A DNA stretch of 64,000 bases from Candidatus Latescibacterota bacterium (GTDB lineage Bacteria > Latescibacterota > UBA2968), in assembly GCA_965205975.1 (NCBI GenBank), contig OZ242195.1, positions 160,001 through 224,000 on the forward strand. Direction: 5' to 3'. Under the pieces are notes generated by a model. It had not been told where the DNA came from, did no database searches, and was given only the letters and a program-made list of their open reading frames with translations. Made by a program: the position numbers and the translations under genes. Of the stretch, positions 1 through 64,000 are shown piece by piece (positions within the stretch are counted from its first letter, which is position 1; the number at the start of each line of letters is the position of its first letter).

Positions 1-1
1 G

Positions 2-292
2 GAACAGTTCCATCACATCAATATCATTGCATTCGTCTGGCTGGAAGGTTATGAACGCGGAAACAGCAGGCGGATCAGGGATCAGACGTCGCGGCGGTTT
101 CTGACAAGCGTGCACTACACCGATGGTTCAGGTGCCCACGAGCAAGTCTATTCGGAAGGGTCAGGGCTCTCGCCCGACGCACCGAGGGATGTGGCGCACG
201 AAGCAAAGTGCCGAACTTTTTTGGAGGAGGCATTGGGAGAAGCGTCGCGGGATATGGATGAATTGAGGGAGCGATATCTGGCCTGGCATTAG
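2..292 (+). CDS. Hypothetical protein, 5' truncated by the window edge
   Basis: Frame is open from position 2 (EQFHHINIIAFVWLEG...) to TAG at 290-292. No recognisable motif. Converges on the tmRNA terminator. Confidence 0.5.
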   Translation, partial: EQFHHINIIAFVWLEGYERGNSRRIRDQTSRRFLTSVHYTDGSGAHEQVYSEGSGLSPDAPRDVAHEAKCRTFLEEALGEASRDMDELRERYLAWH

Positions 293-354
293 GAGCGGGT
301 GGCTCATACCAAAATTCTACTCATGCTCGCGGGATTGCACGGTCAAGCGTACAC

Positions 355-388
355 AAAAAATCGCGACTTCTAAGAATGGAAGTCGCGA
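355..388 (-). terminator. Rho-independent terminator of ssrA
   Basis: Inverted repeat TCGCGACTTC/GAAGTCGCGA followed by a T6 run on the minus strand, about 10 nt past the tmRNA CCA end. Confidence 0.8.
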
Positions 389-398
389 TGCAAGTTAT

Positions 399-783
399 TG
401 GTGGAGGCGGCGGGAATCGAACCCGCGTCCGAAAGCAGTTTGATAACGGCATCTACGTGTGTAGTCTATTCACTTAGGATCTCGCATCTCGCGCCCCAAC
501 AGACAGGGTCGCTGAGATGCCAGCCCGATGGTTGGGGCTGTGGCCCGCTCTCATCCGGAGGCCCTCGAGCGGAAACCCCCGCACCAGCCTGCTCTCGTCG
601 GCGCTCTGCCCAGACCACGCAGGCAAGGTCTGAGAGAACGGACTGCGTAACGGTTAGTTAGGCAGCCATTGCGTACGTGTTATCGTCCGCAGTTGCGTTT
701 TTTCCCAATTGTTTTACGAGGTGATTGGGCACCTCGACACGCAGCTATTATCTCCCCACCCCCGTCGAAGCCGTGTCGCCCCC
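399..783 (-). ncRNA. ssrA: tmRNA; tag peptide ADDNTYAMAA at 658-690
   Basis: 5' end GGGGGCGACACGGCTTCGAC, 3' end GCGGGTTCGATTCCCGCCGCCTCCACCA, and an internal tag ORF GCG GAC GAT AAC ACG TAC GCA ATG GCT GCC TAA ending in Ala-Ala. Confidence 0.97.
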
Positions 784-795
784 ATTACATTTAAA

Positions 796-824
796 AATAT
801 ATCTAAGTTAATCCTTCCAGTCAA
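796..824 (-). promoter_or_regulatory. Sigma70-type promoter of ssrA
   Basis: TTGACT-17 bp-TATATT immediately upstream of the tmRNA 5' end. Confidence 0.7.
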
Positions 825-836
825 GCTGTCCTCAGC

Positions 837-1772
837 CTAATTTTCTCTAAACCACTCTATTGTCTGTCGCAATCCCTGCTCTGGCGTCACTTTGGGTTCC
901 CATCCCAGGAGTTTTTTGGCCAGGGTGATATCGGGTTGTCGCATTTGGGGATCGTCGCCGATTTGCGCGTTGGGCATCAGCGCGATTTCGCTTTTGCTTT
1001 CGGTTAGTTCAACGATCTTTTTTGCCAGATCCAACATCGATGTTTCACTCGATGGATTGCCGATATTTACGGGCGCGTGATAATCCGTGTGCATCAATCG
1101 ATAGATCCCTTCAATCAGGTCTGAGACATAACAAATACTGCGCGTTTGACTGCCATCGCCATATACTTTTAGTGGTTCACCTGCCAGTGCCCGATTGACA
1201 AAATTGGGAATGGCCCGTCCATCGTTTTTGCGCATGCGGGGACCATAGGTATTAAAAATCCGGACAATCCGCGTATCGACCCCGCTTTCGCGGTGATAGG
1301 CCATTGTCATGGCTTCGGCAAAGCGCTTGGCTTCGTCATAGACGCCACGCACGCCCAGTGTATTGACATTGCCCAAATACGATTCTGGCTGAGGATGTAC
1401 TAATGGATCGCCGTAAATTTCGGATGTTGAGGCCAAAAAAAACTTCGCCTTTTTTGCACGCGCCACACCGAGCGCGTTGTGCGTGCCATGTGCGCCTACT
1501 TTCAAGATGCGGATGGGATAGCGCGAAAAATCATCGGGGCTGGCCGGGCTGGCAAAATGCAATACATAATCCAATGGCCCCTTCACATAGATGTATTGCG
1601 TCACATCGTGTTTGATAAATGTAAAACCATCTCGTCCAAACAGGTGTGCGATATTTTTTGCACGTCCAGTCAATAGATTATCCATGACAATTAGTTCGTG
1701 CCCTTCACCCAGCAAACGGTCACACAAATGCGACCCCAAAAACCCCGCGCCACCTGTTAGTAAAATACGCAT
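837..1772 (-). CDS. UDP-glucuronate decarboxylase family SDR (NAD-dependent epimerase/dehydratase)
   Basis: TGGAGFLG Rossmann motif, [20 protein letters not shown] (YxxxK), [13 protein letters not shown] at 1772 chosen as start. Confidence 0.9.
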
Positions 1773-1782
1773 ATAGTTCCTG

Positions 1783-3129
1783 TTATAATTTAAAGACGTG
1801 ATCTTTCTTTCCAGATACAGCCTGCGTGGCATTGCGCGTATCGACAATACAGCGCGCGTGCCTTACAATCCATTCATAATCCCAATCGCTGTGATGTGTC
1901 ACGATCACCACACAATGGGCATCAGTTATATTTTTTTTGTTTAAAGAGATACTTTTCAAGTCCAAACTTTCTGTCTGCAAGTGATCTACAAACGGATCGC
2001 AATACGAGACCTTCGCGCCTTTCTCCTGAAGCATTTCTATAATATCCAATGCCGGTGACTCGCGAATATCGCGTACATCGGGTTTGTATGTCACGCCCAA
2101 TATCAGGATGTTCGAGCCTTTCAAACACCGCTCGTGTTCGTTGAGGGCGTCGGTGATTTTTTCGACCACATAGCCCGGCATGCTGCGCGTCACTTCGCTG
2201 GCCAATTCGATAAAGCGCGCATTGTAATTCAAGGTCTTGAGCTTCCAGGCCAGAAAGTGAGGATCAACCGGGATGCAATGCCCGCCCAATCCAGGACCGG
2301 GATAAAACGGCATAAATCCAAACGGCTTGGTCGCTGCGGCATCGATTACTTCCCAAACATCCACACCGAGGCGATCACACATCAGTGCCACTTCATTGAC
2401 AAGGCCGATATTTACACTGCGAAATGTATTTTCCAGCAACTTGGTCATTTCTGCGGCCTGGGTCGATGAGACCGGTACGACTTCGCCGATTGATTGTCGG
2501 TAAAAATGTGTGCCTATTTCTGTGCAAGAAGGGGTAATACCACCCACGACTTTGGGCGTGTTGGTGATGGTATAAACCCTGTTGCCTGGATCGACGCGCT
2601 CTGGAGAAAATACCAGAAAAAAATCTCGACCGACCTTCAAGCCACTTTCTTCGAGCAGGGGCAATACCAGTTCATGGGTCGTGCCTGGATACGTCGTGCT
2701 TTCCAGAATTACCAGTTGTCCACAGCGCAGATGGTCTTTGATTGCACCACATGCCTGCAAAATAAACGAGACATCCGGGTCGCGTGTTTTATTTAAGGGT
2801 GTGGGCACGCATACCACAACCACATCGGCCTCATCGAGCACATCGCATTCTCGAGTTGCCGTCAATTTCCCCACAGCTTTGAGACCCGCTACTTCAAATT
2901 CCGATACACCCTGCACGTCGGACTTTCCCGATTCTACTATCTTTACTTTGCGTGCCGATATATCGATTCCCGTGACACAAAATCCCACCTTGCCCAATTC
3001 CACGGATAGGGTCAATCCCACATACCCCAATCCCATCACCGCTATCCGCGCTTCGTGCGATGCGATCTTTTCTTCCAGTATCTGTCTGGGGTTGGCGATT
3101 TCTCGAGATAATCTTTCTGGTATAGCCAT
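1783..3129 (-). CDS. Nucleotide-sugar 6-dehydrogenase (UDP-GlcNAc/UDP-ManNAc dehydrogenase, WbpA/WecC-like)
   Basis: [29 protein letters not shown], catalytic GGHCIPVDP. The ATG overlaps the argF stop (TAATG). Confidence 0.9.
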
Positions 3130-4058
3130 TATGTTATCCGCTCTGGTCCAATCATTTGAAGCAATACGGCCTTTTGAACGTGCATGCGATTCTCTGCTTG
3201 ATCCACAGCAATGCATCGCTCGCTTGCCATGACTTCATCTGTCACTTCGTATCCCTTATGTGCTGGCAAGCAGTGCATCACATAAGCGTCGGTCTTTTTG
3301 AGCAAATCGCCATTGATCTGATATGGCATGAATACTTTGGTGCGTCGCTTTTTTTCTTCTGCAAATTCTGGATTGTTAAAAAATTCCATATCAATCCACG
3401 TATCGGTATAAAGAAAATCTGCATCGGCAATAGCGGCTTCCAGATCCAGCGTTTCTTCAAATAACCCGGTTGCACGCGCTGCTTTGACCAGTTCGGGGTC
3501 TGCCGATGGTTTGTTGATCTCTGGCGTCACAGCCGTTATGCGTACGCCGGCTTTTGTACACGCTGTTACCAGCGAATTACACACATTGTTCCAGATGCCC
3601 ACATAAACCACATGCGTTCCCGCCAACTTGCCTCGCACTTCCAGGATTGATAGCAGATCGCCCAGGGCTTGACAGGGGTGATAACGGTCACAACATCCGT
3701 TGATTACAGGGACTTCGGAGCCAAGGGTCAGCCGCAGCAGATCTTCGTGTTTGAGCATGCGCGCCATAATCACATCTGCATATCGCGATAGGACCTGTGC
3801 TTCATCGCGCACATCGGCCAATCCAAAATTGGTGGTCATCCAGTCCAAAAACACGGCCTGCCCCCCCAATTGGTGCATGCCTACTTCAAAAGCTACGCGG
3901 GTGCGCGTTGATGTTTTCTGAAATAACATCGCCATAGTTTGTCCCGTTAGCAAACCTTCATAGCGCTCGGGATTCTTTTTGATCACCAGACCCATTTCTA
4001 CCGCACGCAAAATATCATCTGGCGACCACGTCTTCAGTGTCAAAAGATCCATATCCAT
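3129..4058 (-). CDS. argF: Ornithine carbamoyltransferase (variant substrate loop)
   Basis: Carbamoyl-phosphate motif STRTR, HPCQ, MHCLP, QAENR. DTWIDM replaces the canonical DxxxSMG. Confidence 0.8.
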   Translation of the reverse strand: MDMDLLTLKTWSPDDILRAVEMGLVIKKNPERYEGLLTGQTMAMLFQKTSTRTRVAFEVGMHQLGGQAVFLDWMTTNFGLADVRDEAQVLSRYADVIMARMLKHEDLLRLTLGSEVPVINGCCDRYHPCQALGDLLSILEVRGKLAGTHVVYVGIWNNVCNSLVTACTKAGVRITAVTPEINKPSADPELVKAARATGLFEETLDLEAAIADADFLYTDTWIDMEFFNNPEFAEEKKRRTKVFMPYQINGDLLKKTDAYVMHCLPAHKGYEVTDEVMASERCIAVDQAENRMHVQKAVLLQMIGPERIT

Positions 4059-4140
4059 TTCCTTTCTATTGAACCGCTGCTACAGCCTGCTCCTGCCGGA
4101 ATCGTGCAGGGGTTTGCCAGGCCTGGGGAGTTTCACCGAT

Positions 4141-5100
4141 TCACAATTGTTCGCGCACAAGAGATAGCAAACGCGCTTGCACTTGACCGACAGAGCCTTT
4201 AATTTCGCATCCCGATGCGCGGATATGGCCGCCACCATCAAATTGACGGGCAATGCGATTGACATCCACTTTTCCCCGCGACCGCAAGCTCACGCGCTGT
4301 TGTCCCGGCTCTTGTTCTTTAAAAAATAGTGCGACTTCAACTCCGTCAATCGACATCGCGTGATCGACCACCCCGTCCAAATCGCCGTTCATCGCATGTG
4401 TTTTGTGATCAACGTACAATGTGCTGATCTGTCCGTTTTCGTGTAACATTAGATTCGACAGCGCGAACCCCAGGGTTTTCACTGTTTGATATGTCTGGTG
4501 CGAAAACATGTTCTCCGCAATTTGCTGCGGGTCAGCACCGTGCCCAACGAGTTCTGCGGCGGCGCGGAGTGCGCGTTCTGGATGCGAATGCTTAAATAGC
4601 TTTGTGTCAAATACAATTCCAGCATATAAACACGTCGCGATTTCGGGTGTAAATCTCGAATTACTACCATACCAGTTTATGAGCGAATAGATCAACTCAC
4701 TGGCAGAGCTGGCATCTGTATCGATCACCCGTACATCGCTCACTTCATCTGCATCCACATGGTGATCGATAACCAGCGTTTTGGTTGCAGGCCCAATCAG
4801 CCTCGCGACATCGCCAATACGTTTTTCCGATGTTGTCGTATCCACCACCACGAGGCGCAGCACAGGGGTTGCCAGTCCAGAGTTGTACACCGACTCAATG
4901 CGATCATAGCCCGGTAAAAACCGATATTTGCGATCCGGTACCTCGTCCGCCACTACAATGCGGTGCTTTTGGTCCTGCCTCGTTAACCAATGGCTCAATC
5001 CCAACAGAGCACCGAGGCCATCGCCATCGGCATTCACATGCGTTGTTAGCACGAGTTCATCGCCGGATAATAAAAAATTCAGAGCCGCCTGAAAGTTCAT
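4141..5100 (-). CDS. nrnA: DHH family bifunctional oligoribonuclease/PAP phosphatase
   Basis: HVNADGD, VIDHH, SLRS and GGGH (DHHA1) motifs. Alternative TTG start at 5112. Confidence 0.88.
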   Translation of the reverse strand: MNFQAALNFLLSGDELVLTTHVNADGDGLGALLGLSHWLTRQDQKHRIVVADEVPDRKYRFLPGYDRIESVYNSGLATPVLRLVVVDTTTSEKRIGDVARLIGPATKTLVIDHHVDADEVSDVRVIDTDASSASELIYSLINWYGSNSRFTPEIATCLYAGIVFDTKLFKHSHPERALRAAAELVGHGADPQQIAENMFSHQTYQTVKTLGFALSNLMLHENGQISTLYVDHKTHAMNGDLDGVVDHAMSIDGVEVALFFKEQEPGQQRVSLRSRGKVDVNRIARQFDGGGHIRASGCEIKGSVGQVQARLLSLVREQL

Positions 5101-5145
5101 TGTTATATCCAAATGTACATATCAATGCAAGAGGATAGCTATTCT

Positions 5146-5736
5146 TCAATGTTTGAAAATCTGCTCGTACTGGCGTTTGCGTTGCAGCAAAATTTGCTGT
5201 CGCCGCTTCTGCGAACGGAGTATGGTGAACAGAATATTTACCCGTTTGCGCGCCGCTCGCAATACCTGAACATCCCGCTGGTCCTGATCCTTTAATCGGG
5301 ACAAATACAGCAGGCACTGGGCCGCATCTCGTAGCGACTTCGCCGAAAACAGTACTGATAGTATTCCCTGTCGTCCTATTTTGTATATTTCACGCACACG
5401 TTGTGCTATATTCTGTTCGCGATTTTTAAGTTGTGACTGAGCCTGTCGAAGCTGTTGCTCAGTACGGTCGATTTCATTATTCAGACTATTGACTTCTTCA
5501 GCCAGATTCAAAGATGTGTCCCGCGCCTTCTCACCCTCGCTTTCTGGTTGATTCTGTACCGATGCTTCAGATGAGGACCGGGAGTTTAAGTCACGCGCTT
5601 TTAAGCTGTCCATCGCAGCTTGCTCAGCTTTCAGACGCGCTTCCAGCGCTGTTATAGTCTGCGCGCTTCCATTGGGAGATAATGCGAGTAGAAAAGTTAT
5701 TATACACAATATATATTTTTGCACGCCATACCTCAA
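5146..5736 (-). CDS. Signal-peptide coiled-coil protein resembling the EnvC N-terminus, without an M23 domain
   Basis: Hydrophobic N-terminus, long heptad region, YKIGR...LFSAKS pattern, directly downstream of ftsX. Start may be GTG at 5724. Confidence 0.6.
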   Translation of the reverse strand: MRYGVQKYILCIITFLLALSPNGSAQTITALEARLKAEQAAMDSLKARDLNSRSSSEASVQNQPESEGEKARDTSLNLAEEVNSLNNEIDRTEQQLRQAQSQLKNREQNIAQRVREIYKIGRQGILSVLFSAKSLRDAAQCLLYLSRLKDQDQRDVQVLRAARKRVNILFTILRSQKRRQQILLQRKRQYEQIFKH

Positions 5737-5751
5737 TGGACAGGCACTGCC

Positions 5752-6630
5752 CTACGCGATTTCTCTTAACAGGCGGTTCAGAGATGCCCAACTACCTATC
5801 GCGCCGAGCACGGTGCCCAATACCACCAGACCGAATGCCAGTTCAATCGTTGGTGTGACCGTCAAGTCCGGTACGCGAACAGCCCACGAGGGTGATATAT
5901 AAGCCATCATCAGAGGTGCCAAAAATCCACCGACAAAGCCCAATAGTGCCCCCCCAACTCCAAAGATCATCCACACAGTCGTATTTGTCGCGCCGACCAA
6001 CCGCATAATCTCAAGGGCATCGCGCTGCGCCAGCACCATCAACTTGGTTGCATGGCTCACTGCAAATACACACGCAAAACACAGCATACACCCAAGTGCG
6101 AGCCCAATTCCGGTGGTTACTTCAATAAAATGCTCTAAAGAATCCACCCAAACTTCACCTACGTTTACACCTTCTACAGCACTATGGCTGGCTACATATC
6201 TTGCAACGGCTCGAGCGCGGCGCGGCATATTCTCGCCGGGAGAAATGCGTACTCTAAGCGAAGCGGGCAATGGGTTGCTCGAAAGCGCATCGACCGTACC
6301 CAAACCAAATAGTGACCGAAATTCTTTGGCAGCCGCTTCCTGATCCATATACACAATCCCGCCTACCTCGGGTCTCGCTTCTAACCTGCGCCGCAACGCG
6401 AGTATTCGCTGAGATGAAACGCCATCTTTCAGGTAAATGTCTATCTCCACCCGCGTGCGCAATCGGTTAGCCAGAGCGTTTCCACTCTCGATCACCTGCC
6501 AAAAGAATCCCAATACCAGCAGTGAGGCTCCAATGGTCACCACTGAAATCACACCTGCGATTCCCGTGCGCCTGATCCCTTGCAATGCCTCGCGCAATAC
6601 TAGATTCATTTCACTTTTCCATTTGTTCAA
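5752..6630 (-). CDS. ftsX: Cell-division ABC permease FtsX
   Basis: NPLPAS and IMRLVGAT motifs, 4-TM layout, overlaps the ftsE stop. Confidence 0.85.
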   Translation of the reverse strand: MNKWKSEMNLVLREALQGIRRTGIAGVISVVTIGASLLVLGFFWQVIESGNALANRLRTRVEIDIYLKDGVSSQRILALRRRLEARPEVGGIVYMDQEAAAKEFRSLFGLGTVDALSSNPLPASLRVRISPGENMPRRARAVARYVASHSAVEGVNVGEVWVDSLEHFIEVTTGIGLALGCMLCFACVFAVSHATKLMVLAQRDALEIMRLVGATNTTVWMIFGVGGALLGFVGGFLAPLMMAYISPSWAVRVPDLTVTPTIELAFGLVVLGTVLGAIGSWASLNRLLREIA

Positions 6631-7292
6631 TTTGCAATCTGTTCAATGACCTCATTTTCCAATTGCAATATTCGCCGCGAATATCGGTCTTCTATCGCTG
6701 TATTATGTGTCGCTATGATCACAGCTATTCCGCGTACATTCATTTTTTGAAAAATAGCCATCACCTGTTCTGTCGCTTCGGAATCCAAATTGGCGGTTGG
6801 TTCATCTGCCAACAAGATAAGGGGATCATTCACCAGTGCCCGCGCTATTGCTACCCGCAGCCGTTCATAAGCCGACAACTCATCTGGATACGCATTGCGT
6901 TTGTAAAGCAAATCCACATCTGATAATATCGCCTGAGTTTTGCGCTTGATCCTGCGCCGCGAAACGCCTTTTACTTCAAGCGCTAAGGCCACATTTTCAG
7001 ATACGGTGCGATGGTGCAATAATTTGAAGTCTTGAAATACTACGCCTACTTGCCTTCGCAACTGCGGGATATCTATTTTTCGAATTTGCTGCGAGTCGTA
7101 TTTTCCCACAGATACCACGCCCGAACTGGGTAATTCCTCAAATATAATCAGCCCGAATAGCGCGCGTTTTTCCGCCTCTGTGTGTCCAGTCAGATAGACG
7201 AATTCGCCCTGATTGATCTCTAAGTTGGCATTGATCAATATCGGCTGACCTCGCTGCTCGACCCGCACGTTTTGTAATTTAATCACTGGCAT
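6627..7292 (-). CDS. ftsE: FtsE-like ABC ATPase with degenerate Walker A and signature motifs
   Basis: LRRQVGVVFQDFKLL, LLADEPTANLD and ATH are present. Walker A reads GHTEAEKR and the signature reads LSAYE. Start uncertain (7292-7319). Confidence 0.8.
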   Translation of the reverse strand: MPVIKLQNVRVEQRGQPILINANLEINQGEFVYLTGHTEAEKRALFGLIIFEELPSSGVVSVGKYDSQQIRKIDIPQLRRQVGVVFQDFKLLHHRTVSENVALALEVKGVSRRRIKRKTQAILSDVDLLYKRNAYPDELSAYERLRVAIARALVNDPLILLADEPTANLDSEATEQVMAIFQKMNVRGIAVIIATHNTAIEDRYSRRILQLENEVIEQIAN

Positions 7293-7334
7293 GATGTACA
7301 ACTGCATCAGCAGTTCCAATATCCATTTCTTAAA

Positions 7335-8084
7335 CTATTTTTTTAGAACAAAATGCACCCGATCCGAAAATCTTGTCGGCGGTGCATATCCAAATCCCCC
7401 GTAAGCTCCTACCCTTTCAAAAGGCGATTTATCGACAATCTCTTCAATCGCTGCCAAAGAATAGATCCGCTGTTGATGTACTTCTTTGACCACTTCATCC
7501 GTGTCTTCAAAATGAATATCAAATTTGTTGTATTGTACACCCTCTTCGTAATAACTGTGCCGCCGATATGAAAATCCATCTCCCGAATCTTCTGACTCCA
7601 TATTGCAGAAGTATTGCCTCGAATTGCTCTCTGTACAGATATCGACCACAAAAACCCCGTTGGGATTTACAATGCGATGCACTTCATTCAGAGCACGCGC
7701 GATCATTTCAGGTGACATCAAATAGTTGATGCTATCGTACAAACACAACACCGCATCACACGGGGGCAAATCGTCTAAATCGAGCAAATTGCGATGGTAA
7801 AATGGAATGGGATAGTGCAACTTACGCGCCTTTTCTATAGCCACATCCAGCATTTCTCGGCAACCATCTGCACCCATTACATCGAATTTCTGACGGTATA
7901 ACTCAATTGCCAGACTGCCCGTGCCGCAGGCCAGGTCCAATACGCGGTTGGGTTTCACTTTGTGTCGCACGAGCAGTGATGAGACATAATGCGCCCAATG
8001 CACGTAATCCACATGTCGCATTACATAATCGTAAATGGTCGCCAAGCGGCTATACGGGGTTGCCTCAGTTTCGAAGTTTTGCAT
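7335..8084 (-). CDS. Class I SAM-dependent methyltransferase
   Basis: VLDLACGTG motif I and CLYDSINY. Confidence 0.85.
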   Translation of the reverse strand: MQNFETEATPYSRLATIYDYVMRHVDYVHWAHYVSSLLVRHKVKPNRVLDLACGTGSLAIELYRQKFDVMGADGCREMLDVAIEKARKLHYPIPFYHRNLLDLDDLPPCDAVLCLYDSINYLMSPEMIARALNEVHRIVNPNGVFVVDICTESNSRQYFCNMESEDSGDGFSYRRHSYYEEGVQYNKFDIHFEDTDEVVKEVHQQRIYSLAAIEEIVDKSPFERVGAYGGFGYAPPTRFSDRVHFVLKK

Positions 8085-8153
8085 AAAATGAAAAACGGCC
8101 AGCCCGTGCCGGCCTTTGCCTTTCTATTTTTTTTGTTCTGGCGGGATCGCGTT

Positions 8154-8426
8154 TTAAAAAAACTCTGGTGCCTGTGCTTCATCTCGAATAATGCGATAAT
8201 ATTCAGGTGCTCGTTTCCGCGATACATTACCTCGTGGAATCGCCAATACTTCAAATTCCAACAGACGATCGGAAAACGCAATGCTCACCCTTTGCCCTGC
8301 GCGCAAAACGCGACTCGCTTTGGCTTCTTGCCCATCTACTGTCACAATCCCATTGTCACACGCTCGTTTGGCTTCTGAACGCCGTCGCACCAGACAACAT
8401 GTATTTAGATAGATATCTAATCTCAT
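8154..8426 (-). CDS. S4-domain RNA-binding protein (RqcP/YabO/Hsp15-like)
   Basis: MRLDIYL...RRRSEAKRAC...VDGQEAKAS S4 pattern, 90 aa. Confidence 0.8.
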   Translation of the reverse strand: MRLDIYLNTCCLVRRRSEAKRACDNGIVTVDGQEAKASRVLRAGQRVSIAFSDRLLEFEVLAIPRGNVSRKRAPEYYRIIRDEAQAPEFF

Positions 8427-8432
8427 ACTATC

Positions 8433-9674
8433 CTATTCCAACCGTACATCCACATATAATTTCGCCCGCGTTTCTGCCAGTTTCTCACGGAATAATTCCT
8501 GCAAGCGTTCCAGTCTGGCAATTTCCTCTAATGCAGTGGCCTCGTCATTGATCCGGAACAGATTCCAGCCGCCTTCCATTTTTACGGGTAAACTCACATC
8601 GCCCGGCTTGAGTGCCCGCACCACATCTGCAAATTGGGATGGGAGATCAGACCTGGGAATATTCTGCCAAAATCCGCCGCGCGATGCTGTTTCTTCAAAG
8701 TCGGAATGCTCGCGCGCAAGTTCGGCAAAGTCCGCCCCGTCTTGAATCTGTTGATACAATGCCATTGCCTTTTGCTGAGCGACTTTTTCGTCTTTTTGTA
8801 ATAAAAACAAAATATGACGCGCCCGCACCTGATCGCCCGAAATTTCCTCGACGAGAATAATGTGAAAGCCAAACTGCGATTGTACGAGGTCGCTCACTTC
8901 GCCGACTTTGAGACTAAAGGCAACGTCTTCAAATGCAGGCACCATGGTACCGCGTCCAAAAAAGCCCAAATCCCCGCCTTGAGACGCGCTGCCAGGATCT
9001 TGTGAGTATTCTTTTGCCAGCGCTGCAAAATCTTCACCTGCCCGAATGCGTTCCAAAACCGCTTCTGCCTGGGGGCGAATTTTGTCCTGCTGTTCTGTCG
9101 ATGCAGCAGGTTCAATAAAAATATGACTTAACGAAATAAAAACTGATTCACCGCGGCGGTATTTTTCTTGAAATTCCTTCATGTCCCGGGGCGACACACT
9201 GACCTGTTGCACCAGCATTTGACGCATACTGTCTTCTAAATACTGATTGCGGATTTGCTCCCTGTATTGATCTCGCATCTGTCGCTCGGTCAATCCCTCC
9301 TTTTTTAGTTCTTCGGCAAATGTCGCCGCGCCAAACTGTTCCTTAACGTAGCGAATCTGCGCGCGCACCGTCTCTTCCACGCGCTCGTCATCTACCTCAA
9401 TGCTGTCTTCTCGCGCTCGGACCAGTAATAAGTTGCGTTGAATTTCATTTTCCAGAATCTTATTAAACATATTCTCAAGCTCTGCCTGTGGCACGGTTCT
9501 CACATCAATTCTTCGAGTGACCAATTCCAGGCGTAGCTTGTTTTCCACATCGGATCGCAACACAATTTTGTCATCTACCACTGCTATAATTTTATCCAAT
9601 AAGACAGGCTCTGCACGCGCTGTGCCCGCGAGCAGGAATAACCCAATTAGCACGTTGATCAATAGCGTTTTCAT
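8433..9674 (-). CDS. surA: SurA-like periplasmic parvulin PPIase/chaperone
   Basis: Signal peptide, LDKIIAVVD SurA N-domain, two rotamase domains ([11 protein letters not shown]...[16 protein letters not shown]). Confidence 0.8.
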
Positions 9675-9719
9675 ATCGATAAATTCCTCGAAATTGGTGA
9701 GACGTGAGAAGCCCAGTTC

Positions 9720-10577
9720 TCACTGTGCTCTATTCAATTGCTTCCAATCCACTGACCATTCAATCCGCTCTTTGAGTTCGGTCAGCAATTTGGCGCGTTG
9801 CTCGCGTCGTCGTTCGGTCAGGATGCGTTGCTGAATCTCGTTGCGCACATCGACCAAATCGCGTATTGAACCCTCGTTGTCCCGATCCATTACCTCAATG
9901 ATATGGTAGCCCAATTCAGTGCGTATGCGTATCCGGTGCCCCAGTTTGGCTTCCCGACAGGCCTCCCAGAAAGAGGTGGTGACCATATCTTCGGTAAAAT
10001 ATCCCAGATCGCCGCCATTTACGGCCGACTGATCAATAGAAACTTCGCGTGCCACCTGTTCAAAAAACTCACCCTTTTGCAGCCGGTCCCACGCCCGATT
10101 CATTGCATTCCTATCTGCCACAACGAGATGCCGCGCTCTGAGTTCGAGTTGATTGCGTTCAAAATCTGCTCGATGTTCTTCGTAATAGGCGAGAATTTTA
10201 TCCTCTGAGATTTCGGCGTCGCGTGCGTATGTGCGGGTCATTAATTCGTTTGCCAACAGTTGTCTAACAGCGCGATCAATGCGATCCGATAGTTCGGAAT
10301 CCCGGTCGAGTTTTTGTCGCAGGGCTTCTTGGTGGAGGAGTTCTTCCTCAATCCAATTTTCGACCAATCTTTGTTTTTCTTTAGGCGAAAGTGTGCCTGC
10401 AAACGGGGCGGGAATACGCTTCTCCAATGCTTCTATGGTCAGATAGCGATTTCCCACTTGTGCCACGACGGAAGTTTTTTGTGGCCTCTCACAACCCCAT
10501 ATGCCAATCAGGCAGATTATTAAGCTGATTTTCAAACACCGCGCTCGTTTCAAAACGCGATCCCCCATCGCGGTCAT
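9720..10577 (-). CDS. PpiC-type peptidyl-prolyl isomerase, probable lipoprotein
   Basis: Lipobox-like IWGC, RARHLVV, FEQVAREVS...GGDLGYF, GYHIIEV. Confidence 0.8.
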   Translation of the reverse strand: MTAMGDRVLKRARCLKISLIICLIGIWGCERPQKTSVVAQVGNRYLTIEALEKRIPAPFAGTLSPKEKQRLVENWIEEELLHQEALRQKLDRDSELSDRIDRAVRQLLANELMTRTYARDAEISEDKILAYYEEHRADFERNQLELRARHLVVADRNAMNRAWDRLQKGEFFEQVAREVSIDQSAVNGGDLGYFTEDMVTTSFWEACREAKLGHRIRIRTELGYHIIEVMDRDNEGSIRDLVDVRNEIQQRILTERRREQRAKLLTELKERIEWSVDWKQLNRAQ

Positions 10578-10641
10578 ATCCCCGCATGTGGCTCTAAACT
10601 ATTGACAATAAAAAAGGTTCCGACTAATCGAATATACGCCT

Positions 10642-13600
10642 TCAAATTAGGCTCTGCAACACATTTTTAGCCGATTCTAACCGCGATTGTGGTCCCTTGC
10701 CCATTAGCGCGACTTCGATTTTTGGCGGATCTCCCAGGGCAAATTCCAGGGGAAGTGGTGATTGTGTCACCATCCGTTCAATATCCGTTCGCATCAGCGG
10801 TTTGTCTGGCGACAGGGTCATTGTCATGATCTGTCCAATTTGCAACTGCGACAACCTGAGTTGGCGTGCCAAGATTTTGACCTGTAAGATGTCTAATAAT
10901 GCAGCTGTGGGATCGGGCAAAGGTCCAAAGCGGTCCGCGAGTTCTTCCTCTATTGCCAGGACTTCCACAGTTTGCCGTATCTGGCCCAATCGCTGATAAA
11001 ACTGCATTTTTTGATCTGTATCCGGAATATAGTCGTCCGGAATATACGCCGAAACGGATATCTGTACATCTGGCTCAATCGCGGGTTCGGTCTCATCGCC
11101 CTTAATTTGCCGCACGGCTTCGTCCAGCAATCGCGTGTATAAATCAAATCCCACGGCTGCGATATGTCCGTGTTGCTGTGATCCAAGCAAGTTGCCCGTG
11201 CCCCGAATTTCCATATCCCGCATTGAAATGTGGAAACCCGATCCCAAATCCGAAAATTCTTCGATGGCCCGCAATCGCCTTACCGCTGGTTTTCTGAGTG
11301 CTTGCCACGACGGTACAAATAAATACGCATACGCCCGCTTATTCGATCGTCCCACCCGGCCGCGCAATTGATACAACTGCGCCAATCCGAGGCGATCTGC
11401 CCGATTTACGATTAGCGTGTTCGCGTTGGGAATGTCCAGTCCGGATTCCACGATCATGGTGGAGACCAGAACATCGTATTTGTGCTCGAAAAAGTCCATC
11501 ATCACTTTTTCGAGTTGCCGTTCGGGCATCTGGCCGTGTCCCATACCAAAACGCACCTGTGGCAATAGGCGAGTAAGAAAACCCATCATCGCGTGCATGG
11601 ACTGGACCCGATTGTGTACAAAATAAACCTGTCCATTGCGATCTACTTCCCGTAAGATCGCTTCGGCTATGCGGTCTTCTTCAAAGGCCAGCACTTCAGT
11701 CTGAATTGGCAATCGGTCTTTGGGCGGGGTTTGTATGACCGACATATCGCGTGCGCCCATCAGCGACATGTGCAGGGTGCGCGGAATTGGCGTGGCGGTG
11801 AGCGTCAATACATCCACCAGACGCCGCATTTCTTTTAATCGCTCTTTGTGCCGCACCCCAAAGCGGTGTTCTTCGTCTATGACCAGAAGGCCGAGGGATT
11901 TGAAGTTGACATCTTTTGACAATAACCGATGCGTACCTACTACAATATCTACGGTACCTTTCTTCATCGCCTCAAGAGTTCGCACTTGTTCGGCCCGCGT
12001 ACGGAAGCGGCTCAATACCGCTACATGGATGGGAAATTCGGAAAACCGTTCGCAGAATGTGCGATAATGTTGCTGCGCCAAAATGGTTGTGGGGGCGAGT
12101 ACTGCTACTTGTTTGCCATCTAAGATCGCCTTAAACGCCCCGCGAATCGCCACTTCTGTTTTGCCATATCCCACATCGCCACAGATCAACCGGTCCATGG
12201 CGGACTGTGTTTCCATATCTTTTCGCACGGCGTCAATCGCTTCTTGTTGATCTCGGGTTTCGCGATAGGGGAACGAGGCTTCCAATGCGTTCATTTCTGA
12301 TCCATCAGGTGAAAATGCCGTGCCCGGTTGCGCTTTGCGTTCGGCGTATAATGACACGAGTTCTGCTGCCATTTTGAATATCGCTTTGCGCGTCTTTTCC
12401 TTTAGTCTCTCCCATGCTACTGTACCCAATTTGCTCAATACGGGTACTGCGCCATCTTGTCCGGAATATTTTTGCACCTGATTCATCTGATCTACCGGCA
12501 CAAAAACCCGATCTCCATCCCGATATCCAACGGTCAGACAATCGTTGGCTATGCGGCCTATTTCAATTCGCTCCACGCCTTCAAATCGACCGATTCCATG
12601 ATCTACATGCACGACAAAATCGCCGCGCTGAAGAGCGGACACTGTCTTGATGGGCTGTGCATCTTGAAAGCGGCGATACCGTCGTCTGCGATGTACGCGG
12701 CTGTAAATTTCGTGGTCATTGATCAAAAAGACTTTGCCGAGACGGTATGTAAATCCGGATTGTAGTGTGCCCACATACAGGGAGACGATATCGGCACTTT
12801 CTTCCAGAATTTCTTCCAATCGCGCTTTTTGCCCATCACTTTCACAAAGAATGACCACTTCATAAGCGTCCAACCAGTACTTTCGCAAATCTTCTTTTAA
12901 TAGCTGTACATAGCCTTCGTAGTGTCGCCCACTCTGCCCACCTAATTCTACCACTTCTTCAGATATTCCTCCCAGTGCGCGGTTCAAGACCCGGGGCATG
13001 TGTTCCAGTTGCCGAAGCATGATTTCCGGTTGTCGGAGTACGCACCGCGCTGGCAGGGGTTCTGTTTCCGCCCGCCGTTTTTTTTGTCGCTGCGCGATTT
13101 GCTCACATGCGCGCCATGCGTTATCTGCGGCAGTAGCGATGCCATCCGGGTCATCGAGGACGAGCCAGGATCCTTCGGGCACGTAATCCAACAGGCCCGT
13201 TCTCTCGCCGTATAACACACTCAGGTAATGTTCCTGTCCTTCAAAAATGCCTTCGCGCTCCAATAAGTTTCGCACCTCGGGCAACTCAATGCATAGCTCC
13301 CGTTCTGCTATTTCCAGATTTTCCAAATAAATATCTGCCATTGTCAGCGGGAGTACGCTTTCCCGACATGGCAAAATTCGCGTTTCTTCCAATTGCGCGA
13401 TAGACCGCTGGGTGCTCAAATCAAATGCCCGGATAGACGAGATTTCATCGCCCCAAAATTCCAGCCTGACCGGGTGTGCATTGCCAAATGAACAAATATC
13501 CAGGATGCCGCCGCGCATCCCGAATTGCCCCACACCTTCTACAGTTGTTACCCGTTCGTATCCGATTTCCACCAGATGGTCCGCGAGATCTAAAGGGGAA

Positions 13601-14049
13601 ACTTCCTGCTCCAGACGAAGCGTTTTTACACTCAAGTCAAAGAGGTCTGGAGGTAAGGTGTGTCCCATCAGGGCTTCGATGGATGTGACCACAATGCCAC
13701 CGGCTTTTCGGTGCAACTGATCCAGCGCCTCCATTCGCAATCCCACCACATCGAGATGCGGAGAACGCCCGTCAAAATGAGCTACATCCCAACTCGGAAA
13801 GTAGCCCACATGTTCTTCGTCTAATAGCCGTTCCAAATCATTGCGCAATGCCTCGGCGCGGTCCTCATCTGCACTTATGACGACTACCGGGCCAGGTACG
13901 GTTTCTTCAATCCACGCGATGGCAAATGCCGATAGCGATCCGGATCCTCCGCGCATGGTTACGACCCGCTCTCCCGATTCCAGTTTTTGCGATAGGTCCT
14001 TAAATGGCGTCGAGTTTTTGATTCTGTTGTACAATCTATCAACGGACAT
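10642..14049 (-). CDS. mfd: Transcription-repair coupling factor
   Basis: RID domain VVHVDHGIG, GDVGYGKT, DEEHRFGV, TATPIPRT, QLRGRVGR, C-terminal TRCF region. Confidence 0.97.
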   Translation of the reverse strand: MSVDRLYNRIKNSTPFKDLSQKLESGERVVTMRGGSGSLSAFAIAWIEETVPGPVVVISADEDRAEALRNDLERLLDEEHVGYFPSWDVAHFDGRSPHLDVVGLRMEALDQLHRKAGGIVVTSIEALMGHTLPPDLFDLSVKTLRLEQEVSPLDLADHLVEIGYERVTTVEGVGQFGMRGGILDICSFGNAHPVRLEFWGDEISSIRAFDLSTQRSIAQLEETRILPCRESVLPLTMADIYLENLEIAERELCIELPEVRNLLEREGIFEGQEHYLSVLYGERTGLLDYVPEGSWLVLDDPDGIATAADNAWRACEQIAQRQKKRRAETEPLPARCVLRQPEIMLRQLEHMPRVLNRALGGISEEVVELGGQSGRHYEGYVQLLKEDLRKYWLDAYEVVILCESDGQKARLEEILEESADIVSLYVGTLQSGFTYRLGKVFLINDHEIYSRVHRRRRYRRFQDAQPIKTVSALQRGDFVVHVDHGIGRFEGVERIEIGRIANDCLTVGYRDGDRVFVPVDQMNQVQKYSGQDGAVPVLSKLGTVAWERLKEKTRKAIFKMAAELVSLYAERKAQPGTAFSPDGSEMNALEASFPYRETRDQQEAIDAVRKDMETQSAMDRLICGDVGYGKTEVAIRGAFKAILDGKQVAVLAPTTILAQQHYRTFCERFSEFPIHVAVLSRFRTRAEQVRTLEAMKKGTVDIVVGTHRLLSKDVNFKSLGLLVIDEEHRFGVRHKERLKEMRRLVDVLTLTATPIPRTLHMSLMGARDMSVIQTPPKDRLPIQTEVLAFEEDRIAEAILREVDRNGQVYFVHNRVQSMHAMMGFLTRLLPQVRFGMGHGQMPERQLEKVMMDFFEHKYDVLVSTMIVESGLDIPNANTLIVNRADRLGLAQLYQLRGRVGRSNKRAYAYLFVPSWQALRKPAVRRLRAIEEFSDLGSGFHISMRDMEIRGTGNLLGSQQHGHIAAVGFDLYTRLLDEAVRQIKGDETEPAIEPDVQISVSAYIPDDYIPDTDQKMQFYQRLGQIRQTVEVLAIEEELADRFGPLPDPTAALLDILQVKILARQLRLSQLQIGQIMTMTLSPDKPLMRTDIERMVTQSPLPLEFALGDPPKIEVALMGKGPQSRLESAKNVLQSLI

Positions 14050-14080
14050 AATTTTTAACTTTTCCTCCCAAACAGTACAC

Positions 14081-14121
14081 GCCAAAAAGCTCGACACATT
14101 GTATGCGTCGAGCTTTTTGGC
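14081..14121. terminator. Terminator hairpin downstream of tRNA-Asp
   Basis: GCCAAAAAGCTCGAC...GTCGAGCTTTTTGGC inverted repeat. Confidence 0.75.
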
Positions 14122-14125
14122 AAAA

Positions 14126-14203
14126 TGGCGGGGTAGACGGGGCTCGAACCCGCGACCACCGGCGTGACAGGCCGGTACTCTAACCAGACTGAGCTACTAC
14201 CCC
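14126..14203 (-). tRNA. tRNA-Asp(GTC)
   Basis: GGGGTAG/CTACCCC acceptor stem, CT-GTC-AC anticodon loop, GGTTCGAG T-loop, encoded CCA. Confidence 0.97.
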
Positions 14204-14243
14204 AATGTGTAAAACAATCTTCAAAATTCCATGAAGGACCGAA

Positions 14244-14272
14244 AATTTAACAAGGTGTCTTTGCAGTGTCAA
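14244..14272 (-). promoter_or_regulatory. Sigma70-type promoter of tRNA-Asp
   Basis: TTGACA-17 bp-TAAATT. Confidence 0.65.
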
Positions 14273-14435
14273 GCAAATTTAACAAATCACAGAGTAATCA
14301 ACGGACAAGCCTCAAACTAACTATCTTTCAGCATAACAATTCACTATTTGTGTGCACCTTACTTGAGAATTGCGTAATATCAGTATCTTATTATGTTAAG
14401 ACGATTTTGCGCCAAAACTCTCAAAGGAGAATTTT

Positions 14436-17400
14436 ATGACTCGACGCGATGCTGTATGGGTTGTTTGCTTCCTGATCGCAGGTGCGCTCGGTCTCACCTG
14501 TTATATCCAGTTTTTTGACCGCGCGCAGCCCGTTGCCTCGCTCAATTTTCGCGTGGATCGCGAACAAGCACATCAGGCTGCCGAGGCGTATCTTCACCGC
14601 CTGGGTTACGATCTCACAGATTATGAAAGTGCTCAGGTTTTCTCTTACTCCAGTCTGCCCCAGGTCTTTCTCGAACGCACCCTGGGCCTTGAGGAAGCCA
14701 ACCGCCTCGTGCGCGAATGGGTCTCGGTATGGTACTGGAACATCCGCTGGTTTAAGCCGCTTCAAAAAGAAGAACTCCGCGTGCGTATTGATCCCGGCGG
14801 AAGAATTGTAGGGTTTACGCACAGCATTCTCGAATCTGACGAAGGCGCGAGTCTTTCAGAAGAAGATGCCCGTGTTATTGCGGAGGTTTTTTTGACCGAT
14901 GTGCAGGGCTTTCAACTCGATGATTACGAATCCATCGAAGCGTCGAGTATTGAGCGTCCCAATCGGATGGATCACACCTTTACTTATCGAAAAAAAGATT
15001 TTGTCTTGGGCGATGATGGGCACTACCGTTTGAGCGTTACGGTTAAGGGTGATAAAGCAGGCTATTTTGCCGAATACCTCAAAGTGCCCGAAACATTTTC
15101 GCGCAATTATCGAGAAATTCGCTCGCGTGCGGGCTTACTTACAAATATTGCTTCGATTTTCTTTTTCGCACTGGGCATTGCAATGGTTGTCGTGCTCGTG
15201 CGAAAATATCGCCAGCACACATTGATATGGCGCGCTGCTCTCGCCGTAGGCATTCTCGTAGCCGCCACCAGTTTCCTCGGTGTCATCAATGGCTACCCGC
15301 TTACGCGCTTCGGTTACGATACCACGCAGTCATTTGTTTCCTTTATTCTTACCTTTATCTTCGGCGGTCTGTTGAGTGCCGTGCTCAGCGGGATTATTAT
15401 CGCGCTGTCCGGCGCAGCCGGGGGGGCTGCCGCTCAGGATGTAGAAGGCTGGAAAAATCCACTCGCGCGACTGTCTCTGCGCGGCTGGCGATCGGCGAAT
15501 TTTGCGCGCATTACCCTCATCGGTTACGGACTTGCATTTGCACACCTGGGATATGTCACCATCTTTTATATTTTGGGCAATGACTATCTGGGGGTCTGGT
15601 CTCCCGCGGCGATGACACAGTACAGCAATACGTATAGCACATACTTGCCGTGGATCTATCCTTTGCTTATCGGTCTCCTCGCCGCAACTATGGAAGAGTT
15701 TTTCTTTCGCCTGCTCGCCATTTCCCTGCTCATCCGGTATTTAAAAAGCACCTGGTTGGCCGTTCTCATCCCCGCGATTATATGGGCTTTTTTGCATGCG
15801 AATTATCCGCAGGAGCCTATTTATATTCGCGGTCTTGAACTCACCGTAGTAGGGGTCATATTTGGTATTGTGTTTTTGCGCTACGGTGTTTGGGCAACCA
15901 TTATTTCGCATTATGTGTACAATTGCTTTCTCGGCATTTACCCGATGGTGCAGTCCGATAGTCTCTACTTCAAGGTCTCGGGCATTCTGGCGGTCGCGAT
16001 TATTTTTATTCCGGCCATTCCCGCTATTTTTGGTGTGATCACAGGGCGGTATAAAGAGGTAGAGGGGCCTGAAGAGGTGGCTCCCCCTGAGCTGCCAGAG
16101 GATACAGCACCTGAAACAGCAATGCCCGAATCCGAACCACCCTCTGAACCCGAGGTCGAACGCAAAACCCCTTCGGATTATCTCATTCCCAAGAGTGGTC
16201 TCGTCGTTTTTGGCGTTCTGGGTCTGATCGGTTGGTCCGTGTATTTCATGTCCGACCTTCCGGGATTTGCCAAATACGCCCGCGAGTCCATTATCACGCG
16301 AGCCGAGGCGATTGAGAAGGCAGAGGATATCCGGCGTCAACTCGGACTCGATCTCGAAGGCTATCAACGCACCACATCGTTTTCCAGCAGTTTTAGATCC
16401 GGCCATTTTACACATCTCATCCGAAATGTCGATCTGGCGCGTGCAGATACGCTCGCTGCCGAGCACACAGCCTCCTGGCGCTGGAGGGTGCGATGGTTCA
16501 AACCTCTGGAAAAGGAAGAAATCACCATCAGTATTGATGGCAATGGCGATTTTTGCCGCATATCGCATTATGTTCCCGAAAGTCGGGAGGGCGCAGAACT
16601 CAGTACGGAAGAAGCGCAAAAGATCGCCGGGGCTTTTCTGTCCGAATACTTACAGCGCGATGTGACAGATCCCGCACTTTACAAACGCCTTGAAGCCCGC
16701 TCGCAAAAGCGCGAAAACCGAATGGACCATAGCTTTGTGTGGGAGCGTACAGATATCAAAGTTGAAGAAGGAGAATTTCGTATTATCGCCTCTGTGCAGG
16801 GCGATCAGATTGGGCATGCATATAAAGCCTACAAAGCACCCGAAGAGTTTTTGCGCAAATTGCGAGAACGCACGGCCAAAAGTACGATTGTTTCTACTGT
16901 CTCGACAATCGCAGTTCTTGCCACCGCTGTGCTCGCCATTATTTTCTTTTTGCGCGCTTATCGCGATGGACATGTCAACTGGCAATTGCCCATTCGTGTT
17001 GGCATTCTGGCTGGTCTGTGTTTTTTCTTCGAAAGACTCAATAATCTACCTGTGTTCTATAGAGGTTATAATACCAGTGAAGCGATGAGTACCTTTCTCG
17101 GCGGTGAACTCATTGGTCTCGTCATAGATCTTGTTATTGCTGCGATTATGGCTTTTTTATTATGTGCATTTGGCGATACGATGTATCGCCGCGAACGCCC
17201 CCAAGAGATGCAAATTTCCGATTGGATCGATGTGCTTCGTTTGAAGATAAATAGCACAGCACTCTGGTGGCAGATTGTCTTTCTCGCTATCTGCTATTTT
17301 GGGATTACCAGAGGTAACAGTATTTTTTCGTCTTATGTCACCCTCACCTATCTCGGCGACTACCTCGGTGCGGGTGGTGGTGCGCCTCCCGAAATCAACA

Positions 17401-17834
17401 GCTATTTCCCCGCATTTGGCGAACTCATTGATGAAGTTGGCAGTATGCTCATAGCTCCCTTTGCCATTCTGGGTATTCTGTTTGTCTGGTGGCGTGTGAT
17501 AGGCAAGATAAATCTGCTGATTCTCGGCGTAGTGCTCGTGCTTATCTTTCAATCTGTGGTCTCTCCAGCGAAAGACTTTTACCACGCAGGTATTCTTCTC
17601 GCTAAAAGCATTCCATATTGGATACTTATGGCTTTCCTCATTTTGAAATATATTCGCTTTAACTTTCTCTTTTACGCCGTAACCCTCTGGTGTTCAATTA
17701 TTTTTGTTGGCGTTCGCTATCTCAAATACGATCCCAGTATTTACCAGATCAATGGCATTCTCATGATTCTTTTTGGCTGCGTTCCCCTCATTCTCGCCGT
17801 TCTGGCCTGGTACAAAGCGCGATCTACGGCGTAA
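14436..17834 (+). CDS. Large membrane protein with a central CPBP (CAAX/Abi) intramembrane metalloprotease domain and a duplicated extracytoplasmic domain
   Basis: EEFFFR, WAFLH and HYVYN CPBP motifs. Internal repeat W..RWFKPL.KEE ... NRMDH.F occurs twice. Confidence 0.8.
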   Translation: MTRRDAVWVVCFLIAGALGLTCYIQFFDRAQPVASLNFRVDREQAHQAAEAYLHRLGYDLTDYESAQVFSYSSLPQVFLERTLGLEEANRLVREWVSVWYWNIRWFKPLQKEELRVRIDPGGRIVGFTHSILESDEGASLSEEDARVIAEVFLTDVQGFQLDDYESIEASSIERPNRMDHTFTYRKKDFVLGDDGHYRLSVTVKGDKAGYFAEYLKVPETFSRNYREIRSRAGLLTNIASIFFFALGIAMVVVLVRKYRQHTLIWRAALAVGILVAATSFLGVINGYPLTRFGYDTTQSFVSFILTFIFGGLLSAVLSGIIIALSGAAGGAAAQDVEGWKNPLARLSLRGWRSANFARITLIGYGLAFAHLGYVTIFYILGNDYLGVWSPAAMTQYSNTYSTYLPWIYPLLIGLLAATMEEFFFRLLAISLLIRYLKSTWLAVLIPAIIWAFLHANYPQEPIYIRGLELTVVGVIFGIVFLRYGVWATIISHYVYNCFLGIYPMVQSDSLYFKVSGILAVAIIFIPAIPAIFGVITGRYKEVEGPEEVAPPELPEDTAPETAMPESEPPSEPEVERKTPSDYLIPKSGLVVFGVLGLIGWSVYFMSDLPGFAKYARESIITRAEAIEKAEDIRRQLGLDLEGYQRTTSFSSSFRSGHFTHLIRNVDLARADTLAAEHTASWRWRVRWFKPLEKEEITISIDGNGDFCRISHYVPESREGAELSTEEAQKIAGAFLSEYLQRDVTDPALYKRLEARSQKRENRMDHSFVWERTDIKVEEGEFRIIASVQGDQIGHAYKAYKAPEEFLRKLRERTAKSTIVSTVSTIAVLATAVLAIIFFLRAYRDGHVNWQLPIRVGILAGLCFFFERLNNLPVFYRGYNTSEAMSTFLGGELIGLVIDLVIAAIMAFLLCAFGDTMYRRERPQEMQISDWIDVLRLKINSTALWWQIVFLAICYFGITRGNSIFSSYVTLTYLGDYLGAGGGAPPEINSYFPAFGELIDEVGSMLIAPFAILGILFVWWRVIGKINLLILGVVLVLIFQSVVSPAKDFYHAGILLAKSIPYWILMAFLILKYIRFNFLFYAVTLWCSIIFVGVRYLKYDPSIYQINGILMILFGCVPLILAVLAWYKARSTA

Positions 17835-17848
17835 ATTTGGAGGTATCT

Positions 17849-19063
17849 GTGACTCCTATCTGCACTGCCTGGCAGACTTCAGTAGAGGAGGAGGCTTACT
17901 GGCAGTCGATTCGCAAGCAGTACATGATTGCGCCAGATGAAGTTTATCTCAATACTGGCTCTTTTGGTTCGCAGCCCAGGCCCGTGTTTGAGAAGATGCT
18001 GGAAATATTGGAGGATGTTGAACGCAATCCTACGCGACATCGGGCGGAATACAACAGCGTTGTAGATAACTCTCGTGCCCACCTGGCAGCGTTTGTCAAT
18101 GCGCCGGCAGAGGATATTGCTTTTGCCACCAATGTCACTATGGCTATCAACATGGTTGTGCATGGTCTGGATTGGCGGCCAGGCGATGAAATTCTGGCTT
18201 CAAATCAGGAATACGGCGCGATTGACAACTGTCTGCATCTGGCTGAACGCCGCTATGGCGTGGTGGTCAAGCGTGCCGAAATTCCCATTCCTCCCGAACA
18301 TCCCGAAGATATTCTGAACGCTTTTGAGGCTGAATTTACAGATCGTACAAGGCTGGTTTTTTGCAGCCATATTACCACTCGTACTGGTTTGATCACTCCG
18401 ATTAAAGCGCTGACCCGACTGGTACACGACCGCGGTGCGCTAATTGCAGTAGATGGCGCGCATGCCCCGGGGATGATCCCGCTGGATCTGCAGGACCTCG
18501 GTTGCGATTTTTACGGCGGCAACTGTCACAAATGGCTCTGTGCACCCAAAGGCACTGGTTTGCTTTATGCATCATCTTCAATGCAAGAGCGACTCAATCA
18601 CGTCGTTGTGAGTTGGGGATATAGCCAAGAAGGCGCGAAGAGAGGGGCAGACGGCATTCTGCGTATCAATGACCGTCCGTTTATGTGGGGGATTGAGAAC
18701 TGGGGCACCCGAGATCAGGCGTGTTTTGCGGCTGTAGGGGCAGCGGTTGAATTTCAAGAGGCGGTTGGCAAAGATCGGATTCGAGAACGGGGGCAACAAC
18801 TGGCGGCGTACCTGCGAGGTCGTTTGGCTGCAACTGGCTGGGCAAAACAGCTCACGCCTTCCGTGCCAGCTCTATCCGGATCGATCTCGGCTTTCCATCT
18901 TTCTGGATTCGACGATCTGGATCTTTATGAGCGATACCGGATCACTGTGCCGACTGCAAAGAGCGATGATGTTTACTGGATCCGCGTTTCTACCCATATT
19001 TGCAATGGCTTTGACCATGTAGATCGTCTGATAGATGCTTTACGCGAAGAGAGAAATGCCTGA
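17849..19063 (+). CDS. Class V PLP aminotransferase (isopenicillin N epimerase/L-cysteine desulfhydrase-like)
   Basis: YLNTGSFG, DGAHAPG, GNCHKWLCAPKG (PLP Lys), GTRD. GTG start follows GGAGG. Confidence 0.85.
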   Translation: MTPICTAWQTSVEEEAYWQSIRKQYMIAPDEVYLNTGSFGSQPRPVFEKMLEILEDVERNPTRHRAEYNSVVDNSRAHLAAFVNAPAEDIAFATNVTMAINMVVHGLDWRPGDEILASNQEYGAIDNCLHLAERRYGVVVKRAEIPIPPEHPEDILNAFEAEFTDRTRLVFCSHITTRTGLITPIKALTRLVHDRGALIAVDGAHAPGMIPLDLQDLGCDFYGGNCHKWLCAPKGTGLLYASSSMQERLNHVVVSWGYSQEGAKRGADGILRINDRPFMWGIENWGTRDQACFAAVGAAVEFQEAVGKDRIRERGQQLAAYLRGRLAATGWAKQLTPSVPALSGSISAFHLSGFDDLDLYERYRITVPTAKSDDVYWIRVSTHICNGFDHVDRLIDALREERNA

Positions 19064-19075
19064 ATTGTTTTGTGT

Positions 19076-20869
19076 TTAAGAATTTACCTCGCGGAATCCT
19101 TTGGGCAAATCTTCTCCTTTCACAAGTGCGGCCTTCAATGCGCGTGAGTGCTGACAATTTCCTCTGTATTGAAATCCGCGGCAGGCACAGGACACGTCGT
19201 TTCCATCTACTTCTAATTCGTAAAAAGCCCCCGGTCGTGACGAACTTTCCGCGCGATACTTTGCAATTTTGGGTCCACTCAATACTCGTGCCAAAATCTC
19301 AATAGCTTCTTGAGATGGTTGTTGTCGTTCAACTGGTTTACCTGTGCCAAATGCCTCTGCGTGCGTTTCCCGAAAGGCCGCGCTTGCCTCGCGCAATACA
19401 TCGCCCATTTTCGTCCCGTCCATATTTGCAGATAAAGCATCTACTCCGGGTTGCAATACATCCATAATGCGTCGCATTTCACCCATCACGTCACGATGGA
19501 AATCTTCGGGTAGCGCGCTGCCTTCCACCATCTGATCGATCAAATTCGCTTTTGTTTCCAATACTGTGCGCACAAATGTATCAACTGTATCGCGTCCAAC
19601 CATGTACGTCACATTTACCGTACCGGTCTGACCAATGCGATAAGCCCGGTCTTCGGCTTGCCAGTGATTAACCGGTACCCAGTCCAGGTCGTTAAAAATG
19701 ACCTGGCGAGCTGCTGTCAGGTTTAGCCCCACGCCGCCTGCTGTGATATTTGCCAGTAATAATCGCACGTCATCGTCTTCCTGAAACCGATCCGCCCTTT
19801 CTTGCCGTTGTGCTACCGGCACTTCACCTGTAATGACCACGGCCTGGTCGCCAAATTTTGTTTTTAAAATTTCCAGTGGGCGCAAGAAGCACGAAAATAC
19901 TATCGCTTTTTCTCCTTGATCCACCACATTTTCTACAAAGGGCAATGTCGTTCGCACTTTGGATGTCGCCAGGCGAAGCCTTGCTCTTGTCAACTGTCCC
20001 AGCGCCTGCCCCCGTTCTTCAGATGAAGGGGATTCTTCTAAAGTCTCTCGCACTCCTCGTCGAGAATATTTCCGCAGGAGATCCAGAACGGCTGTGCTCA
20101 TTCGATGTGCGACCCGACTCGATACATCCACATCTAACCACGTCCGTATTTTGGGTGGCAAATCCAGGACCTGATTCTTTGTCCGCCGCAGCATTATTCC
20201 GTGCAAATGTACGGTTAATTCTTCGATATTACTCGCGCCATCTGTTATCCAGCCATATTCCCCCTTATGCGCATCGCAATACCGTTTTGCAAACCCCATA
20301 AAGCTGCGTCCCAGAGCGTGTCGAGCAAGTTGTAGCAATGGGAATAGATCTCTTGGCCGACTCGTCAGGGGGGTGCCTGTCAAGATATGCACCACTGTTT
20401 CTTCGGGTAATTGCTTTACCAGTTGCATGGAAAATTTGTGCCGCTGACTGCGGTGGTTTTTCAAATAATGCGCCTCGTCAAAGACAACGCCTTTCCAGTC
20501 CAGCGCGCATAATGTATTGATGTGCTTGCCCAGGATATCGTAATTGACAATCGCCCAGCCTTTAAACCCCGACCCGGGTGGATCGTCCGGTCCAATAATC
20601 CATGTCTGTACACGCGGTAGAACAACCGCAATTTCTCTCGCCCAATTGCGTTTTACTGTTGCCGGACAAATCACCAGATACGGTCCTTTGGGTTCGGTTT
20701 GTGACATGGCAATCACGGACTGCCGCGTTTTGCCCAGTCCCATGTCATCGGCTAAGATCGATCGCCGCCGCCCCATCAAAAACGCGATGCCCTCTACTTG
20801 ATGTGGATAAAGTCCTTTGGCGATATCTGTTGCACGGTTGAGTATTGCTGTATCGAATGTTTCTGCCAT
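19076..20869 (-). CDS. SNF2-family helicase with a C-terminal SWIM zinc finger
   Basis: LADDMGLGKT, DEAH, LTGTP, QAEDRAYRIGQ. C-terminal CACRGFQYRGNCQH (CxC...CxH). Confidence 0.88.
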   Translation of the reverse strand: MAETFDTAILNRATDIAKGLYPHQVEGIAFLMGRRRSILADDMGLGKTRQSVIAMSQTEPKGPYLVICPATVKRNWAREIAVVLPRVQTWIIGPDDPPGSGFKGWAIVNYDILGKHINTLCALDWKGVVFDEAHYLKNHRSQRHKFSMQLVKQLPEETVVHILTGTPLTSRPRDLFPLLQLARHALGRSFMGFAKRYCDAHKGEYGWITDGASNIEELTVHLHGIMLRRTKNQVLDLPPKIRTWLDVDVSSRVAHRMSTAVLDLLRKYSRRGVRETLEESPSSEERGQALGQLTRARLRLATSKVRTTLPFVENVVDQGEKAIVFSCFLRPLEILKTKFGDQAVVITGEVPVAQRQERADRFQEDDDVRLLLANITAGGVGLNLTAARQVIFNDLDWVPVNHWQAEDRAYRIGQTGTVNVTYMVGRDTVDTFVRTVLETKANLIDQMVEGSALPEDFHRDVMGEMRRIMDVLQPGVDALSANMDGTKMGDVLREASAAFRETHAEAFGTGKPVERQQPSQEAIEILARVLSGPKIAKYRAESSSRPGAFYELEVDGNDVSCACRGFQYRGNCQHSRALKAALVKGEDLPKGFREVNS

Positions 20870-20968
20870 AGAGATGACCGGTTTAGTGAATTTAGTTGCT
20901 TTTAATAGAAGTCTTTTCTTTTTTAAATATAGTTTATACTTTGCTTTTTGCAATCGGCAAACTATTAA

Positions 20969-22468
<1,500 letters not shown>

Positions 22469-22492
22469 GCTGTCTGTTTTACGTACATGACA

Positions 22493-22530
22493 AAGCGCTG
22501 TGCAGAATGACCTGCACAGCGCTTTTTTTA
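22493..22530. terminator. Hairpin terminator between the convergent ilvC and RND genes
   Basis: AAGCGCTGTGCAG...CTGCACAGCGCTT followed by a T run. Confidence 0.75.
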
Positions 22531-22542
22531 ATGTTGAAGCGT

Positions 22543-25500
22543 TCAGGCTCTTTTTGCCACGGCCACAATCCGCTTTGTATATCCCGACAGGTCATCCATG
22601 AGCGAATATATGGTGGGCAGGATGACGAGGGTGAGGATAGTAGAGATCGAGAGGCCAGAGATAATGACCAGACCAATTGGGCCCCAACGCCTGGCATTGC
22701 CTTCGACGTTGCCGTAAATCATCGGAATAACCAGCGGCGTAAGCCCCAGAATGGTCGTGGTTGCGGTCATCAAAATGGGACGCAGGCGGTCCTGTCCGCC
22801 GCGCAAGATCGCATCTCTTCGATATAGCCCCTGCTTGCGATAGCGATTGATGTGGTCGATTAATACAATGCCGTTGTTGACCACAATGCCAAATAAAATG
22901 AGTAGCCCATAGGTCGCATTGCTGTCCAGCGCAATGCCGAATATGTAAAGTCCCAATGCGACGCCTATAAACGCGAAGCTGATAGAAAACATGATGGTAA
23001 ATGGATGGACATAAGATTCAAATAGGGAAGCCATGATCAGATAAATGAGCAAGGCAGCGAAGATCATGGTGAAATTTGTTTCGCCCTCTTCTGAAGCCAT
23101 ATAGCGGAATCGTCGATCCATCTGCCAACTATACCCCTGGGGCAATGGGATGGCATCCATGCGGTCGCGCATTTCATAACCGACCGCTTGGACTTCCGAT
23201 GCTTCCGTATTTGCGAACACGGTTACTGTTGACATCCGATCCTGACGTTCGATGGATTGGGGACCTTTGGTTAATTCAAAATCGGCCAGGCTGGCAAATG
23301 CAATCATAGTACCCCGGTTGTTTTCAAACGAGAGGGTTTTGAGCTGGTCCAGCGTGGCGCGGTCCTCTTCTCGCAGTTGCAGCGCGATATCGATTTCTCC
23401 ATCCGGCGTTTTGAATTTGCTATTTCCGCGTGCTCCCAATGCCGTGGCAACAGTTGAAGCTATTTGCTGAGGTGAAAGGCCGTATTGTTGCGCGCGTTCT
23501 CTCCTCACCGAGACCCTGATTTCTTCTGTGCCACTTTCCAGGCTGGTTTCCACGTCGTGAATGCCCTCAATATCGTCCATTCGCAGCCGGATATCTTCGG
23601 CTAAAATCGCCAGCACTTCGGGATTTCGCCCTTTGATTTCTACCCCGACGCCCGTGCCACTGCTGCCACCTCGCTGGAAGCCCGCCTTAAAACGCACGCC
23701 AGGGATGTCTTTGGGCAGCAAAGCACTTACCCGTTTTTTCACATCGTCTGTGCTAAGTGGGCTTTCTTCGACGGGTTTTAAGTACAGATAAATCCTATTG
23801 CCTCGCCGAGTGCTATATCGCGTTTTCATGGCTTCGATATCCAGTTCTTCCTTGTGTGGGAGAATAACGGTTTCAACCTGTTTGAATAGCGCGAGTGCGT
23901 CGTCAATATCGTATGTCCGCGGCATTTCCACTACATAGCCCACCATTCGGTCGGGTTGGTAACGATAGCGCTGTACTTCAATTTTGGTAAAGATGTATAT
24001 GCCGCCAAAGAGGATAAATGTCGCAACGACAACGGTGGTCCAGCGATAGTGCAGCGTGGTGCTGATTACGCGCGTGTAAACGCCTTTGAGGCCGAGATGC
24101 CGAAACCGGAAATAGAGATAGCCGATTGTGGCGACAAATACGCCCAGCGCGACCCAGGCCAATATTGGCACGGTTGAAAGCCCGCCCAAAATCCACAGCG
24201 TATTGTCTTTGAGCCAGGTGGCCGATTCGATAATGCCCTCCTGGTAAATGAGATACGCCGCGCCTGCGGCAAACAAAGTACCCAATCCAATTTTTAAAAA
24301 GAGATCAACTCGGGTACCCGCATTTGAAAATGCCCGGGAGCAGGCCAGCGGTATGAGTGTTAAAGCCACGCATAGTGCCGCTACGACTGCAATACATACG
24401 GTGATGGCAAAATCGCGCATCCACATTGTATTGTACGAGCCAGAAATAAAGATGAGGGGTACAAATACGCATATTGTCGTCAGTGCCGCCGCCAGTACGG
24501 GTATGCCGATTTCGCGGCTGCCTTCAATCGCTGCGGTTCTCGTGCCATCGCCTACATCAAAACGCCTGCGATAAATATTTTCCAGTGCCACGACCGCTGG
24601 ATCGACCAGCATTCCAATGGCGACCATCAGACCCATCATCGAGATCATGTTCAGCGTGATAGTCGAGCCAAATACTTGCCGCATTAGATACATGATCATA
24701 AAAACGCACAATACCGAAATGGGAATGGCGGATCCCACAATGAGCGTGCTGCGGAAGTTTCGCAAAAAAATAAAAATGATGCCAATAGCGAGCATGCCTC
24801 CCAGCATGGCGGATTGCCCCAGACTGGCGATGCCCCTTACCACGGCTTCTGATTGGTCTCGGCGCAAGTGCAATCGCAATTTGTCGCGCCCAATTTCATC
24901 TTGTAGAGCTTCTAACTCTGCCCGGACCAATCGGCAGGTTTCTACCAGATTGGCAGTCGAGGTTTTGCGAATTTCCATAGAGACCACATCGCGCCCGTCC
25001 ATGCGTTCAAAATATCGCTTTTCCGGATAGTCGTAACTCACTTTTGCCACATCTTTTATTTCCAGACCATTGGGAAGTGTGAGATCGCGTATTTGATCCA
25101 CTTCGTCAAATTCGCCTACTGCCCGAACGGCGAGGCGTTTGTCGCCTTCAGTGACATAACCGCCAGAAATGTTGATGTTGTTGGAGCGTATTGTTCTGTT
25201 GAGGGTGCGAATGTCCAGGCCATGGGCGTGCATGCGATTTTTATCGACATCGACTCTGAGTATTCTTTCATCGGCGCCTTCCATTTCGACATTGCCCACC
25301 CCGGGGATGCGTTGCAAGCGCGGCACGATCGTATTTTTATACACTGTGGCGAGTTCGGATTGATTATCGCCCAGCCAGACCATATTGTAGTCCAGAATTT
25401 CCCAATCAGACGAGTCCCATCTGCGCATCTCAATGCGTTCGAGGTCTTCAGGGAGTTGGTTCCGAACTTGATCGACGCGATCCCGAACCTGAATAGATTT

Positions 25501-25809
25501 GAGATCCATGTCGGTACCGTAGTCAAATTCGATGTACACATAACCCCGACTGCCATAGGATCGCGCGCGGAGTGATTCAACGCCGGGAATCGTGCCCAGT
25601 ATCTCTTCGATTGGCTTGGTAATTTTCTTTTCGATTTCTTCGGGAGATGACGAGGGATATGAAAAGCTCACATACATCCTGGGATACTGTAAGTCGGGTG
25701 CGTATTCGAGGGGCAATCTGAATAGGGAAATGAATCCCATGACTATGAGACTGAGCGCTACCATTACAGCAGTAATGGGTTTTTTAATCGCGTATTCCGA
25801 GAGTTTCAT
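22543..25809 (-). CDS. AcrB/AcrD/AcrF-family RND efflux transporter
   Basis: 1088 aa, PEEIEKKITKPIEE, ALENIYR, GIVVNNGIVLID, RLRPILMT. Confidence 0.92.
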   Translation of the reverse strand: MKLSEYAIKKPITAVMVALSLIVMGFISLFRLPLEYAPDLQYPRMYVSFSYPSSSPEEIEKKITKPIEEILGTIPGVESLRARSYGSRGYVYIEFDYGTDMDLKSIQVRDRVDQVRNQLPEDLERIEMRRWDSSDWEILDYNMVWLGDNQSELATVYKNTIVPRLQRIPGVGNVEMEGADERILRVDVDKNRMHAHGLDIRTLNRTIRSNNINISGGYVTEGDKRLAVRAVGEFDEVDQIRDLTLPNGLEIKDVAKVSYDYPEKRYFERMDGRDVVSMEIRKTSTANLVETCRLVRAELEALQDEIGRDKLRLHLRRDQSEAVVRGIASLGQSAMLGGMLAIGIIFIFLRNFRSTLIVGSAIPISVLCVFMIMYLMRQVFGSTITLNMISMMGLMVAIGMLVDPAVVALENIYRRRFDVGDGTRTAAIEGSREIGIPVLAAALTTICVFVPLIFISGSYNTMWMRDFAITVCIAVVAALCVALTLIPLACSRAFSNAGTRVDLFLKIGLGTLFAAGAAYLIYQEGIIESATWLKDNTLWILGGLSTVPILAWVALGVFVATIGYLYFRFRHLGLKGVYTRVISTTLHYRWTTVVVATFILFGGIYIFTKIEVQRYRYQPDRMVGYVVEMPRTYDIDDALALFKQVETVILPHKEELDIEAMKTRYSTRRGNRIYLYLKPVEESPLSTDDVKKRVSALLPKDIPGVRFKAGFQRGGSSGTGVGVEIKGRNPEVLAILAEDIRLRMDDIEGIHDVETSLESGTEEIRVSVRRERAQQYGLSPQQIASTVATALGARGNSKFKTPDGEIDIALQLREEDRATLDQLKTLSFENNRGTMIAFASLADFELTKGPQSIERQDRMSTVTVFANTEASEVQAVGYEMRDRMDAIPLPQGYSWQMDRRFRYMASEEGETNFTMIFAALLIYLIMASLFESYVHPFTIMFSISFAFIGVALGLYIFGIALDSNATYGLLILFGIVVNNGIVLIDHINRYRKQGLYRRDAILRGGQDRLRPILMTATTTILGLTPLVIPMIYGNVEGNARRWGPIGLVIISGLSISTILTLVILPTIYSLMDDLSGYTKRIVAVAKRA

Positions 25810-26065
25810 AAACAGACCTCAAAAAGATAAAAGTTGAAGTAAGAAGTGAGACGCGAATCTCAGTGTCATCCATCAGCAGCTAAGACGAATTTTGCTAAGT
25901 AACCATTTACTTACTTATGGATAATATACAACATTTCATCACAAAAGCAACCGCAGTTTTTTAAAAATTTCACCATTACAGAAAAGACTTGCAAATTTGT
26001 TTCAATAGATATTTCATGCTGAAGTCTGGGCATAATCACACATTTACTTTCTAAAGGAGACTCCA

Positions 26066-26947
26066 ATGGGCAATCGGGTCAATCGCGCAGTTGAGTTGCT
26101 TTCAGAAGATCAACCGATCTATTATACAGGGGCACATACAGGGCATGTGCTTACGTTTGAACAGGGACAGAATGACGCCAGTACCTGGGCGGATTATATC
26201 AATGTGGGTATGGAACACGGGGCTTTTAATCTGGGAGGGCTTGACGACTATATGCGCGGTCTGGTCAGCGGGGGACCTACAAATAGCGGGCACAGGACGC
26301 CCGCTGTTATTGTTGAAGCTCCTGTGGAGGGCGCGTCGGAAAATATTGTGCGCTACAATGCCTGGCAATTTCGGCAGATTCTCGCGCGCGGTGTACACGG
26401 CATTTTGCTCTGTCAGGCGGAATCGCCCGATGCGATACGCGCTTTTGTCGAGTCGTGTCGCTATCCCATCAACAAAATCGGTGTTGGCCACGGCCTCAGT
26501 ACAGGTACGCGAGGCGTGGGGTCCGAATCGTCTGCAACAGCGATATGGGGGATTAGCCGCGATGAGTATATTCAGAAGGCAGATCCCTATCCGCTAAATC
26601 CCGATGGCGAACTGTTGCTGGGCATCAAGATTGAGAATGTGCGCGGTGCATCCAATATCGAACAGATTCTCAAGGTGCCCGGTATTGGGTTTGCCGAAAT
26701 GGGTCCGGGCGATTTGAGTATGTCGATGGGGTATTTGCACCGTCCAACGCCTTTTTCTCCCGAAATGCAAGAGGTGAGGGATCGCGTGAAGGCCGCGTGT
26801 GCAGAAAACGGCGTTGCTTTTCTCGAGGGAGGTAGTCCCGAGACGGTTGCCGCAAAAATAGACGAGGGTGTGCGCGTGGTTTCCGGTGGCAGGGAAGAAA
26901 TCGCACGTGTTGGGCGCGAATATTCAGGCCGTCGCATGCCGGTTTAA
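26066..26947 (+). CDS. HpcH/HpaI aldolase/citrate lyase family protein
   Basis: GMEHG, KIEN, GPGDLSMSMG motifs. Confidence 0.8.
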   Translation: MGNRVNRAVELLSEDQPIYYTGAHTGHVLTFEQGQNDASTWADYINVGMEHGAFNLGGLDDYMRGLVSGGPTNSGHRTPAVIVEAPVEGASENIVRYNAWQFRQILARGVHGILLCQAESPDAIRAFVESCRYPINKIGVGHGLSTGTRGVGSESSATAIWGISRDEYIQKADPYPLNPDGELLLGIKIENVRGASNIEQILKVPGIGFAEMGPGDLSMSMGYLHRPTPFSPEMQEVRDRVKAACAENGVAFLEGGSPETVAAKIDEGVRVVSGGREEIARVGREYSGRRMPV

Positions 26948-26950
26948 TAA

Positions 26951-26984
26951 AAAAATAGGGCTGTGCGATGTTTGCACAGCCCCG
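26951..26984. terminator. Hairpin terminator between convergent genes
   Basis: GGGGCTGTGC...GCACAGCCCC preceded by an A run. Confidence 0.65.
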
Positions 26985-27005
26985 AGTATTCGATTTAATA
27001 CGTGC

Positions 27006-27479
27006 TTAAAATGGATTGCCCTGGCGCGCCAGTTCAAATTTTCGCCAGCCGACTTGTTTGCCATTTTCGAACACTTTTTCCAGTGTGTAAAAGGAGGATG
27101 GGTCGTATTCTCGCCAGACGCCCGTTTTTTTATTTTTTAGGTATAGACCTTCTTCTTTTTTTACACCGTTTCTAAAATAAGATATCCAGTGTCCGTCTAT
27201 TACACCATTTGTCCAGTTGCCTTCTGTTTTTTTCTGTCCGTTGCTGTAAAATGTGATTTCAAGCCCGTCTTGCATGACGCCATTTTTGTATGTGCCCTGC
27301 CCGTGTACGTTGCCCGCGGCATCGTAATATGTCCAAACCCCAGTGCGGGCACCGCTGTCGTATTGCCCTTTTGCCACTACGCGGCCGTATTGTTTTATTT
27401 CCGTCTGTCCTTCAAATAGCGAGGGCATCTGACACCCGGCTGTTAGGATTCCCACGAGAAGAATTGTAATTTTGTTCAT
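27006..27479 (-). CDS. MORN-variant repeat (YwqK-like) lipoprotein
   Basis: Lipobox LTAGC and repeated G.W..Y..NG..K.EG.Y units. Confidence 0.8.
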   Translation of the reverse strand: MNKITILLVGILTAGCQMPSLFEGQTEIKQYGRVVAKGQYDSGARTGVWTYYDAAGNVHGQGTYKNGVMQDGLEITFYSNGQKKTEGNWTNGVIDGHWISYFRNGVKKEEGLYLKNKKTGVWREYDPSSFYTLEKVFENGKQVGWRKFELARQGNPF

Positions 27480-27610
27480 TTTTTACTCCTGTGTTGTTCT
27501 TTGGATATTTTATGTGATAAACTAATATACAAAACTGTTTTCATAAGGCAAAGACCGAAATGACAAATGATTCATTTAATACTTGTGAGTGTGCATAAAT
27601 TGGACCTGAC

Positions 27611-27641
27611 CTCAACTACAAAGCGATTGCACTCAACGACA
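27611..27641. promoter_or_regulatory. Candidate operator: direct repeat CTCAACNACA with 21-bp period
   Basis: CTCAACTACA (27611) and CTCAACGACA (27632) lie just upstream of the XRE regulator gene. Confidence 0.35.
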
Positions 27642-27694
27642 CCTTTATTGTTACCACCGTCCTCTCATAGTATTTTGTAAACAGTTCGCTTATC

Positions 27695-28438
27695 GTGGAC
27701 AAAGAGTCCAATATGTTACTCATTGAACTGGGCCAACGCCTTCGCGCTCAGCGGGAACGCCTTGGCCTCAAGCAAAACGACGTTGCCAATGCCCTGCAGG
27801 TAAGTCCACAGGCCGTTTCCAAGTGGGAAAGGGGTGAAAACGGTCCCGACATTGCTACTCTGGGACCTCTTGCCAGATTGCTCGGCGTTTCGACGGACTG
27901 GCTTTTGGATGCACATGGCGAAAATCAAGATGTTTTTGATGCTACTATCTTTACCTCTACCGTCGTCGGTGCATATCAAAAATCATTACAAATGGAGGCG
28001 CGGGAGTTTGCAGCATGGGCAAATGGTATTTTGTTTCAACTGACCGAAGCTGTTTTGCGCCACGATGGCGTTCCGCTCAGATATATGGGTGACGCATTTT
28101 TGTGTTTTTTTTCCGGTGTTCACCATCAGCTTCGCGCTGCTCAAGCAGCGGCATTTTCCCAGCGGCTCATCAGCGAAGACCTGGTCATTGGTTTGAGCAG
28201 TGGTGAGATTTATTTGGGCGCAATGGGGCATCCCGATTACGCTCATCCCGATGTGACGGGAGAAGTGGTCAACATCGCGTTTATTGTTCGAGAATGGGCA
28301 GAAACAAATGTCCGCAAAGGAATTGCAGCAACGACATCTGTGTCGAACAATCTCGATGAAGTTTTTGATATTTCCCAACCCACAGAAATCAATTTTCGCG
28401 GCATTGAGACGCCCATCTCAATTTGTCAGATCAGATAG
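27695..28438 (+). CDS. XRE-family HTH regulator fused to a degenerate class III nucleotide cyclase domain
   Basis: N-terminal LRAQRERLGLKQNDVA...VSPQAVSKWERG HTH. C-terminal ATIFTST, RYMGDA, IGLSSGE, GEVVNIA, FRG cyclase pattern. Confidence 0.8.
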   Translation: MDKESNMLLIELGQRLRAQRERLGLKQNDVANALQVSPQAVSKWERGENGPDIATLGPLARLLGVSTDWLLDAHGENQDVFDATIFTSTVVGAYQKSLQMEAREFAAWANGILFQLTEAVLRHDGVPLRYMGDAFLCFFSGVHHQLRAAQAAAFSQRLISEDLVIGLSSGEIYLGAMGHPDYAHPDVTGEVVNIAFIVREWAETNVRKGIAATTSVSNNLDEVFDISQPTEINFRGIETPISICQIR

Positions 28439-28483
28439 GGGTGTTCCTTGTCCGCGTGTGCCAACCGAGAGAAAGGATAAAAT

Positions 28484-29935
28484 ATGGCCGATGTAGTGTT
28501 GCCCGATAGCGCGATTGATATTCAAATTCCCGATTATTCGCATCTGCCCTATAAAGTCGCCGATATGTCTCAGGCAGATTTTGGACGAAAAGAGATCACA
28601 ATTGCCGAGCAAGAGATGCCCGGTTTGATGGCTGTGCGCGAAAAATACGCAGATCAGAAACCTCTGAAGGGTGCCCGCATAATGGGTTCGCTTCACATGA
28701 CGATTCAGACCGCTGTGTTGATCGAGTCGCTCAGGGTGTTGGGGGCCGATGTGCGCTGGGCGTCGTGCAATATTTTTTCTACCCAGGACCACGCAGCCGC
28801 CGCTATTGCAGAAACGGGTACGCCGGTTTATGCGTGGAAGGGCGAGTCGCTGGAAGAATATTGGGAATGCACTTTGCAAGCACTCAATTTTGTGGAGGGT
28901 GGACCGACACTTATTGTCGATGATGGAGGAGATGCGACGTTGCTGGTTCACCGGGGGTATCAGGCTGAAGACGATCCTTCGATTCTCGATGAGCCAACCG
29001 ATAATCGCGAATTGGAGATTGTCAATGCCGTGCTGAGGCGGCAACTCGAGCGCGATCCGCGTTTTTGGCACAGTATGGCTGCGGATATTCAGGGCGTGTC
29101 AGAGGAGACTACAACAGGTGTTCACCGCCTGTATCAGATGCGGGATGACGGCACGCTTCTTTTTCCCGCGATCAATGTCAATGATTCGGTGACCAAATCG
29201 AAATTTGATAATCTCTATGGCTGCCGCGAATCGCTTGCCGACGGTATTAAGCGCGCGACGGATGTTATGGTCGCTGGCAAGGTCGTTTGCGTGTGTGGTT
29301 ACGGCGATGTGGGCAAGGGATGTGCCCAATCTATGCGGGGATTTGGCGCGCGTGTGTTGGTGACGGAGATCGATCCGATATGTGCTTTGCAGGCGGCGAT
29401 GGAGGGTTTTGAAGTGACGACTGTGGAGGATGCCCTTTCCGAAGCCAATATTTTTGTTACGACGACGGGAAATACGGATATTATCCGCATTGAGCACATG
29501 GTAAATATGCTCGACCAATCCATTGTGTGCAATATCGGGCATTTTGACAATGAGATTCAGGTCGATAAGCTGGTCGATTATCCGGGTATTGTGCACGAAA
29601 ATATCAAGCCGCAGGTCGATAAATACACGTTTCCAGATGGGCAGGCGATTTTTTTGCTCGCGGAAGGCCGTCTGGTCAATCTCGGTTGTGCAACCGGGCA
29701 TCCTTCTTTTGTGATGTCCAATTCGTTTACCAATCAGGTGCTGGCGCAGATGGATCTGTGGGCACAACAACGCGAAGTCGGCGTTTATACGTTGTCCAAA
29801 CACCTCGACGAGGAGGTTGCGCGCCTTCATCTTGAAAAACTGGGTGTAAAGTTGACCCAACTCACGCAGAAGCAGGCCGATTATATTGGCGTGTCTGTCG
29901 AAGGTCCGTATAAACCCGGTCATTACCGGTATTAA
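28484..29935 (+). CDS. ahcY: Adenosylhomocysteinase
   Basis: [52 protein letters not shown]. Confidence 0.98.
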
Positions 29936-29943
29936 CGATTAGG

Positions 29944-29968
29944 GGACTGGGAGCTTATCCCCAGTCCC
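29944..29968 (+). terminator. Hairpin between ahcY and metF (possible attenuator or terminator)
   Basis: GGACTGGG...CCCAGTCC followed by CAACCTTTTTT. Confidence 0.5.
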
Positions 29969-29978
29969 AACCTTTTTT

Positions 29979-30857
29979 ATGCGATTTTTAGACTATTTTA
30001 CCGGCAATCAATCGGTCATTTCGTTTGAGATTTATCCGCCGCAGACGTCGGGTGGTATGCGCGCGCTCAAAGCGCGGGTTGTTCCCAATTTGCTCAAGCT
30101 GAATCCCAGCTATATGACGGTTACGTATGGCGCAGGTGGCTCGACACGCGCCAAGACGCTGGAGATTGCCTCGCTTATTCAGAATGAATTTGGGCTGACT
30201 GCGGCGTGTCATCTCACCTGTGTGGGGTCGTCCCGGACAGATATCGATGATATTTTGCAGGCGATTCGCGCAGAGGGTATCCGCAATATTGTTGCGCTTC
30301 GCGGCGATCCCCCGCGTGGCGAAGATACTTTTGTGCCCGCGAAGGATGGATTTGCTTATGGCAATGAGCTTGTGGCGCATATTCGCAGTACAGAACCGAA
30401 AGACGATGGGTTTGGGTTGGCTGTTGCGGGGTATCCCGAGAAACACCTCGAAGCGCCCGATTTTGATACGGATATTGCAAATTTGAAGCGGAAAGTTGAG
30501 TCAGGTGGGGATATTGTTATTACGCAGCTTTTTTATAATAACGATCACTTTTTTCGTTTTGTCGATCGCGTGCGTGCAGCCCATATCACAGCACCTGTTG
30601 TTCCGGGTCTGATGCCGATTCTCGCGGCGGGACAGATCCAGCGCATCGCATCTTTGTGTGGGGCTGAGATTCCGGGGGATTTGCAGGATCAACTCAAGGG
30701 GGCTGTGGATGATGAAGACAAGGCGATGAAAATTGGGGTAGATCAGTGCATCGAGCAGGCAACCGAATTGCTCGAACAGGGCGTGCCGGGTATTCACTTT
30801 TACGTGCTGAACAAATCCACTCACATGCGCCGGATTATCAGCGCGCTTCCTCTCTAA
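29979..30857 (+). CDS. metF: 5,10-methylenetetrahydrofolate reductase
   Basis: SFEIYPP, VTYGAGG, HLTC, ALRGDPP, AGYPEKH, ITQLF, GIHFYVLN. Confidence 0.95.
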   Translation: MRFLDYFTGNQSVISFEIYPPQTSGGMRALKARVVPNLLKLNPSYMTVTYGAGGSTRAKTLEIASLIQNEFGLTAACHLTCVGSSRTDIDDILQAIRAEGIRNIVALRGDPPRGEDTFVPAKDGFAYGNELVAHIRSTEPKDDGFGLAVAGYPEKHLEAPDFDTDIANLKRKVESGGDIVITQLFYNNDHFFRFVDRVRAAHITAPVVPGLMPILAAGQIQRIASLCGAEIPGDLQDQLKGAVDDEDKAMKIGVDQCIEQATELLEQGVPGIHFYVLNKSTHMRRIISALPL

Positions 30858-31455
30858 GTGGAAATTTCTCAGTGATTAGCATAATTGGCTTTTTATTGGC
30901 GAGCACTCTGTAGGTGCGGCTGAGTAGTGGTTCCCCTTCAAGATGCGCAATGGCTTCCGGCAGATCCCGTGCGGTTTCACAGCAGCACCACAACAATTCA
31001 CGGCGGGTTTCCAGTCCGCTGTTTTGCAAAATCCCTCCCAATCCCGCAGGATCTGATTCCAATTCGTCCAAAATGCCTTTTGGCAAGTGTTGCGGTACAA
31101 TGAGGGATGTGGCATACGCCTGAATTTTTGGCGTATCTTTGCCGATTGAGGGCGTTTGTAGTACTGCTTGTCGTGCTATGACGTGTGCCCCTGCTGGCAG
31201 TTCAAGCCAGATATGTTCTGTGCAGAGCGTCTGTTCCGTCTGGTGGAGGATCGCGACTTCCACCGGCGCGAGTGTATAGGCTTCGATGAGTCTTGTGACG
31301 GTGCCGTCGGTGACGATTAATGCCCGCTGGAATGGCGTTAATTGCGCGATGTTGATTTCTCCAGACATCGCTGGCCTTTCGGCCTGTGCGACAAATATAT
31401 TTTTTACGTGTGTGTCAATAAAGGTTGTCGAATTGAAAATTGAATCTGTCTTCAT
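30838..31455 (-). CDS. Chorismate pyruvate-lyase family protein (UbiC/DUF98-like)
   Basis: TDGTVTRLIEA, LETRRE, SRTY...PIMLITEKFP. Confidence 0.75.
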   Translation of the reverse strand: MKTDSIFNSTTFIDTHVKNIFVAQAERPAMSGEINIAQLTPFQRALIVTDGTVTRLIEAYTLAPVEVAILHQTEQTLCTEHIWLELPAGAHVIARQAVLQTPSIGKDTPKIQAYATSLIVPQHLPKGILDELESDPAGLGGILQNSGLETRRELLWCCCETARDLPEAIAHLEGEPLLSRTYRVLANKKPIMLITEKFPLREEAR

Positions 31456-31577
31456 CGAGCTATTGTCCTTTCATATATACAGTCGTTGCGCAACGCACTT
31501 TAGACACATAAGGACAAAAAAAGTTCTGAAACATTGCATGTGTGATTCTAATCCGTTATTTTGATGGGAAGAGCGCA

Positions 31578-32342
31578 ATGAGAATAGTTACATGGAATGT
31601 AAATGGATTGCGGGCTGCACTTCGCAAGGGGTTTATGGATCATATTAAAACGCTAAACCCCGATGTGATCCTTTTGCAAGAAATTCGCGTTTTGCCCGAG
31701 CAACTATCTGCGAGAGAACGCAACCCCGAGGGATGGCATGTTATCTGGCATCCAGCCGAGCGCAAGGGCTATGCGGGTACAGCGGTATGGTCTCGTACGC
31801 CTTTAGGAGAAGAAGAACGCGGTGTGGGCGGGACCGATTCTGAAGGTCGGATTTTGCGGGTGAACACTCGAGGTATTCAATTCGTCAGTGTGTACCTGCC
31901 CTCGGGGTCATCCGGCGAGGAGCGCCAGGCGATCAAGGAGTGCTGGATGGATCGCTTTCGCCCCTGGGCCGATGGCCTGGTGAAAAAACGGGTTCCTACA
32001 ATTATGGGCGGTGATTTTAATATCGCGCATACCGAACGCGATATTTATTATGCTAAGAGCAATGAAAAAAATTCGGGTTTTTTGCCGCATGAACGCGCGT
32101 GGATGGGCGATTTCATCGCTTCTGGCTGGCGCGATTTTACGCGAGAACACTACGGCGATATTCAGGGTCCGTATTCCTGGTGGTCCAATCGGGGAAGAGC
32201 CAGGGAATTGGACCGAGGTTGGCGCATCGACTATTTGTTGGGTAATGCAGCCGCCGCAAAGCGCGTTCAATCTGCCCGTGTTGACCGCGAAGGCGGTTTG
32301 ACCATATCTGATCACGCACCGGTTGTTGTAGATTTGAAATAG
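31578..32342 (+). CDS. xth: Exodeoxyribonuclease III
   Basis: TWNVNGLRA, LQE, GDFNIAH, YSWWS.R, GWRIDY, SDHAP. Confidence 0.95.
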   Translation: MRIVTWNVNGLRAALRKGFMDHIKTLNPDVILLQEIRVLPEQLSARERNPEGWHVIWHPAERKGYAGTAVWSRTPLGEEERGVGGTDSEGRILRVNTRGIQFVSVYLPSGSSGEERQAIKECWMDRFRPWADGLVKKRVPTIMGGDFNIAHTERDIYYAKSNEKNSGFLPHERAWMGDFIASGWRDFTREHYGDIQGPYSWWSNRGRARELDRGWRIDYLLGNAAAAKRVQSARVDREGGLTISDHAPVVVDLK

Positions 32343-32364
32343 CTAATATACACAGGAGATTTCT

Positions 32365-33795
32365 ATGCACACTCTTGAAACACATCCTTTTGCAGCGTTA
32401 TTTGGCATTGATGAAAGTGTGTCCGCGCAGGCATTGTCCGAAGCGATGTGCCGAGGTGCCGAATTTGCCGATCTGTATTTTCAGTATGTGCGTACGACGT
32501 CTCTCAGTTTAGAAGATGGCATTATTTCCAGTGCCAATACAGGTATTGATCAAGGCGTGGGGATTCGCGCGGTGATTGGAGATCAGGTTGGCTATGCTTT
32601 TTCCGAGAGTTTAGAAGCAGATGCGATTTATAAGGCTGCTCGGATAGCTGCTGCAATAGCAGAGGGCACAAAGAATATGCCGCCACAACACTTGCAGAGT
32701 AGTGAGGTTGATAATTATTACGAGATTGATCGCGATTGGGATGAGGTCAATATTACCGAACGTCTGCCATTGGTGCAAAGTGCAGAGACGATGACTCGCG
32801 CAATGGATCCCTCAATAGAAAAAGTGTCTGTGGGATGGATGGACAGGGATGAGCGCGTGCTCATTGTGACCAGCGATGGTGTTTTCAGTACGGATCGGCG
32901 GCCTATGGCGACGCTGTATTGCTCGGTGACTGCGAACAAGAATGGCGTGCGGCAGAGCAATGGGGCTTCGGTCTCCCGGCGCGAGGGGATTGGCTATTTT
33001 ACCGAAGAGAATATCAGGGCGGTCTGTCAAAAGGCAGTTGATCGCACGATGATTCTCTTTGAGGCGCAGCGCCCGCCCGCAGGTGAAATGCCGGTGGTGC
33101 TTGCAGCAGGTGCTTCGGGTATTTTGCTCCACGAAGCGATAGGGCACGGCCTGGAAGCGGATTTCAACCGCAAGGGTACGTCCATTTATGCGACGATGAT
33201 GAATGAAAAAGTCGCCCCGGATTTTGTAACGATCGTCGATGATGGTTTGCAGGAAAATGATCGTGGGGCTCTCAATGTAGATGACGAGGGTCAGGCTACT
33301 GCGTGTACGACGCTTATTGAAAACGGCGTCTTAAAAAGCTATCTGCACGACCGTATTTCGGCAAAACACTACGGGGTCTCACCCACGGGATCGGGGCGCC
33401 GCGAAAGTTTTCGGCATGTTCCTATGCCGCGTATGCGATCTACGTATATGCTCGACGGACCCCACTCCCGAGACGAGATTATTCGCGCTGTCGATTACGG
33501 CATTATTGCCGATACGTTTACCAATGGACAGGTGCAAATAGGCGCGGGAGATTTTACTTTTTATATCAAGAATGGATGGCTTATCGAAGGCGGCAAAATC
33601 ACTGCGCCGATCAAGGATGTCAATATTATCGGCAATGGTCCCGAGGCTTTGAAAAATGTGGTTATGGCAGCAGGCGATGCCGTGTTGGACGATGGTAGCT
33701 GGACGTGTGGAAAAAATGGACAGGGCGTGCCCGTTTCGATGGGTGTTCCGACGATGCTGGTGGAAAAGAGTATGACTGTGGGTGGGGTGAACTAA
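32365..33795 (+). CDS. tldD: TldD metalloprotease subunit
   Basis: HEAIGHGLEADFNRK, GRRES...PMPRM, C-terminal CGKNGQ. Confidence 0.95.
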   Translation: MHTLETHPFAALFGIDESVSAQALSEAMCRGAEFADLYFQYVRTTSLSLEDGIISSANTGIDQGVGIRAVIGDQVGYAFSESLEADAIYKAARIAAAIAEGTKNMPPQHLQSSEVDNYYEIDRDWDEVNITERLPLVQSAETMTRAMDPSIEKVSVGWMDRDERVLIVTSDGVFSTDRRPMATLYCSVTANKNGVRQSNGASVSRREGIGYFTEENIRAVCQKAVDRTMILFEAQRPPAGEMPVVLAAGASGILLHEAIGHGLEADFNRKGTSIYATMMNEKVAPDFVTIVDDGLQENDRGALNVDDEGQATACTTLIENGVLKSYLHDRISAKHYGVSPTGSGRRESFRHVPMPRMRSTYMLDGPHSRDEIIRAVDYGIIADTFTNGQVQIGAGDFTFYIKNGWLIEGGKITAPIKDVNIIGNGPEALKNVVMAAGDAVLDDGSWTCGKNGQGVPVSMGVPTMLVEKSMTVGGVN

Positions 33796-35112
33796 ATGGA
33801 ACGAGAACTTTTCGAACAAGCCGAGCAGGCGATTGCGCAAGCGCGCAGAGCAGGTGCGAATGATGCGATAGCGCGGGTGCGGGATGAAAACAGCACGGAG
33901 TACACGTATCGCGATGGTAATATTGAGCAGGTTCAACAAAGTGCTACCCGCGGCTTGAGCATTCAATTGTATGTCAATGGGCGGTATTCAACACACCAGA
34001 CCTCGGATTTGCGCGCGACATCAGTTGCCCGATTTGTCGAAGATGCGGTTGCGCTGACGCAGCATCTGGCCGAAGATCCGCATCGCGTTATTCCCGATGC
34101 CGCGCTGTATGAAAATCGGCCGGATACCGATCTTCAATCCGACGATGTTGTGGTGCGCGATTTGCCCCGCGAGGCGTGTATTGATTGGCTAAAAAAAATG
34201 GATGCTATCACCCATACAGATGACCGCGTGGTGAGTGCTACCGCTGATGTTTATTATGGTTGGCATACGTCGGCTCGGGTGAGTTCAAATGGATTTTCGG
34301 GGATACAGAGCGGGACTTCGATAGGCTATGGCGCGAGTGTGACGCTAAAAGAGGGCGAGCATGGGCGTCCCGAAGATCATCGCTATGTGCGGGCGCATCA
34401 TTTGTCGGATTTGCCCAATCCTGAGACGGTTGCGCGCGAAGGGCTCGACCGCGCGATTTCCCGATTGGGCAGCGAAAAAGCGCCGAGCGGGCGGGCGACT
34501 ATGGTGGTTGATCCCGAAGCGGGCGGGCGTTTGATTGGCGCGATATGGGGCGCATTGCAGGCGCGTAGCATTCAGCAGAACCGGTCTTTTCTCGCTGATA
34601 AAAAGGACGCGCAAATTGCCAGTTCGCTCCTGACGGTGACAGATGATCCTCTGATGGTACGCGGTCTCGCATCTCGGCATTACGATGGCGAGGGAATTTC
34701 GGCAAAGCGCAGGTGCGTCGTTGATCAGGGCGTCTTGCAAATGTATTATGTCGATACGTATTACGGGCGCAAACTCGGCTGGGATCCTACAACTGGAATG
34801 TCGTCTAATCTCGTTTTTGTGCCGGGTGAGAAAGATCTCAATGGTCTGATTGCAGAGATTAAAGAAGGCTTTCACGTCACGTCTTGGCTCGGTGGCAATG
34901 CCGATACGACGACTGGGGATTTTTCTTATGGTTTTCGCGGCTTTCGCATTGCCAATGGGCAGAAAATGGGTGCGGTATCGGAAATGAATATCGCCGGCAA
35001 TTTTCTCGATTTGTTGCAAAATCTCGTCGCCGTGGGCAATGATCCCAATGTCTATTCCAGCATGCAAACACCTACTCTAATTTTTGACAATGTGGCGTTT
35101 AGCGGGAAGTAA
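33796..35112 (+). CDS. pmbA: TldE/PmbA family protein
   Basis: DDP...GLASR.YDGEG, TGDFS, EMNIAGN. No HExxxH. Abuts tldD. Confidence 0.9.
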   Translation: MERELFEQAEQAIAQARRAGANDAIARVRDENSTEYTYRDGNIEQVQQSATRGLSIQLYVNGRYSTHQTSDLRATSVARFVEDAVALTQHLAEDPHRVIPDAALYENRPDTDLQSDDVVVRDLPREACIDWLKKMDAITHTDDRVVSATADVYYGWHTSARVSSNGFSGIQSGTSIGYGASVTLKEGEHGRPEDHRYVRAHHLSDLPNPETVAREGLDRAISRLGSEKAPSGRATMVVDPEAGGRLIGAIWGALQARSIQQNRSFLADKKDAQIASSLLTVTDDPLMVRGLASRHYDGEGISAKRRCVVDQGVLQMYYVDTYYGRKLGWDPTTGMSSNLVFVPGEKDLNGLIAEIKEGFHVTSWLGGNADTTTGDFSYGFRGFRIANGQKMGAVSEMNIAGNFLDLLQNLVAVGNDPNVYSSMQTPTLIFDNVAFSGK

Positions 35113-35139
35113 AAAGAGTGGCGTTAGAGAGGGAAAATA

Positions 35140-36426
35140 ATGTCTGCCGCGTCAAAAACGCCGCGCCATATTGCATTGGATATCCTCTGTCGCGTTGAAC
35201 GGGGCGCTTATCTCGACCGTTTGCTCGACGCGCAGCGCGAACATATTCGCGGTCCCGATGGCGATTTGCTTCAGCATCTCGTTCGGGGTACGCTGACCAA
35301 TCGGGCGCGGCTTGATCATATCTTGACGCCCTATCTCAAAAAACCCCTGTCCAGACAGCACGCCAAACTCCGCAATCTCCTGCGCCTCGGTGTTTATCAA
35401 CTCCAGTATCTCGACCGCGTGCCATCTTATGCGGTTGTTTCTGAAGCTGTTATTCTCGCTCGTCATATTCTCGGGGAGCCGATTGCGAAATTGGTCAATG
35501 CTGTGTTGCGCGGTGTGGCCGAAGATCGCAAGCCTGTTGTTTTTCCCGATTTTGATAGCGATCCCGTCGAATATCTCGCCATTGCGACATCACATCCCCA
35601 ATGGCTCGTCACGCGGTGGATCAAACGCTATGGCATAGATGAGACACGCGCCCTGTGTGAATTTGACAATGCCCAACCCGCCCTCACTATTCGTCCCAAT
35701 GCGTTGCGAACGACGCCCGATGCCCTGCGCGAGCAACTCGCTATTGAGGGGATTGACACTGAATTTGCAACATCCGATCTCCTCGCCGTATCCCATGTGG
35801 GCCACCTTTTTCAGAGCAGGGCTTATTGCGCTGGTCTCTTTAGCGTTCAAGGCGCGGGGGCTGCAATGGTTGTTCCACTGCTCGATCCGCAACCCGGCGA
35901 GGCTGTTCTCGATTTGTGTAGTGCGCCCGGCGGCAAAACCACTGCTATGGCGGAGCGCATGAAGAATCGGGGTTTTATTCTTGCTACAGATCTCTATCCG
36001 CGCCGTCTCGAAATAGTAAAACAAAACACGCATCGGCTCGGAGTTTCATGTGTTTATCCACTCGCTGCCGATGCGTGTTATTTGGCTGTCAACCGCTTAT
36101 TTGATCGGGTTCTGGTCGATGTGCCCTGTTCCTCGCTGGGTATTCTGAATCACCATCCCGACCTGCGCTGGCGGAAGTGTGATATTCAGGACCTTGCGCG
36201 CTTGCAACGCGCCCTTATCGAACGCGCTGCCGATTACGTCTGTCCAGGTGGTGTTCTCGTCTATAGTACTTGTACCCTCGAACCCGAAGAAAATGAGCGC
36301 GTTGTCGAAGCTTTTTTAAGCGATCATCCGGGCTTTCGAGTTACCCATCCCTATCTGCAATTGCTACCCCATCAAACTGGTAATGACGGTGTTTTTGCCG
36401 CGCGGTTGCATAAGACGGCTTCTTAG
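35140..36426 (+). CDS. rsmB: 16S rRNA m5C967 methyltransferase (Sun/RsmB)
   Basis: NusB-like N-terminus, SHP.W, DLCSAPGGK, DVPCS, YSTCT. Confidence 0.92.
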   Translation: MSAASKTPRHIALDILCRVERGAYLDRLLDAQREHIRGPDGDLLQHLVRGTLTNRARLDHILTPYLKKPLSRQHAKLRNLLRLGVYQLQYLDRVPSYAVVSEAVILARHILGEPIAKLVNAVLRGVAEDRKPVVFPDFDSDPVEYLAIATSHPQWLVTRWIKRYGIDETRALCEFDNAQPALTIRPNALRTTPDALREQLAIEGIDTEFATSDLLAVSHVGHLFQSRAYCAGLFSVQGAGAAMVVPLLDPQPGEAVLDLCSAPGGKTTAMAERMKNRGFILATDLYPRRLEIVKQNTHRLGVSCVYPLAADACYLAVNRLFDRVLVDVPCSSLGILNHHPDLRWRKCDIQDLARLQRALIERAADYVCPGGVLVYSTCTLEPEENERVVEAFLSDHPGFRVTHPYLQLLPHQTGNDGVFAARLHKTAS

Positions 36427-37922
36427 GCCAACTCGTAGTGCCTGCGGTCAGGCTGAGGCACTGGCCGGGCATCTTCGGTGTTTATGCTCCAGTCGGCGAG
36501 TCGCAGTCGCATGTCGGCGAGGGCGTCGCGATGTTGTTCTTCGTCGATCACATTGACCAACTCGCCTGGGTCGGCGACGAGGTCGTAGAGTTCGTCGCGA
36601 TCTCCCATGGGGTCGTGGACGTACTTCCACTGGCGGGTGCGGACCATCTTGCACCGACCGGCTGCCTCGCGCCACTGCAAGGTGTCAATCAGGGTCTTGC
36701 GGCCCCAGGGTTGAGGTAGCTTTTCCAGGTCGGACATGGTAAAGAGCGGTCCTCCACTTCCGTATTCGGAAAAAGTCGCGTCCCGAGGTGCGGCTGCAGT
36801 CACAGTGGGCAGTGGTATTCCGTGCATGGAATTCGGTTGGGCCATTCCTTGCAAGTGCAACAGCGTGGGTACCACGTCGATCAGATTGGCCATGCTTTGA
36901 TCGCGCACCCCGGCGGTGACCTGCCCGGGCCAGGAGACGATCAGCGGCACCCGAGTCAGGCTGTCGTAGAAGACTCCGCCTTTGCACTGCATGGCGTGTT
37001 CCCCCATAAAGTCGCCGTGGTCCGAACAAAAGACGACAATCGTCTGCTCTCGCAGCCCCAGTGCATCGAGTTTGTCGAGTATTTGGCCGAGTGCGTCGTC
37101 GATAAAGCGCACCATACCAAAATACGAGGCCATAACGCCATAGAGATCTTCAGTCGAATCGCGGCGCATTCCCAGCATCTGGTAGAGCGCGCGGTTGCGC
37201 TCGGGGGCGCGTTCGTCGTCAAATTCGTCGTCGCGCCAGGGGGGAAGGTCAATGTTTTCGGGCGGAAACAAGGCTGCATACTCGGCCGGGCACAGCCACG
37301 GTTCGTGTGGATCGGGAAAAGAAACCCACAGGGCAAAGGGCTGGTCCTGGTGCTTTTCGATAAAGCGCGTCGTCTGTCCAGCGATCAGGCCGGTGGAGTG
37401 GTCCTCTAAGGGTAGTTCGGAGGTGCCGTAGCTGAAGCGGGGGTTCTGATGGGCGAGCTGGCGATTTTCGGCGGCGACCTTGCGGCGGCCTTCTGCCGGG
37501 CGGAACCAGTCCATGCCCCGCGTCTCTTCGCCGCTACCGCCGTGGGTACCGGGGTTCCACACATCGAAGAGGGCCAAATCCTCTTCCTGTTCGAAGCAGT
37601 GGTTTTTGCCGATCAGGCCCGTGGCGTAGCCCGCCGCTTTCCAGAGTTGCCAGGCGTGTTCGGCACCGGCTGGCATCAAGGTCTGGTTGCGTCGGCCCCC
37701 GTGCGAGTGGGGAAACTGCGAGGTCCAAAATGAGATGCGTGCTGGCACACAGAGTGGGTGCGGGGTGATGGCGTTTTCAAAGAGGACTCCGCTGGCGGCC
37801 AGGCGTTCCATCGACGGGGTTTGGCAAAAGGTGTTGCCGTAGAGATGGCTGGCTGTGGCGCGCTGTTGGTCAGTCATGATTACGAGGATGTTGGGGCGGT
37901 CAGTCATGGTGTTTTTGCTCAT
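36423..37922 (-). CDS. Sulfatase (Cys-type, formylglycine-dependent)
   Basis: PNILVIMTDQ, CVPAR (CxPxR), GKNH, SDHG. Confidence 0.92.
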   Translation of the reverse strand: MSKNTMTDRPNILVIMTDQQRATASHLYGNTFCQTPSMERLAASGVLFENAITPHPLCVPARISFWTSQFPHSHGGRRNQTLMPAGAEHAWQLWKAAGYATGLIGKNHCFEQEEDLALFDVWNPGTHGGSGEETRGMDWFRPAEGRRKVAAENRQLAHQNPRFSYGTSELPLEDHSTGLIAGQTTRFIEKHQDQPFALWVSFPDPHEPWLCPAEYAALFPPENIDLPPWRDDEFDDERAPERNRALYQMLGMRRDSTEDLYGVMASYFGMVRFIDDALGQILDKLDALGLREQTIVVFCSDHGDFMGEHAMQCKGGVFYDSLTRVPLIVSWPGQVTAGVRDQSMANLIDVVPTLLHLQGMAQPNSMHGIPLPTVTAAAPRDATFSEYGSGGPLFTMSDLEKLPQPWGRKTLIDTLQWREAAGRCKMVRTRQWKYVHDPMGDRDELYDLVADPGELVNVIDEEQHRDALADMRLRLADWSINTEDARPVPQPDRRHYELA

Positions 37923-37926
37923 TTCT

Positions 37927-39189
37927 TTATGCGGTTGCCGACATGGCTTTGCTCAATATTTCCGATGTGCTCGGGCGCATGATGCGGGGATCGACTTGTT
38001 CTCCGGCGCTGAGTGTGTCGCGCACTTGAGAGCCTGAAATAAAGACCGGTTGTTCATCGGGGTGATGTTCCATTAAATCCACGCGTCCAAGTGATTCGTA
38101 ATAGGCGGCAAACCCAACGTTCACGGGCTGAATTTGGAGGTCGCCATTTAGATTTTCAAAAATCTCCTGTGCATCGAAGTCCCCCCAGATCGCGCTGCCG
38201 TCGTGATAGGGGGCATCGGCGTGTTTGCGGCCGATGATGATGTCGGTGAATCCAAAGTTCTGGCGGTAAATGGCGTGCATGACGGCTTCTTTGGGTCCGG
38301 CGTAAAACATTTTGATATCCAGTCCGAGCAAAATGACTCTGTCCGGTACAGATTCTCCGCGTTTTTGCCACAGGTCCGCGTCGCTATCCCCTTCGCCCAG
38401 TCCCCGAGATGCGATGAGTGCTTCGTAAGTTTGCATGCGAATTTCTGCGCGCACGTCGTCCGATTTGGTTTCGCCCACGAGGGGATTTAAGCACGCGCCT
38501 GCGTTGTGTCCCTGGCGCAGGAGGGTTTCCAAGCCATATACCAGTGCATATTCGTGTGCGCGATGCAGGGCATTGCGCGTTTGAAATGCCACAACGCGGT
38601 TCCAGCCTTTTTGGACCAGGAGGGGCCTGACTTCTCGCGGGCTGAGTACGTATTGTCCAAAATGTGGATTTTTGGGTTGGGGTAGTACTTGTATTTCACC
38701 GCCTATGAGATGGGTTTTGTCGCCGTCGCCATTGAGGACCATATCGGCACCGGGGTGGTCTGTACGATCCGTTAAATATACGCGCTGGAGGTATTGGGTT
38801 TTATCCCATTCAAAGATGTCGCTGATGTCCAGCACCGCCACTATTTCGCCAGATGTGTTTTCCAATGCGACTTTCTGGCCAATCGAAAGTGTTTGGGCAA
38901 GATTGGGACTCACGGGTAGTGATATTGGGATCGTCCAGGCATAGCGCTTGCCATCTACTTTGATGACGGATTCGTCGAGCACTCGATGATATGTTTGTGC
39001 ATCCATCGGTCCTGTAAGCGGACTCAATCCGCCGTCGCCAAAACGATAGACCGAGGATAGATCTGCATCGCTGACCGGGACGCGCGTCAGTCCGTTTGCT
39101 CTGGATAAAAATGTTTCAACATCTGCTACCATGCGATTGACCGGTTCGGATAGACCACCGTGGGGTGCAATCAGGGGTGTATCGGACAT
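37927..39189 (-). CDS. sat: Sulfate adenylyltransferase
   Basis: [51 protein letters not shown]. Confidence 0.93.
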
Positions 39190-39308
39190 TTGGGTAAACC
39201 TCCTATTATTATGATATTCTTGATTTACTAAGTAATGAATATATATTTGACCTGTTTTCTGTCAAGAAAGAAAGCGGTTTTGGGCCTTGACCTTTTTAAG
39301 CTGGCTTC

Positions 39309-39641
39309 TCATCGCGTTTTTTGCGCTTCCATATATGCCCGTAGGACCGCATTCATTCGAGTTTGATATCCCCTGCCGAACGATTGAAAAAAGTCAACAA
39401 CATCGTTATCAATTCGCAGCGAGATTTGTTTCTTTCTTTTTGGCATTACAACCCGTAGTTGTGTCAGGTCGCAGTCTTCTAAGCGCAGTGAGTCGGGGTC
39501 TTCGCGGGCGTTGCGCTCAATTTCCTCTTCGGTCATTGTGTCCAACCGATGCCAATCGGTTTTGTCTTTCTTGCTGCCTACTGGCACACCTTGGGAAACA
39601 GAAGTTATTTTGTCTTTCTTTTTGTTTGTGATCCTGCTCAT
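39309..39641 (-). CDS. brnA: BrnA-family antitoxin
   Basis: TDWHRL N-terminal part and C-terminal KKQISLRIDNDVVDFF...GYQTRMNAVLR. Confidence 0.9.
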   Translation of the reverse strand: MSRITNKKKDKITSVSQGVPVGSKKDKTDWHRLDTMTEEEIERNAREDPDSLRLEDCDLTQLRVVMPKRKKQISLRIDNDVVDFFQSFGRGYQTRMNAVLRAYMEAQKTR

Positions 39642-39651
39642 TATCGCCTCC

Positions 39652-39915
39652 TCATGTGTTTAACTCAAACACGTTCCTCTCTTTTCTACTCGCTTTTCGT
39701 GCCGAAATGATCCTCCGGGCCTCGTCACGCCAGGTATAAACAACGGCAATTACGTGATTGTTGAGCATGCCAAGTGCAAGTATCCGAGCTTCGCCATGTC
39801 GCCTTTGGGGAATCTCTACAACTGTATTTTCAAAGATGTTTATAGCGACTCGAAAGTCGTAGCCGTGTTTCTCAATATTGGCAAGCCGCTTATTTATATC
39901 CCATTCAAATTTCAC
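39652..39915 (-). CDS. brnT: BrnT-family ribonuclease toxin
   Basis: FEWD..K...NIEKHG.DF, GEAR, RIISARKA. GTG start at 39915. Confidence 0.9.
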   Translation of the reverse strand: MKFEWDINKRLANIEKHGYDFRVAINIFENTVVEIPQRRHGEARILALGMLNNHVIAVVYTWRDEARRIISARKASRKERNVFELNT

Positions 39916-39967
39916 ATAATGAATATACAAAATGTAGATACATTTATCAATACAAACAATACAAAAT

Positions 39968-40004
39968 AAAACAGGCACTTGCGAGAAGTACGTAAGTGCC
40001 TGTT
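39968..40004 (-). terminator. Terminator of tRNA-Lys
   Basis: AACAGGCACTT...AAGTGCCTGTT hairpin with an A run on the plus strand. Confidence 0.7.
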
Positions 40005-40011
40005 CGGATTA

Positions 40012-40087
<76 letters not shown>

Positions 40088-40106
40088 GTTTTTTCAGGTG
40101 ATTGGA

Positions 40107-40135
40107 AATGTAAAGAAGCCTTTGCGCGATGTCAA
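40107..40135 (-). promoter_or_regulatory. Sigma70-type promoter of tRNA-Lys
   Basis: TTGACA-17 bp-TACATT. Confidence 0.65.
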
Positions 40136-40605
40136 GTCTTGCGAATATAAGTTCCGCTGCGTCCACCGCTTTTTTGCAAGAGACAGATTTCTCCGATGAC
40201 CATGCCGCGATCTACTGCTTTGCACATGTCGTAAATGGTCAACAGAGCGACACTGACCGCGGTGAGGGCTTCCATTTCGACACCTGTGCGGTCGGGTACG
40301 CGCACAGTTGCACGCGCTGTAATGCTCGTATTTTCGGCTTCAAAATTGAGTTCAACGCCCGTAATGCCCAGCGGGTGACACATTGGGATGAGGTCAGATG
40401 TGCGTTTGGTGGCCATGATGCCCGCAATGCGCGCTGTTTCCAGCACGTTGCCTTTGGGCATATTTCCTCTGGTGACGAGTTGCAGGGTTTCGGGCTGCAT
40501 TTCAATTTTGCCCGATGCGATTGCCTCGCGGTCTGTCACGTCTTTGTCTGTGACATCCACCATCTTCACGGATCCCTGTTCGTCAATATGTGTCAATTTT
40601 GCCAT
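40132..40605 (-). CDS. moaC: Cyclic pyranopterin monophosphate synthase
   Basis: LTH...MVDV, LIPMCHP, TGVEMEAL, YDMCKAVD, KSGG.SG. Confidence 0.96.
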   Translation of the reverse strand: MAKLTHIDEQGSVKMVDVTDKDVTDREAIASGKIEMQPETLQLVTRGNMPKGNVLETARIAGIMATKRTSDLIPMCHPLGITGVELNFEAENTSITARATVRVPDRTGVEMEALTAVSVALLTIYDMCKAVDRGMVIGEICLLQKSGGRSGTYIRKT

Positions 40606-40611
40606 GATCTT

Positions 40612-41835
40612 TTACCAGCTATTTAATAAAATGAGGTCCAATTCGGTTCCCGCAGGTACATGGGCATCTTCGGCGTTGACTACGAATAAGCTGTTTGCGC
40701 GGGCCATTGAAAACAGATCAGCCGAGCCGTGGTGCCCGACCCAGGTGCTTTCCCAAATGCCTTTTTTGTCCTGAACACTGTGCGCGGGTACAAATTGCTT
40801 TCGCCCGGGCGTTTGTCGAAAATCTGCACTGAGTACTGTGCGGACGGTGGGGAGATGCAAATCCGTCATGCACTGCATTTTTCTGATTGCAGGACGCATG
40901 AGCAATTCCAGGCCGACTACAGAAGATACCGGATTGCCGGGCAATCCAAAGACCTGTCGCGCGCCTTTTACGCCAAATGTCAGGGGTTTGCCGGGTTTCA
41001 TGCGGATGCGGTCAAATAGTACTTCGACACCCAGATCTCGCATGCCGTCTTGTACCAGATCGTATTCGCCAGCAGAGACACCACCAGATAGGGCGACGAT
41101 ATCACAGGTCTCCAGACCTTCGCCGATGGTTTGTATCAAGGCATGGATGTCGTCTTCTACAATGCCGAAATAACGCGCTTGCGCCCCTGAGCGCAAGACT
41201 TGAGCCATCATTGAGTATCCATTGCTGTTTCGTATTTGCCCGGGTTTGGGTTTGTTGTGTGGTTCAACAACTTCGCTGCCGGTTGCCACAATGCCAACTA
41301 CTGGTTGGCGATAGACCTCGACATGGATATGTCCCACAGCGGCGAGAATGCCAACTTCGAGGGGGCGTATGACTGTGTTGGCTTGCAATACGACCTGATT
41401 GACGCGCACATCTTCGCCGAGGCGGGCGATATTTCTGCCTGTTTCCGTGGTGTCGAGTACCTGCACTTTTTGGGCGTCTGTATGTGGTAAGGTATCTTCT
41501 ACCATAATTACCGTGTCTGCGCCATCGGGTACGGGTGCGCCCGTCATAATTTGAGAGGCTTGCCCACATTCCACGCGCTTTTGCGGCACGGTGCCCGCTG
41601 GAATTTCTTCGATCACATCGAGTATGACCGGTGTATTTTGGGATGCGGATGCGATATCTGCTCCCTGAAGGGCATAACCATCCATGAGGGCTTTGTCAAA
41701 GGGTGGCATGTCGATATCCGAATGCACATCTTCGGATAAAACGCGCCCGAGTACATCGTCCAATCCAACGCGAATTTTGTCAATTTTCTGTGTGTTTTCC
41801 ATTACTATGCGAATGGCATCATCCATTTCAATCAT
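40612..41835 (-). CDS. moeA: Molybdopterin molybdotransferase
   Basis: PPFD...MDGYA, IMTGA.VP, SGGVS.G..D, KPGKP, LPGNP. Confidence 0.95.
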   Translation of the reverse strand: MIEMDDAIRIVMENTQKIDKIRVGLDDVLGRVLSEDVHSDIDMPPFDKALMDGYALQGADIASASQNTPVILDVIEEIPAGTVPQKRVECGQASQIMTGAPVPDGADTVIMVEDTLPHTDAQKVQVLDTTETGRNIARLGEDVRVNQVVLQANTVIRPLEVGILAAVGHIHVEVYRQPVVGIVATGSEVVEPHNKPKPGQIRNSNGYSMMAQVLRSGAQARYFGIVEDDIHALIQTIGEGLETCDIVALSGGVSAGEYDLVQDGMRDLGVEVLFDRIRMKPGKPLTFGVKGARQVFGLPGNPVSSVVGLELLMRPAIRKMQCMTDLHLPTVRTVLSADFRQTPGRKQFVPAHSVQDKKGIWESTWVGHHGSADLFSMARANSLFVVNAEDAHVPAGTELDLILLNSW

Positions 41836-41966
41836 AACTTTACTCCTTGTTTTATTTTCATTAATCGCGCATAATATACGTAAACTTGCCCGAAGTATCT
41901 GAGATTTTTTTTGTATTTTTTATGGGAAAGATCGCGATAGAGCGTATTTTAACTATAAGGAGTAAT

Positions 41967-42686
41967 ATGTCCAAAACAGCAATTATTACTGGCGCAGGTA
42001 CCGGAATTGGTGCGAGTATTGCCATTGCATTTGCCGAAGCGGGCTATAATCTGGTGCTCGCGGGGCGGCGCGTAGAACCTTTGGAAGAGACAGCACGGCA
42101 ATGCGGCACTGCCAATATCGAGATCTGTGCTACCGATGTTGCCGACCGCGAGGCGGTTCAAGTGCTCGCCGAACAGACGGTCGCGGTTTTTGGGCGCATT
42201 GATATTTTGGTGAACAACGCGGGTATCAATAGTAAAAAACGCCACTTGATCGATATTGCGGATGAGGACTGGGATCGCGTTATGGAGATCAATCTCACGG
42301 GTGCTTTTAATGCGTTTCGCGCTGTTTTGCCGCAAATGAAAGTGCAAAATGACGGTCTGGTTATCAATATCTCATCTATGGCTGGCAAAAGAGCGGGTAT
42401 GATCAGTGGTGTGGCTTATAGCGCGTCCAAATTTGGCATGGCCGCGCTGAATCAATCGATCAATGTTGAGTTTCGAGAGGCGGGCATTCGCGCCTGCTGT
42501 ATTTATCCCGGTGAAGTCGATACACCTATCTTAGATCACCGTCCCAATCCCGTCTCAGATGAAAAACGCGCCGCTGCACTTTTGCCCGAAGATATTGCTG
42601 CCGCCGCACTTATGGTCGCTCAGATGCCGGACCGCGTCATTGTCGAAGAAATTACCATTTTTCCACGCCGGGTGGTTGGGAGATAG
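41967..42686 (+). CDS. SDR family oxidoreductase
   Basis: TGAGTGIG, NNAG, YSASK, PG.VDT. Confidence 0.9.
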   Translation: MSKTAIITGAGTGIGASIAIAFAEAGYNLVLAGRRVEPLEETARQCGTANIEICATDVADREAVQVLAEQTVAVFGRIDILVNNAGINSKKRHLIDIADEDWDRVMEINLTGAFNAFRAVLPQMKVQNDGLVINISSMAGKRAGMISGVAYSASKFGMAALNQSINVEFREAGIRACCIYPGEVDTPILDHRPNPVSDEKRAAALLPEDIAAAALMVAQMPDRVIVEEITIFPRRVVGR

Positions 42687-42743
42687 TATGTCCGTGATAT
42701 CCACTTATGTGCGTGCATTAGAATTAGTAAGGATAAAAATAAA

Positions 42744-44285
42744 ATGAAAACGGAAATCATTATCAATGTCGCGTCACACGAGTCGAGAATTGCCATTCTC
42801 GAAGATGGTCGGCTTGCAGAAATTCTCGTTGAACGCGCTGAAAAAGAACGCATGGTTGGCGATATTTACCAGGGGGTTGTAACCGCTGTTTTGCCTGGCT
42901 TACAGGCAGGTTTTGTCGATATAGGACAGGAAAAAGCGGCTTTTTTACACGTTTCTGATATGCCTGGCTCGCCCGGCTCAATGGTCGAACTCGATTCGGA
43001 AATTCTCGAGGATATCCGGGATCAGACCAATGGGCAGGGCAAATTCTCTATTGATGAGCTGTTGCACAAAGGCCAGGAGATCATTGTGCAGATTAAAAAA
43101 GAGTCCATCAATACAAAAGGACCGCGCATTACTGCCGTGCCATCACTCGCCGGTCGGTTTATGGTGCTGGTACCCGATGGCGATAAAGTGGGGGTGTCGC
43201 GCAAAATTACCAATTGGCGCGAAAAGCGGCGTCTTCGGGATATCGGGGGCAATATCAAGCCCGAGGGTTTTGGCCTTATTGTGCGTACCGAAGCCCGTGG
43301 CAAGGGCGAGCGGGAACTCAGGCGCGATCTCAAGCAGCTTTTGACAACGTGGAGACGAATTCAGAAACAAGGGATGAAAAATAGTGGTCCCAAATTGCTG
43401 CACAAAGAAGTGGGCATGACATCTGGCCTTATCCGCGATTTGTTCACGGAGGATGTTCATCGTCTCGTCGTTGATTCGAAACGCGAATACAAGGAAATCC
43501 AGGCATATCTCAAAGGGGTCTCGCCAGAGTTGCGCCAGACTGTCGAATACTACGGCGATACGCGACCAATTTTTGACGCTTTTGGCATTGAAGCCGAAAT
43601 TGAAAAATTCACCGAACGCAAAATCTGGTTCAGGGGTGGTGGTTATCTGGTTATTGATCCGACAGAAGCGCTGGTTGCCATCGATGTCAACAGTGGGCGC
43701 AGCGTGGGTAAAGGACGCGCCAAACAGGATGAGACCGTGCTTAAGACCAATTTGGAAGCCGCTCGAGAAGTTGCTCGTCAACTTCGCTTACGCGATATGG
43801 GCGGGCTTGTGGTTGTCGATTTTATCGATATGGACCATGCGCGAGACCGCAAGCGCGTTGAAGAAGAAATGCGTCAGGCTATTCGCCGCGACCGGTCCAG
43901 GATCCGGTATTCGCGCATTACACAGTTTGGTCTAATGGAGATGACCCGCCAGCGGGTGCGTCCCAGTTTGATGTCCACTTATTCTGCGCCCTGTCCGCAA
44001 TGCCATGGTACGGGTCATATCCCGAGCCAGGAAACCGTGCTGTCGCGCATCGAACGCTGGCTCAAACGATCTCGCGCAGCCGCGCTCGAACGACGTCTCA
44101 CTGTGCAGGTTCACCCCACGCTCGGGTTTTATTTGCTCGAGAATCGCAGAGAACGCCTCAAAGCCATTCGCAAATCTACCCGGGTTTGGCTCGATGTTGA
44201 ATCGGCTCCGGATTTGCGCGAAGAAGATTATCGCGTTTTTTCTCGGAAGCGAAAGATCGATGTGACAAATGAAGTTCAAACTTGA
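42744..44285 (+). CDS. Rne/Rng family ribonuclease (RNase G-sized)
   Basis: S1 domain GDIY.G.V..VLPG.QA.FVD, AIDVNSG, RQLRLRD.GG..V.DFIDM, CPQC.G.G. Confidence 0.93.
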   Translation: MKTEIIINVASHESRIAILEDGRLAEILVERAEKERMVGDIYQGVVTAVLPGLQAGFVDIGQEKAAFLHVSDMPGSPGSMVELDSEILEDIRDQTNGQGKFSIDELLHKGQEIIVQIKKESINTKGPRITAVPSLAGRFMVLVPDGDKVGVSRKITNWREKRRLRDIGGNIKPEGFGLIVRTEARGKGERELRRDLKQLLTTWRRIQKQGMKNSGPKLLHKEVGMTSGLIRDLFTEDVHRLVVDSKREYKEIQAYLKGVSPELRQTVEYYGDTRPIFDAFGIEAEIEKFTERKIWFRGGGYLVIDPTEALVAIDVNSGRSVGKGRAKQDETVLKTNLEAAREVARQLRLRDMGGLVVVDFIDMDHARDRKRVEEEMRQAIRRDRSRIRYSRITQFGLMEMTRQRVRPSLMSTYSAPCPQCHGTGHIPSQETVLSRIERWLKRSRAAALERRLTVQVHPTLGFYLLENRRERLKAIRKSTRVWLDVESAPDLREEDYRVFSRKRKIDVTNEVQT

Positions 44286-44310
44286 CATAAAGTGATACTT
44301 CGGATACATT
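44282..44310 (+). promoter_or_regulatory. Sigma70-type promoter of rplU-rpmA
   Basis: TTGACA-17 bp-TACATT. Confidence 0.7.
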
Positions 44311-44422
44311 CTGTGTTCTTTGATTTCCCGGCCACACCGGGTCGGGAAGTCTGTTTGTAAATGGCAAATGTGGGGCTGGGGACTGGAGGTTGAGGACTGG
44401 GACAGTTTCTGGAGGTTTAAAT

Positions 44423-44734
44423 ATGTATGCAGTAGTCGATATCGCTGGCAGCCAATATAAGGTGGAAGCGGGCGATAATATCCGCGTTGCTCGGCTCGAT
44501 GCCGAGGAGGGGGATTCACTTACTTTGCCCGATGTGTTGCTCGTAGGTGGCAGCGATGAAATCAAAGTGGGCACGCCCCAGGTTGAAGGGGCTGTTGTCG
44601 AAGCTCTTGTCAAAGGACATGGTCGCGCAGATAAAATTACGGTTTTTAAGATGAAGCGCCGAAAAAATTATCGCCGAAAAAATGGGCATCGGCAATCTTA
44701 TACCGAACTTCAGATTGAAAAAATTGTAGCGTGA
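44423..44734 (+). CDS. rplU: 50S ribosomal protein L21
   Basis: MYAVV...GSQYKV, KRRKNYRRKNGHRQ. GGAGG RBS. Confidence 0.97.
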   Translation: MYAVVDIAGSQYKVEAGDNIRVARLDAEEGDSLTLPDVLLVGGSDEIKVGTPQVEGAVVEALVKGHGRADKITVFKMKRRKNYRRKNGHRQSYTELQIEKIVA

Positions 44735-44758
44735 GAGCTAAAATCAAGGAGGCTTTTC

Positions 44759-45947
<1,189 letters not shown>

Positions 45948-46032
45948 AATAGAATTATGATTGTCATTGCGGCATGATTTTGAGCCGCAATCCAGTGGTT
46001 TTGAGCCGCCATACGCGTATAGCGGTTCCTGA

Positions 46033-46079
46033 GTCAGCCCGTTCAATCTCCCCAATAGAAGGGTAGTTGGACGGGCTGA
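46033..46079. repeat. Hairpin related to those at 59863 and 61962
   Basis: TCAGCCCGTTCAA...TTGGACGGGCTGA. Confidence 0.6.
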
Positions 46080-46113
46080 TTATCTTATGTGTAAAAAATG
46101 GGAGGACGGTCAA

Positions 46114-48249
46114 ATGCAAGATAGCCAGGTCAATCGCATTCCCAGATTTATATGGGGCATTGCCGACGATGTGTTGCGCGACCTGTACGTGCGGGGCAAG
46201 TACCGCGATATTATTCTGCCGATGACGGTGATTCGGCGGCTGGATGCGGCGCTTGAGCCGACCAAGCAAGCTGTTCTCGCTATGCGAACCAGACTCGACG
46301 AGGATGGCGTGATTGAACAGGAAGCCGCTTTGAAGCAGGCCGCCGGGCACGCTTTTTACAATGCTTCGCCATTCACGTTGCGCGATCTTCGCGCCCGCGC
46401 CAACCGGCAGCAACTTCGGGCTGATTTTGAGGCGTACCTGGATGGGTTTTCGGCCAATGTGCAGGATATTTTGAAGAATTTTGAGTTTCGCAACCAGATT
46501 CCGCGTTTGTCCGATGCCGATGCGCTCGGCGCGCTGATTGAAAAATTTCTGTCGCCGGATATCAATTTAAGTCCCTATCCGGTGGAGAATGGCGATGGCT
46601 CTGTGCGGTTTTCCGGTCTGGACAATCACGCAATGGGTACGATTTTCGAGGAATTGGTGCGGCGATTTAACGAAGAGAATAACGAGGAGGCTGGCGAGCA
46701 CTGGACGCCGCGCGACGCGGTCAAGTTGATGGCGAATCTCATTTTTCTACCGGTTGCTGACGAGATTGAGTCGAGTACCTATTTGCTCTACGATGGTGCT
46801 TGCGGCACGGGTGGCATGCTGACTGTCGCAGAGGAGACGCTTCGAGATCTCGCCCAGGAGCGTGACAAGCAGGTTTCCACGCATCTTTACGGTCAGGAGA
46901 TCAATGCCGAGACCTATGCGATTTGCAAGGCGGACCTGTTGCTGAAGGGCGAGGGCAGCGCGGCGGATAATATTGTCGGGGGACCGGAGTATTCGACGCT
47001 TTCCAATGATGCTTTTCCATCCCACAAGTTTGACTTTATGCTGAGTAATCCGCCTTATGGCAAGAGTTGGAAGAACGATCTGGCACGCCTGGGTGGCAAG
47101 AGCGGCTTATCTGATCCGCGATTTCTTATTGCTCATGACGGCGATGCGGAGTATTCCCTGCTCACCCGCTCCAGCGATGGGCAGATGCTGTTCCTCGCCA
47201 ATCTGCTTTCCAAGATGAAGCGCGATACCACGCTGGGTAGCCGCATTGCCGAGGTTCACAATGGGAGTTCTTTGTTCACGGGCGATGCCGGGCAGGGGGA
47301 GAGCAATATCCGCCGCTGGATTATCGAAAACGACTATCTGGAGGCGATTGTCGCGCTGCCGCTTAATATGTTCTACAATACCGGTATCGCTACGTACATC
47401 TGGGTGTTGACCAATCGCAAGCCAGCGCACCGGCAGGGCAAGGTGCAACTCATCGATGCGACCGAGTGGTATAATCCCTTGCGTAAGAATCTGGGTGCCA
47501 AGAACTGCGAGTTGTCCAATGACGACATCCGCCGCATCTGCGACGCTTTTCTGGCGTTTGAGGAGACGGAGCAGTCGAAGATTTTTCCCAATAAAGCATT
47601 CGGATACTATAAGGTGACGGTTGAGCGACCACTGCGGCTCGCTGTGGATTTGTCGCCAGAGCAACGGACGCGATTTCGGGATGCCTGTCGAGAAGCAGAT
47701 GAAGAGCCGCTCGCCGATGTGGTTGATCGGATGGCGGAGACTATCGGTAATGGTCTCCATCTCGATTTCAACAGTTTCATGGATGTAGTTGCAGCAGAGG
47801 CGTCTGAACAGGGCGTCAAGCTGATCGCCAAACGAAAAAAGCTGTTGCAAACGTCGCTGGCATTTCGGGACGAAGCCGCCGAACCTGTGATTAAAAGGGT
47901 CCACAAATTGGGCAATAGGGAGCCAGATCCGATTCGCGGTCCGGTAGAGGCGACTGTGAACGGCCAGTGCGTTATCGTCGAATATGAGCCAGACAGCGAG
48001 TTGCGCGATACCGAACAGGTGCTCCTGCTTGAAGAGGGCGGTATTGAGGGTTTCTTGAGACGCGAGGTGCTGCCCTACTCTCCCGACGCCTGGTACGTCC
48101 CGACGAGTGTTAAAATCGGCTATGAGATCAGCTTTACTCGCCATTTCTACAAGCCACAACCCATGCGTTCACGAGAAGAAATCCGCGCTGATATAATGGC
48201 GTTAGAGCGAGAGAGTGAAGGGGTGTTGGCGGAGATTATGGGGGAGTAA
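46114..48249 (+). CDS. hsdM: Type I RM methyltransferase subunit (m6A)
   Basis: IWGIADDVLRD, EAGEHWTPR, YDGACGTGGM, NPPY, IGYEISFTRHFY. GGAGG RBS. Confidence 0.95.
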   Translation: MQDSQVNRIPRFIWGIADDVLRDLYVRGKYRDIILPMTVIRRLDAALEPTKQAVLAMRTRLDEDGVIEQEAALKQAAGHAFYNASPFTLRDLRARANRQQLRADFEAYLDGFSANVQDILKNFEFRNQIPRLSDADALGALIEKFLSPDINLSPYPVENGDGSVRFSGLDNHAMGTIFEELVRRFNEENNEEAGEHWTPRDAVKLMANLIFLPVADEIESSTYLLYDGACGTGGMLTVAEETLRDLAQERDKQVSTHLYGQEINAETYAICKADLLLKGEGSAADNIVGGPEYSTLSNDAFPSHKFDFMLSNPPYGKSWKNDLARLGGKSGLSDPRFLIAHDGDAEYSLLTRSSDGQMLFLANLLSKMKRDTTLGSRIAEVHNGSSLFTGDAGQGESNIRRWIIENDYLEAIVALPLNMFYNTGIATYIWVLTNRKPAHRQGKVQLIDATEWYNPLRKNLGAKNCELSNDDIRRICDAFLAFEETEQSKIFPNKAFGYYKVTVERPLRLAVDLSPEQRTRFRDACREADEEPLADVVDRMAETIGNGLHLDFNSFMDVVAAEASEQGVKLIAKRKKLLQTSLAFRDEAAEPVIKRVHKLGNREPDPIRGPVEATVNGQCVIVEYEPDSELRDTEQVLLLEEGGIEGFLRREVLPYSPDAWYVPTSVKIGYEISFTRHFYKPQPMRSREEIRADIMALERESEGVLAEIMGE

Positions 48250-48263
48250 ATACCGTGCCAACC

Positions 48264-48292
48264 TTGAAGATATGACTAAAGTTAGCTATACT
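48264..48292 (+). promoter_or_regulatory. Sigma70 promoter, copy 1 of promoter type P1
   Basis: TTGAAG-17 bp-TATACT, with a near-identical copy at 59907. Confidence 0.7.
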
Positions 48293-48408
48293 AAATATGC
48301 CAATTGGTAATCGTCACGCCTGCATGCCTGAAGCAGGCGTCTAGGATGGGTGGTGTTTTAACTCTTAGGGAGTGAAACGCGCTACCGAAATCCGAGGGTG
48401 AGAGGACA

Positions 48409-48711
48409 ATGAAATCTTTAGATGACCATATTGAGATTACCCCCGGTATATGCAGCGGAAAGCCTCGTATTGCTGGCCGTCGCATTACCGTGGCACACAT
48501 CGCCATCTGGCATGAACGCCTGGGCAAATGTGCAGATGAAATCGCCACAGAATACGATTTGACACTGGCCGATGTGTATGCAGCATTGGCCTACTATTTT
48601 GATCACCGCGAGGAGATTGACCAATCGATTCAAGAGGGTGAAGAATTTGTGAAGGCCTTCCGCCAACAGACCTTCTCAAAGCTGGCTGAAAAGCTGCAAG
48701 AAAAGAGATAA
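48409..48711 (+). CDS. DUF433-domain protein (putative antitoxin)
   Basis: ITPGICSGKPRIAGRRITV...LTLADVYAALAYY.DH. Confidence 0.88.
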   Translation: MKSLDDHIEITPGICSGKPRIAGRRITVAHIAIWHERLGKCADEIATEYDLTLADVYAALAYYFDHREEIDQSIQEGEEFVKAFRQQTFSKLAEKLQEKR

Positions 48712-48712
48712 T

Positions 48713-48783
48713 GTGGCGAAGATTAAGTTCTACACGGATGAGCATATCTCAAACGCTGTGGGGATGGGCTTCGTCGAAGAGGC
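48713..48783 (+). pseudogene. Truncated and frameshifted DUF5615 (PIN-like) toxin remnant
   Basis: GTG-AKIKFYTDEHISNAV, then after a 1-nt shift DGLRRRG. Follows the DUF433 gene directly. Confidence 0.65.
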
Positions 48784-48791
48784 GAGGATTT

Positions 48792-49343
48792 ATGAGCGAT
48801 AATTCAATTATATCAGTAAGAAATGGGGTAATATCCGCAGTATTAGCAGGTATTATTTTGATGATAGTTCCTGCCGTCAGAGAGCATGCTGTCAGATTTC
48901 TCACATGGCTATGGCTTGGTGTGCTATGGTGTTGGGATGCTTTTATATCATCGTATTCTCTTCCTGGTTGGGCTTGGAGCATCGTTTTTCTATTCGCCAT
49001 TGTCGGAGTCATAACTATCTTTCAAGCCTTAAGGCCCGTTGAAAAACCTGATTATGTATTATATGTCGAAGACGACATACGTGGGGCAAAATGGCGTTGG
49101 AGATGGATCGGAAATCGCTTATTTAATTTGTGGTGTTATTGCCCTGATTGTGATGCAGTTCTTGTTTACCATTATGACTCAATACTTGGTGAAACTCGCT
49201 TTTTATGCGAAAATTGCGGTCACTCTGTTGTAGCTATTATTAAAGGAGGAGACAAAGATTATGCGATTAGAGCGGTTGAGCGTGAAATTGATAGAAGGAT
49301 TAGGACAGGCGAGTACAAGAGGCAACTGAATAACAGCAATTAA
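48792..49343 (+). CDS. Hypothetical membrane protein with a C-terminal zinc ribbon
   Basis: Two to three hydrophobic helices, then CPDC...CENC. AT-rich coding. ATG at 48792 preferred over 48711. Confidence 0.7.
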   Translation: MSDNSIISVRNGVISAVLAGIILMIVPAVREHAVRFLTWLWLGVLWCWDAFISSYSLPGWAWSIVFLFAIVGVITIFQALRPVEKPDYVLYVEDDIRGAKWRWRWIGNRLFNLWCYCPDCDAVLVYHYDSILGETRFLCENCGHSVVAIIKGGDKDYAIRAVEREIDRRIRTGEYKRQLNNSN

Positions 49344-49356
49344 TTTAAGAATATAC

Positions 49357-50685
49357 ATGACTACCCATCTCAAATCCTATCCTGACTACAAGCCCTCTGG
49401 CGTCGAGTGGCTCGGTGATGTGCCTGCCCATTGGGAGGTGAGGCGGCTACGGTCTCTTACTAACATCACAACAGGTGGACAGGACACAATCAATCAACAA
49501 GACGATGGCAAGTATCCTTTTTTCGTACGGTCTCAGACTGTTGAGAAAATAGACACTTGGTCTTTCGATGGTGAAGCAGTTTTGACAGCCGGAGATGGAG
49601 TGGGTGTTGGGAAGGTATTCCATTATATCAACGGAAAGTTCGATTATCATCAACGTGTGTACAAGTTCAGTGATTTTAGTGCCGTTTCGGGAAAGTTTTT
49701 TTTTCACTACTTTAGGGCACTACTTCGCTTTGAAGTGTTGCAGGGGACTGCGAAATCCACGGTAGATTCCTTGAGACTCCCAATGTTGCAGAACTTTCCT
49801 GTAGCTCTCCCACCCCTCTCCGAACAAACAGCCATCGTCCGCTATCTCGACCAGGCCGACGAGCGCATTCGCCGCTACGTCAGAAACAGGGAGCGGCTCA
49901 TCGAACTGTTGGAGGAATATCGACAGGCTATCATCCACCACGCGGTCACGCGCGGCCTTGATCCCGATGTGCGCCTCATGCCCACTGGCGTCGAGTGGCT
50001 TGGAGATGTGCCAGCGCATTGGGAAGTGAGGCGGTTGCAACACGTTGTCACTATGAAAGTGAGTAACGTCGATAAGCATATCAAAGAGGGCGAACTTCCT
50101 GTTCGACTTTGCAATTATGTTGACGTTTATAAGAACGACCGTATTACTGAGAGCGTGTCGTTTATGCGGGCCACCGCTACTACGGACGAAATTGAGCGTT
50201 TTCGGTTAGAATCTGGAGATGTTTTGATTACGAAAGATTCGGAAGTATGGAACGACATCGGGGTGCCTGCATTAGTCGAATATTCAGCAAGAGACTTGGT
50301 TTGCGGTTACCATTTGGCCCTGCTGCGTCCAATTAAGGCTGTGTTAAACGGTGCTTATCTCTTTCGTTCTCTACAAAGTTCGACCATTGCTTATCAGTTC
50401 CACATATCAGCCAACGGAGTAACTCGTTACGGACTGTCGCGTGGTGGAATTAAATCTGCTTTGTTGCCTATCCCCCCTCTCTCTGAGCAAGCTGCTATCG
50501 TCGCATATCTCGATAAGGCGACTGCCGAAATTGACGTCGCTATTGATCGCGCTCGGCGAGAAATTGAGTTGCTGGGCGAATACCGCACGCGGTTGATTGC
50601 CGATGTGGTTACGGGCAAAGTAGATGTGCGCGAAGCAGCGGTCGGTCTGTCCGATGATGGGGATGTATCGTCGCTTGATTTTTGA
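49357..50685 (+). CDS. hsdS: Type I RM specificity subunit
   Basis: Two TRDs, each preceded by (S/T)GVEWLGDVPAHWEVRRL. PPLSEQ.AIV.YLD conserved helices. EYR..LI...VTGK. Confidence 0.95.
   Translation: MTTHLKSYPDYKPSGVEWLGDVPAHWEVRRLRSLTNITTGGQDTINQQDDGKYPFFVRSQTVEKIDTWSFDGEAVLTAGDGVGVGKVFHYINGKFDYHQRVYKFSDFSAVSGKFFFHYFRALLRFEVLQGTAKSTVDSLRLPMLQNFPVALPPLSEQTAIVRYLDQADERIRRYVRNRERLIELLEEYRQAIIHHAVTRGLDPDVRLMPTGVEWLGDVPAHWEVRRLQHVVTMKVSNVDKHIKEGELPVRLCNYVDVYKNDRITESVSFMRATATTDEIERFRLESGDVLITKDSEVWNDIGVPALVEYSARDLVCGYHLALLRPIKAVLNGAYLFRSLQSSTIAYQFHISANGVTRYGLSRGGIKSALLPIPPLSEQAAIVAYLDKATAEIDVAIDRARREIELLGEYRTRLIADVVTGKVDVREAAVGLSDDGDVSSLDF
49397..50034 (+). repeat. Conserved ~50-bp direct repeats preceding each HsdS TRD (49397-49446 and 49985-50034)
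   Basis: CTGGCGTCGAGTGGCT.GG.GATGTGCC.GC.CATTGGGA.GTGAGGCGG occurs twice. Confidence 0.85.
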
Positions 50686-50692
50686 CGAAATT

Positions 50693-50742
50693 GAGCGCGT
50701 TTGACGCCTGTTGCACAGTGTCCCGATATTGGATATATACTC
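50693..50742 (+). promoter_or_regulatory. Sigma70 promoter, copy 1 of promoter type P2
   Basis: GAGCGCGTTTGACGCCTGTTGCAC...GATATTGGATATATACT, with a near-identical copy at 55076-55122. Confidence 0.65.
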
Positions 50743-50764
50743 ATCGAAACGGAGTATGCTAAAC

Positions 50765-52261
50765 ATGACCAACAACCGAGATCATGATTATCTCCTTGGC
50801 TTGGTACGAGAATTGTGCAACCTGCCGCATGAGACCGATTGGGTTGAGTTCAAAGTCAACTATCGTAAGCCACACACCATCGGGGAGTACATCTCTGCGC
50901 TTGCTAATGCAGCGGCTCTCCATGGCAAAGCCCACGCGTACATGCTTTGGGGAGTAGAGAACGGAACGCATGTCGTTGCTGGTACAAAATTTTCGCCAGC
51001 GACCGCGAAAAAGGGCAACGAGCCGCTTGAGACTTGGCTGTTGCGACTTCTAAACCCCCGCATCGACTTTCGTTTTCACGAAGTTATGGTTGATGACCTT
51101 CGCGTCGTTCTCTTAGAGATTGAACGTGCGTCACGGCATCCGGTCGCGTTCAATGGCATCGAGTACATCCGAGTGGGTAGTACTAAGAGAAAGCTCAAAG
51201 ACTATCCCGAAAAGGAACGGACACTTTGGCGTGTGTTTGATCGGGTGAGCTTTGAAGAAGGCATCGCCAACGAACGCCTGAGCAGCGAGGACATTTTGCT
51301 CCTGCTTGACTATCCAAAGTACTTCGATCTGCTCAATGTACCACTGCCCGATGGTCGCGTAGCCATCCTTGACGCACTCCGGCGAGACCGACTGATTGCG
51401 CCCTGCGAGGCAGGCGGCTTCAATATCACAAACCTGGGGGCGATTCTCTTTGCGAAAAATCTTGGCGACTTTCCACGGCTGAAGCGCAAGGCCATTCGGA
51501 TTATCCAGTACGTCGGTACGGGACGCATTGAGACTTTGAGAGAATACGAAGACACAAAAGGCTATGCCGCTGGTTTTGATGAACTGATCGGTTATATTGA
51601 CGCGCAACTGCCAGCAAATGAAGTTATCGGACAAGCACTACGCAAGACGGTACGGGCATTTCCCGAGGTGGCGGTGCGAGAACTGGTGGCGAATGCGCTC
51701 ATCCATCAGGACTTTTTCGCAACGGGAGCCGGGCCTATGGTGGAGATATTTGAAGGCCGCATCGAGATTACGAATCCCGGCGAGCCGTTGGTGGATACTC
51801 AGCGTTTCCTCGATAGCCCTCCGACATCTCGCAATGAAGTACTCGCCTCGCTCATGCGTCGCTTTCAGATTTGTGAGGAGCGCGGCAGTGGGATCGACAA
51901 AGTCGCGATAGAGGTTGAGCGTTACCGGTTACCTGCCCCGCTTTTTGAAGTGCCAAAAGGTTTCACGCGCACTACCCTGTTTGCCCATAAGTCTTTGGTC
52001 GATATGAGTAAAGTAGAGCGGATGCGAGCATGCTACCTGCATGCTTGCCTACAATACGTGACTCGTCAGCGAATGACCAATGCGTCACTACGCGAACGCT
52101 TCGGGATTGCCGAAAAAAACGCTTCGATGGTTTCACGATTCCTCAATGAAACTATGGAAGCAAACCTTATCGTTGTGGCAGATCCCGACGCTGGCCCACG
52201 AAATCGTCACTATCTGCCCTTCTGGACGGCCCTTGAACCGAATGCAGGAGAAATGGTTTGA
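50765..52261 (+). CDS. Schlafen/AlbA_2 + HATPase_c_4 (RecG-C-like) + wHTH protein, copy 1
   Basis: HETDWVEFK, EYISALAN, WGV, RELVANALIHQD, ITNPG, SRNE, EERGSG, TNASLRERFG, YLPFW. Confidence 0.88.
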   Translation: MTNNRDHDYLLGLVRELCNLPHETDWVEFKVNYRKPHTIGEYISALANAAALHGKAHAYMLWGVENGTHVVAGTKFSPATAKKGNEPLETWLLRLLNPRIDFRFHEVMVDDLRVVLLEIERASRHPVAFNGIEYIRVGSTKRKLKDYPEKERTLWRVFDRVSFEEGIANERLSSEDILLLLDYPKYFDLLNVPLPDGRVAILDALRRDRLIAPCEAGGFNITNLGAILFAKNLGDFPRLKRKAIRIIQYVGTGRIETLREYEDTKGYAAGFDELIGYIDAQLPANEVIGQALRKTVRAFPEVAVRELVANALIHQDFFATGAGPMVEIFEGRIEITNPGEPLVDTQRFLDSPPTSRNEVLASLMRRFQICEERGSGIDKVAIEVERYRLPAPLFEVPKGFTRTTLFAHKSLVDMSKVERMRACYLHACLQYVTRQRMTNASLRERFGIAEKNASMVSRFLNETMEANLIVVADPDAGPRNRHYLPFWTALEPNAGEMV

Positions 52262-52428
52262 TGAATCTCCCAAAATGACCCAATGGAAGCTGTATAGAAT
52301 CATAAATGACCGGTTTTTTTCTTGATTGAAAGCCCTAAAATGACCCAATAGAAATATTTTAAAATCTCTAATTTATTTTTTTTCAAATACTTATGAGAAA
52401 TTATTTTTCTTGACTGTTATTTGATTGG
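52261..52428 (+). repeat. Intergenic module D: AAAATGACCCAAT direct repeat plus TTGACTGTTAT-TTGATTG 11-mer pair
   Basis: CC.AAAATGACCCAAT.GAA occurs twice (~52270 and ~52335). 11-mer pair at 52410-52427. Confidence 0.7.
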
Positions 52429-52454
52429 TCATAGAAATGAATCCGCGATGCAGT

Positions 52455-52658
52455 GAAGGGTTCGAGTCGCCATTTGGCCTGGAATTGCTCTCTACGGTGC
52501 ATTGGATCGCCAGCGAGGAGAAGATATTGGACTTTGACGACATCGTGAATCATACTTACGCCTGGAGCGAGAGAAAGAAGCAGTTTTCACAGCGTCAGAT
52601 TAAGATTGCATTTGATGTTTTGTCGGAGAAGAGTTGGATTGAGCATCCCGTAAGATGA
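52455..52658 (+). pseudogene. C-terminal fragment of a DarG-like antitoxin (macrodomain absent)
   Basis: EGFESPFGLELLSTVHW...WSERKKQFSQRQI..A...L.EK.W matches the DarG C-terminal pattern as I recall it. No upstream macrodomain or darT. Confidence 0.7.
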
Positions 52659-52694
52659 AGAACTATTTGCTCTTTTGGATCTGAGTTGCCATTC

Positions 52695-52727
52695 GGTAAT
52701 TGACGGGTAATTGATAGGTAATTGACG
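52695..52727 (+). repeat. Tandem 11-bp repeat GGTAATTGAYR x3
   Basis: GGTAATTGACG GGTAATTGATA GGTAATTGACG. Confidence 0.85.
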
Positions 52728-52800
52728 CAAAGCGGGCCGATAAGTTGTAAATTTCACTTAACTTATTTATTTTATTAAAATTATGTTAATTGATGGTCAT

Positions 52801-52970
52801 TTGCTTGATGGTTGTTTGACGGTTGTTTGATAGAAAACCCTAAAAATGACTCGACAGGGCAGGTTCAATTTTTTAACTTATTGTTATACAAACACTTACG
52901 GTTTTGAAATTTGCTTGATGGTTGTTTGATAGAAAACCAAACGATGACCGATACTACCGGGCGCGGTTTG
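52801..52970 (+). repeat. ~170-bp direct repeat, copy A
   Basis: 3x TTGAYGGTTGT-type 11-mers + AAAACC, central TAACTTATTGTTATACAAA, then 2x 11-mer + AAAACC. Aligns with 54918-55086. Confidence 0.9.
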
Positions 52971-53035
52971 GAAGTTTGTATCGGCGATATGAGGATGTAG
53001 AGCAGCCTGATTTTGACGAAAGCGAGCACGTTAAC

Positions 53036-54724
53036 ATGGGTGAAAGCCAGGACATCGCGCTCATTGACGAGTTGCGCGGTCTGCCGACAGAAACCGAATG
53101 GTTGGAGTTCAAGCGCAATCGCTATGAATCTGAACAGATTGGAGAATATCTGTCCGCGCTTGCAAATTCGGCCTGCATCGCTTCCAAGACGGCTGGCTAT
53201 CTTGTCTTTGGTATTGACGATGAGACACATGAGGTCGTCGGCACAGATTTTGATCCCTATAATACCAAAGCGAAGGGCAATCAAGACCTGCTGCCCTGGG
53301 TTGGGGCGGGGTTGCATCCGAATGCAGGATTCGAGCCACGTATTGTCAATCATCCGGATGGTCGGGTCGTTGTCTTCGAGGTTGGCCCCGCGAGAGATCA
53401 ACCGGTTAGCTTTTACGGAAAAGCTTATGTCCGCGTAGGTTCCAGCAAGACCGAACTTAGCAAGTATCCCGAGAAGGCTCGCGTGATTTGGACGCGCGGG
53501 AGCGACTGGTCTGCAGAGGTGTGTGAACAGGCGCGGCTTGATGATCTTGACCCCAATGCCCTGGTCAAGGCGCGCGAGCAGTTCGTCATCAAGCATCCGG
53601 CGCAGGCGGATGAGGTCAAGGAGTGGGACGATGCGACGTTTCTCAACAAAGCCCGGGTTCTAAGACAGGGTGCTGTGACGAATACCGCACTGCTGTTGTT
53701 GGGACGGCCGGAATCGTCGGCTCTACTCTCGCCGATGGTGGCTAAAATTTCCTGGATACTCAAGGACGATCACAATATCGAGTTAGATTACGAGCATATT
53801 GGACCGCCGTTCTTGCTTGCAGGGGACCGCCTTCTGAAGCGCGTCCGCAACCTCACTGTGCGCGCCCTGCCGAGTGGGACACTGTTCCCTCAAGAAATTA
53901 CTCAGTACGACCCCTGGGTAATCCGCGAAGCCCTGCACAACAGCATTGCACATCAGGACTATCGTCTGCACGGACGGATTGTTGTCGTCGAATTTCCCGA
54001 CCGCATTTTGCTGACCAATGTCGGGGATTTTCTGCCCGGCGATGTTGAGACGGTCATTCAACAGGACGCCCCCCAGGCTATCTACCGCAATCCATTCCTT
54101 GCTGATGCCATGGTTGAATTGAATCTGATTGATACTCAGGGTGGCGGCATTAAGCGCATGTTCGATACACAGAGGAAGCGTTTCTTTGCGCTTCCTGACT
54201 ACGATTTGACGCGGACAAATAGTGTGGCTGTAAGCATCCACGGCCGCATTCTTGATGAGCGCTATACTCGGCTCCTGATGGAACGAACTGATCTGAACCT
54301 CAGTCAGGTTATGCTTCTTGACCAGATGCAGAAGGGAATGCGTATCAGCCGGGAAGATCATCGCGATCTGAAGGCCAGTGGCCTTGTTGAAGGCCGTTAC
54401 CCTAACTTAATGGTCGCTGAATCGATTGCTAAGGTGACGGATGACACTGACCGTTACCTCATAGAACGCGGATTCGACAAGCAGTACTACCTGGATATGA
54501 TTTTAACCTTGATCCGCGAACATGGTTCGGTCAGTCGCAAAGAGATCGATCAAGCCCTGATTTCGCAGCTTCCTGATCGGCTGACAGAGGAGCAGAAGCG
54601 GTGGAGAGCTCAGAATCTCATACAGGATCTGCGTCGCTCCGGTTTGATCGTCAACCAGGGGACCCGTGCCCAACCTGCCTGGATGCTCTCAGACGCACAT
54701 CAGGGAAGGACATTTCATACATAA
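53036..54724 (+). CDS. Schlafen/AlbA_2 + HATPase_c_4 + wHTH protein, copy 2
   Basis: TETEWLEFK, EYLSALAN, FGIDD, REALHNSIAHQDY, YRNPFLA.AM, DTQGGGI. Confidence 0.88.
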   Translation: MGESQDIALIDELRGLPTETEWLEFKRNRYESEQIGEYLSALANSACIASKTAGYLVFGIDDETHEVVGTDFDPYNTKAKGNQDLLPWVGAGLHPNAGFEPRIVNHPDGRVVVFEVGPARDQPVSFYGKAYVRVGSSKTELSKYPEKARVIWTRGSDWSAEVCEQARLDDLDPNALVKAREQFVIKHPAQADEVKEWDDATFLNKARVLRQGAVTNTALLLLGRPESSALLSPMVAKISWILKDDHNIELDYEHIGPPFLLAGDRLLKRVRNLTVRALPSGTLFPQEITQYDPWVIREALHNSIAHQDYRLHGRIVVVEFPDRILLTNVGDFLPGDVETVIQQDAPQAIYRNPFLADAMVELNLIDTQGGGIKRMFDTQRKRFFALPDYDLTRTNSVAVSIHGRILDERYTRLLMERTDLNLSQVMLLDQMQKGMRISREDHRDLKASGLVEGRYPNLMVAESIAKVTDDTDRYLIERGFDKQYYLDMILTLIREHGSVSRKEIDQALISQLPDRLTEEQKRWRAQNLIQDLRRSGLIVNQGTRAQPAWMLSDAHQGRTFHT

Positions 54725-54917
54725 AAATTAAAGAAAACGAGTCTAAAAAAGGGTAGTATATAAAAGAAGAAATATATAAATATTTGTTTTAAAAAGATTT
54801 GTCCTTTAATAAATTTTAGAATATTTTGAGAGTTTATTAAAGGATTTATTAAAGGATTTAGCAAAGCCGCGTTGTTTTTCAAGCTCTCAATTGACTATGA
54901 GCCTGAATCTTTTAACT

Positions 54918-55086
54918 TTGTTTGACGGTTGTTTGATGGTTGTTTGATGGAAAACCCGAAAAATGATTCAGAAAAGCAGATTCGATTCTGTAACTTATTG
55001 TTATACAAATATTTACTGTTTTGTAATTTGCTTGATGGTTGTTTGATGGAAAACCAAATGATCACTGGCACAACCGAGCACGTTTG
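54918..55086 (+). repeat. ~170-bp direct repeat, copy B
   Basis: Same architecture as copy A, with the same 110-bp offset between the two 11-mer arrays. Confidence 0.9.
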
Positions 55087-55093
55087 ACACCTA

Positions 55094-55122
55094 TTGCACA
55101 GCATCGCGATATTGGATATACT
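55094..55122 (+). promoter_or_regulatory. Sigma70 promoter, copy 2 of promoter type P2
   Basis: TTGCAC-17 bp-TATACT. Confidence 0.7.
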
Positions 55123-55250
55123 CTCACAGACTTGAAGAACCATAGTGAGGCCACGCGAAATAATTTGAGGGTGGAGGTCTTTGAAGGGGCTATGGAAGAA
55201 TTGGGTGATGTGACGATTGTAGCAGAGGTTAATGATAGAGGTTGTAACCC

Positions 55251-56423
55251 ATGAGTAGCCGACGTATGCAAATAACATTGCAGCCTGCTGTGTTGCGGTG
55301 GGCGCGGGAGCGGGCGCGCATTGATGCCGAGCAACTGGCGGATAAGATGCAGGTGAAGCCAGAGCGCGTGTTGGCGTGGGAACGCGATGGCAGGATCAGC
55401 ATTGCCCAGGCAGATAAACTTGCCCAGCGTACGCATACCGCTCTGGGCTTACTATACTTAACAGAGCCGCCCAAAGATCTCTTGCCAATACCCGATTTTC
55501 GTACCCGAGACGATGATCTGCAGCCGAGTGTCAATCTCCTCGATACTATTTATCTGATGCAGCGTCGTCAAGCCTGGATGCGCGACGAGTTAATCGGGGA
55601 GGGTGCACGACCGCTGAACTTCATTGGAAGCTATGAGATAGGTGGCGATCCCCTGCAGGTCGCTCATGCGATGCGCGATGCGCTTCAACTTGCTGACGAT
55701 TGGGCAGCATCTGTATCTACCTGGTCTAATGCACTTGGGTATTTGCGGAGTAGAGCCGAGGATGCCGGTGTGCTGGTGGTTTTCAATGGTGTGGTGGAAA
55801 ATAATACAAGCCGCAAACTCGATCCGGATGAATTTCAGGGTTTTGCTCTCGTAGATGAGTATGCCCCATTGGTCTTTGTGAACAATGCCGACTTCAAAGC
55901 CGCGCAGATGTTCACCCTGGCTCACGAACTCGCACATCTTTTTGTTGGAGAGACTGGGGTGTCCAGTTTTGAACATCTAAAGTTCGATTCTAATACCACA
56001 GAGAGATTTTGTGACCAGGTATCGGCGGAGTTTTTAGTGCCGGCAGCAGAGTTGCGAGCCTTCTGGCCTACAACTACGAGGGCAAGTGATCCGTATCAGT
56101 CTATTGCACACCAGTTTAAAGTAAGCTCTCTCGTAGCCGCACGCCGAGCACGCGATCTCGGCTTGATTCAACCGATTGCCTTTTTCAAATTCTATGACGA
56201 ATATATGGAGAGGGAATGGCATAGTAGCCAGCAGACTCAAGCAAGTGGTGGAAATTTCTGGAATACTCAGAAATGGCGCATCGGCACCCGCTTTGGCACG
56301 GCAATCTTCCGTGCAGTGAAGGAGGGTCGTCTGCTCTATCGCGAGGCGTATAATCTCACCGGTCTTAAGGGGGAAACTTTTGAAAATATGCGAGAAAAGA
56401 TGGGGATACTGCCCGGTACTTGA
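55251..56423 (+). CDS. XRE-HTH + ImmA/IrrE-family Zn metallopeptidase
   Basis: LRWARER HTH, PDFRT, EF.GFAL, FTLAHELAH (HExxH), ERFCDQVSAEFL.P. Confidence 0.9.
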   Translation: MSSRRMQITLQPAVLRWARERARIDAEQLADKMQVKPERVLAWERDGRISIAQADKLAQRTHTALGLLYLTEPPKDLLPIPDFRTRDDDLQPSVNLLDTIYLMQRRQAWMRDELIGEGARPLNFIGSYEIGGDPLQVAHAMRDALQLADDWAASVSTWSNALGYLRSRAEDAGVLVVFNGVVENNTSRKLDPDEFQGFALVDEYAPLVFVNNADFKAAQMFTLAHELAHLFVGETGVSSFEHLKFDSNTTERFCDQVSAEFLVPAAELRAFWPTTTRASDPYQSIAHQFKVSSLVAARRARDLGLIQPIAFFKFYDEYMEREWHSSQQTQASGGNFWNTQKWRIGTRFGTAIFRAVKEGRLLYREAYNLTGLKGETFENMREKMGILPGT

Positions 56424-56596
56424 CTGTTACTTGACTGGTAACTGGCGATGCGAGATCATATTTCTTATAACTTATTGAATATACGACGTTTGCTTTATTT
56501 GACTGTTATTTGACTGACAATCGACAATATGAGATCGCATTTTTCATAAATTATTGAAAATGAGACATTTATTTTATTTGACTGTTATTTGACTGA
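56420..56596 (+). repeat. 79-bp-period tandem array of TTGACTGTTAY-TTGACTG pairs (56420, 56499, 56578)
   Basis: Three 18-bp cores. The two intervening segments resemble each other (GAGATC...ATAAMTTATTGAA). Confidence 0.85.
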
Positions 56597-56615
56597 AAAG
56601 CGTTTGGAACGATAT

Positions 56616-56676
56616 ATTTCCGTGCCCAAAAGCAACCCGATGCGAGAGAGTAAGGTATGAAGAGTCCGGATACTGA
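56616..56676 (+). pseudogene. 3' remnant of a BrnT-like toxin gene
   Basis: Reads ...KATRCERVRYEESGY* and overlaps the ATG at 56657. Compare RIISARKASRKER in the intact brnT. Confidence 0.55.
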
Positions 56677-59600
56677 ACCAACGCAATCTCAAAAAGAAGA
56701 GTTGGATGCGCTTGCGGCTCTGTCCGATGACGAGATAGATACTTCTGAGATTCCGGAGGTTCTTGAGGGGGCAAATTCTGTACGCGGGCTGTTTCATAAG
56801 TCCGCCAGCGAGCGGAGCAAGGCGATAGGTGAACTCAGAGGCAAACGCCCGTCGGTTACGGATACCTCTGAACTCGGTTTGGAAGATCGCATTTGCGAGG
56901 TGCTGGCTGGTAGGGGGGGTAAATCGGATACGGGTGATGTAGGGGAGCGTCCGGCTGCCTATAGCGCGGGTTGGCGTTATGGGGAGCGCGAGGATTACGA
57001 CCGCGAGTATTGTGTGGATCTGGCGCAGTTGACTGCTTTTCTGGTGGCGACGCAGCCGAAGGTTGCTGACGCGCTGTCTCTGGAGAGTGATAATCCGACG
57101 CGACGCCGGTTTCTCGCCCGGTTGAAGAGTGAGGTTGGCAGGCGCGGTATTGTGGATGCGCTTCGCAATGGTGTTAAGCACGGACCGCATGATATTACGC
57201 TTTTTTATGGTGCGCCATCGCCGGGCAACCGACGGGCAGCGATGCTTTACGAGCAGAATCTTTTTTCGGTTACGCGCCAGTTGTCGTATAGCAATGCCAA
57301 TAAGCGGCTTGCACTTGATCTCGCGCTGTTTATCAATGGTCTGCCAGTGGCGACTTTTGAGTTGAAAAATAGTCTTACGAAGCAGACGGTGGCAGATGCG
57401 GTTGAGCAATACAAACGCGACCGCGATCCGAGGGAGGAACTTTTCCGCATTGGTCGTTGTTTGGCTCACTTTGCTGTGGATGAACACGAGGTAATGTTTT
57501 GTACGCATCTCAGGGGCAAGTCGTCCTGGTTTCTGCCTTTTAATAGGGGTTGGAATGATGGTGCGGGTAATCCGCCTAATCCCAATGGTCTTAAGACCGA
57601 TTATTTGTGGCAGGAGGTTCTGACCCGGCAGAGTTTGACGGATATTATCGAGAATTACGCTCTGCTGGTGGAGTCTGCTGACGTGCAGACCGGACGCAAG
57701 GCGCGGACGCAAATCTGGCCTCGCTATCACCAGTTGGATGTGGTGCGGAAATTGCTGGCTGATGCTGTAGAGAGGGGGGCGGGGCAGCGCTATCTCATTC
57801 AGCATTCGGCGGGTAGTGGGAAGTCCAATTCTATCGCCTGGTTGGCGCACCGCCTGATTGGGTTGGAAAAGGGCGGTGAGACGGTTTTTGATTCGATTAT
57901 TGTTGTGACTGATCGGATTATTCTGGATCGGCAGATCAACGATACGATTCGGCAGTTCGCGCAGGTGGGGGCGACTGTTGGGCACGCCGAAAGATCTGGC
58001 GATTTGCGGCGCTTTATTGTTGAGGGAAAGAAAATCATTATCTCTACTGTGCAGAAGTTTCCGTTTATCCTGGATGAGATTGGTACAGAACATCGGGGGA
58101 ATCGCTTTGCGATTATCATTGATGAAGCGCATTCCAGTCAGGGTGGGCGTACGTCTTCGGCGATGGCGCAGGCATTGGGCGATCATGAGGACGGAGATGA
58201 AGAAGATACTTTTGAAGATCAGATTAACCGGATTATTGAGCAGAAGCGTCTGTTGACCAATGCGAGCTATTTTGCCTTTACTGCCACGCCGAAGAATAAG
58301 ACGCTTGAGTTATTTGGCACGCCAGTGCCGCAGCCCGATGGCACGACAAAGCATCGGTCCTTCCACGGCTATGCGATGAAACAGGCGATTGAGGAGGGGT
58401 TTATTCTGGATGTGCTGGGTAATTATACGCCGGTAAAGAGCTACTACCATCTCGCGAAGACGGTAACGGATGATCCGGAATTTGATACAATAAAGGCGAA
58501 GAAGAAACTCATCCGCTATGTGGAAACGCACAGTCATGCGATTCGTCTCAAAGCGGAGATTATGGTTGACCATTTCCACGAGCAGGTGCTGGCACCGCGC
58601 AAAATTGGCGGACAGGCGCGGGCGATGGTCGTAACGGGTGGTATTCAGATGGCGATTACCTACTATCACGCCATTCGCAATTACCTGAATGAGCGCAATA
58701 GCCCGCACAAAGCTATTGTCGCTTTTTCTGGTGAGGTGGATTACGGTGGTGAGAGGGTGAGTGAGGCGTCGTTGAACGGTTTTCCGTCATCGCAAATTGC
58801 CAGTAAGATTCAGGAAGATCCCTATCGGTTGCTGGTCTGTGCGGATAAGTTCCAGACGGGGTATGATGAGCCTTTATTGCATGTGATGTACGTGGATAAG
58901 GTGCTTTCTGGCATTAAGGCCGTGCAAACGCTCTCTCGTCTCAACCGCGCCCATCCGGATAAGCGCGATACGTTTGTGCTGGATTTCTACAATGACGCTG
59001 ACATGATAAAGGACGCTTTTGCTGATTACTACCGCACGACTATTTTGGCGGATGAAACCGATCCCAACAAGTTGCACGATCTCAAGGCCGCGCTGGATGG
59101 CCGGCAGGTTTATTCCGATGAGCAAGTCCGCGCTCTGGTGGCGTCGTATTTGAAGGGCGATGACCGCAGTGCTCTTGATCCCATTCTGGACGCGTGTGTG
59201 GCGATTTATCGCAGTGAACTGGATGAGGATGGGCAGGTTGAGTTTAAGGGCAATGCCAAAGCCTTTGTGCGCGCATACAACTTCTTGTCTCAGGTGCTTC
59301 CCTACGCGAATGTGGATTGGGAGAAGCTTTCCATTTTTCTGAATTTTCTCGTTCCCAAGTTGCCGACGCCCGCTACTGAAGATTTGTCGGTGGGTATTGA
59401 GGGTGCTATTGATATGGATAGCTATCGCGCCGAGAAACAGGCGACGATGCAAATTCTGCTGTCCGATGAGGATGCCGAGATCGAGCCGGTGCCCACGGGT
59501 GGTGGCGGTCATAAGCCAGAGCCGGAAATGGACCGGCTTTCCAATATTCTCCGGTCGTTCAACGATCTTTTTGGCGATATTCCGTGGACCAATGAAGACC

Positions 59601-59836
59601 GCATTCGCAGGATGATTACCGAGGATGTTCCGAAGATGGTTGATGAGGATAGTGCTTATCGCAATGCGCGGGAACATTCAGATGAGCAGAATACGCGCAT
59701 TGAACACGATAAGGCGCTGGAGAAGGCGATTATGGCTCTGCTCTCTGACGATACGGAACTTTACAAGCAGTATTCCCAGAATGAAGCGTTTAAGCGCTGG
59801 CTGGAGAATAGCGTGTTTGAACTGACCAATCGCTAA
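56657..59836 (+). CDS. hsdR: Type I RM restriction subunit with a BrnA-like N-terminal extension
   Basis: D...F.NG.P..TFELKN nuclease motif, QHSAGSGKS, DEAH, FTATP, QTLSRLNR. About 66 extra residues precede TDTSE.GLE. Confidence 0.95.
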   Translation: MKSPDTEPTQSQKEELDALAALSDDEIDTSEIPEVLEGANSVRGLFHKSASERSKAIGELRGKRPSVTDTSELGLEDRICEVLAGRGGKSDTGDVGERPAAYSAGWRYGEREDYDREYCVDLAQLTAFLVATQPKVADALSLESDNPTRRRFLARLKSEVGRRGIVDALRNGVKHGPHDITLFYGAPSPGNRRAAMLYEQNLFSVTRQLSYSNANKRLALDLALFINGLPVATFELKNSLTKQTVADAVEQYKRDRDPREELFRIGRCLAHFAVDEHEVMFCTHLRGKSSWFLPFNRGWNDGAGNPPNPNGLKTDYLWQEVLTRQSLTDIIENYALLVESADVQTGRKARTQIWPRYHQLDVVRKLLADAVERGAGQRYLIQHSAGSGKSNSIAWLAHRLIGLEKGGETVFDSIIVVTDRIILDRQINDTIRQFAQVGATVGHAERSGDLRRFIVEGKKIIISTVQKFPFILDEIGTEHRGNRFAIIIDEAHSSQGGRTSSAMAQALGDHEDGDEEDTFEDQINRIIEQKRLLTNASYFAFTATPKNKTLELFGTPVPQPDGTTKHRSFHGYAMKQAIEEGFILDVLGNYTPVKSYYHLAKTVTDDPEFDTIKAKKKLIRYVETHSHAIRLKAEIMVDHFHEQVLAPRKIGGQARAMVVTGGIQMAITYYHAIRNYLNERNSPHKAIVAFSGEVDYGGERVSEASLNGFPSSQIASKIQEDPYRLLVCADKFQTGYDEPLLHVMYVDKVLSGIKAVQTLSRLNRAHPDKRDTFVLDFYNDADMIKDAFADYYRTTILADETDPNKLHDLKAALDGRQVYSDEQVRALVASYLKGDDRSALDPILDACVAIYRSELDEDGQVEFKGNAKAFVRAYNFLSQVLPYANVDWEKLSIFLNFLVPKLPTPATEDLSVGIEGAIDMDSYRAEKQATMQILLSDEDAEIEPVPTGGGGHKPEPEMDRLSNILRSFNDLFGDIPWTNEDRIRRMITEDVPKMVDEDSAYRNAREHSDEQNTRIEHDKALEKAIMALLSDDTELYKQYSQNEAFKRWLENSVFELTNR

Positions 59837-59896
59837 CGTCAGGTACGTTGCGTAGCAAAAAACAGCCCGTCCAAAAAGTTGGATGGGCTATTTTTT
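59799..59896 (+). repeat. hsdR 3' end + terminator, duplicated at 61909-61994
   Basis: GGCTG.A.A.TAGC.TGTTTGAACT...CAGGTAC...GCGTA..AAAAAACAGCCCGTCC...TGGATGGGCTATTTTTT in both copies. Confidence 0.8.
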
Positions 59897-59906
59897 ATTC
59901 TCAGTC

Positions 59907-59935
59907 TTGAATATGTGGATAAAGTTGGCTATACT
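59907..59935 (+). promoter_or_regulatory. Sigma70 promoter, copy 2 of promoter type P1
   Basis: TTGAAT-17 bp-TATACT. Shares TAAAGTT.GCTATACTAAAT with the copy at 48264. Confidence 0.7.
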
Positions 59936-60018
59936 AAATGCGGCATTGAACATGCGTTCTCCGAGTGTCTGGGCGGGAGTAATGGGCTATTGAGCCAAAT
60001 TATCACAGGCGATTTATA

Positions 60019-61890
60019 ATGGCAGAACTACGATTCGACATCACGCCGTTTCTGGATCAAGACGAAGGCCAGCACTTTGATCGCAAGTCGTTGTATGAGG
60101 GAGAAGATGGTGCCAAACGGTCACGTAACCGCCGCGTCGTACGGGATCAGGTTGCGGAATATGTGGCGGGCTTTGCCAATGCCGAAGGTGGCGTGCTTGT
60201 CCTGGGCATAGAGGATGACCGCACCATTACTGGACACCAGCTTCCTCAGGATGCCTTGAACAGTATCCTGAAGACCCCGAGCACTCGCTTGAAGCCCGTA
60301 CAGCCCGATGGCTTTGTTATGAATGTTCAAGGGTGCGAACTGATTGTTTTTGATGTGCCAGCTTCAGATGTTCCCGTTCAGGTAATCGGGGATGGCTTCC
60401 CGCTGCGAATGGGCGACCAGACAGTGCAATCCAGCGAGAGCCAAATCAATACGCTCAAGTTTGAAGGTATGGCGGAGAGTTGGGAAAGCCGACGATCATC
60501 AATGACTTTGGCTGATCTGGATGAACGACTGTTAGAACGCGCAAAACAAGGGGCGGGCTTATCCGCTTTGACTGATGAAGAATATTTGCTCAAGCGCAAA
60601 TTGGCTGATCGCCGAGGGCGAGGAATCGTGCTTCGAAATGCTGCGGCGTTGCTCTTTGCCCGTTATGGTCCGGACCATCCCAATGCTGGCGTTCGTCTAT
60701 TTCGTGTTATCGGCACCGAGCGCTATACCGGCCCCGAACACAATGTCGAAGAACGCCCGCGCTGCGAAGGCAACTTGCCTGCGGTCATATCGGAAATCCG
60801 CACGGTTATCAGCAGTCTGTTGCGACGCCCTATGCGGCTCGTGGGGAGTCGCTTTCAGGAATCCGCCGAATACCCGGATTTCGCATGGCTGGAGGCGTTG
60901 CTTAATGCCATTGCACACCGCGATTACAGGATTGAAGGCACCTGCATAGAGGTCTGGTTATTCGATGATCGCATGGAAGTGGTCAGCCCGGGCGGACTGG
61001 TCGGCAATTTGACCACAGAAGCGTTGCTCACGCTCAAGCGCGTCCATCACAGCCGCAATCCCCGCCTGATCCGGGTGCTTGTAGATCTCGGTCTCGCACG
61101 CGACCAGGGCGAGGGTATCCCTCGGATGTTTGCAGAGATGGAAGACGCTTTTTTGCCAAGGCCAGATATAGATGCGACCAACCGTAGCGTCACGGTCACG
61201 CTTCGGAACACGCTTACTCTGAACGCCAGTGATAGAGAATTTATCTCGGCACTCGGTGATATTGAGCTTTCTCGCAATGAGTTTCGGGCATTGCTTTACA
61301 CTTATCGTCATGATCAGATAGACAATGCCAGGCTGCGTGCTTTATCCGGTCTTGATACCTTGAGTGCCAGTTATCTTTTACGCGGTCTCCGCGACCGAGA
61401 TTTGCTAAAACTTTATTCTCATGGTCCCAACAGCTACTATACATTGACTTCTGTACTGACATCGCAAGTTGGGAAGTACAAATCAGAAACTGGAGAGTCC
61501 AGAACAAATGATGGAAAGTTCCACACGGATGGGAGGGAGTTCAGTGCGGATACCGGGGAGTTCAGTGCGGATACCGGGGAGTTCAGTGCGGATACCGGGG
61601 AGTTCAGTGCGGATACCGGGGAGCTTCCTGATGACATCAAGGCCGCTATTGATCGACTTGGTCGGCGACCGCGTCGAGAAAATCTACGCCCTGTCATTCG
61701 CGCGATATGCGATCAAGGGAGATGGGTAACTGCCGCTACACTCGCCCGCTACCTGAGCTTAAAACAAGAGAATCTAATAGCAGGGCATCTCGGGGAAATG
61801 GTGCAAAGTAAAGAACTTGAGCGACGCTTTCCGGATAAGCCCAACCATCCTCGTCAAGCTTACCGAGCTGTTGCTTCCCAACGCCCGTAG
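60019..61890 (+). CDS. Schlafen/AlbA_2 + HATPase_c_4 + wHTH protein, copy 3, with a VNTR linker
   Basis: DEGQHFDRK, GFANAEGG.L.LGI.DD, EALLNAIAHRDY, DDRMEV.SPGG, SRNP, GEGI, PDKPNHP.QAY. Confidence 0.88.
   Translation: MAELRFDITPFLDQDEGQHFDRKSLYEGEDGAKRSRNRRVVRDQVAEYVAGFANAEGGVLVLGIEDDRTITGHQLPQDALNSILKTPSTRLKPVQPDGFVMNVQGCELIVFDVPASDVPVQVIGDGFPLRMGDQTVQSSESQINTLKFEGMAESWESRRSSMTLADLDERLLERAKQGAGLSALTDEEYLLKRKLADRRGRGIVLRNAAALLFARYGPDHPNAGVRLFRVIGTERYTGPEHNVEERPRCEGNLPAVISEIRTVISSLLRRPMRLVGSRFQESAEYPDFAWLEALLNAIAHRDYRIEGTCIEVWLFDDRMEVVSPGGLVGNLTTEALLTLKRVHHSRNPRLIRVLVDLGLARDQGEGIPRMFAEMEDAFLPRPDIDATNRSVTVTLRNTLTLNASDREFISALGDIELSRNEFRALLYTYRHDQIDNARLRALSGLDTLSASYLLRGLRDRDLLKLYSHGPNSYYTLTSVLTSQVGKYKSETGESRTNDGKFHTDGREFSADTGEFSADTGEFSADTGEFSADTGELPDDIKAAIDRLGRRPRRENLRPVIRAICDQGRWVTAATLARYLSLKQENLIAGHLGEMVQSKELERRFPDKPNHPRQAYRAVASQRP
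61535..61623 (+). repeat. In-frame 21-bp VNTR (GGGAGTTCAGTGCGGATACCG)x4 encoding EFSADTG
   Basis: Four perfect units plus a partial unit, with about three degenerate units immediately upstream. Confidence 0.95.
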
Positions 61891-61908
61891 CCCTTAGTTT
61901 TTTTCCTC

Positions 61909-61994
61909 GGCTGTAAAGTAGCATGTTTGAACTAAGCCAGGTACTCAGCGTACTAAAAAAACAGCCCGTCCTGAAAATGGATGGGCTATTTTTT
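61909..61994. repeat. Degenerate copy of hsdR 3' end + bidirectional terminator hairpin
   Basis: Matches 59799-59896. The hairpin overlaps the stop of the MazG-like gene. Confidence 0.8.
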
Positions 61995-62384
61995 GTCAAA
62001 TCCGCCTTCACGCGCCTGGCGGGTCATTTCCTGGATGAGTTTGGGGGCGGGATCTTCCCATCCTTCGGGTTTGAGTATTTTGCCGTCTTCTCGGCGAATG
62101 ACTTTTCCGTTTACGACTTTTTGCATGTTTGCATTGTGGACGATGTCGAAGAGGGGGTCGAGGTTGATGCCGTTGCGTACGGCGAAGTCGCAGATGTAGT
62201 AAATTGCATCCACGAGCGCGTCAGCCTGTTCTGTGACGGTCTGTGCGGCCATTAACTCGTCCATTTCATCGTTGACCATTTGTCTTATGAATGCAATGCC
62301 TTCTGCTGTCATGTTTTGCGGATGCGCTGGCAGGTGGTCGTTACAGGCCATTGTAAATTCGCGCACTTGAGCCGTGTATCCCAT
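61986..62384 (-). CDS. MazG-like/PRA-PH-family NTP pyrophosphohydrolase
   Basis: V.EF, DE..EL, ADALVD..Y, VH.ANM.K, REDGKILKPEGW. Confidence 0.85.
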   Translation of the reverse strand: MGYTAQVREFTMACNDHLPAHPQNMTAEGIAFIRQMVNDEMDELMAAQTVTEQADALVDAIYYICDFAVRNGINLDPLFDIVHNANMQKVVNGKVIRREDGKILKPEGWEDPAPKLIQEMTRQAREGGFDKK

Positions 62385-62612
62385 GCGTACTCCAGTTTGA
62401 AGTGTGAAGTGTGAAGTTTGAAAACCCCGTCCAACCAACCCCTATCCTCCAGCCTCTATTATGCGTTAGAAATTACTAAAGTACACGATCAAAAACAAAT
62501 GCAATGGTTCGTCTATTCGTTTTTGGTCTTTGACTTTTGGGCGTTGCGTCTATATTTTTTTGCGCGATATGTTGTTGATTGGTGAACTATGACGCGAAAG
62601 GATTTAGATTAT

Positions 62613-63839
62613 ATGGCGAGTATTAATGCAAATTACGACAAATTGGCTGCGGGATATTTGTTTCCCGAGATTGCGCGGCGGACACAGGTTTTTCTCGATG
62701 CACATCCAGAAGTGTCCGTGATGCGGTTGGGCATTGGCAATACGACCGAGCCGCTGACGAGGAGCGTGATTGCCGGTTTGCACGATGCGGTGGATCAGAT
62801 GGCGCGTGTGGAGACGTATCGCGGCTATGCCGATGGTGGAGAGGGCGAGCCTGAGATGCGGGAGGCTCTGGCGAAGCGCTATGCAAAGTACGGGGTTGAT
62901 CTCGATGCGTCTGAGGTTTTTGTGAGCGATGGCGCCAAGTCAGATTCGGCGAATATCCAGTCGATTTTTGGTATGGATAATGTGATTGCTGTGCAGGATC
63001 CGGCATATCCGGTATATGTCGATAGCAATGTGATTTCCGGACGGACGGGCGAGGCGGTGAACGATCAGTATGCAGGACTGGTTTATATGCCGTGTACAGA
63101 AGAGAGTGGTTTTATGCCCGAGGTGCCAGATGAAAAAGTGGATTTGATCTATATTTGCAGCCCGAATAATCCGACAGGTGCTGTGGCAACCCGGGCGCAG
63201 CTTCAGGCGTTTGTAGATTATGCGAGGGAATGCAAGGCGGTGATTATTTACGATGCGGCTTATGCCGGGTATATCTCCGATGCGGATTTACCGCGGAGTA
63301 TTTACGAGGTTGAGGGGGCAAAGTCCTGTGCGATTGAGATCAATAGTTTTTCCAAAGATACCGGGTTTACGGGTGTGCGCCTGGGGTGGACAGTTGTGCC
63401 GATGGATCTGGTAGTAGAAGACGCGGAGGCGGGCAAATTGAATACGCTGTGGGGCAGGCGTCAAAATACGTTTTTTAATGGTGCTTCGAATATTGTGCAA
63501 TTGGGTGCTTTGTCGGTGTTTACAGAAGAAGGCGAGCGCGAATGCCAGGAGATGATTGCGTATTATATGGAAAATGCGCGCATTATTCGAGCGGGGCTGA
63601 GGCGTGTTGGGCTGACTGTTTTTGGCGGTGTACACGCGCCCTATTTGTGGCTTAAGACGCCGAACGGCCTGTCCTCGTGGGACTTTTTTGACAAGTTGTT
63701 GTCAGAAGCCCATGTCGTGGGTACGCCGGGTTCGGGTTTTGGTCCTGCTGGCGAAGGTTATTTTCGCTTGAGTTCGTTTGGACATCGCGAAGATGTCGAG
63801 CGGGCAGTGGCGAGTATTCAGGCGAATTTGAAGATTTGA
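62613..63839 (+). CDS. dapL: LL-diaminopimelate aminotransferase
   Basis: GYLFPEI, SDGAK.D, DP.YPVYVD, CSPNNPTG, SFSK..GFTG.R.GW, TPGSGFGP.GEG. Confidence 0.95.
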   Translation: MASINANYDKLAAGYLFPEIARRTQVFLDAHPEVSVMRLGIGNTTEPLTRSVIAGLHDAVDQMARVETYRGYADGGEGEPEMREALAKRYAKYGVDLDASEVFVSDGAKSDSANIQSIFGMDNVIAVQDPAYPVYVDSNVISGRTGEAVNDQYAGLVYMPCTEESGFMPEVPDEKVDLIYICSPNNPTGAVATRAQLQAFVDYARECKAVIIYDAAYAGYISDADLPRSIYEVEGAKSCAIEINSFSKDTGFTGVRLGWTVVPMDLVVEDAEAGKLNTLWGRRQNTFFNGASNIVQLGALSVFTEEGERECQEMIAYYMENARIIRAGLRRVGLTVFGGVHAPYLWLKTPNGLSSWDFFDKLLSEAHVVGTPGSGFGPAGEGYFRLSSFGHREDVERAVASIQANLKI

Positions 63840-63848
63840 GGTGAACAG

Positions 63849-64000
63849 ATGAAGCAGTCCAATCCGAACATCATTTTTATTCTGGCTGATGATATGGGCT
63901 ATGGGGATCTGGCGTGCCAGAATCCAGAGTCTAAAATTCCAACGCCCAATCTGGACCGGCTGGCGTCGCAGGGGATGCGTTTTACCGATGCCCACGCGCC
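63849..64000 (+). CDS. Arylsulfatase, 3' truncated by the window edge
   Basis: [20 protein letters not shown]...[19 protein letters not shown]. Confidence 0.85.

Follow-up and report, generated by a model that had tools for sequence, protein, structure and literature searches.

The locus lying between mdh and mazG/dapL in this Latescibacterota genome interleaves a restriction–modification (RM) system of type I with co-oriented cargo genes, gene remnants and repeated sequence, raising the question of how such an array is built and whether its repeats act as the joints of an integron-like cassette system, as an earlier note on this DNA proposed. We addressed this in the window (the whole 64,000-nucleotide stretch of DNA that was analyzed) and in related genomes. 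The explanation that we consider probable is that of a variable type I RM locus, likely reshaped by homologous and microhomology recombination, whose main repeats are the 3′ tails of a family of Schlafen-type genes and are predicted to be bound by the winged helices of the encoded proteins.

The RM trio is open throughout (PADLOC and Pfam), as the earlier note held: hsdM (46114..48249, 711 aa), hsdS (49357..50685) and hsdR (56657..59836, 1059 aa), these and all further features lying on the plus strand save two repeats given without strand. Intactness carries a caveat for hsdR, which lacks its native start and has in its place an in-frame stump that we take to be brnA-like (from the brnT gene directly upstream in relative G012); the same fusion is seen in seven relatives. 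An hsdM start at 46087 was set aside as spurious given a TGA just upstream in seven relatives, and recoding of TGA in the hsdM matches of these relatives was also rejected, the codon being upstream of the true start. The trio is a type I RM system whose methylation and restriction activities are putative.

Six co-oriented cargo ORFs accompany the trio: a DUF433 antitoxin-like gene (48409..48711), orf183 (48792..49343, a hypothetical protein of 183 aa with a hydrophobic N-terminus and two CxxC motifs, which falls into unnamed clusters only in the Atlas), three genes combining AlbA_2 and HATPase_c_4, and a gene joining HTH_3 to an IrrE/ImmA-like M78 peptidase (55251..56423). Six cargo genes had been called intact, but two of these are the antitoxin members of pairs in which the PIN partner is truncated or missing. 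DUF433 is followed by a stump of the PIN-like DUF5615 gene (48713..48785), intact in G006 and G032, and the DUF4411 partner of the HTH-M78 gene, deleted in the window, is intact in G006, G007 and G014. At least four gene stumps had been claimed, and these are real (DUF5615/PIN, a darG C-terminus at 52442..52658, brnA, two hsdR-start scars and one hsdS-end scar). Among 42 scanned proteins of relatives, the defense domains include ThsB-TIR, DarTG, OLD-like, KAP, STAND, Dcm, BrnT, HigB and PIN.

The three AlbA_2 (PF04326) plus HATPase_c_4 (PF13749) genes encode so-called Schlatpases, Schlafen–GHKL–winged-helix proteins, with both domains present in each: Schlatpase 1 (50765..52261, MloB-like), Schlatpase 2 (53036..54724, 562 aa) and Schlatpase 3 (60019..61890, with an intragenic 21-mer array at 61535-61623 ahead of its C-terminal winged helix). 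The Ex4(E/D)xK catalytic motif is invariant (E22/E27/K29) in 50 aligned Schlatpase-1 rows and also present in Schlatpases 2 and 3. At the C-terminus of Schlatpase 1, the structure model and the fold matches are all winged helices, with no match at E<=0.001; that of Schlatpase 3 has a weak Fic-like_C match, and the winged helix of Schlatpase 2 was assigned by eye only. NCBIfam provides no name for any of the three, a viral collection scanned with Schlatpases 1 and 3 yielded no match, and a plasmid search with Schlatpase 3 gave three partial matches. We regard tRNase activity and anti-phage defense as putative for these proteins. Among prokaryotic Schlafens as a whole, winged-helix Schlatpases form a large fraction; according to the accessible text of a recent study (10.64898/2026.05.29.728809), Schlafen-GHKL proteins account for 58.6% of 103,533 prokaryotic Schlafens, and ATP drives tetramerization of the Schlatpase module in a related protein. 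In the test given in the accessible part of PMC13056530, only DUF262 and Ig-like fusions were protective, and hence no tested HisKinase fusion was defensive.

The 11-mer arrays singled out by the earlier note are real, as is its 170-bp direct repeat (169 bp, two copies, 83% identical), and both can be read through the Schlatpase genes. Behind Schlatpase 1 lies its cognate 11-mer tail with an AT-rich spacer (tail V, 52255..52427), and behind Schlatpase 2 a cognate tail of one inverted plus two to three direct 12-mer sites (54720..54870). The remaining tails are orphans, each with its cognate gene type in relatives: tail U (52696..52797, GTAATTGACGG type; gene in G002 and G003), tail R in two copies (52801..52932 and 54918..55049, TTGTTTGATGG type; gene in G005, G006, G016 and G032) and tail Q (56416..56596, a 79-bp unit repeated 2.2 times; gene in G011). 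An hsdR-start scar follows each R tail, and the codon at which it joins an hsdS end or a cargo leader differs between the two: at 52944..53032 the hsdR start codons join an hsdS 3′-end remnant, and at 55058..55126 the hsdR start passes through a short shared word into a copy of a module found downstream of hsdS. The 169-bp repeat is an orphan tail followed by an hsdR-start scar, and the repeats of the locus are Schlatpase 3′ tails, not generic cassette joints.

This arrangement is family-wide: the tail unit consists of two to three 11-mers, an AT-rich spacer and two further 11-mers at the 3′ end of the Schlatpase gene. A strict detector found it behind 25 of 39 Schlatpase-1 loci, versus 3/38 upstream controls and 1/117 shuffles; it was failed by the other 14 and by 57/71 Schlatpase-2 loci, the homologues of Schlatpase 2 having a conserved 3′ layout of their own (stop-site/inverted/direct). 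Within the host genome, arrays accompany 6/6 winged-helix Schlatpases versus 0/6 others (two of the six winged helices being judged by eye), such arrays numbering 44 genome-wide. Homologues from many phyla are followed by such tails, whether or not there is an hsd locus. Tandem TTGAY 11-mers are concentrated in the island (9/10 genome-wide matches, far above chance), and in 20/21 genomes of the genus all the matches listed fall on a single strand of the hsd locus, a reversed control pattern giving 0. A global regulator box (LexA/Pho-like) was considered for this motif and rejected, the tandem form being confined to the hsd locus.

Could these arrays simply be neutral products of slippage, unbound and travelling with the 3′ end of the gene in a plain deletion-prone hotspot? 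Their copy number does vary freely (2 to 9 units), and the strict tail is absent from many homologues. Slippage would not predict two separated arrays of one motif, nor the helical-step spacing (28/31 inner distances fall into classes of 65-68, 76-79 and 87-89 bp, and spacing shifts in helical-turn steps), nor the IHF-like words (12/24 tail spacers versus 2.4 expected), and indel-free spacers and the 6/6 versus 0/6 split would be equally unexpected. The 11-mer motif tracks the recognition helix of the Schlatpase protein and not the host. Agreement of one helix residue with base -1 is complete (44/44 scored rows), although these rows hold only two independent contrasts (p 0.5) and are confounded by physical linkage, which could by itself account for it; with two independent pairs, a recognition code was not proved statistically. 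We consider the slippage account very unlikely, and continue with the tails as predicted binding sites for the winged helix of their own protein.

What such binding would achieve admits more than one answer. It is possible, if doubtful, that the tail is a transcriptional operator only, used by the Schlatpase in the manner of a controller protein to repress or attenuate whichever gene lies downstream (in many cases hsdR), its RNase not being regulated by DNA; an hsdR start codon often comes 7-11 bp after the end of the final 11-mer, and the TTGAC of the Q arrays coincides with -35 matches at 56499 and 56589. Against this, tails also follow Schlatpases whose downstream genes are unrelated, and some arrays are embedded within Schlatpase coding sequence. 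A point against the explanation that we prefer is that 9/17 alleles lack a Schlatpase-1 gene and nonetheless retain 2-11 arrays whose arms are intact and whose spacing is fixed, a retention for which a pure operator role is insufficient. The operator account overlaps with the explanation that we prefer, differing from it only in output. Within that preferred explanation, the four helically phased sites of a tail would surround an IHF-bent spacer and take up one ATP-assembled tetramer, an occupancy through which the RNase of the Schlafen, or else transcription of whatever gene comes next (hsdR in many cases), may be controlled.

Two promoter types had been reported, each present twice, and the pairs exist (P1 at 48263..48296 and 59906..59939; P2 in its native place behind hsdS at 50693..50743, with a second copy at 55076), but as promoters they are consensus matches only, of which 29 were found versus 18.5 +/- 4.4 in shuffles. 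The further idea that cassettes bring their own promoters seems not to hold, P1 and P2 looking like resident promoters behind hsdM/T and hsdS, respectively; the gene behind P1 varies among relatives. The duplicated hsdR tail plus terminator is present as described (copy 1 at 59799..59899; copy 2, with a decayed hsdR tail, at 61900..61996), and terminator T shares an AGCCCGT arm with a hairpin before hsdM (T0, 46033..46080), T0/T hybrids standing in place of hsdMS in four relatives. Blastn against the genome found no further copies of R, Q, P2 or T. Two REP-like hairpin repeats, given without strand, are genome-wide and not island-specific (45950..46006, with about 36 further copies by blastn, and 48297..48366). 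Of the 11 junctions in the window, nearly all of which were said to be built from repeats, nine contain repeated sequence and two (DUF433|orf183 and orf183|hsdS) do not.

Comparison between species (93-96% flank identity, and so not between strains) shows how this content varies. The mdh–mazG interval could be traced in 17/21 genus genomes, spanning 2.1–22.4 kb and differing in content and order in every one, which upholds the proposal that cargo varies among relatives. Tandem or permuted hsd copies occur in G011 and G017, and IS110, IS4-like and Y1 transposases are single insertions in G006 and G012. With its conserved core flanks, its cargo dominated by RM, toxin–antitoxin and defense domains and no resident integrase, the locus is a defense hotspot of the ICR kind. 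We distinguished 33 junction types, 14 in repeated modules (10 in 11/12-mer arrays, two in terminators, two at hsdR-start scars), five in hsdS repeats and 14 at sharp, unrepeated microhomologies; many breakpoints coincide with the shared modules, the last 14 junction types lying outside any repeat. Identical junctions are found on branches that the flank tree keeps apart (four changes apiece for the T0/T hybrid and for the deletion of hsdR).

These data also bear on an alternative in which a tyrosine recombinase, acting in trans on an integron-like cassette array, would use the modules as its recombination sites (arm-type repeats together with IHF). The arrays flanking an IHF-like word do resemble integrase arm regions, all copies are co-oriented and confined to the hsd locus, orphan copies keep their arms and length exactly, and the genome encodes six tyrosine recombinase (PF00589) matches and four HU/IHF genes. 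Arrays, at 1.8% of the DNA, hold 10/33 junction types, a baseline that ignores the bias towards intergenic DNA. What is missing is a core site: the hsdR scars end at different codons, and so there is no single crossover point. The motif, besides, follows the Schlatpase protein and occurs only with winged-helix Schlatpases. All six PF00589 matches lie elsewhere in the genome; the window itself holds no tyrosine recombinase match, and no serine resolvase was found, in line with the earlier observation that no recombinase is encoded there. IntI (TIGR02249) gave 11 weak matches, none over the cut-off and none in the window; the attC-like pattern RYYYAAC...GTTRRRY matched 0/10 gene ends; and R, Q, U and V showed no more folding than their shuffles did (z 0.87 to -0.88). 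As for Xer/dif, a search with a XerD-arm motif gave a single loose match, which lies in an AT-rich spacer at 52781; the attC/hairpin reading was rejected, and a dif reading is considered doubtful. Excised circles and mixed alleles were sought in assembled contigs of eight runs (small-share runs excluded), where no circle junction was distinct from alleles of other species: back-joints such as 45949>59863, 59958>48400, 56408>52682 and 48268>59918 agree with alleles found in related species and stem from mixed samples, and so carry no weight for or against excision. With neither a fixed crossover nor repeats at 14 junction types, the integron-like array and the trans-acting recombinase of the earlier note are both unsupported, and we hold dedicated recombination sites to be unlikely.

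The locus instead likely rearranges by ordinary recombination. New cargo would enter just before hsdR, either through a crossover anchored in hsdR combined with an illegitimate joint, or through tandem/permuted hsd copies followed by deletion; toxins and whole genes may then be lost, and left-over tails, P1 and terminators could offer the points at which RecA-type or slippage recombination crosses over, with finished junctions moving from one species to another by way of the conserved flanks. The 11-mers link the tails of four Schlatpase-1 types into an in-register chain. A bolder reading, which we offer tentatively, is that the four-site, IHF-bent tail tethers the winged-helix Schlatpase, a tRNase in this view, to the gene that encodes it and works as an antitoxin or sensor made of DNA: once the tail is lost or degraded, through phage attack on host DNA or gene deletion, the nuclease would be freed. 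Winged helix and tail would then form an exchangeable specificity module, and the orphan tails before hsdR a memory that titrates past and incoming Schlatpases while providing integrase-free crossover sites for cargo. In either case, the new and testable part of the locus is the tails themselves, for which we found no counterpart in the literature searched: a tail right behind its gene offers an immediate ligand and a candidate recognition code for stand-alone HTH Schlafens, and may be a reason why constructs ending at the stop codon might fail.

Several known systems share features with this locus. Domain movement in hsdS, the shuffling of its domains through conserved repeats, is echoed here by TRD1 of the window's hsdS being TRD2, in the second position, in G016 and by the five junction types in hsdS repeats; that process is limited to hsdS, and the present locus encodes no invertase. 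In integron arrays, too, the variable genes share one orientation and a repeated element stands behind each of them, with growth at one end (here, we infer, before hsdR); the present locus differs in having no IntI, attC, attI or fixed crossover, and in its gene-family-specific elements, internal promoters and many partial deletions. PrrC combines an ABC-ATPase with a HEPN fold and is held by the RM complex, whereas the window proteins pair Schlafen, GHKL and winged-helix domains with a DNA tail. Shared with EcoprrI is the placement of an ATPase-linked tRNase gene, putative here, inside a type I RM operon, where PrrC forms a second line of defense (accessible text of PMC3874165 and PMC12707154). 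Closest in domain content are Schlatpase and pSlfn HisKinase(-HTH) proteins, MloB and DIP2311 (PDB 3LMM), with the same domain pair, Ex4(E/D)xK motif, C-terminal HTH and link to defense islands and type I RM; the accessible parts of both sources (10.64898/2026.05.29.728809, PMC13056530) make no mention of a cognate DNA array at the 3′ end of the gene. The E. coli ICR and P. aeruginosa cDHS1 hotspots similarly carry variable RM and toxin–antitoxin content between conserved core genes with no obvious mobile element, and the accessible text on them describes no Schlatpase-tail or scar modules (PMC12707154, PMC10250203). Here, by comparison, the same genes recur in permuted order and junctions are readable at base level as Schlatpase tails and hsdR-start scars. 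How cargo accretes and is shuffled was left as speculation in the accessible portions of PMC10250203 and PMC9122126; this locus shows at single-base level how a hotspot that has no integrase can do both.

The window (G000:C1:160001-224000) comes from a genome in a single contig of 5.56 Mb; the closest named homologue of the first cargo ATPase (98% identical) is from Candidatus Latescibacterota, and sponge metagenomes account for several of the runs in which part of the window occurs. From mdh to the mazG-like gene, the locus reads hsdM, DUF433, a 183-aa hypothetical, hsdS, Schlatpase 1 (50765..52261), a darG stump, Schlatpase 2 (53036..54724), HTH-M78, brnA::hsdR and Schlatpase 3 (60019..61890; all three Schlatpases on the + strand), the name Schlatpase denoting an AlbA_2 and PF13749 pair in a preprint (10.64898/2026.05.29.728809). 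Every repeat listed by the earlier note was found in the window, as was the lack of any encoded recombinase; its "nearly every junction" amounts to repeated sequence in 9 of 11. REP-like hairpins at 45950–46006 and 48297–48366 have dozens of copies across the genome, which elsewhere holds at least seven more hsdM-like and at least eight more hsdR-like matches: its type I RM load is unusually heavy. The brnA-like stump (56657–56860; loci L001, L007) forms in-frame fusions, with hsdR in eight alleles and with a truncated Schlatpase 2 in relatives G002 and G005, and may be the source of a start signal.

The interval from mdh to mazG/dapL was found in 17 of 21 genus genomes (our own counted), the remaining four being more distant and differently arranged. 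The 17 alleles span 2.1 to 22.4 kb and no two agree in both content and order, bearing out the variability of cargo that had been proposed. Relatives carry ThsB-type TIRs, DarTG, OLD-like and KAP NTPases, a Dcm-HATPase pair, BrnT, HigB and PIN (42 proteins scanned). HTH-M78 lies before Schlatpase 2 in G013 and after it in the window; Schlatpase 3 lies behind hsdM in G013 and G032 and behind hsdR in the window, preceded in every case by the promoter-like module P1. A Y1 (RAYT-like) transposase gene stands behind P1 in G012 (L006:3592-4200). In G011 and G017 (L014/L026; L030/L031) the order is circularly permuted to hsdS...hsdR-hsdM...hsdS with two hsdS genes, as expected for integration of a circle via hsdS or for tandem duplication. 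On a short, partly unresolved flank-gene tree (16 genomes, 93–96% identical; G013, with no dapL, omitted), identical junctions fall on separate branches, four changes each for the hybrid T0/T (hairpin before hsdM/terminator) and for one hsdR deletion, and this distribution points to exchange between species. The terminator hairpin before Schlatpase 3 has its inner part inverted in G003 and G005 relative to other alleles; the first target-recognition domain of the window's hsdS (49386–49857) shares 91% identity with the second domain in G016 (L003:7448-7919); and in G031 (L184 8382-11089), G001 and G011 (L013, L014) the site holds a set of genes that includes ThiF and looks ubiquitin-like.

All-against-all comparison of the 17 alleles, which detects only junctions with both sides present in one other allele, yielded 83 junction calls that fall into 33 groups. 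Ten groups lie in 11/12-mer arrays, which make up 1.8% of the DNA (a baseline uncorrected for intergenic bias), two in terminators and two at hsdR-start scars; of the 19 elsewhere, five lie, by our own reading, in conserved hsdS repeats and 14 are sharp joints (overlap or gap ≤9 bp), often within genes. Breakpoints coincide with repeated modules in part, the 14 sharp unrepeated joints standing against an integron-like or trans-recombinase mechanism. Array junctions are in register (U to R or Q; R to Q; truncated darG to R at TTGA). Behind most R modules sits the hsdR start (MxTDTTERGLED), which breaks off near codon 7, 9, 10 or 17, or further on, and runs into an hsdS end or a cargo leader; such variation in the break position speaks for illegitimate joints rather than a recombinase core. 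Scars of this kind would result either from one-sided anchored insertion (homology-facilitated illegitimate recombination) or from deletion after hsd had been copied in tandem. In eight public runs (contigs only), the joints found all match alleles of other species.

The 11-mer modules, tails V (directly behind Schlatpase 1), U, R (twice) and Q, consist of two or three 11-mers, an AT-rich spacer and two further 11-mers. Their tandem motif is restricted to the hsd locus; the same layout lies 3′ of Schlatpase-1 homologues in many phyla, with hsd genes present or absent. A strict detector, which failed on the window's own orthologue, found a tail behind 25 of 39 Schlatpase-1 loci (41 fetched, two incomplete removed), against 3/38 upstream regions and 1/117 shuffles. 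It was positive in 14 of 71 Schlatpase-2 loci (80 fetched, those without a 3′ end left out), of which a few had other motifs; visual inspection shows a stop-codon site plus one inverted and two to three direct sites in many more (uncounted). Among 12 Schlatpase genes of our genome, all six with a C-terminal winged helix (assigned by Pfam cut-off in two, weak Pfam or fold in two and eye in two) have a 3′-end 11-, 12- or 21-mer array, each a separate motif, and none of the six without the helix does, the Schlatpase 1 tail being counted from the tandem-motif search and not from the array scorer used on the 12 genes; the whole genome holds 44 arrays of these periods. Behind the Schlatpase gene L189, at G000:C1:3659328-3659410, another 11-mer is perfectly repeated 7.5 times and accompanied by an AT-rich spacer, the Schlatpase genes L190 and L194 contain intragenic 12-mer arrays ahead of the winged helix, and two more 12-mer arrays immediately upstream of a Schlatpase gene (arrays at G000:C1:2094016-2094231) may represent the tail of a further lost gene.

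Several features hint at a protein–DNA complex. Inner distances fall at 65–68, 76–79 or 87–89 bp in 28 of 31 array pairs (45 tails seeded); such helical-step spacing is suggestive, although gain or loss of units also yields 11-bp steps. In all 22 R modules the spacer is 77 bp and indel-free, its bases drifting between near-invariant arms. With one mismatch allowed, the IHF consensus is matched in 7/7 window spacers and in 12/24 family spacers (2.4 expected), and the genome has four HU/IHF genes. The Schlatpase 1 model resembles DIP2311 (3LMM) and Schlafens, its last 86 residues forming a predicted winged helix; a plasmid homologue (48% identical) is annotated MloB, a name that originates from Campylobacter. 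The amino acid that follows the Asn of the helix (K/R versus A/S) fits the base before TTGA (non-T versus T) in 44/44 hand-scored rows (17 of 61 excluded for another residue or an absent or mixed base), an agreement that reduces to two independent contrasts (P = 0.5) and is confounded by linkage. In the eight alleles with a Schlatpase-1 gene, the adjoining tail matches the helix type of the gene, so V is the putative cognate tail in the window and U, R, R and Q would be those of lost genes. Nine of the 17 alleles retain 2–11 arrays without a Schlatpase-1 gene, which counts against a pure operator role. Helix and tail types are exchanged among close Schlatpase bodies (L034 versus L037/L038; L035 versus L173–L176), and the two appear to behave like a specificity cassette.

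Alongside the observed variation, scars, in-register array joints and family-wide tails, we propose that new cargo would accrete before hsdR and decay via microhomology deletion; toxin halves (DUF5615, darT, brnT, DUF4411) often seem to be lost first. Tails, P1 and T would be reused as crossover points, and junctions would spread via the flanks. Each tail is predicted to take a tetramer of its own protein, and the ATP-dependent tetramerization of a related, tRNA-cleaving Schlatpase, described in the preprint (10.64898/2026.05.29.728809), is compatible with 2+2 sites. The surprising result, and one open to direct testing, is this predicted cognate tail behind Schlatpases that have a winged helix.

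Literature searches, with supplements and most subscription journals outside their reach, found no description of the tails, nor are these mentioned in the term-searched text of that preprint or in the accessible part of PMC13056530. Overall, the observation in the earlier note stands and its interpretation holds in part, the locus failing the tests for an integron. Its behavior resembles that of the E. coli ICR (PMC12707154) and P. aeruginosa cDHS1 (PMC10250203), and, as in PrrC-like systems (PMC3874165), predicted RNase genes lie within the hsd operon.
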